NCBI RefSeq assembly: GCF_017498525.1 | Contig: NZ_CP071796.1 | Span: 4,098,041 to 4,162,040 of the forward strand | Reading direction: 5' to 3' | Length of the DNA: 64,000 nucleotides | DNA from: Ottowia testudinis | GTDB lineage: Bacteria; Pseudomonadota; Gammaproteobacteria; Burkholderiales; Burkholderiaceae_C | Shown: in pieces, positions 1 to 64,000 of the stretch | How positions within the stretch are numbered: the stretch's first letter is position 1 | Layout: each line of letters begins with the position of its first letter | The notes under the pieces: model-generated | The model's database searches: none | Seen by the model: the letters and a program-made list of their open reading frames with translations, nothing else | Told to the model about the DNA's origin: nothing | Made by a program: the position numbers and the translations under genes

Positions 1-215
1 CGGCGCGGCTGCGCCTCGCCGGTGCCGATCAAGGCGCCGGCGGCGTCGCGCACCAGCACCTCGCGCGGGGGCGGCTGCTGGCGTTCGCGCTCGCGGTCGC
101 GCTGCTCGTCGGCCACATGCCAAGCCCAACCGACCAGCAGGCTCAGCACCGCCACGCTGCCGGCCACGGTGAGCCAGATGCGCAGGTACAGCTTGCGGGC
201 GAGCGGCGTGACCAT
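1..215 (-). CDS. Probable sensor histidine kinase, N-terminal fragment; runs off the window start
   Basis: The minus-strand reading frame from ATG (complement 213-215) gives MVTPLARKLYLRIWLTVAGSVAVLSLLVGWAWHVADEQRDRERERQQPPPREVLV. That is a transmembrane segment followed by a charged region. It lies immediately downstream of an OmpR-family response regulator in the same orientation. The histidine kinase assignment rests on context only. Confidence 0.35.
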   Translation of the reverse strand, partial: MVTPLARKLYLRIWLTVAGSVAVLSLLVGWAWHVADEQRDRERERQQPPPREVLVRDAAGALIGTGEAQPR

Positions 216-222
216 GAAGCGG

Positions 223-275
223 TTACTATCAATAAATGAGCTGCTCGCGCTTGCCAGATAAGCGCTGGAGCCCAA
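223..275. repeat. Family A palindromic repeat (AT-rich flank + AGCTGCTCGCGCTTG-n-AAGCGCTGGAGC)
   Basis: Inverted repeat GCGCTTG/CAAGCGC flanked by AGCTGCT/AGCAGCT-like arms. Matches at least 16 other copies in the window. Confidence 0.7.
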
Positions 276-294
276 TTTCACCTGAATACCAAAG

Positions 295-403
295 ATCAGA
301 AGGCCGCGGAGCAGGCCATCCGGGAACGCCGTGGCCGGGGTTCCCCCGGCCACGAGCGTTGTCCCCTGGGGGAAGGCGCGTCAGCGCCACAGGGGGGGCG
401 TCA
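295..403 (+). repeat. Family B multi-hairpin repeat, copy B1 (about 110 bp)
   Basis: GAAGGCCGCGGAGCAGGCC...CCGTGGCCGGGGTTCCCCCGGCCACG...GTCCCCTGGGGGAAGGCGCGTCAGCGCCACAGGGGG has three perfect hairpins. It is near-identical to copies at 41873-41980 (same strand), 18649-18760 and 20432-20535 (reverse complement). Confidence 0.8.
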
Positions 404-1108
404 CTCCTGGTTTTTGGCGAACACATAGCCCACGCCCCGCACCGTCAGGATGCGCTTGGGATTTTTCAAGTCGGCCTCGATGGCGGCGCGGATGCGGCCC
501 ATGTGCACGTCGATCGAGCGGTCGAACGCCTCCAGCTCTCGGCCGCGCACGGCTTCCATGATCTGGTCGCGCGTCAGCACGCGGCCAGCGCGCTCGGCCA
601 GCGTCACCAGCAGGTCGAACTGGTAGCTGGTCAGTTCGGCCGGCTGGCCGCCCACGGTGACGGTGCGCGCGTCGCGGTCGATCTCAAGCTGGCCAAAGCG
701 CAACACCTTGTGCTCGGGCGCGGCACCAGGCTGGTGGCGGCGCAGCACGGCGCGGATGCGCGCCAGCAGCTCGCGCGGCTCGAACGGCTTGGGCAGGTAG
801 TCGTCGGCGCCCAGCTCCAGGCCGACGATGCGGTCCATCGGGTCGCCCTTGGCGGTGAGCATCAGCACCGGCACGCGCCCCGCGTCGCCCGGCAGCGCGC
901 GGATGCGGCGGCACACTTCCAGGCCGTCGATGTCGGGCAGCATCAGGTCGAGCACCACCAGGTCGACGGGCTTGTCTTGCAACGCGGCCAGGCCCGACGC
1001 GCCATCAAGCATGTGCGTGACGGCAAACCCCGACTGCGTGAGGTACTCGCCCACCATGGCCGCCAGGCGGGCGTCGTCTTCGATCATCAACAGGTGGTGG
1101 GTGCTCAT
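401..1108 (-). CDS. OmpR/PhoB-family two-component response regulator
   Basis: Receiver domain (LMIEDDARL...VLDLMLPDIDGLEV...KGD) plus winged-helix C-terminus (LTSYQFDLLVTLAERAGRVLTRDQIMEAV...GVGYVF). Shine-Dalgarno AAGAGGAG sits before the ATG. The long upstream ORF extension in the six-frame track is spurious. Confidence 0.9.
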   Translation of the reverse strand: MSTHHLLMIEDDARLAAMVGEYLTQSGFAVTHMLDGASGLAALQDKPVDLVVLDLMLPDIDGLEVCRRIRALPGDAGRVPVLMLTAKGDPMDRIVGLELGADDYLPKPFEPRELLARIRAVLRRHQPGAAPEHKVLRFGQLEIDRDARTVTVGGQPAELTSYQFDLLVTLAERAGRVLTRDQIMEAVRGRELEAFDRSIDVHMGRIRAAIEADLKNPKRILTVRGVGYVFAKNQE

Positions 1109-1215
1109 GCGCTCCTCTTTCGATCCCCGGGCAACAGGCCATGATGTCCATGACCCGCTGGGCCCGCTTGAACCGGGGGTAAAGATAAGTAAACCGCGCC
1201 GCGCTGGCGGCGCAG

Positions 1216-1268
1216 TTACTACACTAATAATAGCTGCTCGCGCTTGACTGACAAGCGCTACAGCCATT
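1216..1268. repeat. Family A palindromic repeat
   Basis: TAATAATAGCTGCTCGCGCTTGACTGACAAGCGCTACAGCC between the response regulator start and the ampG stop. Confidence 0.7.
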
Positions 1269-1269
1269 T

Positions 1270-2622
1270 TTAACCAGATGGCTTGCGCTGTACCCGCATC
1301 GCCAGCGCCACCAGCACCAGCACCGGCAGCCCCAGCAGCGCCGTGCTGGTGAAGAAGCCCGCGTAGCCAAACGCATTGACGTAGTCGCCCGAAAAACCGG
1401 CGATGAACTTGGGCAGCATCAGCATCAGCGACGAGAACAGCGCGTACTGCGTGGCCGAATAGCTGATGTTGGTCAGGCTGCTCAAATAGCCCACGAACGC
1501 CGCCGACGCTATGCCGCTGGCCAGGTTGTCGGCCGACACCACGGCAATCAGCGCCGGCACGCTGTGGCCATGGCCGGCCAGCCAGGCGAACAGCAGGTTG
1601 GTCAGCGCGCTCAGGGCCGCGCCCAGCATCAGGATGCGCATCACGCCAAAGCGCAGCGCCAGCGCGCCGCCCACGAAGGCGCCGGCCAGCGTCATGATGA
1701 CGCCGTAGACCTTGGTCACCGCCGCCACTTCGTCCTTGGTGTAGCCCATGTCCACATAGAACGGGTTGGCCATGATGCCCATCACGACGTCGCTGATGCG
1801 GTACACCGCGATCAGCGCCAGGATCAGCGCCGCCTGCCACTTGTAGCGTTTGAAAAAATCGGCGAACGGCTCGATGAGCGCCGAGCGCACCCATTCGCCC
1901 GCGTTGCGCGCAGGCGGTATCGGGCGCGGCGCCGGCTCGGGCGACAGCAGCACCGTCAGCACGCCCAGCGCCATGCTGGCGGCCATCACCAGGTACGCCG
2001 CCTGCCAGGCCGCGTGGTCGTAACCCGCCGCGCCGCCCTGCGCGCGCGCGGCCAGCCACAGCACGCCGGCACCGGCCCAGATCATGGCCAGCCGGTAGCC
2101 GGTCTGGTAGCTGGCGGCCAACGCGGGCTGCTGCTCGGTCGGCGCGGATTCGATGCGGTAGGCGTCCAGCGCGATGTCCTGCGTGGCCGAGGCAAAGGCC
2201 ACCGCCAGCGCGCACCACACCACGGCGGTGAGCGACGCACGCGGGTCGGCCCACGCCATGCCCACCAGCCCCGCCGCCACGCCCAGCTGCGCCAGCAGCA
2301 GCCAGCTGCGCCTGCGCCCAAGCCAGGGCGTGAGCAGCGGAATCGGCACGCGGTCGACCAGCGGCGCCCAAACCCACTTGAAGCCATACGCCAGACCGAC
2401 CCAGCTCAAATAGCCGATGGTGCTGCGGTCGATGCCCGCCTCGCGCAATCGAAACGAGAGCGTGCCCAGCACCAGCAGCAAGGGCAAGCCCGCCGAAAAG
2501 CCCAGCGCCAGCATGCGCAGGCTGGCCGGCTGCAGGTAGACCTTGAGGCTGTCCAGCCACGACGGCTGGCGCGCCGGCACGTCAGCGGCGGGGCCGGGCG
2601 CGTTGTCAGACAAGGACTGCAC
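1270..2622 (-). CDS. ampG: AmpG-type MFS permease (muropeptide / beta-lactamase induction signal transducer family)
   Basis: About 12 transmembrane-like hydrophobic stretches. The N-terminal region WLDSLKVYLQPASLRMLALGFSAGLPLLLVLGTLSFRLREAGIDRSTIGYLSWVGLAYGFKWVWAPLVDR looks like AmpG/PAT-family proteins. Confidence 0.75.
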   Translation of the reverse strand: MQSLSDNAPGPAADVPARQPSWLDSLKVYLQPASLRMLALGFSAGLPLLLVLGTLSFRLREAGIDRSTIGYLSWVGLAYGFKWVWAPLVDRVPIPLLTPWLGRRRSWLLLAQLGVAAGLVGMAWADPRASLTAVVWCALAVAFASATQDIALDAYRIESAPTEQQPALAASYQTGYRLAMIWAGAGVLWLAARAQGGAAGYDHAAWQAAYLVMAASMALGVLTVLLSPEPAPRPIPPARNAGEWVRSALIEPFADFFKRYKWQAALILALIAVYRISDVVMGIMANPFYVDMGYTKDEVAAVTKVYGVIMTLAGAFVGGALALRFGVMRILMLGAALSALTNLLFAWLAGHGHSVPALIAVVSADNLASGIASAAFVGYLSSLTNISYSATQYALFSSLMLMLPKFIAGFSGDYVNAFGYAGFFTSTALLGLPVLVLVALAMRVQRKPSG

Positions 2623-2704
2623 CGGTTTGCGCCCCCGCAGCGCTGGCAGCGCACCGGCGCCGGGGTATCTTGTGGCATTTCATCCGCCCTATTATTCACC
2701 CCCC

Positions 2705-3667
2705 ATGTGCTGGATCTGCCACGCCAAGACTTCGGCCGCCGACACAGCGGCCACCCATCGGCCATGGCCGCCACGCCGGGCCTTTTTGCTGGCCGCGGGC
2801 AGCGCCGCCGCCGCGCCGGTGCTGGCGCAGGTGGACGTCGGCCGCGCCTCGGGCATGCGCAACCTGGTGCCGGCCGACCAGCTGGAGCGCGCTGCCGGCC
2901 AGCAATATGCCGAGCTGCTGGCCCAGGCGCGCGCCAAGGGTGCGCTGGCCGGTGACGGCAACCCGCAGCTGCGGCGTCTGCGCGCCATCGCCCAGCGGCT
3001 GGTTCCGCACACCGTTCAGTGGAACGAACGCGCCCGTCAGTGGCGCTGGGAAGTCAACCTGTTCGAGAGCAAGTCGATCAACGCCTTCTGCATGCCGGGC
3101 GGCAAGATCGGTTTCTTCAGCGGCATCCTCGATCAACTCAAGCTGACCGACGACGAAGTCGCCATGGTCATGGGCCACGAAATGGCCCACGCGCTGCGCG
3201 AACACGCGCGCGAGCGCATGGCCAAGACCACCGCCACCAGCCTGGGCCTGGAAGTGGCCGCCTCGCTGTTCGGCCTGGGGCAGCTGGGCCAAGTGGGCGC
3301 CAACCTGGGCAGCCAGCTGCTGAGTTTGAAATACAGCCGCGACGACGAGACCGAGGCCGACCTGGTCGGCCTGGAAATCGCCGCCCGCGGCGGCTACGGC
3401 CCCAACGCCAGCGTCAGCCTGTGGAACAAGATGAGCGCCGCCAGCCAGCGCCAGGGCGGCACCAGTTTTCTCTCCACCCACCCCAGCGGCCCCGACCGCA
3501 TCCGCCAGCTGCAAGCCAACGTGCCGCGCGTGGAGGGGCTGTACCGGCAGGCGCAGCGCGGGGGATCGGCCGCGCCTGCCACCCCTGCCGCGCCGGTTGG
3601 CGTCACCGCGCCCGGCCCAGCGCCGGATTACCAGACGCCGGTGGGCCGCGCCATCCGGGTGCAGTGA
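2705..3667 (+). CDS. M48-family zinc metallopeptidase (BepA/YcaL-like) with twin-arginine signal
   Basis: HEMAHALREH zinc motif (HExxH) and a downstream E (ETEAD). N-terminal RRAFLLAAGSAAAAPVLA resembles a Tat signal. The start is chosen at ATG 2705; the six-frame ORF extends further upstream into ampG. Confidence 0.8.
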   Translation: MCWICHAKTSAADTAATHRPWPPRRAFLLAAGSAAAAPVLAQVDVGRASGMRNLVPADQLERAAGQQYAELLAQARAKGALAGDGNPQLRRLRAIAQRLVPHTVQWNERARQWRWEVNLFESKSINAFCMPGGKIGFFSGILDQLKLTDDEVAMVMGHEMAHALREHARERMAKTTATSLGLEVAASLFGLGQLGQVGANLGSQLLSLKYSRDDETEADLVGLEIAARGGYGPNASVSLWNKMSAASQRQGGTSFLSTHPSGPDRIRQLQANVPRVEGLYRQAQRGGSAAPATPAAPVGVTAPGPAPDYQTPVGRAIRVQ

Positions 3668-3791
3668 GCGGCGCGCCCGACGGTCAACATCCGCCATCAG
3701 GGTTTTCGATAGCCCACCCGCGATTGCAGGTTGCATACCAATCACTTACCTTGCCTGTGCGGCACCGTCGCCGCGCACAAAGGAGTGAGAC

Positions 3792-4337
3792 ATGGGCGCT
3801 TATATGCAACAGCACGACATCTTCATCGGCAGCATGCTGGACGAACTCAACCTGCGCTTTGCGCCCTCGCAAAGCGAATATGGCGGTGTGGGCGGGCTGG
3901 ACGAGATGGTGGCGCTGCAGCAGGAGTTCGAGATCTTCAAGAAGGGCCGCCCGCTGAAAAACAGCATCGCGGCGCTCAACCTGCTTTCTCGCAACAACGA
4001 CGTCAAGCGGCGCTGGCTGGAATTGATCGGCAACCTGGGGCGACACCCCTCCAACCTGCAAGGCATGGATGGCGAACAAGCCATCATCACTGCGCTGGTC
4101 GACAACCTGCGCGCCAGCAAGCCGCTGCCGGTGTTCTTTGCCTCGCACAGCATGCTGGGGGAGCGCGACAACAAGCAGGTCAAAATCACGCCCCGCGCCC
4201 GCGCCGTGCACTACATCGAGCAGGACTACATCGTCATCTCGCTGCCCATGCAGTCGGTGCAGGCCTTCGAGGCTTATCAGCAGCAACGCGCCGCCGCCAA
4301 GGCCCAGGCCGCGCTGGAAGCCGCATCGGCTCCGTAA
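3792..4337 (+). CDS. Hypothetical protein, paralog 1 of a duplicated pair (181 aa)
   Basis: Shine-Dalgarno AAAGGAG before the ATG. About 50% identical to the 5183-5704 product, with shared blocks LDxLNxRFAP, QxEFxIFKxGRPL, LPVFFxSH and ISLPMQS. No family recognised. Confidence 0.6.
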   Translation: MGAYMQQHDIFIGSMLDELNLRFAPSQSEYGGVGGLDEMVALQQEFEIFKKGRPLKNSIAALNLLSRNNDVKRRWLELIGNLGRHPSNLQGMDGEQAIITALVDNLRASKPLPVFFASHSMLGERDNKQVKITPRARAVHYIEQDYIVISLPMQSVQAFEAYQQQRAAAKAQAALEAASAP

Positions 4338-4350
4338 CGCACCCGATTCG

Positions 4351-4998
4351 ATGCCAACCCCAGGCGTGCCAACGCCGTTGGAAGCCGTCAGCGCCTACTA
4401 CAGCGACAAGCTGCGCCGCTTTGGCCCCACGCCGCTGGGCGTGGACTGGCCAAGCCGGCCGAACCTGGAGCTGCGCCTGGTGCAACTGCTGAAGCTGTGC
4501 GATTTCAGCCAGCCGCGCTCGCTGAACGACGTGGGCTGCGGCTACGGCGCGCTGCGCACGCTGCTCAGCCGCCGCCACCGCCGCGCCCAGATTGATCTGC
4601 TGGGCACCGATGTCTCCGCCGCCATGGTGGCCGCCGCGCGTCGCCGCTGGCGCCACCGGGCCGATTGCGCCTTCGAGTTGGCCGAAGGCGCCGTGCGCGT
4701 CGCCGACTACAGCCTGGCCAGTGGCATCTTCAACGTCAAGCTGGACTGCCCAGTGCCAGAGTGGGAAGCGCTGGTCGCGCGCACCCTGGAGAACCTGCAC
4801 CGCCACAGCCGGCTGGGCTACGCCGTCAACTTCATCGGCCCGGCCGCCCCCGGGCAGAACAGCCCGCCGGAGCTGTACCGCCCCGCCCCCGAGCGGTGGC
4901 TGATGCACATCGCCGACACGCAGCCGGGTGCCGAAGTCACGGTCTTGCGCGGCTACGGGCTGCCTGAGTACACGCTGCTGGTGCGCCCGGCGGGCTGA
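4351..4998 (+). CDS. Class I SAM-dependent methyltransferase (small, about 215 aa)
   Basis: Motif I DVGCGYGAL. Located between the two paralogous unknown genes. Confidence 0.75.
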   Translation: MPTPGVPTPLEAVSAYYSDKLRRFGPTPLGVDWPSRPNLELRLVQLLKLCDFSQPRSLNDVGCGYGALRTLLSRRHRRAQIDLLGTDVSAAMVAAARRRWRHRADCAFELAEGAVRVADYSLASGIFNVKLDCPVPEWEALVARTLENLHRHSRLGYAVNFIGPAAPGQNSPPELYRPAPERWLMHIADTQPGAEVTVLRGYGLPEYTLLVRPAG

Positions 4999-5021
4999 CG
5001 AACGGCGTCCGGCCTCTACTG

Positions 5022-5072
5022 TTTTGATAGCTGCTTGCGCACGTCAGTTGGGCGCCAGTGACTGATTTGGTT
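5022..5072. repeat. Family A repeat, divergent subtype (ATAGCTGCTTGCGCACGTCAGTTGGGCGCC)
   Basis: Shares ATAGCTGCT-GCGC and AGTTGGGCGC with the copy at 51966-52006. Confidence 0.5.
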
Positions 5073-5182
5073 CGAAAATTCGTGGGGCCAACGCGCTACC
5101 TCATTTGTGCTTGCGCCCGTCATGGAGTCCATGCAAAAGTTACAACCCTTGCAACCACCACTTGAGATGAGAGGAGCACATC

Positions 5183-5704
5183 GTGGGCTATTTCATGGCA
5201 TACGCCGATACACAGATTCCCACTTTCCTGGACCAGCTGAATCAGCGCTTTGCGCCCGCGCAACCCGACGTGGGTGGCGAGAGCATGTATGGCGGCATTG
5301 CCGAAATGGCGGAGATCCAGAAGGAGTTCGGCATCTTCAAGCAAGGGCGACCGCTGCGCGAAAGCATGCGGGCCCTCAATCTGACCGCAGGCAACAACGC
5401 GGTGCGGCAACGCTGGTTGAGACTGATCGAAGGTTTGTCCAAGCACCCATCCAACCGCGATGGCGAGCGCGGTGACGACGCGATTGTCAATGCGTTGATC
5501 GAAAACTTTTCGGCCAAGGAACCGCTGCCAGTATTCTTCACTTCGCACGACATGCAGGGCAAGCAGGTTGACGGGAGCCCGGTGATGATTACCCAGGGCG
5601 CTCGTCCGCTTCACTATTTGGAAACGGACTATTTGGTGATCTCGTTGCCCATGCAGTCGAAAGAAGCGGCTGAGCGCATGCGCGCCACGGCCTCACGCAC
5701 TTAG
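5183..5704 (+). CDS. Hypothetical protein, paralog 2 (173 aa), probable GTG start
   Basis: GAGGAG lies 6 nt before GTG 5183. It is a paralog of the 3792-4337 product. Its stop overlaps the stop of the convergent 5701-8844 gene. Confidence 0.6.
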   Translation: MGYFMAYADTQIPTFLDQLNQRFAPAQPDVGGESMYGGIAEMAEIQKEFGIFKQGRPLRESMRALNLTAGNNAVRQRWLRLIEGLSKHPSNRDGERGDDAIVNALIENFSAKEPLPVFFTSHDMQGKQVDGSPVMITQGARPLHYLETDYLVISLPMQSKEAAERMRATASRT

Positions 5705-8700
5705 GCGCGGAACAAGAGCGCCTGGGTCCGTGCCCGGGCAGACGCAGCACGCCAGGCGGGGCGCCAGAGTTCAGCGCCAGTGGCGTCGAGCAGTTCACCG
5801 GCGCGTGCCAACCAATTGCTCACAGAGGACACGGCCGGGGCATCACCATCTGGCGGCACGATGCCCGCCAGCGCGGCGCGCACCAACACCAACGCTGCCC
5901 GACATTCGCCGATGCGGTTGCCGCGTTGCCGCGCCAATGCGGTGGCATTGAGCGCCGCACGCGCCGCTTCGGGCCAGGCCCGCCGAGCAGCCAGCGCTTC
6001 CGCCAGCAACACATCGATCTCGGACTCGAAATCCACCGCAACGCCTTTGGCGTGCAGATGCAACAAACCATCATGCAAGCGGTTGCAGGCGCTGGTGTAT
6101 TGGTGTCGGGCCACGTCCAGCAGGGCAAAGAAGTAAGCCCCCGAGACGCGCAAATAGTCGTTGCGATTGCGGGCCGCCTGATCGACCCGTTGGGCGCAGG
6201 CCCAAGCGTTGCGCCAGCGGCCCTGCACGCAGTCCAACTCTACGGTTAACGTTTGAAAAATACCCTGCATCACGGCGTCCGGTTCGTCCAGCAGCATGCT
6301 CTGCAAACGATCGCTGCAGGCGCGGGCTTCCACCAATCGACCCATGCGCAGAAGCACCCGCGCGCGCAGGCTCCACGCCCAGTGGCTCACGCCGTAACCG
6401 ATGAAGTCGCGGTCAAAGGCAGAGATGCGATGCAGTGCCGACAGCGCCACATCGTTGGCGGCAAGGGATTCGCGCAGCAGGCCGGCCCAGCCGTAAGCCT
6501 GACACAGCGCCACATGCAGCAGCGCCGAGCGCCCGCCATCGTCACCGGGCGGCGCAGACATGGCGATCACTCGCTGTACGGTTTGCACGTATTCGTCGGC
6601 CGAGCCACCGCTACTTTGACGCATGCGGGCATGCGCAAAGTGGAGCAATTGCGGCAGGCGCGGATCAGCTTGGGCGGCCTGCTGCAGCGCTCGCGCGACA
6701 AGCTGCGTGACCTCTTGCGTGGTGATGCCGCCGCGCCAACCCAAAAACACGATTCGCCCTGCCGCCAAGGCGCTCATCGCGCTGGTTTCCTCGATTTCAT
6801 GCTCTCCATCCAATAGCAAAAGCACTCTGCGCCAGCCGGCAATGCTTTGGGCGGCATCCCCCGTGCGTAACCACTGCGCCGCCCGCACCGCATGCCGGGC
6901 GGCAGCCAGGCGATGGCCCGCCTGCTCACGGTGGTGCGACATCAGCGCCGCCAGTTCTCCGGCGCGCGGGCCTTGGGCGTAGCGCTGTTCCATGACCTCG
7001 GCCACGCGCGCGTGCACGGCCTGCTTGTGGGTGCGCAGCTGCGCGCCGTACGCGGCCTCCTGGATGAGCGGGTGGGCAAAGTGCAGGCCGCCGGCGCCGG
7101 GCACGCGGGCCAGCAGTTCGGCCGCGCACAGGCGGCGCAGGGCGGCGGCCAGCGTGCCGGGCGCGGGGCGCAGCACACGCGCCAGCACGGCGGCATCGAC
7201 CTGCTTGCCCATGACGGCGCAGGTTTGCAGCACGCGCTTGTCGGCGGCGGGCAGGGCATCGACGCGGGCGGCGATCAGGCCGTCGATGCTGTCGGGCAGC
7301 TCGCCTGCCCAGCGCGCCGGGTCGGCACCGCTGCGCCGCAGGTGGCGCGCCAGTTCTTCGGCAAAAAATGGGTTGCCCTGGCTGCGCTCGGTCACGCGCT
7401 CGACCCAGCTGGCACGGTCGTCGCCCGCCAGCGCCGGGGCCGGTGCACCGGTCTCGGCTGGTGCAGACAAGCGGTCGGCCACGATGCCGCGCAGCGCTTC
7501 GGGCGCGAGTGCGCCCAAGGCCAGCATGGCGGCGTGCGGCAGGCGCGGCCAGGGCGGTGCGCTGCCGCGCTGGTTGACCAGCAACAGGGTGCGGGTGGTG
7601 CTGATGGCCTCGGCCACGGTCGACAGAATGGGGCCGCTGGCGGCGTCGAGCCAGTGCAGGTCGTCCACCACCAGCAGGCGCACGCGGGCGGCGTCGGCGC
7701 GCACCAGCTCGGCCACCAGCGACAGCAGCCGCACCTGGCGCGCGTCGCGGCTGGGCGGCAGGCCGGCGGGCGCAGGGGCGTCGTCGTCGGTCACGCCCAT
7801 CAGCTCTTGCAGCAGAAAGGCATCGACCGGGCTGGGCAGACCGGCATTGGCCAGCGCCGCGCCGATGCGGCGGCGCGCCTCGGGCGGTGCCAGCTCGGGC
7901 GGGCAGTTCAGGCACAGCGCGCCCAGCAGCTCGCGCGCGGGGCGCAGGGGAAGCGCGTGGCTCAAGGGGTGGGCCTGCACGCGCACGACGGGCATGCCAG
8001 CGGCTTCGCAGCGCTGGGCAAATTCGGCGCACAGCCGGGTTTTGCCCAGGCCAGGGTCACCACTGATGCAGACCACCTGGCCTTGACCGGCGCGGGTGCG
8101 GCCCAGGGCGTGGTTGAGCTGGGCCAGCTCATCAACCCGGCCCAGAAAACGCCCGCTGGCCCGGGCCGCCTGCGTGGCTGAGGCGTGGGTCACGTCAAGC
8201 CGCAGCGCGTAGAGCGCCACCGCATGCAAGATGCCCTTGAGGTGCCAGGCGCCCACTGGCCGCGCGGCCAGCAGGCCGGGGCGCAGCAGGTGGCGGGTGT
8301 CGTCGGTCAGCAGCACCTGGCCGGGCTCGGCCTGGGCGGCCACGCGGCTGGCCAGGTGGATGGCCACGCCGTGCGCGCCGCCGCCGCGCCGGTCGCCGGC
8401 CTCGGTGGGGTCGCTGGCCACCTTGCCGGTGTGGATGCCAATGCGCAGCGCCAGGCGCGGCGTGCCATTTTCATTCTGGGGGCCGGCCACGCGCTGCATG
8501 CGCACGGCGGCCAGGCAAGCCTGCTCGGCGTGCTGTTCCAGCGCGCGCGGCACGCCAAACAGCGCCATGATGCCGTCGCCCAGCGTGCGCAGCACGGTGC
8601 CGCCATGAGCTTCGACAACGGCGACCATGCGCTCGACAACCGGTTGCAGCTGCCGCATGGCTTGCTCGGGGCTCAGTTCGGCGATCTGGCGGGTGGAATC

Positions 8701-8844
8701 GACGATGTCGGCGAACAGGATGGTGGCAGGCTTGACCTCGCCCCACGGCGCGGGCGATTCAGCCAAGGTCTGCCCACAGACGGCGCAAAAACGATCGGTG
8801 TTGCGGCAGGCCGCTCCGCATTGGGTGCAGAAGCGGGCGGCCAT
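5701..8844 (-). CDS. Adenylate/guanylate cyclase - AAA/STAND ATPase - TPR-like repeat protein (about 1047 aa) with N-terminal double zinc ribbon
   Basis: N-terminus FCTQCGAACRNTDRFCAVCGQ has two CxxC pairs. The class III cyclase core reads ILFADIVDSTRQ...LRTLGDGIMALFG...RIGIHTGKV. P-loop GDPGLGKT. The long C-terminal half is Ala/Leu-rich. An alternative GTG start lies at 8886. Confidence 0.8.
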   Translation of the reverse strand: MAARFCTQCGAACRNTDRFCAVCGQTLAESPAPWGEVKPATILFADIVDSTRQIAELSPEQAMRQLQPVVERMVAVVEAHGGTVLRTLGDGIMALFGVPRALEQHAEQACLAAVRMQRVAGPQNENGTPRLALRIGIHTGKVASDPTEAGDRRGGGAHGVAIHLASRVAAQAEPGQVLLTDDTRHLLRPGLLAARPVGAWHLKGILHAVALYALRLDVTHASATQAARASGRFLGRVDELAQLNHALGRTRAGQGQVVCISGDPGLGKTRLCAEFAQRCEAAGMPVVRVQAHPLSHALPLRPARELLGALCLNCPPELAPPEARRRIGAALANAGLPSPVDAFLLQELMGVTDDDAPAPAGLPPSRDARQVRLLSLVAELVRADAARVRLLVVDDLHWLDAASGPILSTVAEAISTTRTLLLVNQRGSAPPWPRLPHAAMLALGALAPEALRGIVADRLSAPAETGAPAPALAGDDRASWVERVTERSQGNPFFAEELARHLRRSGADPARWAGELPDSIDGLIAARVDALPAADKRVLQTCAVMGKQVDAAVLARVLRPAPGTLAAALRRLCAAELLARVPGAGGLHFAHPLIQEAAYGAQLRTHKQAVHARVAEVMEQRYAQGPRAGELAALMSHHREQAGHRLAAARHAVRAAQWLRTGDAAQSIAGWRRVLLLLDGEHEIEETSAMSALAAGRIVFLGWRGGITTQEVTQLVARALQQAAQADPRLPQLLHFAHARMRQSSGGSADEYVQTVQRVIAMSAPPGDDGGRSALLHVALCQAYGWAGLLRESLAANDVALSALHRISAFDRDFIGYGVSHWAWSLRARVLLRMGRLVEARACSDRLQSMLLDEPDAVMQGIFQTLTVELDCVQGRWRNAWACAQRVDQAARNRNDYLRVSGAYFFALLDVARHQYTSACNRLHDGLLHLHAKGVAVDFESEIDVLLAEALAARRAWPEAARAALNATALARQRGNRIGECRAALVLVRAALAGIVPPDGDAPAVSSVSNWLARAGELLDATGAELWRPAWRAASARARTQALLFRA

Positions 8845-9010
8845 GGTGTCAGCCCCCGCGTGCCGGGGGGTGAAGGGGAAAGACACACGACGACGCAGGG
8901 CGCGGCACGGGCATGTTTGGCATGCTAACCGGAAAGCCTTACATCGCTTACATCAACGAACGGCCATCCGCATCCACCGAAAGATGGATGTGCCGGCGAT
9001 TGCTTCAGCG

Positions 9011-9084
9011 AGAATTTTTTCTAAAAAAACAGCCTGTAGCGCTTGTCCATCAAGCGCGAGCAGCTGCAATAAATATAGCAATCA
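9011..9084. repeat. Family A repeat with AT-rich arms (..CAGCCTGTAGCGCTTGTCCATCAAGCGCGAGCAGCTGCAATAAATATAGCAATCA)
   Basis: The right arm AGCTnnAwAAATAwTAGCAAyCA also occurs at 14170-14195 and 24449-24472. Confidence 0.75.
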
Positions 9085-9762
9085 CCACCGCGCCGGCAAT
9101 GTCTTGAGCAACACCAGCCGGCGCTCCCGTTGCGCGACGTAGCCACCATGCTCCAGGTCTTTCAGCAGCCGGCTGACCATCTCGCGCGAGCAGGCCAGGT
9201 GGTGGGCGATTTGCTGGTGGGTCAGGCGTTCGCGCAGCGGGCGCGCGCCATTGGCATCGGGCGGATCGGCCAGTTGGTCGAGCAGCCGGGTAAGGCGCCC
9301 GTAGACATCAACCAGCGCCATGCTGCGCGCGTTTTCTGTCGCCATGCGGGCGCGGCGGATCAGGCGCGCCATCAGCTCCAGCGCGAAGGCGGGCTGCTCG
9401 GCGATGTAGGCCAGCAGGTCGTCGCGCTGGATCAGGGCGCAGACGGTGGGCTCGACCGCTTCGACGCTGGCCGAGCGCGGGCCGCCGTCGAGCGACATTT
9501 CGCCCACGTACTCGCCGGGGCCGTACAGGCCGAGTGTCAGCTCCTTGCCGCCCGCGTCGGCGACGAAGGCGCGCAGACGCCCCGAGCGGACGATGTAGAG
9601 CGTGTCGCCCCGCTCGCCATCCTGGATGATGAGGGTGCCGCGCCGATAGCGGCGTTCGGCCCCGCGGCCGGCCAGCGCCTCGACGTGGGCGGACACGGCG
9701 GACAACGGCGGCAAGGTGGCGCCTTGGGTGGGGGAGCGCAGGCCGTCATCGGCGGGGGGCAT
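9082..9762 (-). CDS. Crp/Fnr-family transcriptional regulator (cNMP-binding + helix-turn-helix)
   Basis: cNMP-binding beta-roll (IIQDGERGDTLYIVRSGRLRAFV...GPGEYVGEMSL) and C-terminal helix-turn-helix (LTHQQIAHHLACSREMVSRLLKDLE). Confidence 0.85.
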   Translation of the reverse strand: MPPADDGLRSPTQGATLPPLSAVSAHVEALAGRGAERRYRRGTLIIQDGERGDTLYIVRSGRLRAFVADAGGKELTLGLYGPGEYVGEMSLDGGPRSASVEAVEPTVCALIQRDDLLAYIAEQPAFALELMARLIRRARMATENARSMALVDVYGRLTRLLDQLADPPDANGARPLRERLTHQQIAHHLACSREMVSRLLKDLEHGGYVAQRERRLVLLKTLPARW

Positions 9763-9768
9763 GCCCCA

Positions 9769-10467
9769 TCATACAAATTGAAACGCTCCCGGCGCCGACG
9801 GCCGCGGAACGCTGCCGTTGCCGCGCAAGGCCGGCACCACTGGCGGCAGCGACAGCACGCGCTGCACCAGCTGGCGGATGCCGCCGGCGCCGGTCTTGTC
9901 GCGCAGCGAACGCACCTGGGTGCGCACGGTGGATTCGGCCACGCCGTGCTGCACGGCAATTTCGTCGACATCGCGGCCGTCGCACAGCGCGCGCAGCACG
10001 GATTCCTCGGTCGGCGTCAGGCTGTGTTCGCGGGCAAACATTTGCAGCGCCAGGTTGTCGCCGGCGCGCTGGCGCGCCATGACGAGCAGCACGCTGGTGG
10101 ACGGCCCCTCGAGCGCGTGGACGAGCGGAATCACCGCCAGCGGCATGCTGTGTTCGCCGTGCGACAGATACAGCAGGCGCCGGCGGCCTTGCACGGCACC
10201 GTGGATGGCGGCCATGAGCTGCTCGGTCTGCGAGACGGCGCAGGCGGCGACCTGGCCGTCGGCAACGCACGTCAGCAGGCGGCCGTTGGACAGTTCGTAG
10301 CGCGCCAAGTGGTTGGCGTGCTGCACCCGGCCCTGCGCATTGACCAGTACCAGCCCGTAGTCGATCTCGTCCAGCAACCGCAGCAAAAAGCCGGGGTGCA
10401 GGCCGTCGGCCTTTGCGGTCTCCACGGGCGCCTGGCTTCTCTCCCTGAATGTAGCGACAGCTTGCAT
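9769..10467 (-). CDS. LuxR-family transcriptional regulator (C-terminal helix-turn-helix LuxR, N-terminal sensory domain)
   Basis: LTPTEESVLRALCDGRDVDEIAVQHGVAESTVRTQVRSLRDKTG. The start is chosen at the ATG preceded by GGAGGA; in-frame starts exist upstream to 10539. Confidence 0.75.
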   Translation of the reverse strand: MQAVATFRERSQAPVETAKADGLHPGFLLRLLDEIDYGLVLVNAQGRVQHANHLARYELSNGRLLTCVADGQVAACAVSQTEQLMAAIHGAVQGRRRLLYLSHGEHSMPLAVIPLVHALEGPSTSVLLVMARQRAGDNLALQMFAREHSLTPTEESVLRALCDGRDVDEIAVQHGVAESTVRTQVRSLRDKTGAGGIRQLVQRVLSLPPVVPALRGNGSVPRPSAPGAFQFV

Positions 10468-10625
10468 TTCGTCCTCCAATTCGTGGCACGTCATGCAGGG
10501 CAGTCTAGGGATGCGCGCGCTCGGGCACCAGTGACGCACTCACACCCGGTTTGTGATCCATTCACAGGGCCGCCGGGGCGGGCAAAGCGTGTCAAGCGCC
10601 CACGGCACTGGACGAAAACCGCTGC

Positions 10626-11276
10626 TCAGCCGCCGCGCACAAAGGGGTTGTGGCGCCGCTCTTCGCCGAAGCTGCTTTCCGGCCCGTGGCCGGGGATGAA
10701 CACGGTGTCATCGCCCATCGGCCACAGCCGCTCGCGGATGCTGGCGATCAGCTCGGCATGGTTGCCGCCCGGAAAGTCGGTGCGGCCGATGCTGCCGGCG
10801 AACAGCACGTCGCCCACGAAAGCGCGCAGCGCCTCGGGCGAGTGAAACACCACGTGGCCCGGCGTGTGGCCGGGGCAGTGGCGCACGTTGAGCACGCAAT
10901 GGCCGACCTGCACCGTGTCGCCGTCGTGCAGCCAGCGTGTGGGCGTGAACTTGGCCACGGACGGAAAGCCGAACATGCGGCCCTGCTCGGCCAGGCCGTC
11001 GATCCAGAACTGGTCGCCCGGGTGCGGGCCAATGATGGGCAGGCCCAGCCGCTCGCTCAGCTCGGCCGTGCCGCCAGCGTGGTCGATGTGGGCGTGGGTC
11101 AGCCAGATCTGCTCCAGCTGAACGCCCTGCGCCTTGGCCGCCGCCTCCAGCCGGGGTAAGTCGCCCCCTGGGTCGATGACGGCGGCCTTCATCGTGGACG
11201 GGCACCAGACGATGGAACTGTTCTGAGCGAAGGCGGTGACGGGCACCGTGACGTAGTGCAGATGGGGTTCGGTCAT
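10626..11276 (-). CDS. MBL-fold metallo-hydrolase (glyoxalase II-like)
   Basis: THAHIDHAGG metal-binding motif; later H and D residues are conserved. Confidence 0.85.
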   Translation of the reverse strand: MTEPHLHYVTVPVTAFAQNSSIVWCPSTMKAAVIDPGGDLPRLEAAAKAQGVQLEQIWLTHAHIDHAGGTAELSERLGLPIIGPHPGDQFWIDGLAEQGRMFGFPSVAKFTPTRWLHDGDTVQVGHCVLNVRHCPGHTPGHVVFHSPEALRAFVGDVLFAGSIGRTDFPGGNHAELIASIRERLWPMGDDTVFIPGHGPESSFGEERRHNPFVRGG

Positions 11277-11375
11277 TTAAAGATGATGTCACCAAAGCCC
11301 GGGGTCAGCGCGCGCCGGCCCGGGCAGACAAGGTGGAGTCAGCCGTCAGCAACAGCAGGGCGAGCGCGGCCGATC

Positions 11376-11759
11376 TCACCGCGCCTTCTTGGCGGCGGCC
11401 TTGGCGGCGGCTTCCAGCTGTTCGCCCATGGCCTTCAGGCCCGCGCACTGCTTGTCGCGCTCGGCCTTGCTGGCCGCTGTGCCGCGCGCCATCACCTTCT
11501 GGTAGGACTGATCGAACTCGGTGTCGAACTCGCTGGCGCTGACGCAGGGAAAGTTGTGAGTGGCGCGCTCCTTGGTCTTGGCGCGCTGCTGGGCAATGAC
11601 CGGCTCGCTGGTGTTGTCGCACAGCCGGCTCATGGCCGCCATGGCGCCGGCCAGCTGAACGGCGGGCAGCCCGACCTGCTTCATGCATTGCTGCGCCTGC
11701 GCCGGTGAAACGCAGGCCAACGCGGCGGTCAGGACGACGAGGGGAGAAAGTTTCAGCAT
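11376..11759 (-). CDS. Secreted hypothetical protein (127 aa, signal peptide, 4 Cys)
   Basis: MLKLSPLVVLTAALACVSPAQAQ signal peptide. AAGGAG Shine-Dalgarno. Lys/Ala-rich C-terminus. Confidence 0.5.
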   Translation of the reverse strand: MLKLSPLVVLTAALACVSPAQAQQCMKQVGLPAVQLAGAMAAMSRLCDNTSEPVIAQQRAKTKERATHNFPCVSASEFDTEFDQSYQKVMARGTAASKAERDKQCAGLKAMGEQLEAAAKAAAKKAR

Positions 11760-11940
11760 GACGACTCCTTGGGGCGCACCGCGGCGGGTGCCAAGGGCAG
11801 CCAGCCTATCACCGTGCCACGGCAGGCCGATGACGGCGCGGCGCGGGCGCCGACCATGGCGGCCCAGAAGCATTATCATGATTCAAATGCCGCGCGAGCC
11901 TCGTTGAATTCAGCGCCTGCAGCTATCAAATTTGAATCAT

Positions 11941-12735
11941 TCAGATGCTGAAGTCGTAGTCCACCGTGATCGGCGCGTGGTCGCTGAACTTCTGGTCCTT
12001 GTAGATCGCGGTGTGGCGCGCCAGCGCGGCGATGGCGGGCGTGGCCAGGTGGTAGTCGAGCCGCCAGCCGACGTTCTTGGCGTAGGCCTGGCCGCGGTTG
12101 CTCCACCAGGTGTAGGCCTCGCCGGTGGCCTCGGGGTGCAGGCGGCGGTACACGTCCACCAGCTCCAGCTCGTCGATCACGCGGGTGACCCAGGCGCGCT
12201 CTTCGGGCAGAAAGCCGCTGTTCTTCTGGTTGCTCTTCCAGTTCTTCAGGTCGATCTCTTGGTGCGCCACGTTCACGTCGCCGCACAGCACGAAGTCGCG
12301 CTCGGCCTTCAGGCGGTGCAGTACGGGGTAGAACTCGGCCAGAAAGCGGTACTTGGCCTCTTGCCGCTCGGGGCCGGACGAGCCGCTGGGAAAGTAGCAG
12401 CTGATGACGGAAAACTTCCGCTGGGGCGTGTCAAAGCGCGCTTCAAGGTAGCGCCCCTCCTCGTCGAACTCGGGTGAGCCGTAGCCCGCGATCACCTCGC
12501 TGGGCTCGTGCCGCGTGTAGATGCCCACACCCGAATAGCCCTTCTTCGCCGTCGCCAGGTGAAAATGCCCGCGCATGCCGGCCAGAATCTCGAAGCGGCC
12601 TTCGATGTCGGCATGCTGGGCCTTGATTTCCTGCACGCAAATACAATCCGGCGCGTGCTGCTCCAGCCACGTTTCCACGCCCTTGGTGGCGGCTGAGCGG
12701 ATGCCGTTCAGGTTCAGGCTGGTCAGTTTGAACAA
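11941..12735 (-). CDS. xth: Exodeoxyribonuclease III (Xth)
   Basis: FKLTSLNLNGIRS...DCICVQEIK...VNVAHQEIDLKN...SDHAPITVDY. There is no in-frame ATG near the conserved N-terminus, so a TTG start (complement 12733-12735) after AAGGAA is proposed. Confidence 0.8.
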   Translation of the reverse strand: MFKLTSLNLNGIRSAATKGVETWLEQHAPDCICVQEIKAQHADIEGRFEILAGMRGHFHLATAKKGYSGVGIYTRHEPSEVIAGYGSPEFDEEGRYLEARFDTPQRKFSVISCYFPSGSSGPERQEAKYRFLAEFYPVLHRLKAERDFVLCGDVNVAHQEIDLKNWKSNQKNSGFLPEERAWVTRVIDELELVDVYRRLHPEATGEAYTWWSNRGQAYAKNVGWRLDYHLATPAIAALARHTAIYKDQKFSDHAPITVDYDFSI

Positions 12736-12750
12736 CGGGAGGGTTCCTTC

Positions 12751-13434
12751 ATGAGCACATCTGCCGCCACGACAGACCGTGATGCGCTGGCGCGCGAGTT
12801 CGTGCAGTTCGCCATCGACGCGGGCGTGCTGCGCTTTGGCGAGTTCAAGACCAAGGCGGGGCGGCTGTCGCCCTACTTCTTCAACGCCGGCCTGTTCGAC
12901 GACGGCGCCAAGCTGGCGCGCCTGTCCCAATTCTATGCACGGGCGATCCTGGCCTCGGGCGTCGAGTTCGACGTCATCTTCGGGCCAGCGTACAAGGGCA
13001 TCCCCCTGGGTGCGGGGGTCGCGATCGAACTGGCGCGGCTAGGATTAGCGAAACCATTTGCTTACAACCGAAAGGAAGCCAAGGACCATGGCGAGGGCGG
13101 CATGCTGGTGGGCGCGCCGTTGCGTGGCCGGGTGTTGATCGTGGACGACGTGATCTCCGCTGGTACCGCCGTGCGCGAGTCGATCGCGCTGATCGAGGCA
13201 GCCGGCGCCACGCCGCACGCCGTGGTCATTGCACTCGACCGGCAGGAGATGGCGACCGAGAACGGCGCCGATGTTTCCTGGTCAGCCGTGCAATATGTCC
13301 GCGATCGGCTGGGTCTGCAGGTGGTTTCCATCGCCAATCTGGCGCAGTTATTGCAGCACCTCGGTCAAAGTGACATTTTTTTGCCGTACTTTGAAGCCGT
13401 GTCGACCTATCGGGGGCGCTACGGCGTTGAGTGA
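12751..13434 (+). CDS. pyrE: Orotate phosphoribosyltransferase
   Basis: FGEFKTKAGRLSPYFFNAGLF...VLIVDDVISAGTAVRES PRPP-binding motif. Confidence 0.9.
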   Translation: MSTSAATTDRDALAREFVQFAIDAGVLRFGEFKTKAGRLSPYFFNAGLFDDGAKLARLSQFYARAILASGVEFDVIFGPAYKGIPLGAGVAIELARLGLAKPFAYNRKEAKDHGEGGMLVGAPLRGRVLIVDDVISAGTAVRESIALIEAAGATPHAVVIALDRQEMATENGADVSWSAVQYVRDRLGLQVVSIANLAQLLQHLGQSDIFLPYFEAVSTYRGRYGVE

Positions 13435-14126
13435 GTGACATGAACCGCCTGCTGCCCCGTTTTGCCATAGCCCCTTCAGCGAGCGCTGTGCGCGGGCTGA
13501 CGGCCGCATGCGTGCTGGCGGTCAGCGGCGGCGCGGCGCTGGCGCAAAGCATCTACACCTGTGTGGACGCCCAGGGCCGGCGCCTGACATCCGACCGCCC
13601 GATCATGGCGTGCATCGACCGCGAGCAGCGTGAACTCAACAGCAGCGGCACCACGCGCCGGGTGATTCAGCCCACGATGACCGCCGCCGAGCGCGAGGCG
13701 CGCGACGCCCGCGAGCGCGATGCGGCAATAGAGCGCCAACGCGCGCAGAACATGGTCCGGCGCGACCAGGCGCTGGCCACGCGCTACCCCGACAAAGCCG
13801 CGCACGACGCTGGCCGCAAGGAAGCACTGGCGCAAACGCAAAGCGTGGTCGACGCCGCCAATGCCCGCATCGCCGAGCTGCTGGCCGAACGCAAAACCTT
13901 GGACGAAGAGATGGAGTTCTACAAAAAGGACCGCTCGAAAGCGCCCGCCAAGCTGCGCCGCGGCATCGAGGACAACGCGCAGGCCGTGGAAGCGCAGCAA
14001 CGCGCCATCGCCGGCCAGCAGGACGAGCGCAATCGCATCAACGCCCGCTTCGACGAGGAAGCCGCGCGCTTGAAACCCCTGTGGCAGGCCAAGGCGGCCG
14101 ACGCCGCGACCGCCGTCAAGCGCTGA
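13431..14126 (+). CDS. DUF4124-like secreted protein with charged coiled-coil C-terminus
   Basis: Signal-like N-terminus, then SIYTCVDAQGRRLTSDRPI (DUF4124-type motif), then an Arg/Glu/Ala-rich helical region. An alternative start is at 13440. Confidence 0.6.
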   Translation: MSDMNRLLPRFAIAPSASAVRGLTAACVLAVSGGAALAQSIYTCVDAQGRRLTSDRPIMACIDREQRELNSSGTTRRVIQPTMTAAEREARDARERDAAIERQRAQNMVRRDQALATRYPDKAAHDAGRKEALAQTQSVVDAANARIAELLAERKTLDEEMEFYKKDRSKAPAKLRRGIEDNAQAVEAQQRAIAGQQDERNRINARFDEEAARLKPLWQAKAADAATAVKR

Positions 14127-14192
14127 TTTTTCAACAAAATCAGCTGCCAGCGCTTATCAGGCAAGCGCAGGAAGCTCATAAAAATATAGCAA

Positions 14193-14195
<3 letters not shown>
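14124..14195. repeat. Family A repeat with AT hairpin flank (GATTTTTCAACAAAATC + AGCTGCCAGCGCTTATCAGGCAAGCGCAGGAAGCT + CATAAAAATATAGCAATCA)
   Basis: It overlaps the stop codons of both convergent genes: the DUF4124 TGA and the gatB TGA. Confidence 0.75.
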
Positions 14196-15644
<1,449 letters not shown>

Positions 15645-15645
15645 A

Positions 15646-17109
15646 TCAAAAGCCCTTCGGTGCGCGGAGGTGGAAGTCGGTGGCCTGCTGCAACTGGTGG
15701 GCCACGTTCAGCAGCTTCGACTCTTGCAGGTAATTGCCGATCAGTTGCAGGCCCACCGGCATGCCGTGCGCGCCAAAGCCCGCCGGCACGCTCATGGCGG
15801 GCAGGCCGGCGAGCGAGGCCGACAGCGTGTAGATGTCGGCCAGGTAGTCGGCCAGCGGATCGTCGGCACATTCGCCGATGCAGCGCGCCACCGTAGGCGC
15901 CACGGGGCCGGCGATGACGTCGCATTGCTGAAAGGCGCGCTGCAAGTCGTCGGCGATCATGCGGCGCACCTTTTGTGCCTGCAGGTAATAGGCGTCGTAG
16001 TAGCCGTGGCTGAGCACATAGGTGCCGGTCATGATGCGGCGCTTGACCTCGTCGCCGAAGCCTTCGCCACGGGTCTTCTTGTACATGTCCTCCAGGTCGG
16101 TGTAGTCCTTGGCGCGGTGGCCAAAGGTCACGCCGTCGAAGCGCGCCAGGTTGGAGCTGGCCTCGGCCGGGCTGAGGATGTAGTAGACGGGGATCGACAG
16201 CTCGGTGCGCGGCAGCGAAATCTCGACCAGCCGGGCGCCAAGCTTTTGCAGCTCGGCCAGCGCGGCATCGACGGCGGCGCGCACATCGGGCGCCAAGCCA
16301 TCACTGATGAACTCTTTCGGCACGCCGATGCGCAGGCCGTCCAGGCGGTCGTTCAGCGCGCGGCTGAAGTCTTCTGCCGGCACGTCGAGCGAGGTGGAAT
16401 CGCGGTCCAGGTCTGGCCCGCACAGGGCGGACAGCAGCAGCGCGCAATCCTCGGCCGTGCGCGCCATCGGCCCGGCCTGATCGAGGCTGGAGGCGTAGGC
16501 GATCAGCCCAAAGCGGCTGGCGCGGCCATAGGTGGGCTTGATACCCGTCAGGTTGCAGAAGCTCGACGGCTGGCGGATCGAGCCGCCGGTGTCGGTGCCG
16601 GTGGCCGCCGGTGTCAGCCGCGCGGCCAGCGCCGCCGCGCTGCCGCCCGACGAGCCGCCGGGCACGCGCGTGGTGTCCCAGGGGTTGCGCACCTGTCCGT
16701 AGGCCGAGGTCTCGTTGGCCGAGCCCATGGCGAACTCGTCGCAGTTGAGCTTTCCGAGGCAAACCATACCCGAGTCGCTGAGTTTTCTCGTCACCGTGCT
16801 CTCGAAAGGCGAGCGATAGCCCTGGAGCATCCGGGAACCGGCGGTGGTCGAGAAGTCGGCGGTGACGAACACGTCCTTGTGCGCGACGGGCACACCCAGC
16901 AGCGGCGACGCATCGCCCCGCGCCAGCCGCGCATCGGCGGCGCGGGCCTGTGCCAGGGTCACGGCTTCGTCCTGCGCCAGAAAGGCGCCCAGCGAAGCGT
17001 GTTCCTTGGCACGCGCCAGAAAGTGATGGGCGGCCTCGACCGCCGAGACCTCGCGCGCCTTCAGCTTGGTGGCGAGCTGCGCCACCGTCAGATCATGCAA
17101 ATCGCTCAT
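15646..17109 (-). CDS. gatA: Glutamyl-tRNA(Gln) amidotransferase subunit A
   Basis: Amidase signature [10 protein letters not shown]. Overlaps gatC by 4 bp. Confidence 0.95.
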
Positions 17110-17405
17110 TCGACCACCCGTGGCACGAGGTACAGGCCATCTTCCACCGCCGGCGCGCTGCGCTGGTTGGCTTCGCGCGCATCGGGCTCGCTGGCGACGT
17201 CATCGCGCAGCCGCAGGGCGACGTCCTGGATGGCGGCATAGGGATGCGGCAGCGGCTCGACGCCCTGGGTGTCGACGGCGCACATCGTCTCGACGATGCC
17301 GAAGAAGTCGTTCAGGCGGGTGAGCATCCGCTCACTCTGCTCGGGGTTGAGTTCCAGCCGCGCCAGGTGCGCGATGCGGCCGATGTCGTCGTATGTCAAA
17401 GCCAT
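17106..17405 (-). CDS. gatC: Glu-tRNA(Gln) amidotransferase subunit C
   Basis: [23 protein letters not shown]; 99 aa. Confidence 0.9.
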
Positions 17406-17545
17406 GGAAAAGCTGGTCGAAACCAGATGTAAATTTGAACTTTTGGCCTCACGGCCCGCAGGGCGGCGAAAGAGTGATGCGTTATTATCCTGCGTTTAGT
17501 GCAACGGCCCGGAAACGGGCCGTATTTGCACGAAATCACGCCTAA

Positions 17546-18760
<1,215 letters not shown>

Positions 18761-18924
18761 GACGGCTTGCTGCGCAGCCTGGGGGTCTTCTCCCTCTCCC
18801 GCTGGCGGGGAAGGGTTGGGGTGAGGGGGACACTTCAGCCAGAAGCCTTTCAGCGCACACGCATTCAGCGGACAATGCTCTTGTTTTGGTAGTAAATTCG
18901 CCCGTGCCGCACCGCTGATCCGCC

Positions 18925-19917
18925 ATGCCGCTCGAAACGCTTGACCGCTCTCCGCCGCCCTTCTTCAAGCAAGGGCCGTCGGCGCTGTCGCGGCTGCTGG
19001 TGCTGAGCGCGCTGGCGTTGTTTCTGATGGTGGCGGACGCGCGGTTTCACATCGTGCAGCCGTTGCGCGCGGCCATTGCCACGGTGCTTTACCCGGCGCA
19101 ATGGCTGGCGCTGCAGCCTGTGCAATGGGCGCAAACCGGCGTCAGCTACCTGACCGAGCTGAAAACCGCCCGCGCCACCGAAGAAGCCGCGCGCCTGAAG
19201 CTGGCCGAGCAATCGCAGCGCGCCGGCCAAGTCGAACAGCTGCTGCAGGAAAACGCCCGTCTGCGTGAGCTGCTGGCGCTGCGCGATCGCGTGCAGGTGC
19301 CCAGCGTCGCGGCGCAGGTGCTGTACGACGCCACCGACCCCTACAGCCGGCGCGTGGTGGTCAGCAAGGGGCAAGTGCAGGGCATCGAGCCCGGCTCGCC
19401 GGTGATGGACGAATCGGGCGTGCTGGGCCAGGTCACGCGCGTGTACCCCTTCGTCAGCGAGATCACGTTGCTGATCGACCGCGACCAGGTGATCCCCGTC
19501 ATGAACGCGCGCACCGGCACGCGCAGCGTGGCCTACGGCGATCCGTCACCACACGGCGGCATGATGGAGCTGCGCTACATGTCGGCCACCGAGGACGTGA
19601 AGGAGGGCGACCTGCTCACCACCAGCGGGGTCGATGGCGTCTACCCGCCGGGCCTGCCAGTGGCGCGCGTGGTGTCGGTCGATCGGCGCGGCGACACCTC
19701 TTTCACCCGCATCCAGTGCCAGCCGCTGGCCAAGCTGCAGGGCGTGACGCACGTGATGGTTCTGGCCCCCATGCAACGCCAGACGCCGGGCGGCGCCGAT
19801 GGCACGCCCACGGCCGCGCGACAGAAGCCGCTGGCGGCGCCGCCGGCATCGGCGCCGGCCGCCAGCGCGGGCGCTGCCCCCAACCGCCGCGCCGCGCGGC
19901 AGGGAGCCCGTCCATGA
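18925..19917 (+). CDS. mreC: Rod shape-determining protein MreC
   Basis: N-terminal transmembrane segment and coiled coil, with a C-terminal Pro/Ala-rich tail. ATGA overlap with mreD. Confidence 0.9.
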   Translation: MPLETLDRSPPPFFKQGPSALSRLLVLSALALFLMVADARFHIVQPLRAAIATVLYPAQWLALQPVQWAQTGVSYLTELKTARATEEAARLKLAEQSQRAGQVEQLLQENARLRELLALRDRVQVPSVAAQVLYDATDPYSRRVVVSKGQVQGIEPGSPVMDESGVLGQVTRVYPFVSEITLLIDRDQVIPVMNARTGTRSVAYGDPSPHGGMMELRYMSATEDVKEGDLLTTSGVDGVYPPGLPVARVVSVDRRGDTSFTRIQCQPLAKLQGVTHVMVLAPMQRQTPGGADGTPTAARQKPLAAPPASAPAASAGAAPNRRAARQGARP

Positions 19918-20432
19918 TCATGCCGCGTGGCCAGCAGCTGCTGCTGCCTGCCAGCCCCACTTTCATCTGGGGCAGCCTGGGGGTGGCGCTGATGCTCAAC
20001 CTGCTGCCGCTCGGGCGTGTGCTGTGGATGCCCGACTTCCTGGCCGTGGCGCTGGTGTTCTGGAACATCCACCAGCCGCGCCGCGTCGGCCTGGTGGCGG
20101 CGTTCGTGTTCGGCCTGCTGCTCGACGTGCACCAGGCCTCGCTGCTGGGCCAGCACGCGCTGGCCTACGCGGTGCTGATTTATTCGGCCATCATGATCCA
20201 CCGGCGCATCCTGTGGTTCTCGGTGCCCGGGCAGGCGCTGCAGCTCTTGCCGCTGTTCGCACTGACGCACGCCATCACCATCGTGCTGCGGCTCATTGGC
20301 GGCGCCGTCTTCCCGGGTTGGCCCGTGCTGCTGGCGCCCGTGCTCGAGGCGGCGCTGTGGCCGCTCGTCAGCGTGCTGCTGCTGGCTCCGCAGCGGCGCG
20401 CGCCCAACCCGGATGCCAACCGGCCGTTATGA
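19914..20432 (+). CDS. mreD: Rod shape-determining protein MreD
   Basis: Polytopic membrane protein in the canonical position after mreC. Confidence 0.85.
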   Translation: MIMPRGQQLLLPASPTFIWGSLGVALMLNLLPLGRVLWMPDFLAVALVFWNIHQPRRVGLVAAFVFGLLLDVHQASLLGQHALAYAVLIYSAIMIHRRILWFSVPGQALQLLPLFALTHAITIVLRLIGGAVFPGWPVLLAPVLEAALWPLVSVLLLAPQRRAPNPDANRPL

Positions 20433-20535
20433 CTTCCCCCCTGAGTCGCCTTCGGCGCCATCCCCCAGGGGACAACGCCAGTGGCCGGGCCAAGCCCGCC
20501 ACGGCGTTCCGGCGTGGCCTGCTCCGCGGCCATTT
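20432..20535 (-). repeat. Family B multi-hairpin repeat, copy B4 (reverse orientation), immediately after the mreD stop
   Basis: The reverse complement reads ATGGCCGCGGAGCAGGCCACGCCGGAACGCCGTGGCGGGCTTGGCCCGGCCACTGGCGTTGTCCCCTGGGGGATGGCGCCGAAGGCGAC. Confidence 0.75.
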
Positions 20536-20607
20536 GGCGGGCTTGCCGCGCAGCCGTTGCGAGCACGCGGCAACTCCGCAGACGGTTTTGACTTGAATCG
20601 TTTGCCA

Positions 20608-20690
20608 ACGATTGTTTCTTGATTGAAAATCGCTGCTGGCGCTTGACTGATAAGCGCGAGCAGCTACTGATTTGATAGTTTTCACGGTTC
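20608..20690. repeat. Family A repeat with AT-rich hairpin arms, upstream of mrdA
   Basis: ACGATTGTTTCTTGATTGAAAAT-CGCTGCTGGCGCTTGACTGATAAGCGCGAGCAGCT-ACTGATTTGATAGTTTTC. Confidence 0.75.
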
Positions 20691-20693
20691 GTC

Positions 20694-22643
20694 ATGACTG
20701 AAATCCGCAACGCCGAAGCCGAGCTGGTGCGCTTTCGCGTGCGCTTGGGCGCGGTGGGGCTGGCGGTGCTGGTGGCGTCCGGCCTGCTGGCGTGGCGGCT
20801 GTATCACCTGCAGGTGCTGCGCCACGACGAGCTGGCGCAGCGCGCCGAGACCAACCGCACGGCGGTGGTGCCGATCGTGCCGCACCGTGGCGAAATCCTC
20901 GACCGCAACGGCGTGGTGCTGGCCACCAACTACAAGGCCTACACGCTCGAGATCACGCCGTCGCGCCTGGGCCGCTCGACCGACGAGGCGATCGACGCCA
21001 TCGCGCAGGTGGTCGAGGTCACGCCGCGCGACCGTCGGCGCTTCAAACGGCTGCAGGAAGACTCGCGCAACTTCGAGTCGCTGCCGATCCGCATGCGCCT
21101 GTCGGACGAGGAAGTGGCGCGCTTTGCCGCCCAGCGCTACCGTTTTCCGGGCGTGGAGATCAAGGCGCGCTTGTTCCGCACCTACCCCATGGGCGAGACC
21201 GGCGCGCACGTGGTGGGCTACATCGGCCGCATCAACCAGAAGGAAAAAGAGCGCATCGACGACTCCGACGACGCGCCCAACTACCGCGGCACCGACTACA
21301 TCGGCAAGCTGGGAGTCGAGGCCAGCTACGAACACATGCTGCACGGCACCACCGGCGTCGAGCAGATGGAAACCTCGGCCGGCGGCTACGCGGTGCGGCG
21401 CCTGGCCAGCCACCCATCGACGCCGGGCGATTCGGTGCGGCTGTCGATCGACATCCAGCTGCAGAAACTGGTCGAGGAAATGTACGGCGAGCGGCGCGGC
21501 GCGCTGGTGGCCATCGACCCCAGCAACGGCGAGATCCTGGCCTTCGTCAGCAAGCCCACCTACGACCCCAACCTGTTCGTCGAGGGCATCGACCACGAGA
21601 GTTGGGACGAGCTGAACAACTCGCTCGACAAGCCGCTGCTCAACCGCGCCATCCGCGGCACCTACCCGCCCGGTTCCACCTACAAGCCGTTCATGGCGCT
21701 GGCCGCGCTGGAGACCGGCAAGCGCACCGCCGGCACCACCATCATGGACGGCGGCTCGTGGACTTTTGGCGGCCACACCTTCCGCTCAGGCCACGCGCTG
21801 GGCGCGGTGGACCTGCACCGCAGCATCGTCAAGTCAAGCAACGTGTACTACTACATGCTGGCCAATGACATGGGGGTGAACCTGATCCACGACTTCATGA
21901 AGCCGCTGGGCTTCGGCCAGGTGACCGGGGTCGACATTCCGGGCGAAACGCGCGGCATCCTGCCGTCGACCGACTGGAAGCGCGCCACCTACCGCAAGCC
22001 CGAGCAACAGAAGTGGTACGCCGGCGAAACCATTTCGCTGGGCATCGGCCAGGGCTACAACAACTTCACCATGCTGCAGCTGGCCAGCGCCACCGCCACG
22101 CTGGCGGCCGGCGGCGTGCGGCACGTGCCGCACCTGGTGAAGGCGCGCCAGGACGCCATGAGCCAGCAGGTGGCCGAAGTGGCGCAGCCGCCGGGCCAGA
22201 ACCTGGGCTACAAGCCGGCCAACGTCGATGCCGTCAAGCGCGGCATGGTCGGCGTCACGCTGGAAGGCACCTCGCGCGGGGTGATGGCCGGCGCGCCCTA
22301 CCTGTCGGGCGGCAAGACCGGCACGGCGCAGGCCGTCACCATCGGCCAGAAGAGCCGCTACAACGCGGCGCGCTTGTCCGAATACCAGCGCGACCATTCC
22401 CTCTACATCGCCTTCGCGCCGGCCGACAACCCGCGCATCGCCGTGGCCGCCATCGTCGAGAACGCCGGCTTTGGCGCCGCCCACGCCGCGCCGCTGGTGC
22501 GCCGCGTGATGGACTACTGGGTGTCCGGCGTGTACCCGAGCGAAGCCGACATCGCCGCCCTGCAGCGCGGCGCCGCCACCGCGCCCATCGGCACGCCGCG
22601 CCGCGTGGCCGACGTGGTGCAGCAGACGCTGGCCGCGCCCTGA
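20694..22643 (+). CDS. mrdA: Penicillin-binding protein 2 (peptidoglycan D,D-transpeptidase MrdA)
   Basis: 649 aa. STYKPF (SxxK), SSN and KTG motifs are present. Confidence 0.95.
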   Translation: MTEIRNAEAELVRFRVRLGAVGLAVLVASGLLAWRLYHLQVLRHDELAQRAETNRTAVVPIVPHRGEILDRNGVVLATNYKAYTLEITPSRLGRSTDEAIDAIAQVVEVTPRDRRRFKRLQEDSRNFESLPIRMRLSDEEVARFAAQRYRFPGVEIKARLFRTYPMGETGAHVVGYIGRINQKEKERIDDSDDAPNYRGTDYIGKLGVEASYEHMLHGTTGVEQMETSAGGYAVRRLASHPSTPGDSVRLSIDIQLQKLVEEMYGERRGALVAIDPSNGEILAFVSKPTYDPNLFVEGIDHESWDELNNSLDKPLLNRAIRGTYPPGSTYKPFMALAALETGKRTAGTTIMDGGSWTFGGHTFRSGHALGAVDLHRSIVKSSNVYYYMLANDMGVNLIHDFMKPLGFGQVTGVDIPGETRGILPSTDWKRATYRKPEQQKWYAGETISLGIGQGYNNFTMLQLASATATLAAGGVRHVPHLVKARQDAMSQQVAEVAQPPGQNLGYKPANVDAVKRGMVGVTLEGTSRGVMAGAPYLSGGKTGTAQAVTIGQKSRYNAARLSEYQRDHSLYIAFAPADNPRIAVAAIVENAGFGAAHAAPLVRRVMDYWVSGVYPSEADIAALQRGAATAPIGTPRRVADVVQQTLAAP

Positions 22644-22688
22644 GCGGCGCCGCCGATGCGCGGGTGGTGCATGCAGCGCAGCTATCGA

Positions 22689-22707
22689 GTCAATTGAAAC
22701 TATTGAC
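22689..22707. promoter_or_regulatory. Inverted repeat GTCAAT-n7-ATTGAC upstream of katA, nested in a larger TGCATGCAG...CTGCATGCA palindrome
   Basis: Seen directly in the sequence. A possible regulator site (e.g. OxyR-type) or a degenerate family A copy. Function not established. Confidence 0.25.
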
Positions 22708-22795
22708 TTCTGCATGCAATCCATTTTCCCTATGATTGATGCAGCGGCCGTACCAACGGCCTTGTCAGCGTCATCACCCCCAAGGAGCCAAGCCC

Positions 22796-24334
22796 ATGAG
22801 CGACGACACCAAGAAATGCCCCGTGACCCACTTGACCACCGACTTCGGTGCGCCGGTGTCCACCAACCGCAACAGCCTCACCGCCGGCCCGCGCGGCCCG
22901 CTGCTGGCGCAGGACGTGTGGCTGAACGAGAAGCTGGCCAACTTCGTGCGCGAGGTGATCCCCGAGCGGCGCATGCACGCCAAGGGCTCGGGCGCCTTCG
23001 GCACCTTCACCGTCACGCGCGACATCACCAAGTACACGCGCGCCAAGATCTTCAGCCAAGTCGGCAAGAAGACGGAGATGTTCGCCCGCTTCACCACGGT
23101 GGCCGGTGAGCGCGGCGCGGCCGATGCCGAGCGCGACATCCGCGGCTTTGCCCTCAAGTTCTACACCGAAGAAGGCAACTGGGACATGGTGGGCAACAAC
23201 ACGCCCGTGTTCTTCATCCGCGACCCACGCCAGTTCCCCGACCTGAACAAGGCCGTCAAGCGCGACCCCAAGACCAACATGCGCAGCAAGCGCAACAACT
23301 GGGACTGGTGGACGCTCAACCCCGAGGCGCTGCACCAGGTCACCATCGTCATGAGCGACCGCGGCATCCCCAAGAGCTACCGCCACATGCACGGCTTCAG
23401 CTCTCATACTTATAGCTTCTGGAACAAGGATGGCGAGCGCTTCTGGGTCAAGATGCACTTCCGCACGCAGCAGGGCATCGAGAACCTGAGCAACGCCGAA
23501 GCCGAAGCCGTGGTCGCCAAGGACCGCGAGAGCAACCAGAAGGACTTGTTCGAATCCATTGAGAAAGGCGACTTCCCCAAGTGGAAGATGTACATCCAGG
23601 TCATGCCCGAGATGGACGCTGAGAAGTACCGCCTGCACCCGTTCGATCTGACCAAGGTCTGGTACAAGGGCGACTACCCGCTGATCGAGGTCGGCGAGTT
23701 CGAACTGAACAAGAATCCCGAGAACTTCTTTGCCGACGTTGAGCAGGTGGCGTTCGCGCCCGGCAACCTGGTGCCCGGCATTGGCGCCAGCCCCGACCGC
23801 ATGCTGCAATCGCGCCTGTTCAACTACGCCGACGCGCAGCGCTACCGCTTGGGCACCAACTACCAGCAGATTCCCGTCAACCAGGCGCGCTGTCCCGTCA
23901 ACAGCAACCACCGCGACGGCATCGGCCGCGTGGACGGCAACTACGGCGGCCTGCCGCACTACGAGCCCAACAGCTTCGGCCAGTGGCAGGCGCAGCCCGA
24001 GTTCATGGAGCCGCCGCTCAAGCTCACCGGCGACGCCGCGCACTGGAGCTTTCACGAAGACGACAGCAACTACTTCGAGCAACCCGGCAAGCTGTTCCGC
24101 CTGATGACGCCCGCGCAGCAGCAGGCCCTGTTCGACAACACCGCCACCGACATGAACGCGGACGGCACCACGCCCGAGTTCGTCAAGTTCCGCCACATCC
24201 GCAACTGCCACGCCGCCGACCCGGCGTATGGCGCGGGCGTGGCCAAGGCGCTGGGCATTGATCTGCAAAAGGCGCTGGCCTCGCAGAAGGACGACCCGAT
24301 GTACGGCAACCCGCTGGTGTCGCTGCCGGTGTAA
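22796..24334 (+). CDS. katA: Monofunctional haem catalase
   Basis: Shine-Dalgarno AAGGAG. Catalase motifs RERIPERVVHAKG-like ([13 protein letters not shown]) and the haem-ligand region. Confidence 0.95.
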
Positions 24335-24337
24335 ACA

Positions 24338-24408
24338 CCGTAGGGTGAGTGCTTGCACCCACGCGCGACAGCCAGTCCCCGCGTGGGTGCAAAGCACCCA
24401 CCCTACGG
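24338..24408. terminator. Family D long palindrome D1 (28-bp stem CCGTAGGGTGAGTGCTTGCACCCACGCG / complement)
   Basis: Near-perfect hairpin 4 bp after the katA stop. It lies between the convergent katA and giant ATPase genes and is a likely bidirectional terminator. No U-tract follows. Confidence 0.5.
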
Positions 24409-24416
24409 GGATGAAA

Positions 24417-24472
24417 TGGACTGCTGGCGCTTGTCCAGCAAGCGCCAGTAGCTATTCAAATAATAGCAACCA
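24417..24472. repeat. Family A repeat (GGACTGCTGGCGCTTGTCCAGCAAGCGCCAGTAGCT + ATTCAAATAATAGCAACCA)
   Basis: Immediately downstream of the giant ATPase stop. Confidence 0.75.
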
Positions 24473-24487
24473 TGCGTATGGCCCGTT

Positions 24488-27400
24488 TCACGGCCGCTTG
24501 CGCGCCTCCAGCTGCTCGAACTCCGCCTCCAGCCGCTGCACCTGCTGGTGCAGTTGCGCGTCTTCGCCCACGCGGGTTTCGATGGCGCGCACCAGGGGCA
24601 GGATGAGCTGGCGGTAGGTGACGGACAGCGACAGCAGCGCATCCACCATGCTTTGCTCCTTGGCGCGGTCGCTGTGCTGGTGCAGGGTCTGGGTGCTGGC
24701 TTGCAGGGCGCGCAGGGCGGCGGCGCTGGCGTCCAGGCTGGCGCGCAAATCGGTTTGGGCCTGGGTGTTGCCGTCTTGCAGGTGGCGCGCCAGCTCGGCC
24801 AGGGCGGCGAGCGACGGGGCCAGTTGCGCCTCCAGCTGCGCCAGCCGCTCCTGGCCGCCGGCCTGCTGGCGTGCCAGCACGGCCAGCGGACTGGCCAGGC
24901 GCACGCCCAGTTGGTCGAAGGCAGCGCTGGCCTGGCTGACCAGGTCGGCGGGCTTGAGGGCGTCGACGCTACGCGCGATGTCGAGCAGGCCGCTGGTCAC
25001 GCGCAGGGCCGGGTCGTCTTCGGCGCCGCCGAGCTTTTTCAGCCGCTGGTAGTCGCCCTGAATCTGCTGCCAGCGCGCGGCCTCGTCGGCGCTGGGCTGG
25101 CCGATGAGGTGCGCGAGTTGCAGCAGGTTTTCTTCGGCGCCGGTGGTCAGCGTCTGCGCCTCGCCGCGGTAGTGGTCGCGCAGCAGCGCGTTCATTTCGG
25201 GCGCGGTCATCAGCGGCGTGATCTGCGGCGCCAGCCGCGCCATGTTGCGGTAGCTGCCTTGCAGCTTGAAGGGCGGCGCCTGGCGGTAGCGGTCGTCCTG
25301 CGCGGCCGACTGGATGTAGGCCAGGTTCACTTTCAATAGCACGTCGCGCGCTTGCATCAAGCGCTGGAGCAGGTTTTTGATCTCCTCCAGCTCCACCGTG
25401 CTGTAGGGGTGCGCGAGTTGCGCGGGATCGATCGGCTCGCCTTGCGCCAGGCGCACCAGCAGTTGCACGTCTTTCGCCTCGCGCGCGGCCAGCGGCAGGG
25501 TGACGGGGTTGGCCGTCAGGCTGTTTTCGATGTACGACAGCGCAAACACCGCCTCGCGGCCGGAGAGAACGTCGCCCAGGTTGTAGATGTCGGCGCGGTT
25601 GGCCAGCATGTCGGGGATGCGGAAGGCCTCGCCCGATTCGGTGTAGGGGTTGCCGGCCATCACCACGGCAAAGCGCTTGCCGCGCAGGTCCCAGGTGCGC
25701 GCTTGGCCGCCCCACACGCCTTCGATGCGGCGCGTGCCGTCGGCCAGGGCGATGAACTTCTGCAAAAACTCGGGGTGCGTGTGCTGGATGTCGTCCACAT
25801 ACAGCATCACGTTGCTGCCCATCGCTAGCCCTAAGTTGAGCTTTTCCAGCTCCAGCCGCGCGGCGCTGTTGGGCGCGGTGGCGGGGTCGATGCTGGTCAC
25901 CGCGTGGCCCAACGCCGGGCCGTTGATGCGCACGAACACCAGGCCCAGCCGGTCGGCGATGTATTCCATCAGCGTGGTCTTGCCGTAGCCGGGCGGCGAG
26001 ATGAGCAGCAGCAGGCCCGAGCGGTCGGCGCGCCCGGCCTCGCCCGCGGCGCCGATCTGCTTGGCCAGGTTGGCGCCGATCAGCGGCAAATACACCTCAT
26101 CGATCAGCCGGTTGCGCACAAAGCCGGCCATGGGCTTGGCCTGGAACTGCGCCAGCTGCAGGCGCTCGCGCTCGGCGGCCAGCAGGTCGTGGCGCAGCGC
26201 TTGCAGCGCCTGCATGCCGGGCAGCGCGTGGGCGCGGTGGTGGCGCACGCGGCGCCAGAAGTCGTTCAAGTCCAGCGCCAGCATGCCCTCGGCAATGCGC
26301 GGGTGCTCGCTGCGCAGGCCGTGCACCTGCGCTTGCAGCGGCGCGTTGACGCGCTGGCGCGGCGCGTCGACGGCCAGTTGCGTGGCGGCGTCGTCGGTGC
26401 TGGCGCGCCACAGGGCGGCGTCATCACCTTGCTGCGACAGCACAAAGGCCAGCACCCATTGGCGCGCCAGGCGCCAGCGCTCCAGCGGGTCGGCGGCGGC
26501 CATGTCGCGCTGCCAGGCGGCGCGCTGGCCGCCCTGGTCGAGCGCGCGCTCCAGCGCGGCGGCCAGGTCTTGGCCGGCGGCGCTGATGACCCATTGCATC
26601 GGCGTGCTGGCCAGTTGCTCGGGCGCGGCGCTTTGGCCTTCCAGCGCGGCCAGCTCGCGCACCAGGTAGGCGGCGGCTTCCTGGCACAGGGTGTCGCGGG
26701 CCTCGTCGATCGCTACGCTTTCAATAGCTGGTTGCGCAAGCCACTCGTGGACAAAGGCCGGATTGGATTCAAAAAACGCCGTCAGCAGCGTGGCGGCTTC
26801 GCCCTCCAGCACGCGGCGCGGCGCGTCTTGCGCGAACAGCTCGGCCATCTGGCGCGCAGCGCGGGAGCGGCGCGCCAGCGACTGGCGCTGCTCGTCGCGC
26901 AGGCCGTTGTGCCAAGCCAGCAACGCCAGCGCGCGGGCTGCGGGGCCGTACACCAGCAGGCCGGCGGCCGCCTGCAAGGGTGCCAGCGCACGCACGATGG
27001 CCAGCGCGTCGTCGTCGTGAATGCCGCGCTGGTAGCCCTCCTGATATCGCGCGGCGGCAAAGCGGCGCAGCGGCTCCAGCAGCGCGGGCGGGGGCGGCTC
27101 GCCGGCGGGCCATTCGGCCAGCTGCGCCAGCAGCGCGGGCCAGCCGGGTTCGGCGCCGGCTTGCAGCGCGTCGAGCCACTCGGCGGCCAGGTATTCGGCG
27201 CGCGCCAGTTGCGGCGTTTCGGACACCAGGGTTTGCTGCCAGTACGGGCGCAGCGCCTGAAGCCGCGCATCGCTCACGGGCGCCACGTAGTCGGTGCCGG
27301 TGATCTGCCAGGCCAGGCCCTCTTGCCCATTGTCCGCGTGGGCCACCAGCGTCAGGTCGATCGGCTGGCGGTTGACGGTGAAGGCGTGCGCGCCCAGTTG

Positions 27401-30088
27401 AATGTCGCCCGCGCCGCCGGCGCTGGACAGATCGCGCTGGTCGCGTACGCTGCGCACGGCCTGCTCTTGCGCGGCCTTCAGGCGCGTGGCCAGGTCGTCG
27501 GCGGCCACGGCCGCGCCCAGGCGGCGCAGCTCGGCAATCTGCTCGCGCAGCTTGGCCAGCATGGGGTCAGCGGCGAAGTAGCTGTGCACCTGCGCCAGCT
27601 CGGCCATGCCGGCCACGCGGCGCGGCACGCCGTCGAGAATGCGGCCGGCCGCGTCTGCCAGCGCCTTGGCGCGGCGCTGGCGCGCATCGAGCAGGCTCTG
27701 GCGGCGCGCGGCCAGTGCCTCGTACACCGATTCGCGCTTGGCGGCGATGTCAGCGAGGAAGTCTTCCTGCTCGGCAAAGCGGGCTTCGATTTCTTCCAGC
27801 TGCGCCAGCAGGCGGGTCAGCGCCTCGTCGCACTTTTCGGGCGTGTCGGCCAGCTCCAGCGCGTTTTCGACCGCCTGGCCGAACAGCTTGAACTGCGCGC
27901 CAAATTCGGCCCGCTGCTCGGCCGCGCCCAGACTGCGGCGGCGCTGGCGCGCATCGGCACGCAGGCGGTTGATGTCGGCATACAGCAGCGCAATGCGGTC
28001 GAGGATGGCGGTGCGCTGCACGGCGTTGCCGCCAGGCAGGCTGCCGAGTTGCTCGCTCAATAGATCGAGGCCGGCGGCCTGCTCGTCCAAGGCTTTGAGC
28101 AACTCGCCGATGTGGGTGGCGGTGGCGGCGCCGGGCAGCTCGGCGGCGATCTGGGTCAGGGCTTTTTGCTGGCCGTCGAACGCCTTGTCGTCGCTTAAAA
28201 AAACCAGCGCGCGCTCGCCCACGCGCTGCTGCTCGGCGGCCAGCTGCTGCGCCATGCGGTCCACGCGGGGCAAATCGGCATAGCGCAGTTCGCGCAGCGT
28301 GTGCAGCTCGCCCTGGCGCTGGCGCAGGTGGTTGAGCGCGTGCACAAAGTCGGCCGGCGCGCGCCACATCTGCGCCGCCAGCTCGCCCAGCAGTTCGCGC
28401 TGCTGGCTCTCGGCGCGGTCGAAGGCGCGCGCGGTGTCGGCGCGGATGGTTTCGACTTTCTCGAACTCGGCCAGCGTGCCCTGCGCGCCCTGCTCGATGG
28501 CGGCCAGGTCTTGCGCGGCGTCTTGCGCCTCGGGCGCGTCGAGCCAGAAGTAAGCGTCGCGCGCGCGCTGGCACTGGCGGATCAGGTCGTCGTACGCGGT
28601 GCGCGTGGCCGCCTGCTCGCGCAGCGCGCGGGCGATGCCCATCAGGTCCGACACGCCGCGCACCAGATCGGGGTTGCCCACCCGGCCAAAAAAGCCGTGG
28701 CCCGCCGGTTGCGCCGCCGCGTATTCGTCGTGCGCGAACGGCGTTTGCCACAGCTGCATGGGGTGCAGCCGCGTGGCCTCGCCCGCCGTGGCCTGGAACA
28801 CCAGCATGCGGCCGTCGGCAAAGCGCGCGTAGCCATCGGCCAGGATGGGCGCGGCCAGGCGCTTGTCGATCAGGTTGTAGGTGAACAGGGCGTACACGCC
28901 CGCATCCGGCGCGCCGCCGCCCGCGGCGCCCGCCGGCGCATCGAGCGCGCCGTAGAAGATGTAGACCACGTCTTCGCCGTTGGGCGAACGCAGCATGCGC
29001 ACATAGCGCAGCGCGGCGGCCAGATCGGGCGCCAGGTCAAAGCGCTTGTGCTCGCCCGATTGCAGGTAGTAGCCGCCCGGAAAAATAATGCCGTGGTCTT
29101 CAGGCAGCTGCACGCACGAGGCGCCGATGGCGTCGATGCGCGCCACCTCGCGCGTGCGCTCGTTGAACACCAGATAGCGCACCGCCGTCTCGCGGTAGGG
29201 CTTGATGCGCAGCAAAATCAATCGCCCCAGCCGCGCGTAGGCGATCTCGGCGTCGCCCAGGGCCTGGTTGGCGTCATCCACCGGCTCGCTGTAGATGCCA
29301 AGACCGGTTTCGGTGTTGTTCTCCACCTTCACCGTCAGGTCGCCGCCGGTGGTTTCGACGAACACGGTGTCGAGGATATTGATGTGCGGGTGGCGTCCGC
29401 CCACGTGCTGCTCGCGCGTGACGGGCGTCCAGTCGAAATCGTGGCTGGCCGGCGGGGCGATGTCGCGCTCGCCCCGGTTGTCGACGTAGGTGGGCTCGCC
29501 ATTGGCCTCGATGCGCCAGCGGAACACGCGGATGTCGCTGCGCTGCGCGCCGATCTGGAACGCGGCCAGCAGCCAGTCGTTGGTCACGCGCAGCATTTGC
29601 AGCGTGGCCTGCTTGTAATAGGTGGTCAGCTCGCTGAAATCGGCCTTGAAGCGTGCATCGTCGAGGAAGCTGCCCGCCAGCGGCACCGGCAGCAGTTCAT
29701 CGGCAGCGCCCGCCTCGGCCTGCGCCTCGCCCGCCTCGTGGTGCACCAAGTCGTACAGCGCGAACACGTCGCCCACGGTGGTTTCGCGCCGCAGCCCCAG
29801 AAACACGTTGAAGCCCAGCAGCACGCGGTCGGCGCCGATGCGCACGATGTCGCGCGGCACGCAGGCGTGCTCGGTGTGCGCGCGGGTGCGCAGCAGCAGG
29901 CGCTGCTCCTGCTGGCCAAACGCATCGAGCCGCGCCGCGTTCAGCGCCTGCGCCTTGGCCAGCAGCGCATCGCCCTGCGCTTGCAGGCGCTTGCGGAGCA
30001 ACTCGTAGCTGCTGCTGGCGGCGACGGCGGAGTCGATGGCCGACGCGTCGGCATCCGGGGCGGGTGTGACATCAATGGCGTCGGGCAT
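24488..30088 (-). CDS. Giant multidomain AAA+ ATPase (about 1866 aa), mostly helical and low-complexity, with one MoxR/AAA_5-like ATPase module near residue 1400
   Basis: Walker A LLLISPPGYGKTTL, Walker B VMLYVDDIQH, sensor-1 VVMAGNP and arginine motif DMLANRADIY. The rest is Ala/Leu/Gln/Arg/Glu-rich, consistent with long coiled coils. The six-frame ORF begins at TTG 30097; the first ATG is 30088. Confidence 0.85.
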   Translation of the reverse strand: MPDAIDVTPAPDADASAIDSAVAASSSYELLRKRLQAQGDALLAKAQALNAARLDAFGQQEQRLLLRTRAHTEHACVPRDIVRIGADRVLLGFNVFLGLRRETTVGDVFALYDLVHHEAGEAQAEAGAADELLPVPLAGSFLDDARFKADFSELTTYYKQATLQMLRVTNDWLLAAFQIGAQRSDIRVFRWRIEANGEPTYVDNRGERDIAPPASHDFDWTPVTREQHVGGRHPHINILDTVFVETTGGDLTVKVENNTETGLGIYSEPVDDANQALGDAEIAYARLGRLILLRIKPYRETAVRYLVFNERTREVARIDAIGASCVQLPEDHGIIFPGGYYLQSGEHKRFDLAPDLAAALRYVRMLRSPNGEDVVYIFYGALDAPAGAAGGGAPDAGVYALFTYNLIDKRLAAPILADGYARFADGRMLVFQATAGEATRLHPMQLWQTPFAHDEYAAAQPAGHGFFGRVGNPDLVRGVSDLMGIARALREQAATRTAYDDLIRQCQRARDAYFWLDAPEAQDAAQDLAAIEQGAQGTLAEFEKVETIRADTARAFDRAESQQRELLGELAAQMWRAPADFVHALNHLRQRQGELHTLRELRYADLPRVDRMAQQLAAEQQRVGERALVFLSDDKAFDGQQKALTQIAAELPGAATATHIGELLKALDEQAAGLDLLSEQLGSLPGGNAVQRTAILDRIALLYADINRLRADARQRRRSLGAAEQRAEFGAQFKLFGQAVENALELADTPEKCDEALTRLLAQLEEIEARFAEQEDFLADIAAKRESVYEALAARRQSLLDARQRRAKALADAAGRILDGVPRRVAGMAELAQVHSYFAADPMLAKLREQIAELRRLGAAVAADDLATRLKAAQEQAVRSVRDQRDLSSAGGAGDIQLGAHAFTVNRQPIDLTLVAHADNGQEGLAWQITGTDYVAPVSDARLQALRPYWQQTLVSETPQLARAEYLAAEWLDALQAGAEPGWPALLAQLAEWPAGEPPPPALLEPLRRFAAARYQEGYQRGIHDDDALAIVRALAPLQAAAGLLVYGPAARALALLAWHNGLRDEQRQSLARRSRAARQMAELFAQDAPRRVLEGEAATLLTAFFESNPAFVHEWLAQPAIESVAIDEARDTLCQEAAAYLVRELAALEGQSAAPEQLASTPMQWVISAAGQDLAAALERALDQGGQRAAWQRDMAAADPLERWRLARQWVLAFVLSQQGDDAALWRASTDDAATQLAVDAPRQRVNAPLQAQVHGLRSEHPRIAEGMLALDLNDFWRRVRHHRAHALPGMQALQALRHDLLAAERERLQLAQFQAKPMAGFVRNRLIDEVYLPLIGANLAKQIGAAGEAGRADRSGLLLLISPPGYGKTTLMEYIADRLGLVFVRINGPALGHAVTSIDPATAPNSAARLELEKLNLGLAMGSNVMLYVDDIQHTHPEFLQKFIALADGTRRIEGVWGGQARTWDLRGKRFAVVMAGNPYTESGEAFRIPDMLANRADIYNLGDVLSGREAVFALSYIENSLTANPVTLPLAAREAKDVQLLVRLAQGEPIDPAQLAHPYSTVELEEIKNLLQRLMQARDVLLKVNLAYIQSAAQDDRYRQAPPFKLQGSYRNMARLAPQITPLMTAPEMNALLRDHYRGEAQTLTTGAEENLLQLAHLIGQPSADEAARWQQIQGDYQRLKKLGGAEDDPALRVTSGLLDIARSVDALKPADLVSQASAAFDQLGVRLASPLAVLARQQAGGQERLAQLEAQLAPSLAALAELARHLQDGNTQAQTDLRASLDASAAALRALQASTQTLHQHSDRAKEQSMVDALLSLSVTYRQLILPLVRAIETRVGEDAQLHQQVQRLEAEFEQLEARKRP

Positions 30089-30105
30089 GATTTTCAATCA
30101 AATGG

Positions 30106-30154
30106 GCTGCTTGTCCTTGAGCAATCAGCGCAAGCAGCTATCAATAAAATAGTG
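30106..30154. repeat. Family A repeat (GCTGCTTG-n-CAAGCAGCTATCAATAAAATAGTG)
   Basis: Between the giant ATPase start and the D2 palindrome. Confidence 0.6.
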
Positions 30155-30164
30155 AACGAGCCCT

Positions 30165-30235
30165 AGCGTAGGGCGGGCACTTGTGCCCGCGCGGGCGCTA
30201 CCGGTGCGCGCGGGCATGAATGCCCGCCCTACGCG
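30165..30235. repeat. Family D palindrome D2 (CGTAGGGCGGGCA ... TGCCCGCCCTACG with nested GCCCGCGCGGGC palindromes)
   Basis: A strong nested hairpin between the zinc-ribbon gene stop and the giant ATPase start. It shares the CGTAGGG/CCCTACG termini with D1. Confidence 0.6.
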
Positions 30236-30237
30236 GG

Positions 30238-30792
30238 TCATGGCCCCAGCGGCTCGGGCGAGCGCAGCAAGGCCAGCAGTTCATCGCGGTGCGGCTGCTC
30301 CGCCAGCCAATGCTGGATGCGCACGATCTCGTCGATGCAGGCGTCGCCGTGGCGCTGGCGCAAAGCCTGCATGCGGCTGGCCTGCAAACGCTCGGCTTGC
30401 AGGCGGCGCTGGCCGCCGTCGGACAGCAGCGCGTCCAGGTGCAACGCCAGGCCGCTTTGCATCAGCGCCGGCCATTCGCCGGCGTCCAGCCACAGGTGCT
30501 GGCAGGGCCCGCAACGGTCGATGCGGAACGCGGCGCCCGCGTCCACCGACAGGCGCTCCATCAGGCGCGCACAGGCGGGGCACGGGCGGGCGCGGGTGTG
30601 GTCGGCGGCGGTCGTCGCCAAGGGCGCGTGGGCATCGGACGCCGGCTGCGCGCCGCGCCAGCGCCGCCAGTCGTCCATCTTCAGCAGCACGGCGCCGCAG
30701 TCGGGGCAGGTGGCGGCGAACAAACCCGGCTCCAGCGTGGTGGGCTTGAGCAGGCTGTGGGCGGCGCAGTCGCAGTGGAGGTTGGCGGTCAT
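30238..30792 (-). CDS. Zinc-ribbon protein with four CxxC pairs (about 185 aa)
   Basis: CDC, CPDCGAV, CPACARL and CGPCQHL. An alternative upstream start is at 30837. Confidence 0.6.
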   Translation of the reverse strand: MTANLHCDCAAHSLLKPTTLEPGLFAATCPDCGAVLLKMDDWRRWRGAQPASDAHAPLATTAADHTRARPCPACARLMERLSVDAGAAFRIDRCGPCQHLWLDAGEWPALMQSGLALHLDALLSDGGQRRLQAERLQASRMQALRQRHGDACIDEIVRIQHWLAEQPHRDELLALLRSPEPLGP

Positions 30793-30873
30793 GGGCTGTC
30801 TTTCATGGCGCGGTGTGCGGGCGAGGCGATAACGCATCCGGCCCAGCCCACCGCCTATTTTTGGGTCAAATCA

Positions 30874-30925
30874 AACGCTTGCGCTTGCCAGTCAAGCGCA
30901 AGCAGCTATCAAAAACAAAGTGCCC
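30874..30925. repeat. Family A repeat (CGCTTGCGCTTGCCAGTCAAGCGCAAGCAGCTATCAAAAACAAAGTG)
   Basis: Between the flotillin stop and the zinc-ribbon gene. Confidence 0.75.
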
Positions 30926-30937
30926 AGCAAGAATGCA

Positions 30938-33064
30938 TCACTTGCGCAAGCCCCCCAGCAACGTTCGCAACGCCTCTTTCTCCGCGTCACTGCCCTGCGT
31001 GGCGATCTTGGTCAGCAGCGCCGTGATACCCAGGCTTTGCAACTCGCCCGACGACTGCCCGGCCGCGCCAAGCACCTGCTTCAGGTCTTCGACCACGTCG
31101 CGCTCGCCGCTGATCTGGTCCTTGAAGGCGACTTGCAGGGTCTGGCTCTTGCCTATCGTGGCGTCGATGCCCTTGCCCACCGACAGCGCGCGCACGAAGC
31201 TGTCGAAATATTCGCCCTGGCCGCCGACGATGTCGATCTTGGCGTTTTGCAGCGCGGTGCCCAGCACCTCGGCCTGCTCGCGGGCAATGGCCTGCTGCGC
31301 TTCGATGCCTTTGAGCGTCTCCAGGTGCGCGCGCTCCAGGCGCATGCGGTATTCCTCGTGCTGCCTGGTTTCAGCACTCATGGCTTTCATGGCTTCGAAC
31401 TTCTCTTTCAAACCGCGCGCCTCGGCGTTGAACTTGACGTCGATGTTGTGCGCCTCGGCATCGCCCTGCTTGGCCAGCGCTTCGGCGTCGACGGTGCGCA
31501 CCAGGGCTTCGGCCTGGCCGATCTTCTCCTTGCCCTCGGCCTCGGCGCCCATCTTGGCGCGCAGGCCCACGGCTTCGGCCTGCGCCTGCGCGGCGATGAC
31601 CTGGGCCTCGGCGCGGCCGACTTTCTCCTTGCCGGTGGCTTCGGCCTCCATCTGCGCCAGCTTGGCGCCGGCATCGGCCATTTGCACCTTGGCCTGCGCC
31701 AGGCCCGGCGCTGCGCTGATGGCTTCGACGCCCTCGGCTTCGCGCTTCTTGGCTTCGGCCTCTTTCTCGGCCACTTTCAGGCGCGCCTCGGCCAACACCT
31801 GCTCTTCGGATGCCTTGTGGCGCGCGCGGCGCTCCTGCGCTTCGGCGGCCTTGACCTCGGCCACCATTTTTTCCTCGGCCGCCGCCTGCGCGGTGATGAC
31901 CACCGCCTTGCCGGTGCGGTCGGCCTCGGCCACGGCGCGCACTTCCTTGATGGCTTCTTCCTGCTCGGCCACGGTGCGCTCGACCACGATGCGCTCGCGG
32001 ATCACGTCGGCGATCGCCTTCTTCTGCATCTCGACGGCCTTGTCGGCGTCGATGCGTTGCAGCGTCACTTCTTTCTCGCGCGCCACCACCTCCAGGTCCT
32101 TGGCGCGCGTCACGCGCTCTTGCTCGATGACGACGGCGCGCTTGCGGTTGTTCTCGGCCACCTCTTTCTCGCGCAGCACGTTTTCGTTCTGCACCGCCAC
32201 GGCCTGCTCGGCCTGCAGGCGGGCGAGTTCAGAGCGGGTGCGCTCTTCAGCCTGGATCTTGGCGGTCTCGGCCTCTTCGCGCGCTACCACGGTGGCGACT
32301 TCGCGCTTTTGGCGCGCGGTGGCGTCGGCCTGCTGGCGCTCCAGTTCCAATAGCGCCTCTTGCGTTTCGACGTTTTTCTTCTTGATCTGCATCTCTTCAT
32401 TGCGGCGCAGCTCGTTGGTGACCACGTGCTCCACGGCGGTCAGCTCGGTGATCTTCTTGATGCCCTGCGCGTCGAGGATGTTGTTGGTGTCCAGCCGCTC
32501 CAGCGGGGTTTGCTCCAGGTAGTCGATGGCGGCGTCTTCCAGCACGTAGCCCGACAGGTCGTCGCCGATCTGCTCGATGATCTTGTCGCGAAAGCGGTCG
32601 CGCGCCTGGTACAGCTCAACGAAGTCGAGCGACTTGCCCACCGTCTTGAGCGCCTCGGAGAACTTGGCCGAGAACAGGTCTTCCAGAATCTCGTGGTTGG
32701 ACGCGCGCTCGCAGCCGATGCCCTGGGCCACGCGCAGCACGTCTTCGGCGGTCTGGTTCACGCGCACGAAGAACTTGACCTTGATGTCGGCGCGGATGTT
32801 GTCCTGGCAGATCAGGCCCTGGTTGCCCGAGCGGTCGATCTCGATCGTCTTGATCGAGATGTCCATCAGCTCGGCCTTGTGGATGATGGGGTAGACCATG
32901 CGCCCGGTGAAGGTCACCTCGGGCTCGGCGCGCAGCGTGTTGACGATGAGCGCGTTGCCCTGCTCCACCTTGCGGTAAAACTTGGCGAACAGCGCGAACG
33001 CGCCCAGGATGAAGAGCACGAGCACGCCAACGGCGATCAGGATGAGCATCAGGGATTCGGACAT
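30938..33064 (-). CDS. Flotillin-family SPFH/band-7 protein (YqiK/FloT-like), 708 aa
   Basis: N-terminal transmembrane segment and SPFH domain, then a very long Glu/Ala/Lys/Arg/Gln-rich flotillin-type coiled coil (EA repeats). Confidence 0.9.
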   Translation of the reverse strand: MSESLMLILIAVGVLVLFILGAFALFAKFYRKVEQGNALIVNTLRAEPEVTFTGRMVYPIIHKAELMDISIKTIEIDRSGNQGLICQDNIRADIKVKFFVRVNQTAEDVLRVAQGIGCERASNHEILEDLFSAKFSEALKTVGKSLDFVELYQARDRFRDKIIEQIGDDLSGYVLEDAAIDYLEQTPLERLDTNNILDAQGIKKITELTAVEHVVTNELRRNEEMQIKKKNVETQEALLELERQQADATARQKREVATVVAREEAETAKIQAEERTRSELARLQAEQAVAVQNENVLREKEVAENNRKRAVVIEQERVTRAKDLEVVAREKEVTLQRIDADKAVEMQKKAIADVIRERIVVERTVAEQEEAIKEVRAVAEADRTGKAVVITAQAAAEEKMVAEVKAAEAQERRARHKASEEQVLAEARLKVAEKEAEAKKREAEGVEAISAAPGLAQAKVQMADAGAKLAQMEAEATGKEKVGRAEAQVIAAQAQAEAVGLRAKMGAEAEGKEKIGQAEALVRTVDAEALAKQGDAEAHNIDVKFNAEARGLKEKFEAMKAMSAETRQHEEYRMRLERAHLETLKGIEAQQAIAREQAEVLGTALQNAKIDIVGGQGEYFDSFVRALSVGKGIDATIGKSQTLQVAFKDQISGERDVVEDLKQVLGAAGQSSGELQSLGITALLTKIATQGSDAEKEALRTLLGGLRK

Positions 33065-33123
33065 GGCTCTCTTTCGGTCAGATCAGGACGAGGGGAAAAG
33101 GGTTGTGAGGTTGGTTTTTTTGA

Positions 33124-33320
33124 ACAGCCTGAACTTCCGGACGCAGAGGACGCAGAGGTTTCGCAGAGGACGCAGAAGGAACAGCCAAAAAGGATTTTTT
33201 AGCTCTCAAATTCATAGCGCACTACGCGGATTGCACGTGGACAAGCGGCGGATTTCGCCTTGTTTTTGAATTTTTTGCGTCCTCTGCGTCATCTTTGCGT
33301 CCTTGGCATGAGGCTGTTTG
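33124..33320. repeat. Family C MITE-like element, copy C1: terminal inverted repeats of tandem GACGCAGAGG units around an AT-rich core
   Basis: Left arm AACAGCCTGAACTTCCGGACGCAGAGGACGCAGAGG...; right arm is its reverse complement ...GCGTCCTCTGCGTCATCTTTGCGTCCTTGGCATGAGGCTGTTTGG. Inside the operon, between the NfeD-like and flotillin genes. Confidence 0.7.
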
Positions 33321-33324
33321 GAAT

Positions 33325-33975
33325 TCATTCATCTATCGGCAACACATCGACCCGATAGCGCAGCGTCGCTGCGTCGTAATCGGTCACCAGCGCGCGGTCG
33401 CCGCGCTTGAAGGGGTTGGGGCTGGGCGCCCACACGCGGATGTTGATGCTGGCGCCGCGCTGGGCGACTTCGGCGCGGCCCTGGCGCTCGTCCACGGTGC
33501 CGGTGAGGATGCGGCACACCTGCCCCACCAGCGCGGCGTTGGTTTGCGCCGTGTGCGTCACGAACAGGCCGCGCAGCGGGCGCACCAGGCGCGCGGTGAC
33601 GATGATCGACAGCGCCGCCGCCAGCGCCAGCACCACGCCACCGGCCAGGGCGTGCAGCGGCGCGGTGGGCACCAGCGGCAGCACCAGCACGCTGGCCAGC
33701 GCGGTGAACAGCCAACCCACCAGCACCAGCAGGCTGATGGCAATCGAAAACGGCACGCCGTTCAGGCCCATGGCCACCACGTAGCTGGCCAGCGTGCCCA
33801 GATCCTCGGGGCTGGCGTCGGCGTGGGTGTCGATGTCGACGTCGATGCCGCTCGACTCAAAGTCGACCATGCCCAGCAGCGCCAGCAGCCAGTAGATCAA
33901 CACCACGCCCAGCAGCACGGTGTAGACCATCGTCGGCCAGGACGTGATCACGGTCAGCACGGAAGCGGCGGGCAT
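33325..33975 (-). CDS. NfeD/YqiJ-like membrane protein (flotillin-associated, C-terminal OB-fold)
   Basis: Multiple transmembrane helices, then a soluble C-terminal domain (VRPLRGLFVTHTAQTNAALVGQVCRILTGTVDERQGRAEV...). The pairing upstream of a flotillin gene is the classic yqiJ-yqiK arrangement. Confidence 0.7.
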   Translation of the reverse strand: MPAASVLTVITSWPTMVYTVLLGVVLIYWLLALLGMVDFESSGIDVDIDTHADASPEDLGTLASYVVAMGLNGVPFSIAISLLVLVGWLFTALASVLVLPLVPTAPLHALAGGVVLALAAALSIIVTARLVRPLRGLFVTHTAQTNAALVGQVCRILTGTVDERQGRAEVAQRGASINIRVWAPSPNPFKRGDRALVTDYDAATLRYRVDVLPIDE

Positions 33976-34007
33976 GGTTCTGGTTCCCTCTCGATGAATG
34001 ATGATGC

Positions 34008-34102
34008 TTTTATTTTTATAGCTGCTGGCGCTTTCCAGTCTTCGTTTTCAAATCATTTTCCTCTGAAACTGGCTCCCGACAAGCGCAAGCAGCTATGTTT
34101 TT
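34008..34102. repeat. Family A repeat with enlarged loop (ATAGCTGCTGGCGCTTTCCAGTC ...45 bp... GACAAGCGCAAGCAGCTATG)
   Basis: The two arms match the family A half-sites but are separated by an AT-rich 45-bp insert. The right arm overlaps the stop of the 34093-34449 ORF. Confidence 0.55.
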
Positions 34103-34449
34103 TGCTTCAGCTTGCCGCGCCGGGGCGCCTGGGCAAAGCCGATCAACTCGCGCGTGGCCGCTTCCTTGATGGCCAGGCGGTCGTCCGCGGGCAGCCCATA
34201 ACGGTTCGCCAGCACATCGTAATCATCGCCGCTCAAGGTGACCGTGAGGCGCGGGCGCTTGGGCCGCTCGGCCGCCACGGGCAGGCCGAGCAGCAGGCGG
34301 ATCTGCGTGGAGGTGGACACGTTGGCTTCGAACGCGGCCACGCGCACCGCCTCCATCACCGCCTCTTCCACGTCGAACGCCACCTGCACGGCGCGCAGCG
34401 CGCTGTCCGAGCCCTGCCAGCGCGCCGGCTTGGCGGGCAAGGGGCTCAT
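34093..34449 (-). CDS. Hypothetical protein (118 aa), translationally coupled to the upstream PspA-family gene
   Basis: Its ATG overlaps the stop of the 34446-35180 gene (ATGA). No recognised domain. Confidence 0.5.
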   Translation of the reverse strand: MSPLPAKPARWQGSDSALRAVQVAFDVEEAVMEAVRVAAFEANVSTSTQIRLLLGLPVAAERPKRPRLTVTLSGDDYDVLANRYGLPADDRLAIKEAATRELIGFAQAPRRGKLKQKT

Positions 34450-35180
34450 GCGGCGTCCGGTTTGGGGGCGGGCAGCGCGGGCGCGGCGGCGGTCTGGCGG
34501 GCACGGATGCGCGCCATCACCTCGGCGGCGCGCACCTTGGGGTTGTCGCCAATGCCGGCCTCGGCCAGCTTGCGCTCCAGCGCGCGGTGGCCGAATTCGG
34601 CGTCCAACTCGTCGGCGGCGGCCATGCGGTCGGCCAGGTCGTTGTGGCGCTGCTTGATGCGCTCCAGCGACTGGCGCGCCGTCACCAACTGCGAGCCGCT
34701 GGCGCCCATGCTGTCGGCAATTTTCTGCGTGGCGCGGTACACGCTTTCGGTGGTCTTGGCGATGCCGATCTCGCGCTCGTGCTCGCGCACGCGGGCTTCG
34801 GCGGCGCGGATCAGGTCTTTCAACCGGCCCACTTGCAGCGCGTAGGCGGCGTGCGCCTGGGTCTGCTCGGCCAGCTCGGTTTCGAGCGCGGCCACGCGCT
34901 CGGCCACTTCCAGCGCCAGCGGCTCGTTGGCCTTGTCCAGCGCCTGCACGGCCAGGTCTTCGTGGCGGCGGATGTCGCCCTGGATGCGTTCGATCTCGCG
35001 CGCGCTCTGCTTTTCCTTGGCCATCACGCCGGTGAGTTCGGTCTTAGCCTCGTTCACGCTGGCCTTGGCGTCGATGATTTCCTGCTCGTAGATGCGGGTG
35101 GCGTTGGCATCCACCAGGCTCTGGCCCAGTTCGCGCGTGCTGCCGCGCAGCAGGGTGACGAGTTTCTTGATGACGGACAT
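34446..35180 (-). CDS. PspA/IM30 (Vipp1/ESCRT-III-like) family protein, YjfJ-like
   Basis: MSVIKKLVTLLRGSTRELGQSLVDANATRIYEQEIIDAKASVNEAKTELTGVMAKEKQ...; the N-terminal amphipathic helix plus long coiled coil is typical of PspA/IM30. Confidence 0.85.
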   Translation of the reverse strand: MSVIKKLVTLLRGSTRELGQSLVDANATRIYEQEIIDAKASVNEAKTELTGVMAKEKQSAREIERIQGDIRRHEDLAVQALDKANEPLALEVAERVAALETELAEQTQAHAAYALQVGRLKDLIRAAEARVREHEREIGIAKTTESVYRATQKIADSMGASGSQLVTARQSLERIKQRHNDLADRMAAADELDAEFGHRALERKLAEAGIGDNPKVRAAEVMARIRARQTAAAPALPAPKPDAA

Positions 35181-35212
35181 GGCGGTTCTCCTTGTCGGTT
35201 GAATGGGGGCGG

Positions 35213-35632
35213 TTACTTCAGGAATTCGGCCAGCGCATCGAGCGCATCGAGCGCGTTGTCGGACAGCACGGCCACCTCATGCGCCACGTCTTCGGGCCGC
35301 GCGCCGCGCGCCAGCGCGCCGGTCAGCACGTAGCGCCCGCCTATGCGGCCAAACGACGACAGCGGCACCGAGGGATTCAAATCGAGCATGGCTTCGAGCA
35401 GCTCGACGTGGCGCTCGGGCCGCACGTCGGCCTCGGTCCACAGGTAGCACAGGCAGATGATTTGCGTGTCGGAGCAGGTGACGAAGATCGGCAGCTCGTC
35501 GCGCCCTTCGATGCTGACTTGCAGCACCGGCACATCGCCCGTGATGGGCTGCAACTGCACCTGGGCGCCGCCCATCAGCGCAGCAGTAAGCGTGTCGAGC
35601 TGGCGCAGTTGCTGCAACAAGGTGGCCGGCAT
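35213..35632 (-). CDS. Hypothetical protein upstream of the PspA-family gene (YjfI-like position), about 139 aa
   Basis: GGAGGG lies 7 nt before the ATG. The conserved pairing with a PspA-family gene resembles E. coli yjfI-yjfJ. The family assignment is tentative. Confidence 0.5.
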   Translation of the reverse strand: MPATLLQQLRQLDTLTAALMGGAQVQLQPITGDVPVLQVSIEGRDELPIFVTCSDTQIICLCYLWTEADVRPERHVELLEAMLDLNPSVPLSSFGRIGGRYVLTGALARGARPEDVAHEVAVLSDNALDALDALAEFLK

Positions 35633-35737
35633 GTCGAATCCCTCCATCGTTGGTGGCCGCACCGGGTGATGCGGTGTCGCCATATTATGTCCAACGACAT
35701 GATATGTCAAACGATTTTGTTCGGCGTCTGGTGGCAA

Positions 35738-35898
35738 AAACAGCCGGACGCGAAGGACGCGAAAAAGACAAAAATCTTCTGGCCTATGGGGTCGTTGGCC
35801 GCGCCATCACGAACGATGTGTCACGAGCCGAACAAGAATTTTTTGAATTCTTTCGCGTCTTTCGCGCAATCTTCGCGCCCTTCGCGTAAGGGCTGTTT
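35738..35898. repeat. Family C MITE-like element, copy C2 (arms built from GACGCGAAGG / CGCGAA units)
   Basis: Left arm AAACAGCCGGACGCGAAGGACGCGAAAAAGAC; right arm is the reverse complement of AAACAGCCCTTACGCGAAGGGCGCGAAGATTGCGCGAAAGACGCGAAAG. Its end includes the RND stop codon. Confidence 0.7.
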
Positions 35899-38800
35899 AT
35901 GTCGCGCGCTCCCCGCCACCCCGCCAGCGCCGCTTCACCCACTCCGCCACGTCGTCCACATACGTGAACACCGCCGGAATCACCAACAGGCTCAAGAAAG
36001 TGGAGGTGATCAGGCCACCAATCACCGCCACCGCCATCGGCGAGCGAAAGCTGGGGTCTGAGCCGCCCCAGCCAATCGCAATCGGCAGCATGCCGGCGCC
36101 CATGGCCAGCGTGGTCATGATGATGGGGCGCGCGCGTTTGTGGCAGGCGTCCATCAACGCTTCAAACCGATTCAGCCCATGCTCGCGCCGCGCCAGGATG
36201 GCGTATTCGACCAGCAGGATCGAGTTCTTGGTCGCCACACCCATCAGCATGATCAGGCCGATCAGCGAGGGCATCGACAGCGACTTGCCCGCCAGCAGCA
36301 GCCCCACGAAGGCGCCGCCCAGCGACAGTGGCAGCGCCGCCAGAATCGTGATGGGGTGCAGCACGTGGTGAAACAGCAGCACCAGCACCAGGTAGATGCA
36401 CAGGATGCCCGTCAGCATGGCCAGACCAAAGCCCAGAAACAGCTCGCCCATCACCTCGGCATCGCCCACCTCGACCACGCGCACACCGGCGGGCAGCGTC
36501 TTGACCGAAGGCAGCTCCTTCACCTTGGCCGCCACGTCGCCCAGCGGCTGACCCGACAGTTCCACTTCCAGATTCACGTTGCGCGCGCGGTCGTAGCGGT
36601 TGATGACCGCGGGGCCGCCCGAGAGGCTGAGGGCCGCCACCTGCGACAGCGGCACCGGGCCCTTGCTGCCGGGCACGTGCAGGCGCGCCAGCACATCGAG
36701 GTTCTTGCGCGCGTCGGCGTCGAGCTTGACCACGATGGGGATCTGCCGCTGCGCCAGGTTGAGCTTGGGCAACTGCGCGTCGTAATCGCCCAGCGTGGCC
36801 ACGCGCAGCGTGTCGGCAATGGCGCTGCTGGTCACGCCCAGGTCGGCGGCGCGGGCAAAGTCGGGTTTGACGGCGATCTCGGGCCGCACCAGGCTGGCCG
36901 TGCTGGTCACGCTGCCCAAGCCGGGCACGGTGCGCAAATCGCTTTCGACCGCGCGGGCGGCCTGCGTCAGCGCGTGCGGGTCGTCGCCTTGCAGCACCAG
37001 AATGTATTTCTCGCCCGAGCCGCCCAGGCCGATCTTGCTGCGCACGCCGGGCAGGCCCGCGATGAGCCGGCGCAGCTCGGCTTCCACCGCCTGCTTCACC
37101 GGCCGCTCGCCGCGCGCGGCCAGCTGAATGGTGAGCGTGGCCTTGCGCACATCGGCGGCGCCGGCCGAGAACGGATCGCCCCCGGCCGAGCCGCCACCGA
37201 TGGTGGTGTACACGCTCTTGATGTATTGGTTTTTGAGCAATTGCGCCCGCGCTGCCTCGGCCGTGCGCTCAGTTTCTTGTAGCGTCGATCCGGGCGGCAG
37301 CTCCAGGTACACCTGGGTTTGGGAGTTGTCGTCGGGCGTGATGAAGGCGGTGGGCAGCAGCGGCACCAGCGCCAGCGAGCCGATGAAAAAAGCCAGCGCC
37401 CCCAGCAGCGTGAGCAGCCGGTGCCGCACGCACCACGCCGCCCAGCGACCGTACACGCGCAGCCAGCGCGGGTCTTCGTGGCCGCCCGCCAGCGGCTTCA
37501 TCAGGTACGCCGCCATCATGGGCGTCAGCATGCGCGCCACGACCAGAGAAGCAAACACCGCCAGCGACGCCGTCCAGCCGAACTGCTTGAAGAACTTGCC
37601 GACCACGCCGCTCATGAAGGCGGTTGGCAGAAACACCGCGATCAGCGTGAAGGTGGTGGCGATCACGGCCAGGCCGATCTCGTCGGCCGCTTCCATGGCC
37701 GCCTGGTAGGGCGATTTGCCCATGCGCAGGTGGCGCACGATGTTCTCTACCTCGACAATGGCGTCGTCCACCAGGATGCCGATCACCAGCGACAGCGCCA
37801 GCAGCGACACGATGTTGATCGAGAAGCCGAAGAAGTACATGCCGATCAGCGCCGGCAGCACCGACATCGGCAGCGCCACCGCCGACACGAACGTGGCGCG
37901 CCCGTTGCGCAGAAACAGCCACACCACCAGCACCGCCAGCACGGCGCCTTCGCCCAGCATCTTGAGCGAGGCGTGGTATTCCTCCTCGACCGGGGTGACG
38001 AAGTCGAACGCCTCGGTGAACTGCAAGTCGGGGTGCGCCGCGCGCAGCTCGGCCAGCGCGGCGCGCACGCCGGCGCCCACCTCGACCTCGCTGGCGCCGC
38101 GGCTGCGCGCCACCTCGAAGCCCACCACTTTCTGGCCATTGAGCAGCGCGGCGGCGCGCGGCTCGGCCACGCTGTCGGCCACGCTGGCCACCTGATCCAG
38201 CCGCACGCTGCGCCCGTCTTGCAGCGCAATCGGCAGCGCGCGCAGTTCATCGGCCGTGCCCACGGTGGCCAGCGTGCGCACCGGCTGCTCGCCCGCGCCC
38301 AGGTCGACGCGGCCGCCGGCGCTTTCCATCTGCACCTGGCGCAGCTGGCGCGACACGTCGGCGGCGGTCACACCCAGGCCTTGCAGGCGCACCGGATCGA
38401 GCGCCACCTGCACCTGCCGATCGGCCCCGCCCACGCGGTTGACCGCGCCCACGCCCGGAATCGCCAGCAGCCGCTTGGCGATGTCGTTGTCGACGAACCA
38501 CGACAGGTCGGCATCGCTCATGCGCCGGGACGACAGCGCATAGGCCAGCATGGGCTGCGCCGCCAGATCGAGCTTGCTGACGATGGGCTCGCGCACATCG
38601 CCCGGCAAATCGCCCCGCACGCGCGAGACGGCCGAGCGCACGTCGTCCAGCGCCTCCTGCAAGTCTTTTTCGAGCCGGAACTCGACCATGATCGACACCG
38701 AGCCATCGACGATGCTGGTGCTGATGTGCTTGACGCCCTGCACCGTGGCCAGGCTGTTCTCGATCTTGCGCGCGACCTCGTTCTCCAGCTGGCCCGGCGT

Positions 38801-38962
38801 GGCGCCCGGCAGCGCCGCCACCACGTTGACCATGGGCATGTCGATGTCGGGAAAGTTCTGCACCTTCATCTGATGGAAGCTGAACAGCCCCCCCAGCGTG
38901 AGCAGCAGAAACAGCATCAGCGTCGGTACCGGGTTGCGGATCGACCAGGCGGAAAAGTTCAT
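35897..38962 (-). CDS. RND efflux transporter permease (AcrB/AcrD/AcrF superfamily), 1021 aa
   Basis: 12-transmembrane RND topology with large periplasmic loops. N-terminus MNFSAWSIRNPVPTLMLFLLLTLGG. Confidence 0.95.
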   Translation of the reverse strand: MNFSAWSIRNPVPTLMLFLLLTLGGLFSFHQMKVQNFPDIDMPMVNVVAALPGATPGQLENEVARKIENSLATVQGVKHISTSIVDGSVSIMVEFRLEKDLQEALDDVRSAVSRVRGDLPGDVREPIVSKLDLAAQPMLAYALSSRRMSDADLSWFVDNDIAKRLLAIPGVGAVNRVGGADRQVQVALDPVRLQGLGVTAADVSRQLRQVQMESAGGRVDLGAGEQPVRTLATVGTADELRALPIALQDGRSVRLDQVASVADSVAEPRAAALLNGQKVVGFEVARSRGASEVEVGAGVRAALAELRAAHPDLQFTEAFDFVTPVEEEYHASLKMLGEGAVLAVLVVWLFLRNGRATFVSAVALPMSVLPALIGMYFFGFSINIVSLLALSLVIGILVDDAIVEVENIVRHLRMGKSPYQAAMEAADEIGLAVIATTFTLIAVFLPTAFMSGVVGKFFKQFGWTASLAVFASLVVARMLTPMMAAYLMKPLAGGHEDPRWLRVYGRWAAWCVRHRLLTLLGALAFFIGSLALVPLLPTAFITPDDNSQTQVYLELPPGSTLQETERTAEAARAQLLKNQYIKSVYTTIGGGSAGGDPFSAGAADVRKATLTIQLAARGERPVKQAVEAELRRLIAGLPGVRSKIGLGGSGEKYILVLQGDDPHALTQAARAVESDLRTVPGLGSVTSTASLVRPEIAVKPDFARAADLGVTSSAIADTLRVATLGDYDAQLPKLNLAQRQIPIVVKLDADARKNLDVLARLHVPGSKGPVPLSQVAALSLSGGPAVINRYDRARNVNLEVELSGQPLGDVAAKVKELPSVKTLPAGVRVVEVGDAEVMGELFLGFGLAMLTGILCIYLVLVLLFHHVLHPITILAALPLSLGGAFVGLLLAGKSLSMPSLIGLIMLMGVATKNSILLVEYAILARREHGLNRFEALMDACHKRARPIIMTTLAMGAGMLPIAIGWGGSDPSFRSPMAVAVIGGLITSTFLSLLVIPAVFTYVDDVAEWVKRRWRGGGERAT

Positions 38963-38976
38963 GGCGGCGGCGGGAT

Positions 38977-39016
38977 TGAATAGCTATTTATTTAATAGCT
39001 GTTTGCGCTTGATTGG
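38977..39016. repeat. Family A-like AT/GC palindrome (AATAGCTATTTATTTAATAGCTGTTTGCGCTTGATTGG), overlapping the 3' end of the periplasmic adaptor gene
   Basis: It encodes the last residues (..ANQAQTAIK*) of the 38988-40142 product and reaches the RND start region. Confidence 0.5.
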
Positions 39017-40142
39017 CGGGCGCAGCAGGCGCTTTTGGCACTGAATCGGCCACCACCTGCACCAGATCGCCGTCGTTCAGGAAGGCGCCGCCCTGCACCA
39101 CCACGCGGGCGCCCGCGTCCAGCCCGCCCGTGATTTCAACCCGCCCGCCGGCCAGCCGCCCGGTCTGCACGCGCAGCAGCTGCACGCGGTCGCCCTCGCC
39201 CAGCTTCAGCACGTGGGCAAAGCCGTCGCGCATGACGATGGCGTCTTGCGGCACCGTCAGCGCCTCGCCCTGGCCGATGGCGATGCGCCCGCGCGCGAAC
39301 ATGCCGGCGCGCGCCGGGCCGCCGCGCGGCAGGTCAACGTAGACGATGGCAAAGCGCGTCTTCGGGTCCACCGTGGGCGCCAGCTGGCGCACGGTGCCGG
39401 TGAGCGGCGGCGCGGCGGCATCGGGCGCGCCGGGCAAGTCGATCCGCACCGCCTGGCCGGCTCGGATGGCGGGCAGGTCTTCAGCCATCACCTCGCCGCG
39501 CCATTCCAGCCGGCCCTGGCGCACCATGCGGAACAGCTCGGTGCCGGGCGCCACCACCTGGCCCACGGTGGCCATGCGGGCGGAAATGACGCCGGCATCG
39601 GGCGCCAGCACCTGCGTGTTGCGCACGCGCAGCGCCTGGCTGCCGACCACGGCGCGCGCCGCCTCGACCCGGGCGCGGGCGGTTTTCTCGGCCGTCACAT
39701 ATTGGTTGATCTGCTGCTGGCTCAAAGCGCCGCTGGATTGCACGGCGCGCGCGCGTTCGGCGTTGCCGCGCGCATCGGCGTGGGCGGCTTCGGCCTCGGC
39801 CAGGCTGGCGCGCGCCTGCGCCTGGTCTTGCTGCACGGGCGCGGCGTCGAAGGTGGCCAGCACCTGGCCTTTTCTCACCACGTCGCCCACGTTCACGCGC
39901 ACATCGGCCAGCCGCAGGCCGCCCACGTCGGCGCCCACGCTGGCCTCTTGCCAGGCGGCGATGTTGCCATTGGCGGTGATTTCGCGCGTCAGGTTCTGGC
40001 GCTCAGGGTGCGCCACGGTCACGGTGAGCGCGGGGCGCGGCGCGCTGGCGGCCGCTTGCGGGCCATTGGCGGCGCCGTCTTTCTGGCCGCAGGCGGCAAG
40101 CGCCAGGGCGGCGGCCAAAAGCATGGTGGGGATGGATTTCAT
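38988..40142 (-). CDS. RND efflux periplasmic adaptor subunit (MFP/HlyD family) lipoprotein
   Basis: Lipobox LALAAC. Biotinyl-lipoyl-like and beta-barrel regions. Confidence 0.9.
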   Translation of the reverse strand: MKSIPTMLLAAALALAACGQKDGAANGPQAAASAPRPALTVTVAHPERQNLTREITANGNIAAWQEASVGADVGGLRLADVRVNVGDVVRKGQVLATFDAAPVQQDQAQARASLAEAEAAHADARGNAERARAVQSSGALSQQQINQYVTAEKTARARVEAARAVVGSQALRVRNTQVLAPDAGVISARMATVGQVVAPGTELFRMVRQGRLEWRGEVMAEDLPAIRAGQAVRIDLPGAPDAAAPPLTGTVRQLAPTVDPKTRFAIVYVDLPRGGPARAGMFARGRIAIGQGEALTVPQDAIVMRDGFAHVLKLGEGDRVQLLRVQTGRLAGGRVEITGGLDAGARVVVQGGAFLNDGDLVQVVADSVPKAPAAPANQAQTAIK

Positions 40143-40200
40143 CGGTGATTCCTGGGGCGCTGCTCGGGCGCGCTGATCGCTGTCGCGAAGCCGTGGTGAT

Positions 40201-41634
40201 TCATGGCGCCGGCGCCTGCCAGCCGCCGCCCGCCGCCTTGTACAGTGCCACGCCCGCGGCCTGCTGCTCGTGCAGCAGCTGCGCCAGCGCGGTCTCGGCG
40301 CCCAGCAGATTGCGGCGCGCTTCTTCCAGCTGCGGCAGGTTGGCCATGCCCTGGCGGTACAGCGCCTCGGTGGCGGCGAACTGCTGGCGGTAGCCGGCCA
40401 CGGCGGCGCGGGCGTCGGCCTCGCGCCCGCGCGCGGCGGCGCCTTGCGTGAGGGCGGTTTCCACCTCTTGCACGGCCTGGCGCACCTTGCCCTGGTAGTT
40501 GGCCACGGCTTCGTCGTAGCGCGCCCGCGCCGCCGCCTGGCCCGCCGCGATGCGGCCGCCGTCGAAGATCGGCAGGCTGAGTTGCAGCGGCCCGAACTGC
40601 CAGGTGGAAAAGTCGCGCGTGCCGCCGCCGGCGCGCAGTTGCAGCGCGCCGATGTTGCCGGCCAGGCTCAAGCCCGGCCAGCGCGCGGCATCGGCCGACG
40701 CCAGCTCGGCCCGCGCGGCCAGCACCTCGCGCTCGGCGGCCCACACGTCGGGGCGCTGGCGCAGGGTGTCGGCGGGCAGAGTTGCTATTGAAAATAGAGC
40801 TGATTGCGATGAATTGGCGCGGGCAAGCGCCATTTTTTGCTCGATATCCGGCTCGGGCAGCCCGGTCAACGCCACCAGCGCCTTGCGCTGCGCATCGCAC
40901 GTGGCCTGCTGCTGCGTGGTGCGCGCGCGGCCGTCGGCGGCGCTGGCGTCGGCCAGTGCGGCGGTGGCGGGCGCGGTGAAGCCGGCGTCGCGGCTGATGC
41001 GCGCCAGGCGCGCGGTCTCGCCGCGCGAAGCGGCGTCTTGGCGCGCGGTCTCCAGCAGCGACTGGCACAGCCGCAGGCCGTGGTAGCTGCTGGCCACGTC
41101 GCCCACCAGCGCCACGCGCGCCAGGTGCGCCAGCGCCTGGGCGCCCTCGGCGCGCGCCGTGGCGGCGCCGACCAGCGCGCGCTGGCGGCCGAACAGATCA
41201 ATTTCCCAGCTCGCCTGCACGCCGGCTTGCAGCGTGGTGGCGATCGGCGGATCGCTGCCCGGCGGCGTGCTGCCCACGCTGCCCGCGTTGCCGCGCGTGG
41301 CGCTGGCGGCGGCGCCCAGCTGCGGCAGCAGGCCGGCGCGCTGGCTGCCCACCTGCGCGCGCGCCTGCGCCACGCGCGCTTCGGCCGCGGCCAGGCTCGG
41401 GCTGCCTTGCAAGGCGGCGTCGATCAATTCGGTGAGCGTGGCGTCGCCGCCCGCGCGCCACCAGCCGGCCAGCGCAACGGCGCTGCCGGCATGCGGCAGC
41501 GGGGCGATCCAGGCGGGCGGCGCGATGTGTTCCAGCGGCGGCGCGGCGGGCGGCGGCGTGGCGCAGCCGGCCAAGGCGAGCAGCGTCGCGGCGCCGAACA
41601 GCGCGCGGCAGCGGAGAGCAAAAAACGATCTCAT
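40201..41634 (-). CDS. Efflux outer-membrane factor lipoprotein (OprM/NodT family)
   Basis: Lipobox LLALAGC. Two TolC-like repeats. Gene order OMF-MFP-RND. Confidence 0.9.
   Translation of the reverse strand: MRSFFALRCRALFGAATLLALAGCATPPPAAPPLEHIAPPAWIAPLPHAGSAVALAGWWRAGGDATLTELIDAALQGSPSLAAAEARVAQARAQVGSQRAGLLPQLGAAASATRGNAGSVGSTPPGSDPPIATTLQAGVQASWEIDLFGRQRALVGAATARAEGAQALAHLARVALVGDVASSYHGLRLCQSLLETARQDAASRGETARLARISRDAGFTAPATAALADASAADGRARTTQQQATCDAQRKALVALTGLPEPDIEQKMALARANSSQSALFSIATLPADTLRQRPDVWAAEREVLAARAELASADAARWPGLSLAGNIGALQLRAGGGTRDFSTWQFGPLQLSLPIFDGGRIAAGQAAARARYDEAVANYQGKVRQAVQEVETALTQGAAARGREADARAAVAGYRQQFAATEALYRQGMANLPQLEEARRNLLGAETALAQLLHEQQAAGVALYKAAGGGWQAPAP
40786..40840. 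repeat. Possible intragenic, in-frame family A-like copy inside the OMF gene
   Basis: A low-GC patch GGCGCTTGCCCGCGCCAATTCATCGCAATCAGCTCTATTTTCAATAGCAAC encodes ..MALARANSSQSALFSIAT.. in frame. It resembles GCGCTTG-n-CAAGCGC...ATAGCAATCA. Confidence 0.35.
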
Positions 41635-41780
41635 GCGATGCTTCAAAAACCTGGGTGCGCGCGAATGTTGCATTGCACCACAGCTGCATGGCATCACTGC
41701 GAGAACCCGCACTGTGCTTATGGTGCCAAGGCGTCGCCACAGGCCAAGCCGCGACGAACCGAAAAATACAAGGATTTAAG

Positions 41781-41828
41781 GCCCTTGTCCACGTCAGGCA
41801 AGCGCAAGCAGCTATCGAAAACGAAGTG
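41781..41828. repeat. Family A repeat (GGCCCTTGTCCACGTCAGGCAAGCGCAAGCAGCTATCGAAAACGAAGTG)
   Basis: Same right-arm subtype as the 30106 and 30874 copies. Confidence 0.65.
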
Positions 41829-41872
41829 CCGGACAAAATGGCGGCGGCACCAGCCAATGCCTTCTCAGCGTG

Positions 41873-41980
41873 ATCCGAAGGCCGCGGAGCAGGCCACACC
41901 GGAACGCCGTGGTCGGGGTTCCCCCGACCACCAGCGTTGTCCCCCTCAGGGGGAAGGCGCGTCAGCGCCACAGGGGGAGT
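41873..41980 (+). repeat. Family B multi-hairpin repeat, copy B2, abutting tRNA-Arg
   Basis: GATCCGAAGGCCGCGGAGCAGGCCACACCGGAACGCCGTGGTCGGGGTTCCCCCGACCACCAGCGTTGTCCCCCTCAGGGGGAAGGCGCGTCAGCGCCACAGGGGGAG. Relative to B1 the central stem carries compensatory C-G to T-A changes. Confidence 0.8.
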
Positions 41981-41986
41981 GTTGTT

Positions 41987-42062
41987 TGGCGCGGCTGGCG
42001 GGGATCGAACCCACGACCCTCGGCTTCGGAGGCCGATACTCTATCCACTGAGCTACAGCCGC
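41987..42062 (-). tRNA. tRNA-Arg (anticodon CCG), CCA encoded
   Basis: Cloverleaf folded by hand: acceptor GCGGCTG/CAGCCGC, D-arm GCTC-AGTGGATA-GAGT, anticodon stem TCGGC/GCCGA with loop CTCCGAA (anticodon CCG), T-arm GTGGG-TTCGATC-CCCGC, then 3' GCCA. Confidence 0.9.
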
Positions 42063-42097
42063 TTGTCGGACAAGGCCGCGATTATCCCCGATTGCGC

Positions 42098-42283
42098 AAA
42101 CAGCAACAGCCGGACGCGAAGGGCGAAAAAGTTACGCGAAGAACGCGAAAGATTCAAAAAGGTTTTGTTCGGGGAGTGAAGTAGCGCCCGTGCGGGCTCA
42201 TCGATCACGGGCACGCACTGCAAATTTTGTCTTTTTTGCGTCGTTCGCGAATCCTTCGCGCCCTTCGCTTCGGGCTGTTGGAG
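42098..42283. repeat. Family C MITE-like element, copy C3
   Basis: Left arm CAACAGCCGGACGCGAAGGGCGAAAAAGTTACGCGAAGAACGCGAAAG; right arm is the reverse complement of CAACAGCCCGAAGCGAAGGGCGCGAAGGATTCGCGAACGACGCAAAAAAG. There is a central GC hairpin. Confidence 0.7.
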
Positions 42284-42296
42284 GTTGAGCACAGCG

Positions 42297-42974
42297 TTAT
42301 CCGCCGACCTCACCGACGCCGCCACACATCACCTGGAACGCTTCCGCATCCGGCATGCACTGCGCCGGCAGCCCGATGCCGCACAAATACGCCGCCATGG
42401 CAACGCGGGCGGTGGCTTCCAGATCGAAGCCGCGCTGCAGCAGCCAGCCGTACACCAGCCCGCGCACCATGGCGTGAAAGCCATCGGCCAGCTGCCGCGC
42501 CGGCGCGGGCAGCGGCTGGCCGCGCAGGGCGCTGGCGCGCTCGAAGGCGTGCGTCACGCGCTCCACGTTGGCGTTGTCAACCTGCACGTGGCGCTCGCGC
42601 ACGGGGCCCAGGTCTTCGACCAGCTCGACCATCACGGTGGCGATGTTCAACACGCGCTGGGTGCGCGCGTCGCCCGCGATCTGCGCCAGCGAGCGGGCGA
42701 TGCGCAGCACCAGCGCGTCGACCGGGTCGCCGGCGCACTGGGCCAGACCCTCCAGCTCGGTTTCCAGCGGCAGGGTCACGCGCTCCATCATGGCGTTGAA
42801 CAGGTCGGCCTTGTCCTTGAAATGCCAGTACACCGCGCCGCGCGTTAGCCCCGCCGCCTCGGCGATGTGGTTGAGCGAGGTGCGCGACACACCGCGCTGC
42901 TCGAACACGCGCTCGGCGGCGTCGAGCAGCGCTTCGCGCGTGGCCTGGGCGTCTTGCTTGGTGCGGCGCGCCAT
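42297..42974 (-). CDS. TetR/AcrR-family transcriptional repressor, divergent from the second RND operon
   Basis: Helix-turn-helix TREALLDAAERVFEQRGVSRTSLNHIAEAAGLTRGAVYWHFKDK. Confidence 0.9.
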   Translation of the reverse strand: MARRTKQDAQATREALLDAAERVFEQRGVSRTSLNHIAEAAGLTRGAVYWHFKDKADLFNAMMERVTLPLETELEGLAQCAGDPVDALVLRIARSLAQIAGDARTQRVLNIATVMVELVEDLGPVRERHVQVDNANVERVTHAFERASALRGQPLPAPARQLADGFHAMVRGLVYGWLLQRGFDLEATARVAMAAYLCGIGLPAQCMPDAEAFQVMCGGVGEVGG

Positions 42975-43176
42975 GGCGTCAGAAGATGAAAAAGTACCTG
43001 GACATGACGTGGACTCTACCACATACATTCAAGCATGTATGTATAATCGCGCCTTTTCGGTCAAGCGCCGGACGCCGGGTTTGACTACGATCAAACCTCC
43101 GTGGCGGCGCATTCGGCCTGTTTTTTTGCACGCACCGGCGCCCCAACGCACCCGCCTGCCCTACCCGAGATCACGC

Positions 43177-44475
43177 ATGTCCCAGCTTGCCATGCGCCCC
43201 CCGATGGCGCCCCGTCTTCTTCCCCTTGGCGCGGCACTGCTGCTGGCCGCGTCGCTGGCGGCCTGCGGCGACAAGAAACCCGCCGGCGCGCCGCCCGGCC
43301 CCGGCGGGGGCATGCCGCCGCCCGAGGTGGCGGTGCTCACCGTGCAGCCCGGCACCGTCAATCTGACGACCGAGCTGCCCGGCCGGCTGGAGCCGTCGCG
43401 CGTGGCGCAGGTGCGCGCGCGTGCCACCGGCATCCTGAACAAGCGCGTGTTCACCGAAGGCAGCGACGTGCGCGCCGGGCAGGTGCTGTACCAGATCGAC
43501 TCTGCCCCCTACCAGGCCACGCAACAAAGCGCGCAGGCGCAGCTGGCGCAGGCGCAGGCGCAGCTGGCCAACGCCAGCGCCATGGTCACGCGCTACCGCC
43601 CGCTGGTGGCCGCCAACGCGGTGAGCAAGCAGGAGTTCGACGCCGCCGTGGCCGCCGAGAAAGCCGCGCAGGCGCAGGTGGCCGCCGGCCGCGCCGCCGT
43701 GCGCACGGCCAGCATCAGCCTGGGCTACGCCACGGTGACGGCGCCGATCGCCGGGCGCATCGGCCGATCGCTGGTGACCGAGGGCGCCTTGGTCAGCGCG
43801 CAAGAGGGCACGCAGCTGGCCACCATTCAGCAGATCAACCCGCTGTACCTCAACATCACCCAATCCGCGGCCGAGGTGCTGAAGCTGCGCGAGGCGCTGC
43901 AAGCCGGCCAGCTGGCGCGCGCCGGCGGCGGCGAGGCGGCCAAGGTGCAGGTGCTGCTCGAAAACGGCCAGGTCTACGGCCAGCCGGCGCGCCTGCTGTT
44001 CACCGACTTGAGCGTTGACCCGGCCACCGGCCAGGTCAGCCTGCGCGCCGAGGTGCCCAACCCCGGCGGCCTGCTGATGCCCGGCATGTACGTGCGCGCC
44101 CGCGTCGAGCAGGCCGAGGTGAGCAACGCCATCCTGCTGCCGCAGCAGGCGGTGACGCGCGGCACCAAGGGCGACAGCGTGATGGTGGTGGCGCCCGATG
44201 GCGCCGTGGCGCCGCGCCCCATCAAGATTGGCGGGCAGCGCGGCAACCAGTGGATCGTGACGGAGGGTCTGAAGCCCGGCGAGCAGGTGATGGTGGAAGG
44301 CGCCATGAAGCTGATGATGGGCGCCAAGGTGGTGAAAGCTGTACCTTGGGAACCAAACAAGGCCTCAGCGCCCGCCAATCAAGCGTCAGCAGCTCCTAAA
44401 AACGGAGCGTCCAGCGCGGCACCGGCAGCACCTGCCAGCGCACCCGCTGCCCCCGCCTCGGCGGCCTCGCGCTGA
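43177..44475 (+). CDS. RND efflux periplasmic adaptor (AcrA/MexA-like) lipoprotein
   Basis: Lipobox LAACGD. Ala-rich C-terminal tail. Confidence 0.9.
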   Translation: MSQLAMRPPMAPRLLPLGAALLLAASLAACGDKKPAGAPPGPGGGMPPPEVAVLTVQPGTVNLTTELPGRLEPSRVAQVRARATGILNKRVFTEGSDVRAGQVLYQIDSAPYQATQQSAQAQLAQAQAQLANASAMVTRYRPLVAANAVSKQEFDAAVAAEKAAQAQVAAGRAAVRTASISLGYATVTAPIAGRIGRSLVTEGALVSAQEGTQLATIQQINPLYLNITQSAAEVLKLREALQAGQLARAGGGEAAKVQVLLENGQVYGQPARLLFTDLSVDPATGQVSLRAEVPNPGGLLMPGMYVRARVEQAEVSNAILLPQQAVTRGTKGDSVMVVAPDGAVAPRPIKIGGQRGNQWIVTEGLKPGEQVMVEGAMKLMMGAKVVKAVPWEPNKASAPANQASAAPKNGASSAAPAAPASAPAAPASAASR

Positions 44476-44495
44476 CGCCTGACGAGAGCTGACGC

Positions 44496-47400
44496 ATGGC
44501 CAAGTTCTTCATCGACCGCCCCATCTTCGCGTGGGTCATCGCCCTGTTCCTGACGGTGCTGGGCGCCATCTCCATCACGCAGCTGCCGGTGGCGCAGTAC
44601 CCGAGCGTGGCGCCGCCGACCATCGTGCTGTCGGCCACCTACCCCGGCGCCTCGGCGCAGACGCTGGAAGATGCCGTCCTCTCGGTCATCGAGCGCGAGA
44701 TGAACGGCTCGCCCGGTCTCGCTTACATGGAGTCGGTGGCGCAAGCCAACGGCACCGGCAGCATCACCCTCAGCTTCGAGCCGGGCACCAACGCCGACTT
44801 GGCGCAGGTGGACGTGCAAAACCGCCTGTCGCGCGCCAGCCCGCGGCTGCCGACCACGGTGGTGCAGCAGGGGGTGCGGGTGGACAAATCGCGCAGCAAC
44901 TTCCTGCTGTTCGCGGTGCTGTCGTCGTCCGACCCGAATTTCGACATCACCGCGCTGTCCGACTACGCCTCGCGCAACGTGCTGCCTGAATTGCAGCGCC
45001 TGCCCGGCATCGGCCAGGTGCAGCTGTTCGGCGCCGAGCGCGCCATGCGCGTGTGGATCGACCCGGCCAAGCTGCAAAGCTACAGCCTGTCGCCCGCCGA
45101 CGTGGCCAGCGCCATCGCGCAGCAGAACGCGCAGGTGTCGGCCGGCAGCCTGGGCGATTTGCCGCTGGCGGGCGGCCAGGCCATGAGCGCCACCGTGGTG
45201 GTGCCGGGCCAGATCAGCACGGTGGAGCAGTTCGGCGCCATCACGCTGCGCGCCAATGCCGACGGCAGCACGGTGCGCCTGAAAGACGTGGCCCGACTGG
45301 AGCTGGGCGCCCAGAGCTACGCCACCGCCGCGCGCCTGAACGGCCAGCCGGCCGCCGGCATGGGCGTGCAACTGTCATCTTCAGGCAACGCGCTGGCCGC
45401 GGCCAAGGCGGTGCGCGCGCGCATGACCGAGCTGGAGCGGTTTTTTCCGCCCGGCGTGACCTGGAAGATTCCCTACGACTCGTCGGACTTCGTGCGCATT
45501 TCCATCACCGAAGTGGTCAAGACGCTGCTGGAGGCGATTGCGCTGGTGTTTCTGGTGATGTTCCTGTTCCTGCAGAACTGGCGCTACACCGTCATCCCGA
45601 CCGTGGTGGTGCCGGTGGCGCTGCTGGGCACGTTTGCCGCGCTGCTGGCGTTCGGCATGTCGATCAACGTGCTGACCATGTTCGGCATGGTGCTGGTGAT
45701 CGGCATCGTGGTGGACGACGCCATCGTGGTGGTCGAGAACGTCGAACGCATCATGAGCGAGGAAGGCCTGCCGCCGCTGGCCGCCACGCGCAAGGCCATG
45801 GGCCAGATCTCGGGCGCCATCATCGGCGTGACGGTGGTGCTGATCTCGGTGTTCGTGCCGCTGGCGTTCTTTGCCGGCTCGGTGGGCAACATCTACCGCC
45901 AGTTCTCGGCGGTGATGGCGGTGTCGATCTTCTTCTCGGCCTTCATGGCGCTGTCGCTCACGCCGGCGCTGTGCGCCACGCTGCTGAAACCCGTGGAGAA
46001 AGGCCACCACGTCGAAAAGCGCGGCTTCTTCGGTTGGTTCAACCGGCGCTTTCAGCGCACCGCCAAGGGCTATGAAGGCATCGTCGCCCGGCTGGTGCGC
46101 CGCGCGGGTCGGCTGATGATCGTCTACCTGGCGCTGGCGCTGGTGGTGGGCTGGCTGTACATGCGGCTGCCGACTTCGTTCCTGCCGCAGGAAGACCAGG
46201 GCAACATCCTGGTCAACATGCAGCTGCCGCCCGGCGCCACGCTGGAGCGCACGCAAAAGGTGGTCGAGCAGGTCGAGGGCTACCTGCTCCAGCAGCCCGA
46301 GGTGGCCAACATGGTGGCGGTGATGGGCTTCTCGTTCTCGGGCCAGGGGCAGAACGCGGCGCTCTCCTTCGTGTCGCTCAAACCGTGGGACGAACGCAAG
46401 GGCCCCGAGCACGCGGCCGGCGCCATCGCAGGCCGCGCCATGGGCGCGCTGTCGGGCGTCAAGGATGCGTTCATCTTTCCTCTGAGCCCGCCGCCGATCC
46501 CCGAGCTGGGCGTCAGCTCGGGCTTTACCTTCCGCCTGCAAGACCGCGCCGGCAAGGGCCACGAGGCGCTGATCGCCGCGCGCAACCAGATGCTGGGCAT
46601 GGCGATGCAAAGCAAGGTGCTGGCCGGCGTGCGGCCCGACGGGCTGGAAGACGCGCCGCAGCTGCAAGTGGACATTGACCGCGACAAGGCCGCCGCGCAG
46701 GGCGTGACGTTTGCCGCCATCAACAACGCCATCTCGGCGTCGCTGGGTTCGGCCTACGTCAACGACTTCCCGAACCAGGGGCGCTTGCAGCGCGTGATCA
46801 TCCAGGCCGATGCGCCGGCGCGCATGCAGCCCGAGGACATCCTGCGCCTCACGGCGCTCAACAGCAAGGGCCAGGCGGTGCCGCTGTCGGCCTTTGCCAG
46901 CACGCGTTGGATTACTGGCGCCATGCAGACCGTGCGCTACAACGGCTACCCGGCGATCCGCATCGCCGGCGGCGCGGCGCCCGGTTTTTCGACCGGCGAC
47001 GCCATGCGCGAGATGGAGCAACTGGCCGCCAAGCTGCCCGAAGGCTTCGGCTACGAATGGACGGGGCAGTCGCGCGAGGAAAAGCTGGCCGGCAACCAGG
47101 CGCTGATCCTGTACGGCTTTGCCATCCTGGCGGTGTTTCTGGCGCTGGCGGCCTTGTATGAAAGCTGGTCGATTCCGTTCGCCGTGATTCTGGTGGTGCC
47201 GCTGGGCGTGCTGGGCGTGCTGCTGGCCGTCACCGGGCGCGGGCTGCTGAACGACGTGTACTTCCAGGTCGGCCTGATCACCATCATCGGCCTATCGGCC
47301 AAGAACGCCATCCTGATCATCGAATTCGCCAAGGACTTGCAGGCGCAGGGCATGAGCGTGTTGGCCTCTGCGCTGGCGGCGGCGCATCTGCGCTTCAGGC

Positions 47401-47678
47401 CGATCATCATGACCTCGATGGCCTTCATCCTGGGCGTGCTGCCGCTGGCGATTGCCAGCGGCGCCGGCTCGGCGGCGCAGCGCGCCATCGGCACCGGAGT
47501 GATGGGCGGCATGATCGTCGGCACCTTCCTCGCCGTGTTCTTCGTGCCGCTGTTCTTCGTGGTGGTGCGCAGCCTGTTCAAGGGCTCGGCCCGCCAGCAG
47601 GAGCACGCCGCCGCACATGCGCGCGATGCCGGCGTCAGCGCCGACGCCACCCCCTCGAACCCGAAAGACCACCCATGA
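44496..47678 (+). CDS. RND multidrug efflux permease (AcrB/MexB-like, HAE1)
   Basis: MAKFFIDRPIFAWVIALFLTVLGAISITQLPVAQYPSVAPPTI...; 1060 aa. Confidence 0.95.
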   Translation: MAKFFIDRPIFAWVIALFLTVLGAISITQLPVAQYPSVAPPTIVLSATYPGASAQTLEDAVLSVIEREMNGSPGLAYMESVAQANGTGSITLSFEPGTNADLAQVDVQNRLSRASPRLPTTVVQQGVRVDKSRSNFLLFAVLSSSDPNFDITALSDYASRNVLPELQRLPGIGQVQLFGAERAMRVWIDPAKLQSYSLSPADVASAIAQQNAQVSAGSLGDLPLAGGQAMSATVVVPGQISTVEQFGAITLRANADGSTVRLKDVARLELGAQSYATAARLNGQPAAGMGVQLSSSGNALAAAKAVRARMTELERFFPPGVTWKIPYDSSDFVRISITEVVKTLLEAIALVFLVMFLFLQNWRYTVIPTVVVPVALLGTFAALLAFGMSINVLTMFGMVLVIGIVVDDAIVVVENVERIMSEEGLPPLAATRKAMGQISGAIIGVTVVLISVFVPLAFFAGSVGNIYRQFSAVMAVSIFFSAFMALSLTPALCATLLKPVEKGHHVEKRGFFGWFNRRFQRTAKGYEGIVARLVRRAGRLMIVYLALALVVGWLYMRLPTSFLPQEDQGNILVNMQLPPGATLERTQKVVEQVEGYLLQQPEVANMVAVMGFSFSGQGQNAALSFVSLKPWDERKGPEHAAGAIAGRAMGALSGVKDAFIFPLSPPPIPELGVSSGFTFRLQDRAGKGHEALIAARNQMLGMAMQSKVLAGVRPDGLEDAPQLQVDIDRDKAAAQGVTFAAINNAISASLGSAYVNDFPNQGRLQRVIIQADAPARMQPEDILRLTALNSKGQAVPLSAFASTRWITGAMQTVRYNGYPAIRIAGGAAPGFSTGDAMREMEQLAAKLPEGFGYEWTGQSREEKLAGNQALILYGFAILAVFLALAALYESWSIPFAVILVVPLGVLGVLLAVTGRGLLNDVYFQVGLITIIGLSAKNAILIIEFAKDLQAQGMSVLASALAAAHLRFRPIIMTSMAFILGVLPLAIASGAGSAAQRAIGTGVMGGMIVGTFLAVFFVPLFFVVVRSLFKGSARQQEHAAAHARDAGVSADATPSNPKDHP

Positions 47679-49207
47679 AGCCCGCACCCCTGGTTTCTTC
47701 CGCCGCGGCACTGCCACGCCTGATTGGCACCGCCGCGCTCGCCAGTCTGCTGGCGGCCTGTTCCTTCGTGCCCAAATACGAGCAGCCGGCCGCGCCCGTC
47801 AGCGCCACCTGGCCCGACTCGGCCGGCGCGCTGACCGAAGGCGGCACCGCCGCCGCCGATCTGCCCTGGCAGCAGTTCGTGCACGATGCGCAGCTGCGCG
47901 AGGTCATCCAGCTGGCGCTGGAGAACAACCGCGACCTGCGCGTGGCGGCGCAGAACATCGAGCAGGCGCGCGCGCAGTACCAGATTCGCCGCGCGGATCA
48001 GTTCCCCACCGTGGGCGCCAACGCGGCGGCCTCGCGCTCGGCGCCCAACGCCATGGCGGCGCTGGGCGGTCCCAGCGTGGCCAGCAACTACAGCGTCGGC
48101 ATCGGCGTGTCGGCGTGGGAGCTGGACTTTTTCGGCCGCGTGGCCGCGCTGAAAGACGTCGCGCTGGCGCAATACCTGGCGACCGAAGAGGCGCGCAAGT
48201 CGGCGCAGATCAGCCTGATCGCCAGCGTGGCCAGCACCTGGCTGCAATTCAAGACCGACACCGAGCTGCTGGCGCTGGCCGAGCGCACGCTGGGCACACG
48301 CGACCAATCGCTGCGCCTGACCAAGCTGCGCTTTGACCACGGCGCGTCGTCGGCGCTCGACATGCGCCTGGCCGAATCGCTGTCGGCCAGCGCGCAGGCC
48401 ACGCGCGCCCAGCAGCAGCGCCTGCGCGCACAGGACATCAACCTGCTGACGCTGCTGGTCGGCCAGCCGATCCCCGAGCGCCTGATCCCGCCCGTGCCCG
48501 CCGCCGTCACGCCCGAGCCGCCCCGCGACTTGACGCAGCCCACACCGGCGGTGCAGCCAGCGGCCGATCTGCCCACCTTCACTGAAGTGCCGGCGGGATT
48601 GCCGTCAGACCTGATGCTGCGCCGGCCCGACATCCGCGCCGCCGAGCAGCAGCTGATCGCCGCCAACGCCAACATCGGCGCGGCGCGCGCCAACTTCTTC
48701 CCGCGCATTTCGCTCACCGGCTCGCTCGGCCGCGTGAGCGCCGACCTGGACGGGCTGTTCGGCTCCGGCGGACACCAGGCCTGGTCGTTCGGCCCCAGCA
48801 TCACGCTGCCGATCTTCGACATGGGCCGCAACCAGGCCAACCTGGACGCCGCTCGCGCCGCGCGCGAAATCGCCGTGGCGCAGTACGAAAAAGCCATCCA
48901 GACCGCCTTCCGCGAAGTGGCCGACGCCCTGGCCGGCCGCGCCACGCTGGCCGATCAGCTCACCGCGCTGCAAGCGCAGGCCGCGGCCGAACGCGACCGC
49001 TTCCGCCTGGCCGACCTGCGCTACCGCAACGGCATCGCCAACTACCTGGACTTGCTGGACGCGCAGCGCTCGCTGTTCGCCATCGAACAGGCGCTGGCGC
49101 AGGTGCGCCTGGCGCAGCGCGTGGGCGAGGTGCAGCTGTACAAGGCGCTGGGGGGCGGCTGGACCGGCTTTCAGGCGCCGGTGGCAACCCCCGGCACCGC
49201 AGGCTGA
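47675..49207 (+). CDS. Efflux outer-membrane factor lipoprotein (OprM-like)
   Basis: Lipobox LLAACS. ATGA overlap with the RND gene. Confidence 0.9.
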   Translation: MKPAPLVSSAAALPRLIGTAALASLLAACSFVPKYEQPAAPVSATWPDSAGALTEGGTAAADLPWQQFVHDAQLREVIQLALENNRDLRVAAQNIEQARAQYQIRRADQFPTVGANAAASRSAPNAMAALGGPSVASNYSVGIGVSAWELDFFGRVAALKDVALAQYLATEEARKSAQISLIASVASTWLQFKTDTELLALAERTLGTRDQSLRLTKLRFDHGASSALDMRLAESLSASAQATRAQQQRLRAQDINLLTLLVGQPIPERLIPPVPAAVTPEPPRDLTQPTPAVQPAADLPTFTEVPAGLPSDLMLRRPDIRAAEQQLIAANANIGAARANFFPRISLTGSLGRVSADLDGLFGSGGHQAWSFGPSITLPIFDMGRNQANLDAARAAREIAVAQYEKAIQTAFREVADALAGRATLADQLTALQAQAAAERDRFRLADLRYRNGIANYLDLLDAQRSLFAIEQALAQVRLAQRVGEVQLYKALGGGWTGFQAPVATPGTAG

Positions 49208-49249
49208 GCAAGTCACCGGCCCGGGCGCGGCTGCCCGCTGAGCCCATCC

Positions 49250-49325
49250 GCGCCAGCGCCGTGGCGCACGGGCGGCCCCCTATAATCGCCGGTTGATGCG
49301 CGTGCGCCACGGCGCTGGCTGGCGC
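49250..49325. promoter_or_regulatory. About 20-bp-stem palindrome with CCCTATAAT in the loop, between the OprM-like gene and the cytochrome c gene
   Basis: CGCCAGCGCCGTGGCGCACG ...TATAAT... CGTGCGCCACGGCGCTGG. Possibly a terminator for the efflux operon and/or a regulated promoter for the cytochrome c gene. Confidence 0.35.
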
Positions 49326-49378
49326 ACTGCCTTCCTCTCTCCCCGAAAAAATCACCCGACCGAGCCCCCGAGGACGCC

Positions 49379-50269
49379 ATGAGCGACATCACGCACGACG
49401 AAGCACACACCGGCCCCATCAAAACCCCGAGGCAGCTGTTCTGGGCCAGCATGGGGGCGTTCGTGTTGCCGGTGTTCATCATCATCGGCCTGGTTTTCTT
49501 CGTCACCTCGGACAACAAGAAGGCGCCCGGCGCCTCCGATGTCGAGCGCGCCATCGCCGAACGCCTGCAGAAGGTCGGCACGGTGGAAATCCGCGACGCC
49601 AACCGGCCGCTGGCCAGTGGCGAAGAGGTCTACAAGGCCCAGTGCACGGCCTGTCACGCGACGGGCGTCTCGGGCGCGCCGAAAACGGGCAACGCCGCCG
49701 AGTGGGCGCCACGCATCGCCAAGGGTTACGACACCCTGCTGCTGCACGCGGTCAAGGGCTTCAACGCCATGGCGCCGCAGGGTGGCGGCAATTTCAGCGA
49801 CCTGGAAATCGGCCGCGCCGTGGTTTACCTGGCCAACGCCGCCGGTGGCAAGCTGGCCGAGCCGGCCGCCCCAGCCAGCGGTGCGGCATCGGCAGCCGCT
49901 CCGGCTGAAGCGCCCTCCGCCGCAGCGTCAGCATCCGCCCCAGCACCAGCCGCCTCGGCGGCGGCTTCCGCACCGGCGGCCATTGTGGCCGCCGCCGCAC
50001 CCGCCGCTGCGGCCGCACCGGCCGCCGACCCGGCCGTGGGCAAGGCGTTGTACGAAAAGGCCTGCGTCACCTGCCACGCCGCCGGCGTGGCTGGCGCGCC
50101 CAAGTTCGGCGACAAGGCCGCCTGGGCGCCCCGCATTGCCACCGGCATGGACGCCATCATGCAAGTGGTCATCAACGGCCGGGGGGCAATGCCGCCGCGC
50201 GGCGCATCGACCGCCACCGACGACGAACTGCGCGCCGCCGCCCAGTACATGGTGGACCACGCCAAGTAA
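49379..50269 (+). CDS. Dihaem cytochrome c (c5-like domains) with N-terminal membrane anchor and long Ala/Pro/Ser linker
   Basis: Two CxxCH motifs (CTACH, CVTCH), each followed by GVxGAPKxG...WAPRIA. About 70 residues of A/P/S-rich linker lie between them. Confidence 0.85.
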   Translation: MSDITHDEAHTGPIKTPRQLFWASMGAFVLPVFIIIGLVFFVTSDNKKAPGASDVERAIAERLQKVGTVEIRDANRPLASGEEVYKAQCTACHATGVSGAPKTGNAAEWAPRIAKGYDTLLLHAVKGFNAMAPQGGGNFSDLEIGRAVVYLANAAGGKLAEPAAPASGAASAAAPAEAPSAAASASAPAPAASAAASAPAAIVAAAAPAAAAAPAADPAVGKALYEKACVTCHAAGVAGAPKFGDKAAWAPRIATGMDAIMQVVINGRGAMPPRGASTATDDELRAAAQYMVDHAK

Positions 50270-50287
50270 TCCACCGCTTGGCGCCAT

Positions 50288-50319
50288 GAAAAAAGCCGCT
50301 GCATCAGCGGCTTTTTTTC
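50288..50319. terminator. Rho-independent terminator (GCCGCTG-CAT-CAGCGGC + TTTTTTT), with an A-tract on the other side, so likely bidirectional
   Basis: Seen directly, 19 bp after the cytochrome c stop. Confidence 0.75.
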
Positions 50320-50326
50320 CATGCTC

Positions 50327-50386
50327 AAATCGGCCGCCAGCGCTTGACCATCAAGCGTGAGCAGCTATGAAATCATGAGTAATTGA
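50327..50386. repeat. Family A repeat (CCAGCGCTTGACCATCAAGCGTGAGCAGCTATGAAATCATGAG)
   Basis: Adjacent to the terminator. Confidence 0.7.
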
Positions 50387-50403
50387 TGCGCCAACCGCGG
50401 CGC

Positions 50404-50946
50404 TCAGCCGGCCGCGCTTGCGGCCTGCGGACTGCTCACGTAGCCTTCGCGCGCGGCCAAATCCGCCGCCACCACGGGCCGCGGATGCCAGCGGCCGGCC
50501 TCCACGGCGTCGGCCACCCACGGCACGTCCTGCGTGTGCACCAGGCCGAAGCCGAGGTCGGTGCGCAGGAAGACCCGGCCCGCCTCGTCGGTGAACACCT
50601 CGCGCACCGCGGCCGGCCGGCCGTCGTGTGCGCTGACCGCGCCGTCGGGCGCCAGCCGCCAGATCCACGGCGTGACTTCGAGCTCGACGAACACGCGCTG
50701 CGGGCCGTTCTGGAAGAACCAGCGGCCCGCCTCATCCGCCTGGTAGTTGCGCTGGATGAACTCGATCAGCTTCTGGTGCTCGATGCGCGAGCCCTTGGCC
50801 CCCGGGGCGCCGCTGGCAAAGCCGCCCAGCGCCTGGGCCCGGGCATCGCGCAGATACCAGTGGCCGCGCGCGTCCAGCCCCAGCCAGCCGTAGGCGTGCG
50901 GCACGTTGGGCCACTTGACCATGGCCTGCTTGACGATGTCGTCCAT
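50404..50946 (-). CDS. Conserved hypothetical protein (about 180 aa)
   Basis: MDDIVKQAMVKWPNVPHAYGWLGLDARGHWYL...; no family assigned. Start chosen at the internal ATG. Confidence 0.5.
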   Translation of the reverse strand: MDDIVKQAMVKWPNVPHAYGWLGLDARGHWYLRDARAQALGGFASGAPGAKGSRIEHQKLIEFIQRNYQADEAGRWFFQNGPQRVFVELEVTPWIWRLAPDGAVSAHDGRPAAVREVFTDEAGRVFLRTDLGFGLVHTQDVPWVADAVEAGRWHPRPVVAADLAAREGYVSSPQAASAAG

Positions 50947-50953
50947 CGGGCCA

Positions 50954-51958
50954 TTATGGGCCGCGCCCCGCTTGCGCCAGCAGCCAGCCACCTACGGCGC
51001 GCGGCAGCCAGAACACGTGGCCCGGCGGCAGCGCGCCTTCGGCAAAGCCGACGTGCCCGCCCTCGCGCGGCTGCCACAGCGTGACGTAGCGCCCCACCTC
51101 GCCCGCGCGCGGCAGCGACGCGGCGGGCACGAAGGGATCGTTCAGCGCATTCAGCGCCAGCGCCGGCACGCGGATGCCGGGCAGCAGCGGTTTGGCCGAG
51201 GCGCGCCGGTAGTAGTCAGCCACTCCCGCGAAGCCGTGCAGCGGCGCGGTGAACAGGTCGTCGAAGGCGATCAAATCGCGCGCCGCGCGCAGGCGCCGCG
51301 GGTCGAACAGGCCGGGGTGCTGCGCCAGCTTGGCCGCCGCCTTGGCCTTCATGGTGCGCAAGAACATGCGGGTATAGACCTGCCGGTTGAAGCCGTGGCC
51401 GATGGCGCTGGCGCCGGCCGCCAGATCGAGCGGCGCGCACACCGACGCCACGGCGCTGACGCTGCGTGCCGCCGCGCCGCCTGCCTCGCCAGCCCAGCGC
51501 AGCAGCGCATTGCCGCCCAGCGACACGCCAACCGCCAGCAGCGGCTGGCCGCGCGTGGCGGGCTCGGCATCGAGCCGGGCGCGCAGGCGGCCCAGCAGCC
51601 AACCGATCTCGGCCACGTCGCCCGAGTGGTAGGCGCGCGGCGCGTGGTTGATCTCGCCCGAGCAGCCGCGAAAGTGCGGCACCGCCAAACCAAGACCGCG
51701 CGCCCGCGCCCAGCCAGCGAAGGCTTCGGCATAGTGGCTGCGCGAGGAGCCTTCGAGGCCGTGGAACAACACCACGAACGGCGCCGCGCACGGCGGTTGG
51801 GCCAGAAAGTCGACGTCGACGAAGTCGCCATCGGGCGTGGCCCAGCGCTCGCGCCGGTAAGCCACGCGCCCGCCCACGACGCGTCGCGCGCGCAGCGCCG
51901 GCCACAAGGTCTGCAGCTGGCCGCCGGGCAGCCAGGCGGGGGCGCGGTAGATGGTCAC
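50954..51958 (-). CDS. YheT-type alpha/beta hydrolase
   Basis: VLFHGLEGSS...GVSLGGN nucleophile elbow; layout typical of the YheT/ABHD family. Confidence 0.8.
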   Translation of the reverse strand: MTIYRAPAWLPGGQLQTLWPALRARRVVGGRVAYRRERWATPDGDFVDVDFLAQPPCAAPFVVLFHGLEGSSRSHYAEAFAGWARARGLGLAVPHFRGCSGEINHAPRAYHSGDVAEIGWLLGRLRARLDAEPATRGQPLLAVGVSLGGNALLRWAGEAGGAAARSVSAVASVCAPLDLAAGASAIGHGFNRQVYTRMFLRTMKAKAAAKLAQHPGLFDPRRLRAARDLIAFDDLFTAPLHGFAGVADYYRRASAKPLLPGIRVPALALNALNDPFVPAASLPRAGEVGRYVTLWQPREGGHVGFAEGALPPGHVFWLPRAVGGWLLAQAGRGP

Positions 51959-51965
51959 TTCAAAA

Positions 51966-52006
51966 TCTATAGCTGCTCGCGCAAGTTGGGCGCGCGAAAG
52001 CGCCGT
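51966..52006. repeat. Family A repeat, divergent subtype (TATAGCTGCTCGCGCAAGTTGGGCGCGCGAAAGCGCC)
   Basis: Left flank of C4. Confidence 0.55.
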
Positions 52007-52023
52007 TTTTCATGCTGAACCCA

Positions 52024-52130
52024 AAACCTTTGAACGCAAAGTGCGCAGAGATTTCGCAAAAGCCGCAGAAGTTTTTTCTGGTTTTCTTTTGCGTCTTTTG
52101 CGTGATCTTTGCGACCTTTGCGTTCAAGAA
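52024..52130. repeat. Family C element, copy C4 (arms built from ACGCAAAG / CGCAGA units)
   Basis: TTTGAACGCAAAGTGCGCAGAGATTTCGCAAAAGCCGCAGAAG ... CTTTTGCGTCTTTTGCGTGATCTTTGCGACCTTTGCGTTCAAG; the arms are inverted repeats. Confidence 0.6.
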
Positions 52131-52135
52131 ACATC

Positions 52136-52170
52136 AAAAATCATAGCTGCTCGCGCTTGATTGACGTGGA
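52136..52170. repeat. Family A half-site (AAAAATCATAGCTGCTCGCGCTTGATTGACG), in direct orientation to 51966-52006
   Basis: Right flank of C4. Confidence 0.55.
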
Positions 52171-52220
52171 CCAGAGCCCTTTTTGACCTGAAAATCGCCT
52201 TTCGCGAAGGGCGCCGTCGG

Positions 52221-52667
52221 TCAATGCAGCAAGTGCGCGTGCTGCGTCACCTCGGCCACCTCGCTGCGCCCGGGGCTGGCGTGGTGCGCCACCAGGCGCC
52301 AGCCGTGCGCGGTCTTCAGGTACACGTTGGTGGCCACCACCCAGGCGCGGCGCACGCCCTCGGCGGTGTGCTGATCGACGCGCTCGAGCACGTTGTGCAC
52401 GGCGGCGCCAAGGGCTTCAACGCGGCGCAGGCGCTCGGGCGTGGCGTGGATGGCGCCGGCGCCGAACATCTGTTCGAACGCCTGCCGGATGGCGGCGGCG
52501 CCGACCAGCCGCGGGCCGCCGGGGTGCACGCAGACGATCTCGTCCTCGTCGGCCCAGCAGGCCATGAGCTGCTCCAGGTCGGCGTTGTGCAGCGCTTCGT
52601 AGAACGCCGTCTCGACCTCGTCGGCGGAGCCGCCGAACTGGGCGGCGCGGTAGCGTGACTTGGGCAT
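52221..52667 (-). CDS. NTF2-like / SnoaL-like (ketosteroid isomerase-fold) protein
   Basis: 148 aa. Composition and length fit DUF4440/SnoaL-like proteins. Weak assignment. Confidence 0.55.
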   Translation of the reverse strand: MPKSRYRAAQFGGSADEVETAFYEALHNADLEQLMACWADEDEIVCVHPGGPRLVGAAAIRQAFEQMFGAGAIHATPERLRRVEALGAAVHNVLERVDQHTAEGVRRAWVVATNVYLKTAHGWRLVAHHASPGRSEVAEVTQHAHLLH

Positions 52668-52830
52668 GGGCGGGCAAGCGGTGGCGATCGATGGCCCCGA
52701 TTGTGCCGCGCCCGCCGCCCCGCTTGAACACGGGACGGCGGCTCGGCACGGGCGCTCGGCCTACAGATCGGCACCCCCCAGCTGTGCTAACTTGCGCGCC
52801 TGTTCGGAACAACTCTCTGGAGAAACCCCC

Positions 52831-53451
52831 ATGAAAAGCTGGCTCATCAAGATTGGTGCGCTGCTGGCCCTGGCCGCGTCGCTGACCGGCTGCGGTTACA
52901 ACGACTTTCAGCGCCTGGATGAGACCACCAAGTCGGCCTGGAGCGAAGTGGTCAACCAGTACCAGCGCCGCGCTGATTTGATCGACAACCTGGTCAATAC
53001 CGTCAAGGGCGAGGCCAAGTTCGAGCAGGACACGCTCAACCAGGTCATCTCGGCCCGCGCCAAGGCCACCAGCATCCAGGTCACGCCCGAGACGCTGAAC
53101 AACCCCGAGGCGTTCAAGCAGTTCCAGGCCGCGCAGGGCGAGCTCTCCAGCGCCCTGAGCCGCCTGATGGTGACGGTGGAGCGCTACCCCGACCTGAAGG
53201 CCAACAAGGCGTTTGCCGACCTGCGCGTGGCGCTGGAAGGCACCGAGAATCGCATCGCGGTGGCGCGCAACCGCTACATCGAGGCGGTGAAGGATTACAA
53301 CGTGCTCGCGCGCAGCTTTCCAACCAATCTGACGGGCATGGTCTTCGGCTACAAGCCGAAGGAGAACTTCACCGTGGCCAATGAGGCGGCGATTTCCACC
53401 GCGCCGCGCGTCGACTTTGGCACCAGCCCGGCGCCGGCGGCCTCGCGCTGA
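52831..53451 (+). CDS. LemA-family lipoprotein
   Basis: Lipobox LTGCGYN. The LemA-type coiled coil is conserved. Confidence 0.9.
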   Translation: MKSWLIKIGALLALAASLTGCGYNDFQRLDETTKSAWSEVVNQYQRRADLIDNLVNTVKGEAKFEQDTLNQVISARAKATSIQVTPETLNNPEAFKQFQAAQGELSSALSRLMVTVERYPDLKANKAFADLRVALEGTENRIAVARNRYIEAVKDYNVLARSFPTNLTGMVFGYKPKENFTVANEAAISTAPRVDFGTSPAPAASR

Positions 53452-53479
53452 AACGGCCGCGCACCTGCGCTTCATTTGA

Positions 53480-54418
53480 TTGCCTAAATTGCGTCTCGCG
53501 CACGTCCTGAAAGCGCTGGCAGCTATATTTTTTATAGCTTACTCGGTATTGGCCGCGCACGCGCAGCCGCTGCTGCCCGTGCCGCCGCTGACCAGCCACG
53601 TGATCGACACGTCGGGCACGCTGCAGCCGGCCGCGATCGCCGCGCTGGACGCCAAGCTGGCGACGCTGGAGCGCGATAAGGGCTCGCAGGTGGTGGTGCT
53701 GATGGTGCCGGCCACGGCGCCGGAGGACATCGCCGCCTTCGCCAACCGCGTCGGCAACGCCTGGAAGATCGGCCGCAAGGACGTGGGCGACGGCCTGATC
53801 GTGCTGGTGGCGGTGAAAGACCGCCGCATGCGCATCGAGGTCGCCAAGACGCTGGAAGGCGCTATCCCCGACATCGCCGCCAAGCACATCATCGACGAGG
53901 CCATGGCGCCGCACTTCCGCCAGGGCGACTACGCGGCCGGACTCGACGCCGCCATCGACCAGATCGGCGCGCGCATCCGCGGCGAGCCGCTGCCGCCGGT
54001 GACGCAGGCCACTCAGGGGCGCGGCGGCCAGGACAGCGGCGGCTTTGGCTTTGGCATCGTCGAGATCGCGATCCTGCTGTTCCTCCTGGTGCCGGTCATC
54101 AGCGCCGTGGCGCGCGGCATCTTCGGGCGCAAGCTGGGCGCGCTGGCCACTGGCGCCGGCGTGGGCGGCGTGGCATTTCTGGTCACGGCCAGCGTGTGGA
54201 TCGCCGTGGTGGCCGGCATGGTGGCTCTGCTGTTCGCGCTGTTCAGTGGCATGGCGGCGGCGCTGCCGCAGGCGCGTGGGCGCGGCGGCGGCTGGGGCGG
54301 CCCGGTGATTCTGCCGCCTTCAGGCGGCAGCTGGGGCGGCGGCGGCGGCGGTTTTGGCGGCTTCGGCTCAGGCGGTGGCGGTGATTTTGGTGGCGGCGGC
54401 GCCAGCGGCGGGTGGTAA
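53480..54418 (+). CDS. TPM-domain (YgcG-like) membrane protein with Gly-rich C-terminal tail
   Basis: Signal peptide, TPM domain (IDTSGTLQPAAIAALDAKLATLERDKGSQVVVLMV), transmembrane helices, then the tail GGGWGGPV...GGGGGFGGFGSGGGGDFGGGGASGGW. Confidence 0.85.
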   Translation: MPKLRLAHVLKALAAIFFIAYSVLAAHAQPLLPVPPLTSHVIDTSGTLQPAAIAALDAKLATLERDKGSQVVVLMVPATAPEDIAAFANRVGNAWKIGRKDVGDGLIVLVAVKDRRMRIEVAKTLEGAIPDIAAKHIIDEAMAPHFRQGDYAAGLDAAIDQIGARIRGEPLPPVTQATQGRGGQDSGGFGFGIVEIAILLFLLVPVISAVARGIFGRKLGALATGAGVGGVAFLVTASVWIAVVAGMVALLFALFSGMAAALPQARGRGGGWGGPVILPPSGGSWGGGGGGFGGFGSGGGGDFGGGGASGGW

Positions 54419-54420
54419 GC

Positions 54421-54963
54421 ATGCTCCAGACCCTGACGCGCCTGATCCGCCACCGCTGGCTCGACCACACCGATGCCCGGCGCGCCGTGCCGGCGCCGCT
54501 GGCCGAGCAATTGCGCCGTCGCGTGGCCGCCAGCGAGCAACGCCACAGCGGCGAGGTGCGCATCTGCGTCGAAGGCGGCTTGCCCACCAGTTACCTGTGG
54601 AGGCATCTGCGCGACGGCGTGCCCATGCAGCACATAGTGCGCCAGCGCGCGCTGATGATGTTCGCCAAGCTGCGCGTGTGGGACACCCATGACAACAATG
54701 GCGTGCTGATCTATTTGCTGCTGGCCGAAAACGCCATCGAACTGGTGGCCGACCGTGGCGTGGCGCGGCATGTCGAACCCGCCGTCTGGCAGGCTGTGGT
54801 GGCGCACCTGGGCGAAGAGCTGCGCCAGGGCCACTTCGAAGAGGGCCTGACGCGCGCGCTGGAAGAGGTTTCGGCGGTGCTGGTGGCGCACTTTCCCCAA
54901 GCCGACGACGGCACGGCGCCACCGGCGCCCAATCAATTGCCGGACGAACCGGTGCTGCGCTGA
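54421..54963 (+). CDS. Second TPM-domain protein (cytoplasmic paralog)
   Basis: GEVRICVEGGLP...NGVLIYLLLAENAIELVADRG matches the TPM phosphatase-like fold. Confidence 0.7.
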   Translation: MLQTLTRLIRHRWLDHTDARRAVPAPLAEQLRRRVAASEQRHSGEVRICVEGGLPTSYLWRHLRDGVPMQHIVRQRALMMFAKLRVWDTHDNNGVLIYLLLAENAIELVADRGVARHVEPAVWQAVVAHLGEELRQGHFEEGLTRALEEVSAVLVAHFPQADDGTAPPAPNQLPDEPVLR

Positions 54964-54987
54964 CGCCCGGGCAGCCGCCCCGAGGAT

Positions 54988-55584
54988 CTATGCGGCGGCC
55001 GGCTTCTCGCCTTGCGCCGCCAGCTGATCAAGCAGGCGCTTGTTCACGCCGTGCGCCGCGTCCAGTTCCTGCTGCAAGGCCTTGCTGACCTGCGCAAAGG
55101 TCATCAGCTTGCGGTTGGTTTCGCGCAGATGATCGGCAATGCGCTTGGACATCGCCAGCAACAGGCGCGCGGCCACGCTCGGGTGCGTGTCCATCAGGCG
55201 CGTCAACGCTTCGCGCGTCAGCACCGCCAGCGCCAGGTCGGTGGATGCCGTGCAGGTGGCCGAGCGCGGACCGCCGTCGATGATGCCCATGTCACCGATC
55301 AGACTGCCGGGCCCCAGCACCGACACCACCATGCTGTCGTGCGCCGCCGCCACCGAGTTTTCGACCGTGACCTCGCCGTCGAGCAGCAGCGCCATGAAGT
55401 CATTGCGCGTGATCTCGCCTTCGCGGATGACGATCTCGCCGGCCTTGATGCGCTCTGGCCGCATATAGCCCACCACCTCGCGCGCATCGGCGGCGCTGAG
55501 CTCGACCAGCGCACCCTCGGTGATCAGCAGTGCCGCCGCCTTGATCTGGACGCTCTCGCCCGTCCGGGCTTTGCCTGAAAACAT
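54988..55584 (-). CDS. Cyclic nucleotide-binding domain protein (standalone, about 198 aa)
   Basis: IREGEITRNDFMALLLDGEVTV...GPGSLIGDMGIIDGGPRSATCTA cNMP-binding beta-roll with a C-terminal helical tail. Confidence 0.8.
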   Translation of the reverse strand: MFSGKARTGESVQIKAAALLITEGALVELSAADAREVVGYMRPERIKAGEIVIREGEITRNDFMALLLDGEVTVENSVAAAHDSMVVSVLGPGSLIGDMGIIDGGPRSATCTASTDLALAVLTREALTRLMDTHPSVAARLLLAMSKRIADHLRETNRKLMTFAQVSKALQQELDAAHGVNKRLLDQLAAQGEKPAAA

Positions 55585-55631
55585 CCCTGAATTGTAGGGA
55601 CCGATCCGCCGCCGGGCGAAGACAATAGTCG

Positions 55632-55662
55632 ATAAAAAAACAAAGCCCGCACGAAGCGGGCC
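55632..55662 (-). terminator. Rho-independent terminator of the atp operon (GCCCGC-TTCGT-GCGGGC + TTTGTTTTTTT on the minus strand)
   Basis: Seen directly, about 40 bp after the atpC stop. Confidence 0.75.
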
Positions 55663-55700
55663 TGAATTTAGGGGCTGCGGCTGGCGCGGCCAATTGTGGT

Positions 55701-56120
55701 TCAACGTTTCTGGCGGTATTTGCGCAGCGCGGCGATCTGGGCCGCCAGGATCGCCAGTTCGGACGTCGCGCGGGCCATGTCGATCTCGCTTTTGGCGTTT
55801 TTAAGGGCCTCCTCGGCGTCCTTGCGGGCTTCAGAGGCCTTGGCCTCGTCCAGATCCTTGCCGCGGATCGCGGTATCAGACAAGACGGTGACGACATTGG
55901 GCTGCACTTCGAGAATGCCGCCGGCAACGAAGATGAATTCCTCGCCGCCGGAGGGTGTCATTACGCGCACGGCACCCGGCTTGATGCGCGTGATCAGCGG
56001 CGTGTGGCGCGGGTAGATGCCCAACTCGCCGGCTTCGCCGGGCAGCGCAACGAACGTGGCCTCGCCCGAGAAGATCGACTCCTCGGCGCTGACCACATCG
56101 ACGTGAATGGTGTTGGCCAT
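55701..56120 (-). CDS. atpC: F1 ATP synthase epsilon subunit
   Basis: [42 protein letters not shown]. Confidence 0.95.
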
Positions 56121-56147
56121 GTGTGGGGCTCCTGGTTCGGGGCCGCC

Positions 56148-58495
<2,348 letters not shown>

Positions 58496-58516
58496 AGCTC
58501 TCTCCTGCCGGCCGGA

Positions 58517-60076
<1,560 letters not shown>

Positions 60077-60124
60077 GACTCTTTCCTTGTCCTTTGGGTT
60101 ATCGAGGGGCTCGTACCTGACGCA

Positions 60125-60655
60125 TCAGGCGGTGAGGGCCATCTTCATTTGTTCCAGGCGGGCCTTGACCGAAGTGTCCAGCACCTCGTCGCCCACCACG
60201 ACGCGCACGCCGCCGATCAGCTGAGGATCGACCTGCACGCTGGGTTCCAGCCGGCGGCCGAAGCGCTTTTCCAGCGTGGCCTTCAGTTCGGCCAGTTCGG
60301 CCGGACCGATGGGGAAAGCGCTCTGGATCAGCGCGTCTGCACTGCCGCTCACGCGGTTGGCCAGTTGGCGGAATTGGCGCGCCACCTCGGGCAACGCGGC
60401 CAGACGATCGTTGTCGATCACGGCACGAAGAAAGTTGCTGCCGCGCTCGGGCAGCGGACTCTTCAGCACGCTGGTAACGATGTGATAAACCTGACTGGCG
60501 TTGACCTTGGGGTTGGCGGCAAACTGCAGCAACTCGTCGTTGCCCGCCGCGCCCGCCAAGCCATCCAGCCACGATTGCGTCGCCGCCAGATCGGCGCGCG
60601 ACACCTGAAACAGAGCCTCGGCGTACGGTCTTGCAATGGTGGCGAGTTCTGCCAT
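60125..60655 (-). CDS. atpH: F1 ATP synthase delta subunit
   Basis: [18 protein letters not shown]. Confidence 0.9.
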
Positions 60656-60686
60656 GGGGATTTTCCTTTGCGCGTGCCCTGACGAA

Positions 60687-61157
60687 TCAGAGCTCGGCCT
60701 TCAAACGGCCCAGCAGATCCGCATGCACCGCCGGGTTGACTTCCTTGCGCAGGATTTGCTCGGCGCCCTTGACGGCCAGCGTGGCCACCTGCTCGCGCAG
60801 CGCTTCGCGCGCGCGCACCACCTGCTGCTCGGCATCGGCGCGAGCGGCAGCGACGATCTTGCCGGCTTCCTCGGTGGCGCGCACCTTGGCTTCCTCGATG
60901 ATCTGCTGCGCACGGCGCTCGGCGTCGGCCAGGCGGACCGCGGTCTCGTTGCGCGAGTTGGCCAGCTCCTTCTCGACGCGCTGATTGGCGGCGGCGAGTT
61001 CGGTCTTGGCCTTGTCGGCGGCAGCGAGGCCGTCGGCGATTTTCTGTGCCCGCTCGTCCAGCGCCTTCGTGATCGGCGGCCACACGAACTTCATCGTGAA
61101 CCAGACCAGGATCGCGAAGACAACGGCCTGCAGGAACAGGGTCGCGTTGATGTTCAC
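60687..61157 (-). CDS. atpF: Fo ATP synthase b subunit
   Basis: N-terminal transmembrane segment plus long charged helix. Confidence 0.9.
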
Positions 61158-61194
61158 GTCTCGACTCCTTTCAGTCTCGAAAGGCTAAAGCCGA

Positions 61195-61503
<309 letters not shown>

Positions 61504-62385
61504 TCAGTGCGCGTCGTGCGCCTGACCCACGTAAATCAGCGTCAGCATCATGAAGATGAACGCCTGCAGCGTAATGATCAGGATGTGGAAGATGGCCCAC
61601 ACAGATCCCGCAATCACGTGCCCGACACCCAGCCAGAAACCGCCCGAGAGGGGGTTGAACTGCCAGGCCCATACGCCGCCCATGAGGGCGATCAGCATGA
61701 AGACGAGTTCGCCGGCAAACATGTTGCCGAACAGTCGCATGCCGTGGGACACGGTCTTGGCGACGAATTCGATGATCTGCATCAGGAAGTTGATCGGCCA
61801 CAGCACCGGGTGCGCGCCGAACGGGGCCGTGACCAGCTCGTGCGCCCAACCGCCGGCGCCCTTGATCTTGACGTTGTAGACCAGGCAGACCAGCAGCACG
61901 CTGATCGACAGGCCCAGCGTGGTGGACAAGTCCGCCGTCGGCACCACGCGCTGGTATGCGTGGGCGTCGCCCGTGACGCCCTGCCAAGCGATGGGCAGCA
62001 AATCGACCGGCAGCAGGTCCATGGCGTTCATCACGAAGATCCAGACGAACACCGTCAGCGCCAGCGGCGATACCAGCTTGCGGCTTTTGGCGTTGTGAAT
62101 CACGCCCTTGGCCTGGTTTTCGACCATCTCGGACATGATTTCAACCGCGGCCTGAAAGCGCCCCGGCACGCCCGACGTGGCCTTGCGGGCGCCCAGCCAC
62201 AGCAGCCAGCAGCCGATGGCGCCCAGCAGCACCGACCAGAACACCGAGTCGGCGTTGAACAGACTGAAGTCGATGATGTTTTTCTGCGGGACGTTCTCGA
62301 AGGAGAAATTCTTCTGCAGATGGTGCAGGTGATGCTGGATGTATTCCCCAGCTTTCGGTCCGTGTACAGCGGTTTCAGCAGCCAT
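61504..62385 (-). CDS. atpB: Fo ATP synthase a subunit
   Basis: Conserved R in the ..NMFAGELVF.. region. Confidence 0.95.
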
Positions 62386-62406
62386 AAGTCACCAGTTGTT
62401 CCTACG

Positions 62407-62925
62407 TCACTCTCGTCGCGCCGTGCGGCCCCTCGCCGACATCAGCCACAAAGCCACCCAAGCAGCCTTGATCGTCACCACAAAACCGGCCAGCAAGGCC
62501 AGCCAGTGCACCTGCGTGAGCACCTTGGGCGCCGCCAGCAGCAGAGCCACGGTGAGCACGATCTTGATCCCCTCCCCCACCATCAGCGCCATCAGGGCGC
62601 CGCCGGCGTTGGCTTGCCGTCGCATCCGGCGCGCCACCATGCGGGCAAACACGACCGCTGGCAACCACGCCGCCAAGGCGCCGTAGGCCGCGGATCGGGT
62701 GACGGGCATTTCGCCCGCCGGCCACCACCACGCCAAGGCCACCACCGCCAGACCGGCCACCGCCTGGGCCCAGACCACGGGCCAGGGCGACAGAGGGGGC
62801 TGGGCTGCACGCCATTCGCGCGCCTCGTCGGCGCTCATGGGCTTGAAATCGGCGTCGAAGGCGTCAACTGCCTTCTCGGCGAACCCGTCTTGCGCGCTTG
62901 CAGGCTCGGGTGCGATCTTGACCAT
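62407..62925 (-). CDS. atpI: ATP synthase protein I-like membrane protein
   Basis: Small 4-transmembrane protein at the head of the operon. Confidence 0.7.
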   Translation of the reverse strand: MVKIAPEPASAQDGFAEKAVDAFDADFKPMSADEAREWRAAQPPLSPWPVVWAQAVAGLAVVALAWWWPAGEMPVTRSAAYGALAAWLPAVVFARMVARRMRRQANAGGALMALMVGEGIKIVLTVALLLAAPKVLTQVHWLALLAGFVVTIKAAWVALWLMSARGRTARRE

Positions 62926-63116
62926 GGCGAATTACGTGCAGTTTACGTCCGGCAACGACTGCAAAGCCTTTGATTATAGGGGTTTGTCCGTGGTCGCCGG
63001 CCGCTGGTCTTGCAGGCCAGTGACCGCGCCGCGCCATACCGCGCGGCGGTGTGGTGCGCGACAATGAACGCCTCCCCTAGCTCCGACCATCGGCGCCCCC
63101 TCGGCGCCGCGCTGCC

Positions 63117-64000
63117 ATGACGACCAGCCCCGCCGCCCAACTGCCGCCCTTGCCCTGCTATGTGAGTGGCGAAATCACCACAATGCCCGAAGCGCGCATC
63201 AGCCCGTTTGATCGCGGCTTCATCTTTGGCGACGGCGTGTACGAGGGCATTTCGATCTACGGCCGCCCCGGTCACACGCCGCAGGCGTTTCGCTTCGACC
63301 AGCACATGGCGCGGCTGGAGCGCAGCCTGGCGGAGACACGCATCCCCAATCCGCACACGCGCGAGCAGTGGCGCCAGATCGCTCTTGATTTAATAGCTGC
63401 CTACGCTCGCTCCACGGGCGCTGCCGGGCAAAAAGATACTCAACTCCAGTCGCAGGATTGGTTCTTCTACTTTCAGGTCACGCGCGGCGTGGCGCTGCGC
63501 GACCACCCGATGATCGAGGGCCTGACGCCCACCGTGTTCGCCACCTGCCTGCCGATGAAGGCGCCCACGCCCGAGCAGCGCGCGCACGGCGTCGCCTGCG
63601 TCACGGCTCAAGATTTCCGCTGGCAGAAGGCGCACATCAAGTCGATCAGCCTGCTGGGCGCGGTGTTCGCGCGCCAGATCAGCTTCGATCAGGACGCGCT
63701 CGAAACCGTGATGTTCCGCGACGGCTTCTTGAGCGAGGCCGCCGCCAGCAACGTCTGGGTGGTCAAAAACGGCGTGGTCATGGGCCCGCCCAAGGACCAC
63801 CTGGTGCTCGAGGGCATCCGTTACGGCGCCATTGCCGAGCTGTGCGCGCAAGAGGGCATCGGCTTCGAGCTGCGCCGCATCCCCAAAAGCGAGGTGCTGG
63901 CGGCCGATGAGTTGATGCTGTCGTCGGCCACCAAGGAGGTGCTGCCGATCACCACGCTCGACGGCCAGCCCGTCGGCACCGGCCAGCCCGGCCCGGTGTA
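63117..64000 (+). CDS. Class IV (D-amino acid / branched-chain) aminotransferase, partial; continues beyond the window
   Basis: FDRGFIFGDGVYEGISIYG PLP-fold-type IV motif. No stop before position 64000. Confidence 0.75.
   Translation, partial: MTTSPAAQLPPLPCYVSGEITTMPEARISPFDRGFIFGDGVYEGISIYGRPGHTPQAFRFDQHMARLERSLAETRIPNPHTREQWRQIALDLIAAYARSTGAAGQKDTQLQSQDWFFYFQVTRGVALRDHPMIEGLTPTVFATCLPMKAPTPEQRAHGVACVTAQDFRWQKAHIKSISLLGAVFARQISFDQDALETVMFRDGFLSEAAASNVWVVKNGVVMGPPKDHLVLEGIRYGAIAELCAQEGIGFELRRIPKSEVLAADELMLSSATKEVLPITTLDGQPVGTGQPGPV

What the first reader, a model, noticed from the sequence alone, without database searches (positions are those of the whole stretch)
223..52170. Family A: an abundant 35-40 bp GC palindrome with AT-rich arms (REP/RPE-like), at least 17 copies in 64 kb
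The core is AGCTGCTCGCGCTTG-n(5-8)-CAAGCGCGAGCAGCT: two inverted half-sites GCGCTTG/CAAGCGC inside AGCTGCT/AGCAGCT.

Copies lie at about 223, 1216, 5022, 9011, 14124, 20608, 22669 (degenerate), 24417, 30106, 30874, 34008 (split by a 45-bp loop), 38977, 41781, 50327, 51966 and 52136.

Several carry a conserved AT-rich right arm AGCTnnAwAAATAwTAGCAAyCA (9011, 14124, 24417) or AT-rich hairpin flanks (14124: GATTTTTCAACAAAATC; 20608: ATTGAAAAT...). There are sub-families (ATAGCTGCT-GCGCAxGT-AGTTGGGCGC at 5022 and 51966).

Copies sit almost exclusively at gene boundaries. They often overlap stop codons: the TGA of both the DUF4124 gene and gatB lie inside one copy. This density is far above what I would expect for typical REP elements.
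Basis: seen in the sequence. Interest (0 to 1): 0.6.

Follow-up and report, generated by a model that had tools for sequence, protein, structure and literature searches.

The report
Comamonadaceae-wide REP-like intergenic repeat
The window (Ottowia testudinis) is peppered with a real, oriented ~67-base hairpin repeat that occurs across the bacterial family Comamonadaceae, behaves like the REP class of small mobile intergenic repeats, appears undescribed, and has one copy inside a globally spread antibiotic-resistance integron cassette.

Summary
An HMM built from the copies finds 21-23 copies in 64 kb. The exact core occurs 5 times against 0.06 expected by chance.

The unit is larger and more asymmetric than described. 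It is an oriented ~67-nt element: RCT, 9 nt, (A/G)TAG, CTGCTNGCGCTTG, 5-nt loop, YAAGCGCTAGAGGC, ATTT, AAA.

Every named one is Comamonadaceae, from 11 genera, all with almost the same consensus.

Across ~210 copies:
- 43% of convergent, 19% of tandem and 6% of divergent intergenic regions carry one.
- The median distance to the upstream stop codon is 9 nt.
- Both orientations occur, and about 10% lie inside ORFs, some translated in frame.
- Copies are conserved in position between Ottowia species, yet present or absent between closer relatives.
- Pairing reflects sequence conservation, not covariation.

The best reading is a REP-type non-autonomous element whose single-stranded hairpin is handled by an unidentified enzyme. 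The conserved CT, the xTAG tag and top-strand G·T wobbles match the architecture of substrates of RAYT (the REP-associated tyrosine transposase). No RAYT was found, and none could be looked for properly.

It is a new variant of a known kind. One copy sits in the class 1 integron cassette orfF/gcuF, in 1,745 plasmids.

The parts
219..291 (+). Family A copy. Intergenic, between two minus-strand genes (upstream of the response-regulator stop); antisense to transcription.
   Evidence: nhmmer E=1.9e-15. The ORF my caller drew through it is an artefact of start-codon choice.
1209..1279 (+). Family A copy. Overlaps the stop codon of the MFS transporter gene (1270-2622, minus) by 9 nt.
   Evidence: nhmmer E=5.3e-16; context; Pfam.
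5008..5081 (+). Family A copy of the sub-family GCGCAnGT...GGGCGC, 16 nt after the stop of a methyltransferase gene.
   Evidence: nhmmer E=1.2e-13.
9012..9087 (-). Family A copy, 2 nt after the stop of the Crp-family gene. Conserved in position in Ottowia sp. SB7-C50.
   Evidence: nhmmer E=2.3e-15; L121 16079-16155.
11873..11947 (-). Conserved in position in L121.
   Evidence: nhmmer E=3.5e-10.
14119..14199 (-). Family A copy that fills the 66-nt gap between the convergent DUF4124 gene and gatB. Both stop codons touch its ends. An orthologous copy is present in three Ottowia species.
   Evidence: nhmmer E=4.9e-15; alignment A1; Pfam DUF4124; GatB identity.
20609..20686 (-). Family A copy between mreD and the PBP2 gene, inside an operon and antisense to transcription. 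Carries a GTAG tag. Orthologous copy in three Ottowia species.
   Evidence: nhmmer E=3.2e-14; alignment A2.
24408..24474 (-). Family A copy between the convergent catalase and DUF3686 genes. Abuts a GTAG-tagged inverted REP doublet at 24339-24407.
   Evidence: nhmmer E=4.3e-15.
26706..26780 (+). Intragenic Family A copy, antisense and translated in frame (FFESNPAFVHEWLAQPAIESVA) in a variable linker of the 1869-aa DUF3686 protein. Present at the same place in four relatives (L127, L129, L130, weakly L126) and absent in L125.
   Evidence: nhmmer E=2.4e-08.
30084..30162 (-). Family A copy ending at the start codon of the DUF3686 gene. Conserved in L128, L129 and L130; absent in L125, L126 and L127. 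Abuts the GTAG doublet at 30167-30233.
   Evidence: nhmmer E=1e-14.
30851..30927 (-). Family A copy between the flotillin gene and the Zn-ribbon gene. In relatives L129-L131 these two genes overlap by 4 nt, with no spacer and no copy. This is the only copy in the first 40 kb that also fits the simple terminator pattern.
   Evidence: nhmmer E=2.1e-17.
33201..33259 (+). Weak, possibly decayed Family A remnant.
   Evidence: nhmmer E=0.0043; not counted among the copies.
34000..34111 (.). Two Family A left halves facing each other (34000-34077 plus, 34037-34111 minus) across about 45 nt. The TAG of the tag is the stop codon of the 118-aa gene. Absent at this junction in L125 and L126.
   Evidence: nhmmer E=3.7e-08 and 5.8e-09; alignment A4.
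38978..39053 (+). Family A copy of the GGGCGC sub-family. It supplies the last ~20 codons (…APAAPANQAQTAIK*) and the stop codon of membrane-fusion gene 38988-40142.
   Evidence: nhmmer E=1.4e-15.
40778..40854 (+). Intragenic Family A copy, antisense and translated in frame, in the variable linker between the two halves of the outer-membrane efflux protein (40201-41646).
   Evidence: nhmmer E=1.4e-12; blastp against the window's paralogue; Pfam OEP.
41768..41829 (-). Family A copy of the sub-family with TGACGTGGAC in place of the right stem half, upstream of the efflux operon and near a tRNA gene.
   Evidence: nhmmer E=1.7e-11.
44338..44416 (-). Family A copy of the GGGCGC sub-family, translated within the C-terminal tail (…SAPANQASAAPK…) of membrane-fusion gene 43177-44475.
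   Evidence: nhmmer E=8.7e-12.
50310..50385 (-). Family A copy between the convergent cytochrome c and DUF2946 genes.
   Evidence: nhmmer E=5.2e-15.
51949..52027 (+). Family A copy of the sub-family GCGCAAGT…GGGCGC. First of two direct copies in one 262-nt spacer.
   Evidence: nhmmer E=2.6e-14.
52124..52199 (+). Family A copy of the TGACGTGGAC sub-family, 29 nt after the stop of the SnoaL-like gene.
   Evidence: nhmmer E=5e-16.
53469..53543 (-). It fills most of the 97-nt spacer after the LemA gene.
   Evidence: nhmmer E=5.1e-11.
63373..63448 (+). Family A-like sequence inside the class IV aminotransferase ORF, sense orientation, encoding …IALDLIAAYARSTGAAGQK…. Whether it is an insertion was not tested against orthologues.
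   Evidence: nhmmer E=5.5e-12.

Best explanation
Family A is a REP-type small interspersed element specific to the family Comamonadaceae.

Anatomy. It is an oriented ~67-nt unit made of:
- a near-invariant RCT;
- a 9-nt A/T-rich spacer;
- the tag (A/G)TAG at the foot of a 14-bp G+C-rich hairpin (CTGCTNGCGCTTG, 5-nt loop, YAAGCGCTAGAGGC);
- an A/T-rich tail (ATTT…AAA).

Shown here: it is abundant, discrete, non-coding in origin, limited to one bacterial family, inserted in both orientations, and made of sub-families. It is gained or lost between close relatives yet retained for long periods at some sites. It is tolerated almost only where it does not disrupt promoters or proteins: just after stop codons, between convergent genes, in variable protein linkers and in C-terminal tails.

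Inferred: it spreads, or spread, as non-autonomous DNA. Its top strand, folded as a single-stranded hairpin, would be recognised sequence-specifically by a conserved, vertically inherited host-encoded enzyme. The most likely candidate is a HUH/Y1 enzyme of the RAYT (TnpA-REP) type, with xTAG acting as guide and the upstream CT as cleavage site.

Probable but unshown: side effects on mRNA, such as 3' hairpins, altered C-termini and donated stop codons. These would be secondary.
For: The family is real and discrete.

Limited to one bacterial family, with nearly the same consensus in 11 genera.

Location. Occupancy is 50 of 115 convergent, 114 of 613 tandem and 6 of 102 divergent intergenic regions. 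The median distance is 9 nt to the upstream stop and 24 nt to the next start. In the window, 14 of 31 spacers of at least 50 nt are occupied: 3 of 3 convergent and 0 of 5 divergent.

Signs of copying rather than site-by-site selection:
- Both orientations occur (70 sense, 44 antisense).
- Sub-families exist, including variants seen only in this window.
- Pairing is no better than in column shuffles (81.7% against 81.5%), so the stem is conserved as sequence, not by covariation.

Turnover. The closest relative with long flanks (L125, flotillin 95% identical) lacks the copies at three junctions. L129-L131 have the flotillin and Zn-ribbon genes overlapping where the window has a 145-nt spacer holding a copy. 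Other copies are orthologous across Ottowia species whose GatB is about 91% identical.

Copies in unusual places:
- In-frame intragenic copies.
- Copies in IMG/VR viral contigs with G+C as low as 0.49-0.57.
- A copy in an enterobacterial integron cassette.

Fit to RAYT substrates. Published biochemistry shows that the single-stranded REP top strand is recognised, that a tetranucleotide GTAG 5' of the hairpin acts as guide, and that cleavage occurs at a CT chosen by complementarity to the A3G4 of the tag (PMC8266576). In Family A:
- A and G of the tag are invariant, and the first base of the tag is A in 172 copies and G in 24.
- A CT sits 9 nt upstream, at 87% (C) and 90% (T) of all 207 copies; counting only copies with a base in those columns it is C 180/188 and T 185/191.
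- The consensus stem has three top-strand G·T wobbles, which would be A·C mismatches on the other strand.
Against: No transposase of any kind was found:
- tblastn with E. coli RayT against ~1.2 Mb of Comamonadaceae and viral loci gave nothing.
- Genes bracketed by copies are ordinary housekeeping genes.
- The window has no HUH or transposase gene among those scanned.
- The 2010 RAYT survey reported that the RAYT of Thauera, the betaproteobacterium it examined, had no counterpart in other betaproteobacteria (PMC2817692).

Departures from canonical REPs: the tag is ATAG rather than GTAG in 83% of copies, and copies are mostly singletons rather than inverted doublets or BIME arrays.

No target-site duplication or clean empty site could be defined.

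Canonical GTAG-tagged inverted doublets of a different sequence also exist in the window. They could be the true RAYT partners, leaving Family A without one.

No strand bias is seen within the window (10 plus, 12 minus).

Some orthologous copies keep the stem through double changes (Obeij GCGCCCG/CGGGCGC; L128). That hints at selection on structure.
Confidence: 0.55

Rival explanations
1. The element is a host cis-acting RNA element. It forms a 3'-end hairpin that stabilises upstream mRNA, insulates convergent genes or weakly terminates transcription, and each copy is kept by selection at gene ends.
For: - Strong enrichment at 3' ends and between convergent genes, with depletion from divergent promoter regions.
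- Conservation of position across Ottowia species.
- A modest sense bias, 70 to 44, p=0.019.
- G·U-compatible wobbles on the top strand.
- Two orthologous copies with compensatory stem changes.
- Some copies fold well below shuffled controls, with z down to -4.8.
Against: - 39% of copies in tandem spacers are antisense to transcription.
- No covariation beyond column shuffles and no long-range mutual information.
- Loop-proximal bases and the unpaired A/T-rich arms are conserved as sequence across genera.
- Only 1 of about 12 copies in the first 40 kb fits a hairpin-plus-T-run terminator, and a sub-family replaces TTT with AAA.
- The consensus folds no better than shuffles, z -1.0 and -1.6.
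- Close relatives lack copies at the same junctions, or even have overlapping genes there.
- Copies occur inside ORFs.
- No Rfam family matches.
Confidence: 0.2
2. The element is a double-stranded DNA binding site. The half-sites GCGCTTG/CAAGCGC at fixed 5-bp spacing, plus A/T-rich flanks, would bind a Comamonadaceae-specific dimeric DNA-binding or nucleoid-organising protein, as BIMEs bind gyrase and IHF.
For: - Sequence-level rather than structure-level conservation of a palindrome with a fixed loop length across 11 genera.
- A very high number of sites.
- A/T-rich arms in a 68% G+C genome.
Against: - The unit is strongly asymmetric: the tag, the CT and the tail each occur on one side only.
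- The outer stem is G·T/A·C asymmetric.
- Sub-families that lose the right half-site persist.
- Location tracks gene 3' ends rather than any regular spacing.
- Half-sites do not occur on their own outside full elements.
Confidence: 0.12
3. The element is a classical MITE: an internally deleted insertion sequence moved in trans by a DDE transposase that recognises terminal inverted repeats.
For: Small size, high copy number, both orientations, in-frame intragenic copies, and presence or absence between relatives.
Against: - The two ends (ATTGCT… and …AAAAT) are not inverted repeats of each other.
- There is no conserved flanking duplication or target consensus; information content is about zero outside -16 to +51.
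- No larger element with the same ends and no transposase lies between paired copies.
Confidence: 0.05
4. Not a real feature: chance palindromes in a G+C-rich genome, or conserved coding sequence.
For: High-G+C genomes contain many GC palindromes. One unrelated palindrome, GCGCTTGCATCAAGCGC, lies in coding sequence at 25348.
Against: - Shuffle controls.
- HMM E-values down to 1e-17.
- About 90% of copies are intergenic, against about 14% non-coding DNA.
- 120 or more exact-core loci, all confined to one family.
Confidence: 0.01

Closest known systems
GTAG-tagged REP elements and their RAYT/TnpA-REP transposases (E. coli REP/BIME, Pseudomonas REPINs, Stenotrophomonas SMAG)
   Same: - A high-copy extragenic G+C-rich stem-loop with a conserved tetranucleotide at the 5' foot; xTAG with invariant A and G, and GTAG itself in 12% of copies.
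- A conserved CT nearby.
- The stem carries top-strand G·T wobbles and a mismatch.
- Location after stop codons and between convergent genes.
- Long persistence combined with turnover.
(PMC3733652)
   Different: - The tag is ATAG in 83% of copies.
- The conserved unit is about 67 nt and includes A/T-rich non-palindromic arms, not 20-40 nt.
- Copies are mostly singletons rather than inverted doublets or BIME arrays.
- The same consensus is shared by 11 genera, whereas REPs are usually specific to a species or genus.
- No RAYT has been identified.
Rickettsia palindromic elements (RPE; CGTC-tagged repeats)
   Same: A palindromic interspersed element that is also found inside protein-coding genes and translated in frame in tolerant regions.
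   Different: RPEs are 100-150 bp, carry a CGTC tag (PMC3733652) and occur in alphaproteobacteria. There is no sequence similarity. Only about 10% of Family A copies are intragenic.
Neisseria NTS/dRS3 repeats and the GIY-YIG single-strand nuclease SsnA
   Same: An oriented hairpin repeat whose conserved non-palindromic flank gives it a direction. It is recognised as a single-stranded hairpin by sequence as well as by shape (PMC11893778). This is the same logic as the sequence-level conservation seen here.
   Different: The sequence and tag differ (CGTCATTCCC…). No Ssn-like gene was seen next to Family A copies.
BRE, the betaproteobacterial repeat element of Bordetella and Comamonadaceae (Hot et al. 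2011)
   Same: A repeat of 75-91 bp in intergenic regions of some of the same genera, with some copies inside ORFs (PMC3110155).
   Different: The sequence is unrelated (TTTGCCGCGGGC…GCCCCCTCGGGGGGCAGCAAGC…), with 69% G+C. It occurs in tandem arrays, behaves as a VNTR, and has only 1-29 copies per genome. Family A is not BRE.
Correia/NEMIS, ERIC and other MITE-like repeats
   Same: Small, abundant, in both orientations, able to alter gene ends and transcripts.
   Different: Those have terminal inverted repeats and, for Correia, a TA duplication. Family A has neither.

Membership tests
REP (repetitive extragenic palindrome), descriptive class | Short imperfect G+C-rich palindrome able to form a stem-loop | tested here: met
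   A 14-bp stem with a 5-nt loop; 83% of stem cells are paired over 53 copies. Folds are shown.
REP (repetitive extragenic palindrome), descriptive class | High copy number (more than 100 per genome) and predominantly extragenic | tested here: inconclusive
   21-23 copies in 64 kb and about 90% intergenic. The genome-wide figure of about 1,400 is an extrapolation; the whole genome could not be scanned.
GTAG-tagged REP superfamily (RAYT-associated) | Conserved GTAG tetranucleotide at one end of the palindrome | tested here: inconclusive
   The tag is (A/G)TAG. First base: A 172, G 24, T 8. T is 177/204; A and G are invariant. The two positions reported as decisive for CT selection (A3G4; PMC8266576) are met. 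The canonical G1 is present in only 12% of copies.
GTAG-tagged REP superfamily (RAYT-associated) | A RAYT (Y1 HUH transposase) gene in the genome, typically flanked by the REPs | not testable with these tools
   No RayT-like ORF was found in the window, in ~1 Mb of genome loci or in 0.2 Mb of viral loci.
GTAG-tagged REP superfamily (RAYT-associated) | Organisation as inverted doublets (REPINs) or BIME arrays | tested here: not met
   Nearly all copies are singletons. The window has one facing pair (34000-34111) and one direct pair (51949 and 52124).
GTAG-tagged REP superfamily (RAYT-associated) | Conserved CT cleavage dinucleotide 5' or 3' of the hairpin, with the structure formed on one strand only | tested here: met
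   A CT lies 9 nt upstream of the tag, at 87% (C) and 90% (T) of copies. Top-strand G·T wobbles occur at three consensus stem positions. Whether cleavage actually happens is untested.
MITE | Terminal inverted repeats and a target-site duplication | tested here: not met
   The ends are not mutually complementary and the flanks carry no information.
BRE (Hot et al. 2011) | Sequence similarity to the BRE consensus and tandem arrangement | tested here: not met
   The BRE sequences in Additional file 1 are unrelated. Family A is not arranged in tandem.
Intrinsic (Rho-independent) terminator | G+C-rich hairpin followed immediately by a T-run | tested here: not met
   Only copy 30851-30927 passes the scan among about 12 copies in 1-40,000.
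Any Rfam RNA family | A match to a curated covariance model | tested here: not met
   No match at any copy, either at gathering score or at E<=5.

The most novel reading that the evidence does not exclude
Family A may be the substrate of a still-unidentified enzyme that recognises single-stranded hairpins and has been inherited vertically throughout the Comamonadaceae. The enzyme could be a divergent RAYT that reads ATAG instead of GTAG, or a new family.

That would be a REPIN/RAYT-like symbiosis conserved at the level of a bacterial family rather than a species.

Because the element is diagnostic for this family, it would also serve as a taxonomic barcode. Its presence in the orfF/gcuF cassette of the dfrA12-orfF-aadA2 class 1 integron would then show that this clinical 'gene' cassette is a piece of Comamonadaceae intergenic DNA. 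That would give a concrete donor lineage for one integron cassette.
Probability: 0.3. Interest if true: 0.7.

Novelty: new variant of a known kind. Interest (0 to 1): 0.5.

Why it matters
1. REP-type repeats are usually specific to a species or genus. Here about 67 nt of non-coding sequence, including unpaired A/T-rich arms, is held nearly constant across at least 11 genera. This implies a conserved trans-acting partner that can now be searched for. It would extend the REP/RAYT picture to the Comamonadaceae, a lineage in which I found no report of it.

2. The element fills roughly 40% of convergent-gene spacers, sits inside operons, donates stop codons and C-terminal tails, and is translated inside proteins. 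It therefore matters for gene annotation in Acidovorax, Comamonas, Ottowia and related wastewater and plant-associated bacteria. Spurious ORFs, wrong start codons and wrong ends are likely around it.

3. It is a family-specific sequence tag. Finding it inside the orfF/gcuF integron cassette, carried by about 1,700 enterobacterial plasmids, offers direct and checkable evidence about where an integron cassette came from. It also suggests that the annotated DUF1010 'protein' there is a translated repeat plus attC site.

Tried and rejected
- BRE identity. The only paper linking Comamonadaceae to a named intergenic repeat (PMC3110155) describes a different sequence.
- Rfam. Nothing at gathering score or at E<=5.
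- RAYT search. tblastn with E. coli RayT against all fetched loci and viral loci gave only noise. tblastn against PLSDB found RAYTs in other taxa but none in Comamonadaceae. Neither survey I could read lists Comamonadaceae REPs: the RAYT survey (PMC2817692) or the survey of GTAG- and CGTC-tagged repeats (PMC3733652). PMC6006769 and PMC5581495 do not mention the family either.
- Genes bracketed by copies as candidate transposases. They are QueC, hydrolases, aminotransferases and the like, plus three ORFs with no Pfam or NCBIfam hit.
- Covariation support for an RNA structure. None beyond shuffles.
- Left-arm hairpin (CTAT…ATAG). Only the CT/AG pairs are conserved; the inner pairs are unpaired in about half of the copies. 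I now read this as a possible cleavage-site and guide pairing rather than a structural hairpin.
- Promoter idea. The two promoter-like hits that overlap copies are no more than expected from shuffles, and the element is depleted from divergent regions.
- Uptake-sequence idea. Half-sites never occur outside full elements.
- Target-site duplication or exact insertion borders. Flanking spacers have diverged too far in the relatives available.
- Literature search by the sequence itself, and for gcuF/DUF1010 origin. Nothing relevant.
- The look-up of encoding contigs could not retrieve the O. testudinis genome itself, so no whole-genome count was possible.

Full report
**Source and setting**

The window is from Ottowia testudinis (Comamonadaceae, Burkholderiales). 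The GatB protein encoded at 14193-15644(-) is 100% identical to the O. testudinis protein on a 4.32-Mb contig. G+C is 63-73%.

I called genes with a codon-usage log-odds caller trained on the window. It gave 55 genes and 9.6% intergenic DNA. The genes that matter were checked with Pfam or by synteny. The region is ordinary housekeeping DNA:
- gatCAB, mreBCD-PBP2 and catalase;
- a PspA/flotillin/DUF3686 cluster;
- two RND efflux operons;
- the ATP synthase operon.

No transposase was found among the 21 window genes scanned with Pfam. The rest of the 55 were named by synteny or not scanned.

Yes. The exact core GCGCTTG-N3-12-CAAGCGC occurs 5 times against 0.06 expected. The 15-mer left half with up to 3 mismatches occurs 46 times against 10.6, and none of 100 shuffles reached that.

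When oriented and stacked, the copies are plainly one family. An nhmmer profile recovers 22 hits at E<1e-7 and one weak hit.
- The copy at 22669 is not.
- Six further copies were found: 11873, 26706, 40778, 44338, 53469 and 63373.

**What the unit looks like**

I aligned 207 copies from the window and from other genomes. Information content rises abruptly 16 nt before the T of TAGCTGCT and falls to background 51 nt after it. The unit is therefore a discrete, oriented element of about 67 nt:

a-t-t-R-C-T-(9 nt, A/T-rich)-(A/G)-T-A-G-CTGCT-N-GCGCTTG-(5-nt loop)-Y-AAGCGC-t-a-G-a-G-g-C-n-n-a-TTT-…-AAA.

- The central stem has 14 pairs. Three consensus positions are T·G or G·T on this strand, which would be A·C on the other strand.
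- The flanking arms are 70-99% A+T in a 68% G+C genome.

**Distribution**

With 21 specified bases I estimate well under one chance match in the whole collection.

Every locus that carries a genus or family name belongs to Comamonadaceae: Acidovorax, Ottowia, Giesbergeria, Comamonas, Diaphorobacter, Extensimonas, Simplicispira, Paenacidovorax, Rhodoferax, Hydrogenophaga and Ca. Aalborgicola. The rest are metagenome-assembled genomes labelled only at a higher rank. Per-genus consensus sequences are almost identical over the whole unit.

The same pattern also occurs in 22 IMG/VR viral contigs, some with only 49-57% G+C.

**Genomic context**

Across 212 non-redundant copies in ~1 Mb:

| Context | Copies | Regions of that kind | Occupancy |
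|---|---|---|---|
| Tandem spacers | 114 | 613 | 19% |
| Convergent spacers | 50 | 115 | 43% |
| Divergent spacers | 6 | 102 | 6% |
| Inside called ORFs | 21 | – | – |
| Too close to a locus end to classify | 21 | – | – |

- In tandem spacers the median distance is 9 nt to the upstream stop codon and 24 nt to the next start.
- The median convergent spacer that holds a copy is 78 nt, so the element is often the whole spacer.
- Orientation relative to transcription is mixed: 70 sense and 44 antisense (p=0.019).
- In the window, 14 of 31 spacers of at least 50 nt are occupied, including all 3 convergent and none of the 5 divergent.
- The A/T-rich arms and the TAG of the tag often supply the stop codon. 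Examples are the 118-aa gene at 34093 and membrane-fusion gene 38988-40142.

**Intragenic copies are real and translated**

- In the 1869-aa DUF3686 protein, the antisense copy encodes FFESNPAFVHEWLAQPAIESVA in a variable linker between conserved blocks. L127, L129 and L130 carry a copy at the same place, L126 a weak trace. The relative L125 has an unrelated sequence there.
- In the outer-membrane efflux protein, the copy encodes part of the variable linker between the two OEP halves.
- Two membrane-fusion proteins end in element-encoded tails that share the motif APANQA.

**Age and turnover**

Five window copies have counterparts at the same junction, in the same orientation and with shared idiosyncrasies, in other Ottowia species whose GatB is about 91% identical. 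The junctions are gatB/DUF4124, mreD/PBP2, after the Crp gene, after the exonuclease gene and after catalase. Copies can therefore persist through speciation while their sequence decays.

Closer relatives (flotillin 95-98% identical) differ by presence or absence:
- L125 lacks the copies at three junctions.
- L129-L131 have the flotillin and Zn-ribbon genes overlapping by 4 nt, where the window has a 145-nt spacer with a copy.
- L128 has a strongly divergent copy at that position.

Sub-families exist. AA→GG in the right stem occurs without a compensating change. There is a TTT↔AAA tail variant. Two variants were seen only in this window.

**Structure or sequence?**

On 53 diverse copies, 81.7% of cells pair, but column shuffles give 81.5%. 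Double changes are only marginally enriched: 20 against 14.3, reached by 25 of 500 shuffles. Mutual information is confined to neighbouring columns. The stem is therefore conserved as sequence, as expected for copies of a master element or for a protein that reads bases, and not for independently selected RNA hairpins.

The consensus folds no better than shuffled sequence. Individual copies range from z=-1.7 to -4.8. Only one of about 12 copies in the first 40 kb resembles an intrinsic terminator. Rfam has nothing.

**Mechanism**

The anatomy matches what has been shown experimentally for REP/RAYT systems (PMC8266576):
- only the single-stranded top strand is recognised;
- a tetranucleotide 5' of the hairpin (GTAG) acts as guide;
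- cleavage occurs at a CT 5' or 3' of the hairpin, and that CT is selected through complementarity with the A3G4 of the tag.

Family A has an xTAG tag with invariant A and G (GTAG itself in 12% of copies). It has a near-invariant CT exactly 9 nt upstream, at the left border of conservation. It has a weaker ACT in the tail. And its stem is better paired on one strand.

I therefore favour a RAYT-like HUH enzyme as the driver, but this is inference. No such gene was found in the sample. The sample is far too small to exclude a single-copy gene. The tag is mostly ATAG. Copies are singletons rather than REPIN doublets. The window also holds two canonical GTAG-tagged inverted doublets of other sequence, at 24339-24407 and 30167-30233, which could be the real RAYT partners.

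Alternatives are given as rivals: an RNA 3'-end element, a duplex protein-binding site, and a MITE.

**Comparison with known families**

- The literature I could search contains no description of this element by sequence or by topic.
- BRE, the one named betaproteobacterial repeat reported in Comamonadaceae, is a different sequence.
- Neither the RAYT survey (PMC2817692) nor the survey of GTAG- and CGTC-tagged repeats (PMC3733652) lists Comamonadaceae; PMC6006769 and PMC5581495 do not mention the family either.
- The closest kind is the GTAG-tagged REP superfamily. RPE is the closest for in-frame insertion. Neisseria NTS/SsnA is the closest for an oriented hairpin read as single-stranded DNA.

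I class it as a new variant of a known kind.

**A by-product worth following**

blastn of the consensus against PLSDB hit 1,745 plasmids, nearly all enterobacterial. Each of the enterobacterial records listed matched at the same ~81% identity under a CDS annotated 'DUF1010 domain-containing protein' or under no listed feature.

In pCTX-M3 this is the orfF/gcuF cassette of the class 1 integron array dfrA12-orfF-aadA2. The copy is complete: CT, tag, stem and the AAAA-type tail, with E=8.8e-13, antisense to the cassette. It is 90% identical to an Acidovorax copy, while the rest of the cassette matches nothing in my sample.

The annotated ORF translates the element (…LASSPCVASASSYRF…) and, by my reading of the sequence, runs on through the attC site. 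Pfam DUF1010 matches only this ORF, not other translations of the element.

Because the element is diagnostic for Comamonadaceae, this cassette very probably derives from Comamonadaceae DNA. I found no paper that says so.

**Verdict**

The REP-like interpretation is supported. The mechanism is plausible but unproven. Interest is moderate: higher than for a routine REP family because of the family-wide conservation and the integron link.

Noticed in passing
L132 (pCTX-M3, NC_004464.2) 3989-4055; 1,745 PLSDB plasmids: A complete Family A copy lies inside the orfF/gcuF cassette of the class 1 integron array dfrA12-orfF-aadA2. The annotated 'DUF1010 domain-containing protein' translates the element and, by my reading, the attC site. 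Because the element is otherwise confined to Comamonadaceae, it marks the likely donor lineage of this globally spread cassette.
   Followed up: partly
window 24339-24407 and 30167-30233: Two canonical GTAG-tagged REP units arranged as inverted doublets (REPIN-like): CGTAGGGTG(A/G)GTGC…GCACCCAC and CGTAGGGCGGGCA…TGCCCGC. Each lies directly beside a Family A copy. One similar unit occurs in L125. Their presence suggests that a RAYT may exist in this genome, with these as its cognate repeats.
   Followed up: partly
window ~300-340, 20440-20560, ~41860-41900: A third repeat, …GGCCGCGGAGCAGGCC(A/C)…CCGGGAACGCCGTG…, G+C-rich, next to Family A copies at 219, 20609 and 41768. It is conserved between O. 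testudinis and Ottowia sp. SB7-C50 in the mreD-PBP2 spacer. Its flavour recalls BRE, but it was not compared in detail.
   Followed up: no
window 52030-52127: A 42-nt inverted repeat (83% complementary, 14-nt loop) rich in TTTGCG/CGCAAA motifs, lying between the two direct Family A copies at 51949 and 52124.
   Followed up: no
window 30084-30162 / 30097; L128 2535-2604; L129 9172-9237: The DUF3686 gene (1869 aa) starts immediately after the A/T-rich tail of a Family A copy (…ATTTGATTGAAAATCATG) in three relatives, with no obvious Shine-Dalgarno sequence. The element may provide the translation-initiation region, or the start codon may be mis-assigned.
   Followed up: no
L125 9640-10229; L129 8463-9025; L127 12298-13756: Between the flotillin/Zn-ribbon genes and the DUF3686 gene, relatives carry different toxin-antitoxin insertions (ParE with an antitoxin; a PIN-domain gene) at the junction where the window has only Family A copies. 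This junction is a hot spot for small insertions.
   Followed up: no
L074 4164-4919 (-), L062 5042-5368 (+), L102 1818-2231 (-): Three ORFs (251, 108 and 137 aa) tightly bracketed by Family A copies have no Pfam or NCBIfam match. They may be spurious or uncharacterised and were not examined further.
   Followed up: partly
L133-L154 (IMG/VR viral contigs): Family A copies occur in 22 viral or prophage contigs, several with G+C of only 0.49-0.57, well below the 63-73% G+C of this window. I did not check whether the copies lie in phage DNA proper or in host flanks.
   Followed up: partly

What the first reader, a model, noticed from the sequence alone, without database searches (positions are those of the whole stretch)
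295..41980. Family B: a roughly 110-bp triple-hairpin element with compensatory mutations and a fixed antisense orientation inside operons (possible structured RNA / REP-like element)
Four copies: 295-403 (+), 41873-41980 (+), 18649-18760 (-) and 20432-20535 (-).

Each has three stems: GGCCGCGGAGCAGGCC..., CCGTGGCCGGGG-TTC-CCCCGGCCACG, and GTCCCCTGGGGGAAGGCGCGTCAGCGCC.

Between copies the central stem changes by paired substitutions that keep the pairing: GGCCGGGG/CCCCGGCC versus GGTCGGGG/CCCCGACC, and GGCGCGTCAGCGCC versus GGCGCCGCAGGCGCC. That implies selection on secondary structure.

In all four cases the element is opposite in orientation to the flanking genes, that is, in one fixed orientation relative to transcription. 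The positions are: between the response regulator and histidine kinase genes, directly after the mreB stop, directly after the mreD stop, and abutting tRNA-Arg. A fixed orientation relative to transcription suggests an RNA-level role within operons (mRNA stabiliser, attenuator or sRNA).
Basis: seen in the sequence. Interest (0 to 1): 0.6.

Follow-up and report, generated by a model that had tools for sequence, protein, structure and literature searches.

The report
Stop-codon-hugging hairpin repeat of Comamonadaceae
The four copies are real members of a previously uncatalogued family of small, four-hairpin repeat elements, found in several Comamonadaceae genera, that sits almost always a few bases after the end of a gene in one orientation; it looks like a once-mobile element now kept as an RNA structure at the ends of messages, although that role has not been shown.

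Summary
All four copies exist at the stated coordinates.

- **Distribution.** The same element occurs in Ottowia, Curvibacter, Hylemonella, Hydrogenophaga and Rhodoferax genomes. A covariance model found 155 copies at 102 independent sites.
- **Structure.** The core is about 80 nt: a long hairpin P1, a C-run/G-run hairpin P2, a hairpin P3 and a terminal G-run. Ottowia-type copies add a 5' mini-hairpin, GGCCGCGGAGCAGGCC. Covariation is strong: 92.9% of cells pair against 84% in shuffles, and 18 of 25 pairs show double changes.
- **Position.** The G-run end abuts a stop codon on the opposite strand at 72 sites (median gap 2 nt) and a same-strand gene at 7. TGA, TAA and TAG are used at background frequencies.
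- **Mobility.** The same intergenic spacer is found empty, filled, and filled in the opposite orientation, which indicates past mobility.
- **Constraint.** Orthologous copies change more slowly than neighbouring synonymous sites.
- **Databases.** There is no match in Rfam, plasmids or viral contigs.

The closest described element is the Bordetella "BRE" repeat, which shares the architecture but not the sequence.

Best reading: a REP-like repeat retained as a structure at the 3' end of messages or between cistrons. The functional strand and the transposition mechanism remain unresolved.

The parts
295..403 (+). Copy 1, whole element. Conserved left edge TCAGAA at 296-301. Mini-hairpin GGCC-GCGGAGCA-GGCC at 302-317. 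P1 at 325-360 (AACGC CGTGGCCGGGG TTC CCCCGGCCACG A GCGTT). P2 at 363-372 (CCCC T GGGGG). P3 at 375-388 (GGCGC GTCA GCGCC). Terminal G-run at 392-398. Tail CGTCA at 399-403.
   Evidence: (covariance-model hit 320-397, 82.5 bits)
401..1123 (-). OmpR-type response regulator gene. Its TGA stop (401-403) is the last three bases of copy 1. The start coordinate is approximate.
   Evidence: Response_reg 1.9e-27, Trans_reg_C 6.9e-24
41873..41980 (+). Copy 2, whole element. Mini-hairpin at 41880-41895; core at 41898-41978. It ends 6-9 nt from the 3' end of tRNA-Arg.
   Evidence: 92.7 bits. An orthologous copy lies next to the same tRNA in L034.
41987..42062 (-). tRNA-Arg (anticodon CCG). Its 3' end faces the G-run end of copy 2.
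18649..18760 (-). Copy 3, whole element. Core at 18656-18737; mini-hairpin at 18740-18755. The G-run end plus GCGTCAC abuts the mreB stop.
   Evidence: (91.6 bits). Orthologous copies follow mreB in L076, L082, L116 and L118.
17564..18652 (+). mreB. The TGA stop is at 18650-18652.
   Evidence: MreB_Mbl 2.3e-145
18764..18779 (-). Extra upstream mini-hairpin module GGCTGCGCAGCAAGCC. About half of the Ottowia-type copies carry one.
20432..20535 (-). Copy 4, whole element. Core at 20436-20513; mini-hairpin at 20516-20531. The G-run end lies 3 nt from the mreD stop.
   Evidence: (78.8 bits)
19914..20432 (+). mreD. The TGA stop is at 20430-20432.
   Evidence: MreD 1.4e-15
20540..20555 (-). Extra upstream mini-hairpin module GGCTGCGCGGCAAGCC beside copy 4.
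20694..22643 (+). mrdA (PBP2), the gene downstream of copy 4. In another genome (L082) a copy sits in the opposite orientation directly before this gene's ATG.

Best explanation
This is a family of small, non-autonomous repeat elements: an 80-nt core, about 110 nt with the 5' mini-hairpin. It has spread within Comamonadaceae chromosomes. It survives almost only where its G-run end lies within a few bases of the 3' end of a gene, on the strand opposite to that gene.

The predicted RNA runs: stop codon, C-run, P3', C-run/G-run hairpin P2', a long 16-20 bp hairpin P1'. In Ottowia-type copies a compact GC hairpin follows, then UUNGA.

**Proposed mechanism (inferred, not shown).** This block of stable hairpins forms directly behind the terminating ribosome, or behind the tRNA body. 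It would act as a barrier to 3'-to-5' exonucleases and/or a processing site and weak terminator. It would thereby stabilise the upstream cistron (mreB, mreD, the regulator, tRNA-Arg) relative to downstream ones, as REP elements do in the E. coli malE-malF operon.

**Shown:**
- the anatomy and its covariation;
- the position and orientation rule;
- presence/absence polymorphism;
- slower-than-synonymous change at orthologous sites.

**Inferred:**
- that the gene-sense RNA is the active form;
- that the effect is on message stability or polarity;
- the means of spread, for which no transposase was identified.
For: Model R1 found 155 copies.
2. **Structure kept through sequence change.** 92.9% of cells pair against 84.0% in shuffles (0 of 500 shuffles reach it). 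18 of 25 pairs show double changes. Slid controls give 41-53%. Copies found without the search pattern show whole-arm swaps such as AACGC/GCGTT to GGCGC/GCGCC or ACACC/GGTGT, and GTGG/CCAC to GCGG/CCGC or ACGG/CCGT.
3. **Position and orientation.** At 102 independent sites the coding strand beyond the G-run end is opposite at 72 and the same at 7. The stop codon is a median 2 nt away. In convergent gene pairs the G-run end is 2 nt from one stop, while the other end is a median 47 nt from the other stop.
4. **Any gene end, not a DNA word.** TGA/TAA/TAG counts are 57/10/4, against a background of 74/18/8%. Two orthologous copies follow a tRNA instead of a stop codon.
5. **Constraint in place.** In 22 orthologous site clusters, identity at core positions outside the search pattern is 0.81, against 0.72 at third codon positions of the flanking gene. 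The core is higher in 17 of 22 clusters (Wilcoxon p = 0.007). In the Curvibacter/Hylemonella group the values are 0.85-0.98 against 0.61-0.71.
6. **Orientation follows transcription, not replication.** Both orientations occur in the window without a skew switch.
7. **Terminator-like tail.** In the gene-sense strand of Ottowia-type copies, the mini-hairpin folds as ((((.((...)))))) and is followed by a conserved U-rich UUNGA.
Against: - No expression or 3'-end data exist for any copy.
- Folding z-scores are the same on both strands.
- No canonical intrinsic terminator is detected in or next to the copies examined. Curvibacter-type copies lack the U-rich tail altogether.
- Seven sites carry the element in the other orientation, directly before a start codon.
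- The conservation result is conditioned on both orthologues still being recognisable. Gene conversion between copies could also produce it. The orthologous copies after mreB carry different P1 tips.
Confidence: 0.42

Rival explanations
1. It is a purely selfish miniature mobile element. The hairpins are single-stranded DNA signals read by a transposase supplied in trans (IS200/IS605- or RAYT-like, which need no terminal inverted repeats or target duplication). Position and orientation would come from the insertion mechanism plus purging of harmful insertions. There would be no host function.
For: - Presence/absence polymorphism. The mreD-mrdA spacer is empty in L076 (45 nt), filled in the window, L116 and L118, and filled in the opposite orientation in L082.
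- Copy number differs between related genomes.
- There are no terminal inverted repeats, and hairpins lie near both ends.
- In two cases the insertion replaced the last codons of the gene and supplied a new TGA.
- ATGA is enriched before the element: 25 of 71 sites against 14% in the background.
- The strand test is neutral, as expected for a DNA signal.
Against: - No constant target word was found. TGA, TAA and TAG all abut the element at background frequencies, and the spacing varies from -10 to +20 nt.
- Orientation does not follow replication direction in the window, unlike IS200/IS605 elements.
- Orthologous copies change more slowly than synonymous sites, which dead insertions should not.
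- No transposase partner or full-length parent was seen in about 0.9 Mb of flanks, although this was not searched systematically.
- There is no match in plasmids or viral contigs.
Confidence: 0.27
2. The active form is an RNA read in the reader's orientation, antisense to the 3' end of the neighbouring gene. It would be an independently transcribed small RNA or cis-antisense regulator, comparable to BprJ1, the 80-nt RNA made from a Bordetella BRE.
For: - There are slightly more G-T than A-C cells on this strand (47 to 24).
- Purine-purine G-A/A-G mismatches recur at fixed helix positions on this strand.
- Hot et al. 2011 (PMC3110155) detected an 80-nt transcript from a BRE and used its direction to orient the repeats.
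- The G-run end resembles a Shine-Dalgarno sequence. It sits 1-14 nt before an ATG at several of the 7 sense-oriented sites.
Against: - No conserved promoter exists. The sequence 5' of the core differs completely between loci in Curvibacter-type copies and is GC-rich hairpin modules in Ottowia-type copies.
- No terminator follows the G-run.
- The strand bias disappears once the column fixed by the search pattern and one ambiguous column are removed.
- Every copy is in any case transcribed on the other strand, as part of the upstream gene's message.
Confidence: 0.1
3. It is a DNA-level site, in the manner of E. coli BIMEs. The element would bind a nucleoid or topology protein (gyrase, IHF-like), or form a cruciform or triplex that manages supercoiling at gene ends.
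For: - The position at gene 3' ends, where positive supercoils accumulate.
- Neutrality in the strand test.
- The conserved arrangement of one C-run and two G-runs. G-run lengths co-vary (rho 0.53 between the two G-runs, 0.59 between the C-run and the first G-run), which would allow an intramolecular purine triplex.
Against: - A double-stranded DNA site would conserve sequence rather than co-vary in its arms.
- Orientation relative to the gene (72 to 7) is not expected for a symmetric topological role.
- No binding-site consensus was identified.
Confidence: 0.07
4. It is a switch in the message that senses translation termination. The C-run just after the stop codon and the second C-run compete for the single G-run, so a ribosome sitting on the stop codon would decide which fold forms. 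That in turn would set polarity, Rho access or decay.
For: - The first C-run lies 0-10 nt after the stop, within a ribosome footprint.
- Both alternative pairings appear in minimum-free-energy folds of different copies.
- Run lengths co-vary.
- The same C/G/G layout occurs in BRE.
Against: - Copies next to tRNA-Arg have no ribosome.
- Insertions that lengthen P2 support only the local hairpin.
- Bases flanking the runs do not co-vary for the long-range helix (inspection).
- The correlation between the C-run and the terminal G-run is weak (rho 0.27).
Confidence: 0.06

Closest known systems
Beta-proteobacterial repeat element (BRE), Hot et al. 2011, BMC Genomics 12:207 (PMC3110155)
   Same: - A small (75-91 bp), GC-rich chromosomal repeat of Betaproteobacteria, including Comamonadaceae, mostly intergenic and sometimes overlapping gene ends by a few bases.
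- The same layout by inspection: a GGCCGCGG head, a C5-loop-G6 hairpin, a further hairpin, then a terminal G-run.
- At least one copy gives a stable 80-nt RNA.
- Its orientation is not tied to the replication fork.
   Different: - There is no alignable sequence similarity. blastn-short with four Bordetella BREs hits only separate 87-bp tandem repeats in L006 and L108, never the element. Model R1 does not hit those repeats.
- BRE lacks the long P1 hairpin and is flanked by T/A runs.
- BRE is typically in tandem arrays of variable number. This element is nearly always single.
REP / BIME elements of Enterobacteria and Pseudomonas, with their RAYT transposases
   Same: - Extragenic, GC-rich and hairpin-forming, concentrated just after gene ends and inside operons.
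- Covariation keeps the stems.
- Known roles as message stabilisers. From my own knowledge, REPs within about 15 nt of a stop codon also affect translation termination (Liang, Rudd and Deutscher 2015).
- They lack terminal inverted repeats.
   Different: - A REP is a single 20-40 nt palindrome with a conserved GTAG or CGTC head, often in alternating orientation within BIMEs.
- This element has four different hairpins in a fixed order over 80-110 nt, no such head, and one strongly preferred orientation.
- No RAYT association was examined.
MITE-like bacterial repeats (Correia/NEMIS, ERIC, BOX, RUP)
   Same: - Small, non-coding, present in many copies and polymorphic between strains.
- Co-transcribed with neighbouring genes.
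- Able to change message stability or supply gene ends.
   Different: - No terminal inverted repeats.
- No clear target-site duplication.
- A strict end-to-stop-codon relation that is not described for those families.
Integron attC sites
   Same: A structured site directly after an ORF, in fixed orientation, with structure conserved more than sequence. One strand is the active one.
   Different: - Neither the RYYYAAC/GTTRRRY core sites nor the single long imperfect hairpin is present.
- The neighbours are core genes (mreB, mreD, tRNA), not cassettes.

Membership tests
Rfam release 15 (any family) | A covariance-model match at the family's gathering score | tested here: not met
   Over the whole window on both strands, only the tRNA matched. 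A permissive search of 18500-20700 gave only chance hits with E above 1, none on the element core.
BRE (Hot et al. 2011) | At least 70% identity to the roughly 90-bp Bordetella consensus | tested here: not met
   blastn-short with four published BRE sequences gave no hit on any element copy. Its hits fall on separate tandem repeats in L006 and L108.
BRE (Hot et al. 2011) | Occurrence in tandem arrays of variable number | tested here: not met
   153 of 155 copies are single. Only L039 has two adjacent copies, and L022 has a partial duplication of the tail.
BRE (Hot et al. 2011) | Layout: GGCCGCGG head, C-run/G-run hairpin, second hairpin, terminal G-run | tested here: met
   By inspection of the published sequences against alignments A1 and A2. 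This is a resemblance only.
REP/BIME | A single 20-40 nt imperfect palindrome with a conserved GTAG or CGTC head | tested here: not met
   The element has four distinct hairpins over 80-110 nt and no GTAG head. CGTC occurs only in the 3' tail of some copies.
REP/BIME | Alternating orientation of units within clusters | tested here: not met
   The modules always appear in the same order and orientation.
REP/BIME | An associated RAYT (Y1 transposase) gene flanked by the repeats | not tested
   The flanks were not screened for Y1 transposases, and complete genomes were not available to the tools.
MITE | Terminal inverted repeats | tested here: not met
   Only internal hairpin arms were found in copies 1 and 3.
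MITE | Target-site duplication | tested here: inconclusive
   TCA or TCAT is frequent at both edges but not universal. Empty-site comparisons are too diverged to fix the left boundary.
MITE / mobile element in general | Presence/absence polymorphism at orthologous sites | tested here: met
   The mreD-mrdA spacer is empty in L076, filled in the window, L116 and L118, and filled in inverted orientation in L082. At least four further empty sites were found.
IS200/IS605-derived miniature elements | A constant tetra- or pentanucleotide target abutting one end | tested here: not met
   TGA, TAA and TAG all abut the element at background frequencies, and the spacing is variable.
IS200/IS605-derived miniature elements | Orientation tied to the replication strand | tested here: not met
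   Both orientations occur within 42 kb of the window with no GC-skew switch. This is a small sample.
Intrinsic (Rho-independent) terminator | A GC-rich stem followed by a run of U (at least 5 T in 8) | tested here: not met
   No such site lies in or beside copies 3 and 4. Ottowia-type copies have only UUNGA after a 6-bp hairpin.
Integron attC | R''/R' core sites and a place in a cassette array | tested here: not met
   No RYYYAAC...GTTRRRY was found by inspection. The neighbours are mreB, mreD, a two-component regulator and a tRNA.

The most novel reading that the evidence does not exclude
The shared layout of this element and the Bordetella BRE is one C-run, a G-run, a hairpin spacer and a second G-run, placed within a ribosome footprint of the stop codon. 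This layout may be the working part of a new class of gene-end device. One possibility is a message switch or triple helix that reads whether a ribosome has terminated and sets decay or polarity. Another is a mobile element that finds gene ends by a route that does not depend on DNA sequence.
Probability: 0.12. Interest if true: 0.8.

Novelty: new member of a known kind. Interest (0 to 1): 0.5.

Why it matters
If the reading holds, Comamonadaceae carry their own counterpart of REP elements, with three unusually clean properties:

- one defined end touches the stop codon (or the tRNA 3' end);
- orientation is about 90% fixed;
- orthologous copies are held more tightly than synonymous sites.

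That makes it a tractable system for asking how a selfish repeat becomes a host regulatory part, and how structures placed directly behind the stop codon shape operon expression. Here the operon would be mreBCD-mrdA, which is essential.

It also matters for annotation. The element is absent from Rfam. It creates spurious ORFs, and in some genes it supplies the stop codon or the Shine-Dalgarno-like sequence.

Tried and rejected
- **Chance or low-complexity artefact.** Rejected.
- **Known RNA family.** No Rfam match at gathering score or in a permissive search.
- **Plasmid or phage origin.** No match in PLSDB or in IMG/VR contigs.
- **Identity with the published BRE.** Rejected on sequence. BRE-like 87-bp tandem repeats exist separately in Ottowia.
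- **TGA as a DNA target.** Rejected, because stop-codon usage equals the background.
- **A TNA or TCAT target duplication.** Frequent but not consistent.
- **Canonical terminator.** Not found.
- **Terminal inverted repeats.** Not found.
- **Small ORF inside the element.** Rejected by inspection. Loop length changes are not multiples of three.
- **Hammerhead, HDV-like ribozyme or group II domain V.** Considered from motif memory for the core and for the 77-nt insert. The core motifs do not fit, and Rfam found nothing.
- **Deciding the strand by G-U versus A-C counts or folding energy.** Indecisive.
- **The 77-nt insert as a separate mobile element.** It occurs only inside this element, so the question is unresolved.
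- **Literature search by sequence strings.** Nothing relevant.
- **OCR'd supplementary table of the BRE paper.** Unusable.


Full report
**1. Observation**

They align with 80% mean column identity.
- Exact or near-exact matches to three conserved words occur only at these four sites. The 18-mer head gives 7 matches at up to 3 mismatches against 0.47 expected; the four true copies have 0-1 mismatch.
- Rfam finds only the tRNA in the window. A permissive search over the mre copies finds nothing relevant.
- Pfam confirms the neighbours: an OmpR-type response regulator, MreB, MreC, MreD, PBP2 and an outer-membrane efflux protein. ARAGORN confirms tRNA-Arg(CCG).
- In three copies the last bases of the element (..GTCA) overlap or abut the reverse complement of the neighbour's TGA stop. 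The stops are at 401-403, 18650-18652 and 20430-20432. The fourth copy ends 6-9 nt from the 3' end of the tRNA.

**2. The family elsewhere**

All are Comamonadaceae or unclassified Burkholderiales: Ottowia, Curvibacter, Hylemonella, Hydrogenophaga and Rhodoferax.
- The window's mre region is 87-94% identical to Ottowia MAG loci L116 and L118. The source is probably an Ottowia-like organism; this is an inference.
- A covariance model built on 101 cores (R1) found 155 copies in the 120 loci plus the window. About 30 of them do not match the search pattern, so the pattern did not select them.

**3.

- **Ottowia-type head.** A conserved edge YC-N-R-R-N, then a mini-hairpin GGCC-GCGGAGCA-GGCC. The hairpin co-varies: GGCT/AGCC in 9 of 72 sites and GGTC/GACC once. 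About half the copies have a second, similar hairpin (GGCTGCGCAGCAAGCC) before it.
- **Core, all types.**
  - P1 = AACGC + (C) + GTGG + an apical hairpin that comes in at least five self-complementary versions + CCAC + 2 nt + GCGTT.
  - GT.
  - P2 = C4-6, a variable loop, G4-6. Loop insertions extend the helix, for example CCCCCTC-CCGAAGA-GAGGGGG.
  - AAG.
  - P3 = a 5-7 bp GC hairpin in several co-varying versions, often with a G-A or A-G mismatch at its second pair.
  - C(U/A)CA.
  - A terminal G-run, often followed by (A)GCGTCA.
- Curvibacter and Hylemonella copies lack the head.
- Eight copies carry a 77-nt two-hairpin insert exactly between P2 and P3. The insert never occurs outside the element in about 0.9 Mb. 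It is 100% identical in two copies of one genome whose P1 arms differ by three compensated pairs.

**4. Covariation**

- On the model-fitted alignment of 129 copies, 92.9% of cells form standard pairs, against 84.0 ± 0.3% when partners are shuffled (0 of 500 shuffles reach it).
- 18 of 25 pairs have changes on both sides, covering 230 cells against 64 expected.
- Sliding the partner by 1-3 columns drops pairing to 41-53%.
- The alignment was fitted to the structure and the copies are related, so these figures overstate independence.
- The pattern-independent copies nevertheless show whole-arm replacements that keep pairing.
- Which strand folds cannot be decided. There are 47 G-T cells against 24 A-C cells. 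However, 13 of the G-T cells lie in a column whose partner was fixed by the search pattern, and 12 lie in an ambiguously aligned column. Outside the pattern columns the count is 31 to 23. Folding energies and z-scores are alike on both strands.

**5. Position and orientation**

- Coding strand was called from the codon-position GC pattern (GC3 > GC1 > GC2) together with open frames.
- Copies were grouped by similarity of their 3' flanks, so that orthologous sites count once.
- Of the 102 independent sites, 72 have a gene on the opposite strand ending at the G-run end. Seven have a same-strand gene starting there. The other 23 are uncallable: next to a tRNA, tandem, truncated or at a contig end.
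- The stop codon is a median 2 nt from the G-run. Most fall between -1 and +10 nt. In about 8 sites the stop is the TGA inside the element's own CTCAG motif.
- Stop usage is 57 TGA, 10 TAA and 4 TAG, against 74/18/8% for ordinary genes in the same loci. The element therefore follows stop codons as such, not the word TGA. ATGA is moderately enriched: 25 of 71 sites against 14%.
- In convergent gene pairs the G-run end is 2 nt from one stop, while the other end is a median 47 nt from the other stop. The closeness is therefore not just a consequence of short spacers.
- In the window, copies 1 and 2 are on the + strand and copies 3 and 4 on the - strand, with no GC-skew switch between them. Orientation follows the gene, not replication.

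**6. Mobility**

- The mreD-mrdA spacer exists in three states:
  - 45 nt and empty in Ottowia sp. AMR_MDS_5882 (L076);
  - carrying the element right after the mreD stop in the window, L116 and L118;
  - in O. beijingensis (L082), carrying the element in the opposite orientation with its G-run 9 nt before the mrdA ATG.
- Further empty sites were found opposite L099-2812, L041, L017-1462 and L088-391. In the last two, the filled allele has a different, shorter C-terminus and a new TGA on the element side.
- There are no terminal inverted repeats. No consistent target duplication could be read.
- No copy was found on plasmids or viral contigs.

**7. Constraint in place**

- Twenty-two site clusters were compared using the most diverged pair in each. 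Identity of the core outside the 23 pattern-fixed bases averages 0.81. Third codon positions of the adjoining gene average 0.72. The core is higher in 17 of 22 clusters (Wilcoxon p = 0.007).
- In Curvibacter/Hylemonella clusters the core is 85-98% identical, while third positions are near saturation at 61-71%.
- Two caveats apply. Both members had to remain recognisable. Gene conversion among copies could also homogenise them; the five orthologous copies after mreB carry three different P1 tips.

**8. Interpretation**

- Because every copy lies within a few bases of the end of a gene or tRNA, it is necessarily transcribed on the gene-sense strand as a 3' trailer or intercistronic segment.
- Several findings fit best with an element that arrived by transposition and is retained where it serves as an RNA structure at message ends. 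That structure could be an exonuclease barrier, a processing site or a weak terminator setting the ratio of upstream to downstream cistrons. The findings are:
  - the orientation bias;
  - indifference to stop-codon identity;
  - the tRNA-adjacent copies;
  - constraint at orthologous sites;
  - in Ottowia-type copies, a compact GC hairpin followed by conserved UUNGA on that strand.
- This role is inferred, not shown. No canonical terminator is detected.
- The main rival is a purely selfish element whose hairpins are single-stranded DNA signals. It explains the mobility and the neutral strand test. It does not explain the lack of a target word, the independence from replication direction, or the slow change at orthologous sites.
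- Template-switch mutation in palindromes could generate paired changes without selection. This tempers the inference from covariation alone.

**9. Comparison with known elements**

- The closest published item is the Beta-proteobacterial repeat element of Hot et al. 2011 (PMC3110155).
  - It shares the head GGCCGCGG, the C5-loop-G6 hairpin, a second hairpin and a terminal G-run. One copy yields an 80-nt RNA.
  - There is no alignable similarity, P1 is missing, and BRE is typically tandem.
- REP/BIME, MITE, IS200/IS605-derived, attC and terminator definitions each fail at least one tested defining feature (see the membership table).
- I therefore class it as a new family within the known kind of small structured bacterial intergenic repeats.

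**10. Unexplained**

- The role of the terminal G-run. Its length co-varies with the first G-run (rho 0.53) more than with the C-run (rho 0.27).
- The TG/CA dinucleotide alternation at the foot of P1.
- The 77-nt insert.
- How the element reaches gene ends.

Noticed in passing
window 233-285, 1218-1278, 9016-9084, 14127-14195, 20625-20682, 24404-24472, 30858-30926, 38980-39043, 40781-40844, 41784-41830, 44365-44411, 50317-50385, 51957-52010, 52131-52191: A second, more abundant intergenic repeat family of about 50-70 nt (ATAGCTGCT-CGCGCTTG-N5-7-CAAGCGC-...-TTTTT; a hairpin plus A/T-rich flanks), present in both orientations. It lies within 40-100 nt of three of the four copies studied here. 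It may be a terminator or promoter-region element.
   Followed up: partly
window 18785-18845: A hairpin repeat (CCCTCTCCC-GCTGGC-GGGGAAGGG followed by GGGGTGAGGGGG) between the mreB element and mreC. The same motif precedes element copies in L022, L094, L032 and L039, so the intergenic regions are mosaics of several repeat families.
   Followed up: no
L006 2920-3165 (Ottowia pentelensis); L108 1170-1510 (Ottowia sp. VDI28): True BRE-like 86-87-bp tandem repeats. In L006, three units (261 nt, in frame) lie inside what reads as the methionyl-tRNA formyltransferase gene. In L108, four units end with the G-run 6 nt before the ATG of a short-chain dehydrogenase-like gene.
   Followed up: partly
L013 2422-2500, L043 6861-6935, L084, L098 1906-1982 and 5076-5152, L002, L078, L049: A 77-nt two-hairpin insert (CTGAGG-YCYGCGGCTCC...CCGAAG...) found only inside the element, always between P2 and P3. 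It is 100% identical in two copies of one genome whose P1 arms differ by compensated pairs.
   Followed up: partly
L082 1522-1607 (-), L109 5669-5750, L030 3828-3904, L120 3489-3567, L057 7650-7733: Minority copies in the sense orientation, whose terminal G-run (GGGGG(A)G) sits 1-14 nt before the start codon of the next gene. There it could act as the Shine-Dalgarno sequence.
   Followed up: partly
window 33273-33307, 35851-35885, 42234-42268, 52087-52121: A T-rich 35-nt direct repeat (TTTTGCGTC-TTCGCG-N-TCTTCGCGCCCTTCGC) at four intergenic places. One lies about 170 nt beyond tRNA-Arg.
   Followed up: no
L017 1462-1550 vs L055/L103; L088 391-468 vs L047: In two filled-versus-empty comparisons the gene next to the element has a different, shorter C-terminus that ends at a TGA lying on the element side. 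Insertion can therefore rewrite the last codons of a protein.
   Followed up: partly

Follow-up and report, generated by a model that had tools for sequence, protein, structure and literature searches.

In Ottowia testudinis, the gene for a giant ATPase lies between two long palindromes, D1 and D2, each accompanied by a copy of a second repeat, family A. In our analysis of this locus and its surroundings, i.e., a window of 64 kb of DNA, we find it very probable that D1 and D2 are REPINs, each built from two inverted repetitive extragenic palindromes (REPs), that family A is a common local repeat, and that the seemingly symmetric arrangement of both around a conserved ATPase gene is a coincidence. 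Specifically, REPs of the D class would be non-autonomous elements spread by a REP-associated tyrosine transposase (RAYT) and accumulating just 3′ of stop codons, while the ATPase gene, which closes a PspA-type operon, would have been inherited vertically. The D-A…A-D layout would then reflect separate events, in which two common types of element inserted independently, and not at the same time, into a pair of short spacers. One observation sits uneasily with this reading: the only two D doublets visible in the window both flank the ATPase gene, and the chance of two random D elements landing in adjacent spacers among 25 is about 8%.

This outcome removes a false lead, in that the giant ATPase gene is not a mobile cassette and its symmetric flanks are coincidental. 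It also documents GTAG-type REPINs in Ottowia (Comamonadaceae) and flags two repeat families that could otherwise be mistaken for regulatory sites genome-wide.

Anatomy of the two palindromes

D1 (24338..24408, unstranded) begins 4 nt after the katA stop codon, and D2 (30165..30235, unstranded) directly abuts the stop codon of a Zn-ribbon protein gene (30238-30240). The first-pass annotation had placed palindromes with CGTAGGG/CCCTACG termini at these two positions, each beside a family A copy, and all of this was confirmed; the window has five CGTAGGG sites, and four of them are these termini. The “perfect 28-bp stem” attributed to D1 was not recovered, as the stem consists of a 17-nt arm with one mismatch and a perfect arm of 13 nt, between which a bulge of 1 nt introduces an offset. 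Each palindrome is composed of two mutually inverted, GTAG-headed REPs. In D1, the arms lie at 24339-24365 on the + strand (GTAGGGTGAGTGCTTGCACCCAC) and 24380-24407 on the - strand (GTAGGGTGGGTGCTTTGCACCCAC), separated by 14 nt. In D2, they lie at 30167-30193 on the + strand (GTAGGGCGGGCACTTGTGCCCGC) and 30207-30233 on the - strand (GTAGGGCGGGCATTCATGCCCGC), are separated by 13 nt, and form arms of 28 nt that are 89% complementary. Long hairpins are present in the predicted folds of both, and the folding energies of the spacers containing them are about -78 to -89 kcal/mol, far below those of shuffled sequences (z about -8 to -10).

Several features used to define REPs and REPINs were found in D1 and D2. 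GTAGGG opens all four REP arms, corresponding to the GTAG (GTRG) head that REPs carry outside the stem; the stem-loops of REPs are GC-rich, with 5-13 bp in the stem and 2-20 nt in the loop. The REP stem-loops in D2 read GCGGGCAC-TT-GTGCCCGC and GCGGGCAT-TC-ATGCCCGC, with an 8-bp stem (GCGGGCAC/GTGCCCGC), and those in D1 are equivalent except for a single A.C mismatch or a loop of 3 nt. Both elements are extragenic and lie just 3′ of coding regions, and each is an inverted REP pair with a short spacer folding into a single hairpin. Overall, they fit the definitions of REPs and REPINs in PMC2817692, PMC3116915, and PMC3733652, and fall into two subfamilies within a single REP class (GTAGGG, 8-bp stem, TT/TC loop). 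The D2 arms are dimorphic in their loop (CTTG vs TTCA). When individual REP arms were located by blastn-short, the CTTG-loop arm was the left arm in both D doublets, i.e., the two doublets have the same polarity.

No Rfam family matched D or A, and the whole window yielded a single tRNA at gathering thresholds. A permissive Rfam scan of 24300-24500 returned nothing but spurious miRNA-hairpin matches to D1.

Identical REPs flank RAYT genes in metagenome contigs

The REP pattern GTAGGGYGRGYRCTTGYRCCCRC matched in at least 120 metagenome contigs. Each D1 arm is one mismatch or one indel away from GTAGGGTGGGTGCTTGCACCCAC, for which at least 53 exact matches were found in metagenome contigs. Among the matches listed, all three variable stem pairs were complementary in 142 of 154, so that subfamilies retain the stem through complementary changes, as REP subfamilies do, and about one third of matches formed head-to-head doublets. 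These REPs were also biased towards extragenic positions: among the matches listed, 74 of the 88 located on contigs with ≥60% GC (~80% coding) fell outside called genes, and about 65% of those 74 had a gene 3′ end within 100 nt.

RAYT genes were encoded on five contigs with such REPs (L158, L190, L172, L174, and L186; among the matches listed), and in all five the RAYT was flanked by D-type REPs in inverted orientation. Hence, in other genomes, this REP family is found as inverted cognate REPs around a RAYT. The RAYT assignment rests on scores of 186-192 bits to NCBIfam NF047646 (cutoff 80), a Pfam Y1_Tnp domain, and a match to TnpArep (PDB 4ER8, E=4e-44). On L158, the left arm of D2 matches the REP upstream of the RAYT, and its right arm the one downstream; both D2 arms are 23/23 identical to these REPs and to tandem REPINs on contig L119. 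In addition, one sample included 16 contigs with a single REP variant, one of which carried a RAYT. Identical REP sequences thus serve RAYTs across genomes of 49% to 69% GC. No RAYT gene was found in the 64-kb window or in 80 related loci (L001-L080), and we infer that one exists, or existed, elsewhere in the O. testudinis genome.

Family A is an abundant intergenic repeat

The two family A copies flanking the ATPase gene are both on the + strand. One occupies the convergent katA/ATPase spacer (about 24407..24474, nhmmer E=2.7e-16) and consists of a hairpin (CTGCTGGCGCTTG/CAAGCGCCAGTAG) and, after it, the AT-rich GCTATTCAAATAATAGC. The other, directly upstream of the ATPase start (about 30088..30160, nhmmer E=9.7e-16), has a decayed inner stem. 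They score 54.9 and 53.1 bits on the + strand, and 16 bits or nothing on the - strand. The first-pass annotation had described the order of the flanking elements as mirror-symmetric: this order is indeed D-A…A-D, but the orientations are not mirrored, with both A copies on the + strand (nhmmer) and both D doublets in the same polarity. Nor do D and A form a composite repeat, as had been proposed, since the end of A that faces D is not the same one in the two spacers, and the sequences where D meets A show no relationship.

Such copies are frequent. A third one (30854..30928, + strand, nhmmer E=7.6e-19) lies in the spacer between the genes for a 708-aa protein and the Zn-ribbon protein, so that three consecutive operon spacers carry family A, all on the + strand, and the Zn-ribbon gene, too, has A on both sides. 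Overall, the window holds about 16 strong copies (about one per 4 kb), and of the 25 spacers that are ≥40 nt long, roughly half contain family A. Across the window, copies point either way with respect to the flanking genes, and left arms are frequently decayed. A possible in-frame copy was noted inside a gene, at 26704-26778. The family A model found only 8 matches in 1.69 Mb of related loci, and a search of PLSDB plasmids returned no match. ATAG…ATTTGAT flanks were considered as a hallmark of A-like elements in relatives and rejected, being not general. Taken together, family A is a repeat in its own right that fills intergenic spacers of the O. testudinis lineage in very high numbers. Of seven co-occurrences of D and A, six place the two no more than 40 nt apart, and this closeness may reflect more than a common preference for short spacers.

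The ATPase gene and its operon in related loci

The giant ATPase gene (24488..30088, - strand) encodes 1866 aa with Pfam domains DUF3686, DUF7902, and AAA, and its product is 100% identical to a 1866-aa “DNA repair ATPase” of O. testudinis. It is convergent with katA (22736..24334, + strand; Pfam Catalase). On its other side lie the Zn-ribbon protein gene (30238..30837, - strand; Pfam Zn_ribbon_TFIIB), an optional member of the operon, and further upstream (30938..35737, - strand; Pfam) the genes for the 708-aa repeat protein, a 216-aa protein, a 118-aa protein, PspA/IM30 (244 aa), and a DUF2170 protein (174 aa). The operon order is thus DUF2170, PspA, three further genes, the optional Zn-ribbon gene, and the ATPase gene last. 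A known defence system was considered and rejected: with the seven operon proteins as input, PADLOC gave a weak LmuB-like coiled-coil match, to the ATPase only. The start of the ATPase gene had been called ambiguous, and the letters by themselves bear this out, as the ORF opens at TTG 30097, the first ATG is at 30088, and no Shine-Dalgarno sequence is visible in CCCATTTGATTGAAAATC-ATG. The ambiguity disappears once orthologues are included, as their N-termini align to ATG 30088; judged by this alignment, ATG 30088 is the start codon and the annotation can be fixed accordingly.

The ATPase gene is co-linear with the operon, as its last gene, in nearly all of the 80 related loci, and this co-linearity with the 708-aa protein and PspA genes spans loci of Comamonadaceae, Rhodocyclales, and Cellvibrio. 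The closest relatives are ranked identically by ATPase identity and by 708-aa protein identity. None of the 80 loci has katA beside the ATPase gene, and in none of them did we detect D1 or a model-detectable flanking family A copy at the ATPase gene.

Two additional loci represent the closest relatives (L201/L202, 87% aa identity). There, the operon is co-linear with the ATPase gene, the Zn-ribbon gene is absent, and the downstream neighbor is a LysR gene, not katA; inspection by eye of this downstream side revealed no D1 and no A. Upstream of the ATPase gene, both carry an orthologous, decayed D2+A, in which A is more decayed than the O. testudinis copy and D2 is about 25% diverged, with loss of the GTAG heads and of stem complementarity. 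In O. testudinis, neither D2 arm has departed from the canonical REPs (100% identity). Orthologous D2 remnants were found in L001 (a D2 arm and spacer), L005, and L201/L202, and no element was found at the junction upstream of the ATPase gene in L002 and L062; in most relatives, this spacer amounts to tens of bases at most. Within the Ottowia clade, the same junction is variable, with a ParE toxin-antitoxin module in L001 and an nqr operon in L004, and in L061 the ATPase gene is located apart from the operon. Based on these comparisons, the D2+A side is old (orthologous in the 87% relatives), and only this genome has the D1-A-katA side.

Alternative explanations

Hairpins this stable, starting 0–4 nt past a stop codon, might instead be regulatory elements selected by the host, whether or not they were born as REPINs. 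D2 would then act as an intra-operon attenuator or mRNA-stability barrier and is predicted to uncouple ATPase expression from the upstream genes, and D1 with A would form a bidirectional 3′-end element serving the katA and ATPase transcripts. REPs are known for effects on mRNA and on translation termination: they reportedly stabilise upstream mRNA (Newbury et al. 1987) and attenuate transcription (Espeli et al. 2001), and are said to stall terminating ribosomes when located no more than 15 nt from a stop codon (Liang et al. 2015). That three or four related lineages have retained D2 at the junction is compatible with such a role. The canonical state of both O. testudinis D2 arms, compared to about 25% divergence in the 87% relatives, could likewise mean selection for a host function and not mere persistence. 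Against this, no U-tract follows either hairpin (D1 is followed by GGGGATGAAA on the + strand and GGTGTTTACA on the - strand, and D2 by GCTAGGGCTCG on the - strand) and a terminator scan flagged neither, so that D1 and D2 do not have the make-up of intrinsic (Rho-independent) terminators. In L201/L202, the orthologous D2 no longer has its heads and stems, which is not what one would expect of a regulatory hairpin under strong selection, and the junctions without an element in L002 and L062, together with the very short spacers of most relatives, point the same way. Overall, we consider host selection of these hairpins unlikely. A regulatory side effect on mRNA, as known for REPs, is possible, and should katA, the Zn-ribbon gene, or the ATPase gene be affected in mRNA stability, termination, or translation, this would probably be a REP-typical by-product. 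If D2 did modulate expression of the PspA-type operon, it would provide one more case of REP exaptation, useful and unsurprising.

Alternatively, family A could be the key functional element, i.e., a module acting as a terminator or structured RNA between the cistrons of this operon and many others, beside which REPINs merely insert. Its presence in three consecutive operon spacers in the same orientation to transcription would fit this role, as would the frequent proximity of D to A. The only terminator-like site flagged in the region also lies in a family A copy (30904-30876, - strand), and the L201 copy after the 708-aa protein gene, orthologous to the one in O. testudinis, has kept its flanks and its hairpin through two G-C to C-G swaps. 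Across 17 copies from the window, though, covariation did not exceed that of shuffles (68.6% of pairs paired vs 66.9%), and we therefore do not claim a selected RNA structure for family A. The decayed left arms, the mixed orientation relative to flanking genes, and the lack of an Rfam match also speak against a functional module, which we regard as improbable.

An intermediate scenario would treat D2+A as an old REPIN-derived module, kept 5′ of the ATPase gene since before the split from the 87% relatives and co-opted either as a hairpin setting the ratio of ATPase to PspA-type proteins or as the seed of an insertion hotspot (ParE toxin-antitoxin, nqr, and others at the junction). Family A could also be an undescribed structured intercistronic element beside which REPINs prefer to settle. 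This is a speculative proposal to which we give little credence.

Lastly, the original suggestion was that a mobile cassette bounded by inverted D-A composites brought in the ATPase gene. The mirror-like order, the position of both D elements of the window beside this gene, and the variable junction in the Ottowia clade (L001, L004, L061) speak for it. It is almost certainly wrong and is refuted by synteny: the gene sits in its operon place in nearly all of the 80 loci, none of which has D1, a model-detectable flanking A copy, or katA, its presence does not vary with the repeats there or in L201/L202, its co-linearity with the 708-aa and PspA genes extends well beyond Comamonadaceae, its flanks are direct A copies and D doublets of one polarity instead of inverted terminal repeats, the D-A junctions differ between sides, the upstream D2+A is ancestral and the downstream D1-A-katA unique, and no transposase or integrase lies inside or beside the gene, whose neighbors encode a catalase and a Zn-ribbon protein. 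An integron attC reading was likewise rejected, as the D termini show no GTTRRRY/RYYYAAC cores by inspection and no integrase is present.

Comparison with known systems

Family A resembles small dispersed intergenic repeats and MITE-like elements such as ERIC/IRU, the Correia elements of Neisseria, and the RPE of Rickettsia in having a 60–80 nt palindromic consensus and many copies in either orientation, and in occupying short spacers and decaying after insertion. It differs from these in its lack of sequence similarity to a described family (Rfam and plasmids searched) and of a GTAG or CGTC tag, and neither target duplications nor inverted repeats at the termini are obvious.

Among REPs residing within operons, that between malE and malF in E. 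coli is a REP/BIME hairpin, and D2 is similar to it as an intercistronic hairpin immediately following a stop codon, a placement in which REPs are known to shield upstream mRNA, dampen transcription, or stall ribosomes at termination. Unlike E. coli BIMEs, D2 is not part of clusters with IHF or gyrase sites, and has decayed in the nearest relatives.

D1 and D2 share more with the GTAG-tagged REPs (Di Nocera et al. 2013, PMC3733652; PMC2817692), e.g., the REP of Pseudomonas putida or that of Haemophilus parasuis, listed as GTAGGGTGGGTCTTGACCCACC for Haemophilus in Table 1 of Nunvar 2010 (PMC2817692). Common to all are a GTAG head outside the stem, a GC-rich stem of 6–9 bp, a TY-type loop of 2–4 nt, subfamilies generated by complementary stem changes, and a location mostly 3′ of ORFs, often abutting stop codons. 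D1 and D2 depart from the published examples in stem sequence and length (8 bp, GCGGGCAC or GTGGGTGC). These surveys reported RAYT-associated REPs in one betaproteobacterium only and GTAG repeats mainly in gammaproteobacteria (PMC2817692 and PMC3733652), and neither lists a family from Comamonadaceae, as a text search of both for Comamonadaceae and Acidovorax found no mention.

The closest parallel is provided by the REPINs of Pseudomonas fluorescens SBW25, in which REPINs and the RAYT were defined (Bertels & Rainey 2011, PMC3116915). As in SBW25, D1 and D2 are extragenic inverted REP pairs with a short spacer that form one long hairpin, their cognate REPs flank a RAYT (identical REPs, in metagenome contigs), and they persist at a locus for long periods. 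Unlike in SBW25, the REP sequence is GTAGGG-CGGGCA/TGGGTG-CTTG…, the host is a betaproteobacterium (Ottowia), and the two arms of D2 differ in their loops, a dimorphism also seen between the REPs 5′ and 3′ of the RAYT on contig L158.

The ATPase locus and its flanking palindromes

The giant ATPase gene (24488-30088/30097, - strand; DUF3686, DUF7902 and AAA domains) lies in a window of 67.6% GC and encodes a protein matching the Ottowia testudinis (Comamonadaceae) "DNA repair ATPase" at 100% identity over 1866 aa. A 153-nt spacer separates it from katA (22736-24334, +) and a 140-nt spacer from a Zn-ribbon gene (30238-30837, -), next to which, after 100 nt, lies the gene for a 708-aa protein (-). 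The latter protein matched no Pfam family and is repetitive, probably coiled-coil; its gene holds internal repeats with a 99-nt period at 31500-31927 (-), where 31500-31580 and 31599-31679 are 73% identical and weaker copies accompany them. The ATPase start had been called ambiguous in the first-pass annotation, with no clear Shine-Dalgarno. None is indeed visible there, but the start itself is settled: orthologues in four related loci (L001, L002, L005 and L019) begin at an ATG aligned with ATG 30088, and the NCBI length of 1866 aa corresponds to the same codon. An in-frame stop immediately precedes TTG 30097. Sixteen bases near the ATG, CAGCCCATTTGATTGA, are conserved in the two nearest relatives (L201/L202), lying 4 nt upstream in the window and 7 nt upstream in those loci.

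Overall, the gene itself is ordinary and the elements beside it are real. Palindromes D1 (24338-24408) and D2 (30165-30235) were both recovered, and their shared CGTAGGG/CCCTACG termini represent four of the five CGTAGGG sites of the window. The "perfect 28-bp stem" attributed to D1 contains one mismatch and a 1-nt bulge, and the 28-nt arms of D2 are 89% complementary. Spacers with a D element fold much better than shuffled controls (z -7.7 to -10.1).

D1 and D2 as REPINs

Each D arm forms a small hairpin after a GTAG head, e.g., GTAG-G-GCGGGCAC-TT-GTGCCCGC. Judged by sequence, this anatomy, i.e., two inverted GTAG-headed repetitive extragenic palindromes (REPs) with a short spacer between them, is that of a REPIN, and matches published definitions (Bertels & Rainey 2011, PMC3116915; Nunvar 2010, PMC2817692; Di Nocera 2013, PMC3733652). 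We ran a degenerate pattern covering the CTTG-loop arm of D1 and D2 on metagenome contigs, and it matched at least 120 of them. Among the 154 matches listed, 142 retained complementarity at all three variable stem pairs, and about one-third stood in head-to-head doublets. On contigs of ≥60% GC, 74 of the 88 listed matches fell outside genes, even though crude gene calls cover 80% of the sequence, and ~65% of those outside genes were ≤100 nt from a gene 3' end.

Five of these contigs encode a RayT-like protein. The lead came from similarity to E. coli RayT, and the candidates were then confirmed: all five are REP-associated tyrosine transposases (RAYTs) by NCBIfam NF047646 (186-192 bits, cutoff 80), carry the Pfam Y1_Tnp domain, and match TnpArep (PDB 4ER8, E=4e-44). 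All five genes have the same REPs on both sides, inverted relative to each other; on L158, the upstream REP (GTAGGGCGGGCACTTGTGCCCGCGC) equals the D2 left arm and the downstream REP (GTAGGGCGGGCATTCATGCCCGC) the D2 right arm. Another contig (L119) has three tandem REPINs built of exactly both D2 arms, and in one sample 16 contigs share a single REP variant, with a RAYT on one of the 16. Given the spread of the pattern and the RAYTs flanked by the same REPs, D1 and D2 belong to two subfamilies within a single class of RAYT-associated REPs. The 64-kb window itself contains no RAYT. On two contigs of ~50% GC, the RAYT sits amid long tandem REP arrays (L158, 2000-3526 and 8019-8739; L190, 10235-11114). 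These array REPs match exactly the D2 arms of Ottowia, a genome of 68% GC, so that one REP sequence is used in hosts that differ widely in base composition.

Family A and the D-A arrangement

With the copies in the window used to build an nhmmer profile, ~16 strong copies of the intergenic repeat A were identified in 64 kb, in both orientations, filling about half of the 25 spacers that measure ≥40 nt. Three consecutive operon spacers carry one (at 24407, 30088 and 30854, all +). In the consensus, an AT-rich mini-hairpin comes after a GC-rich hairpin (GCTGCnnGCGCTTG...CAAGCGCnnGCAGC); many copies have a decayed left arm, pairing does not exceed that of shuffled controls (68.6% vs 66.9%), and paralogous copies in the window show no covariation. 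Family A had no Rfam family and no plasmid match, and its profile found only 8 matches in 1.69 Mb of related loci; a few metagenome contigs (66-69% GC) carry A and D elements together. By its distribution, A is an abundant, lineage-specific filler repeat.

Downstream (3') of the 708-aa gene, the A-type hairpin at 30865-30909 (-) is orthologous to L201 7096-7139: the flanks ATAG... and ...GATTTGA are kept, and the stems, which are two swaps from G-C to C-G apart, still pair. Within the ATPase ORF, 75 nt (26704-26778, -) match the A profile (E=3e-7) and encode ...FFESNPAFVHEWLAQPAIESVAID... in a hypervariable linker; the L005 orthologue is even closer to A at the same place (~13177). This stretch may be an old in-frame repeat insertion. 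Two other repeats occur in the window: a ~55-nt dispersed intergenic repeat of three or four TTTGCG(T/C)C-like units at ~10-nt spacing (33264-33318, 35842-35896, 42225-42279 and 52078-52132, two of them inside the ATPase operon region), and a 73-nt sequence in two 90% identical copies (294-366 and 41872-41944) that includes the palindrome CGTGGCCGGGGTTCCCCCGGCCACG. Both 73-nt copies adjoin a family A copy, and one is 46 nt from the window's only tRNA gene (41990-42062, -).

The mirror symmetry proposed for D-A...A-D around the ATPase gene holds for order, not for orientation: both flanking A copies are +, and in both D elements the left arm is the one with the CTTG loop. D1 adjoins the 5' end of its A and D2 the 3' end, the junction sequences are unrelated between the two sides, and each of the two spacers consists of D, A and a few bases. 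Flanking by A is expected, since A occupies about half of all spacers and the Zn-ribbon gene is also A-flanked; the chance of two D elements landing in adjacent spacers, of 25, is ~8%. The symmetry is coincidental. Separately, a D-type REP lies ≤40 nt from A in six of seven cases with both on one contig (window 24338-24474 and 30088-30235; L111 939-1063; L145 436-566 and 2463-2560; L166 8974-9212), and the junction GCAGCTATGATTTT[C/T]GTAGGG was seen at two different loci. This proximity could mean that both favor short spacers, or that the REPIN prefers certain target sites.

Related loci

We compared 80 loci (GTDB species representatives) with ATPase orthologues 44-84% identical, along with L201-L203. 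The gene cluster (DUF2170, PspA/IM30, 118-aa, 216-aa and 708-aa proteins, optional Zn-ribbon, ATPase; window 24488-35737, -) was found in Comamonadaceae, Rhodocyclales and Cellvibrio. The ATPase is last in almost all 80 loci, katA is downstream in none of them, and identities of the ATPase and the neighboring 708-aa protein put the nearest relatives in the same order.

Within the Ottowia clade, the junction 5' of the ATPase differs. L002 and L062 have no element there, whereas L001 (84%) carries, in this order, a Zn-ribbon gene, a different REPIN, the spacer of D2 together with its ATPase-proximal arm (25/25 identical), and a ParE toxin-antitoxin module, the module and second REPIN occupying 9139-10000. 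L005 has a D2-type REP singlet and extra ORFs (8300-9930), L004 a YhcG-like nuclease gene and nqrA-F/apbE between the 708-aa gene and the ATPase (1221-9880), and in O. massiliensis (L061) the ATPase is separate from the operon. This junction is an insertion hotspot in the clade. Directly downstream of the L001 ATPase, in place of katA, is a CRISPR array (15780-16130; repeat GTTTCAACCCACGCGCCTGCACGAGGCGCGAC, at least 5 copies).

The closest relatives, L201/L202 (87%), are without the Zn-ribbon gene, and their 221-nt spacer aligns full length with the window's D2 and A at ~75% identity. Their D2 has mutated GTAG heads (GTGGAG, ATCTAC) and broken stems. Downstream of their ATPase is a LysR gene, and no D1, A or katA was seen in that spacer, inspected by eye. 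Upstream, D2+A thus predates the splits between these Ottowia-clade species; downstream, the D1-A-katA junction occurs in this genome alone among the loci compared.

Origin and possible effects of the elements

The best-supported scenario is one of independent RAYT-type REPIN insertions, along with A-family insertions, into short spacers just past stop codons. An effect of the D hairpins on expression is plausible, and a regulatory role would be compatible with REP biology: REPs can attenuate transcription, shield the mRNA upstream of them from 3' exonucleases, and, at ~15 nt or less from a stop codon, cause terminating ribosomes to stall. D1 and D2 are both within ~15 nt of a stop codon. No U-tract follows either hairpin, and the A copy at 30904-30876 is the sole site flagged by a terminator scan. 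That D2 has decayed in L201/L202 speaks against strong selection on the hairpin. In O. testudinis it still matches the master sequence perfectly, which points to continued maintenance there, by the REPIN-RAYT system or the host. Acquisition of the ATPase gene as a cassette between repeats, as first suggested, is refuted by the related genomes, given its conserved operon position, the old upstream D2+A and the unique downstream junction.

The literature searched contained no mention of DUF3686. The cluster as a whole resembles the YjfI/YjfJ-type PspA module, from which it differs by the addition of the huge ATPase.
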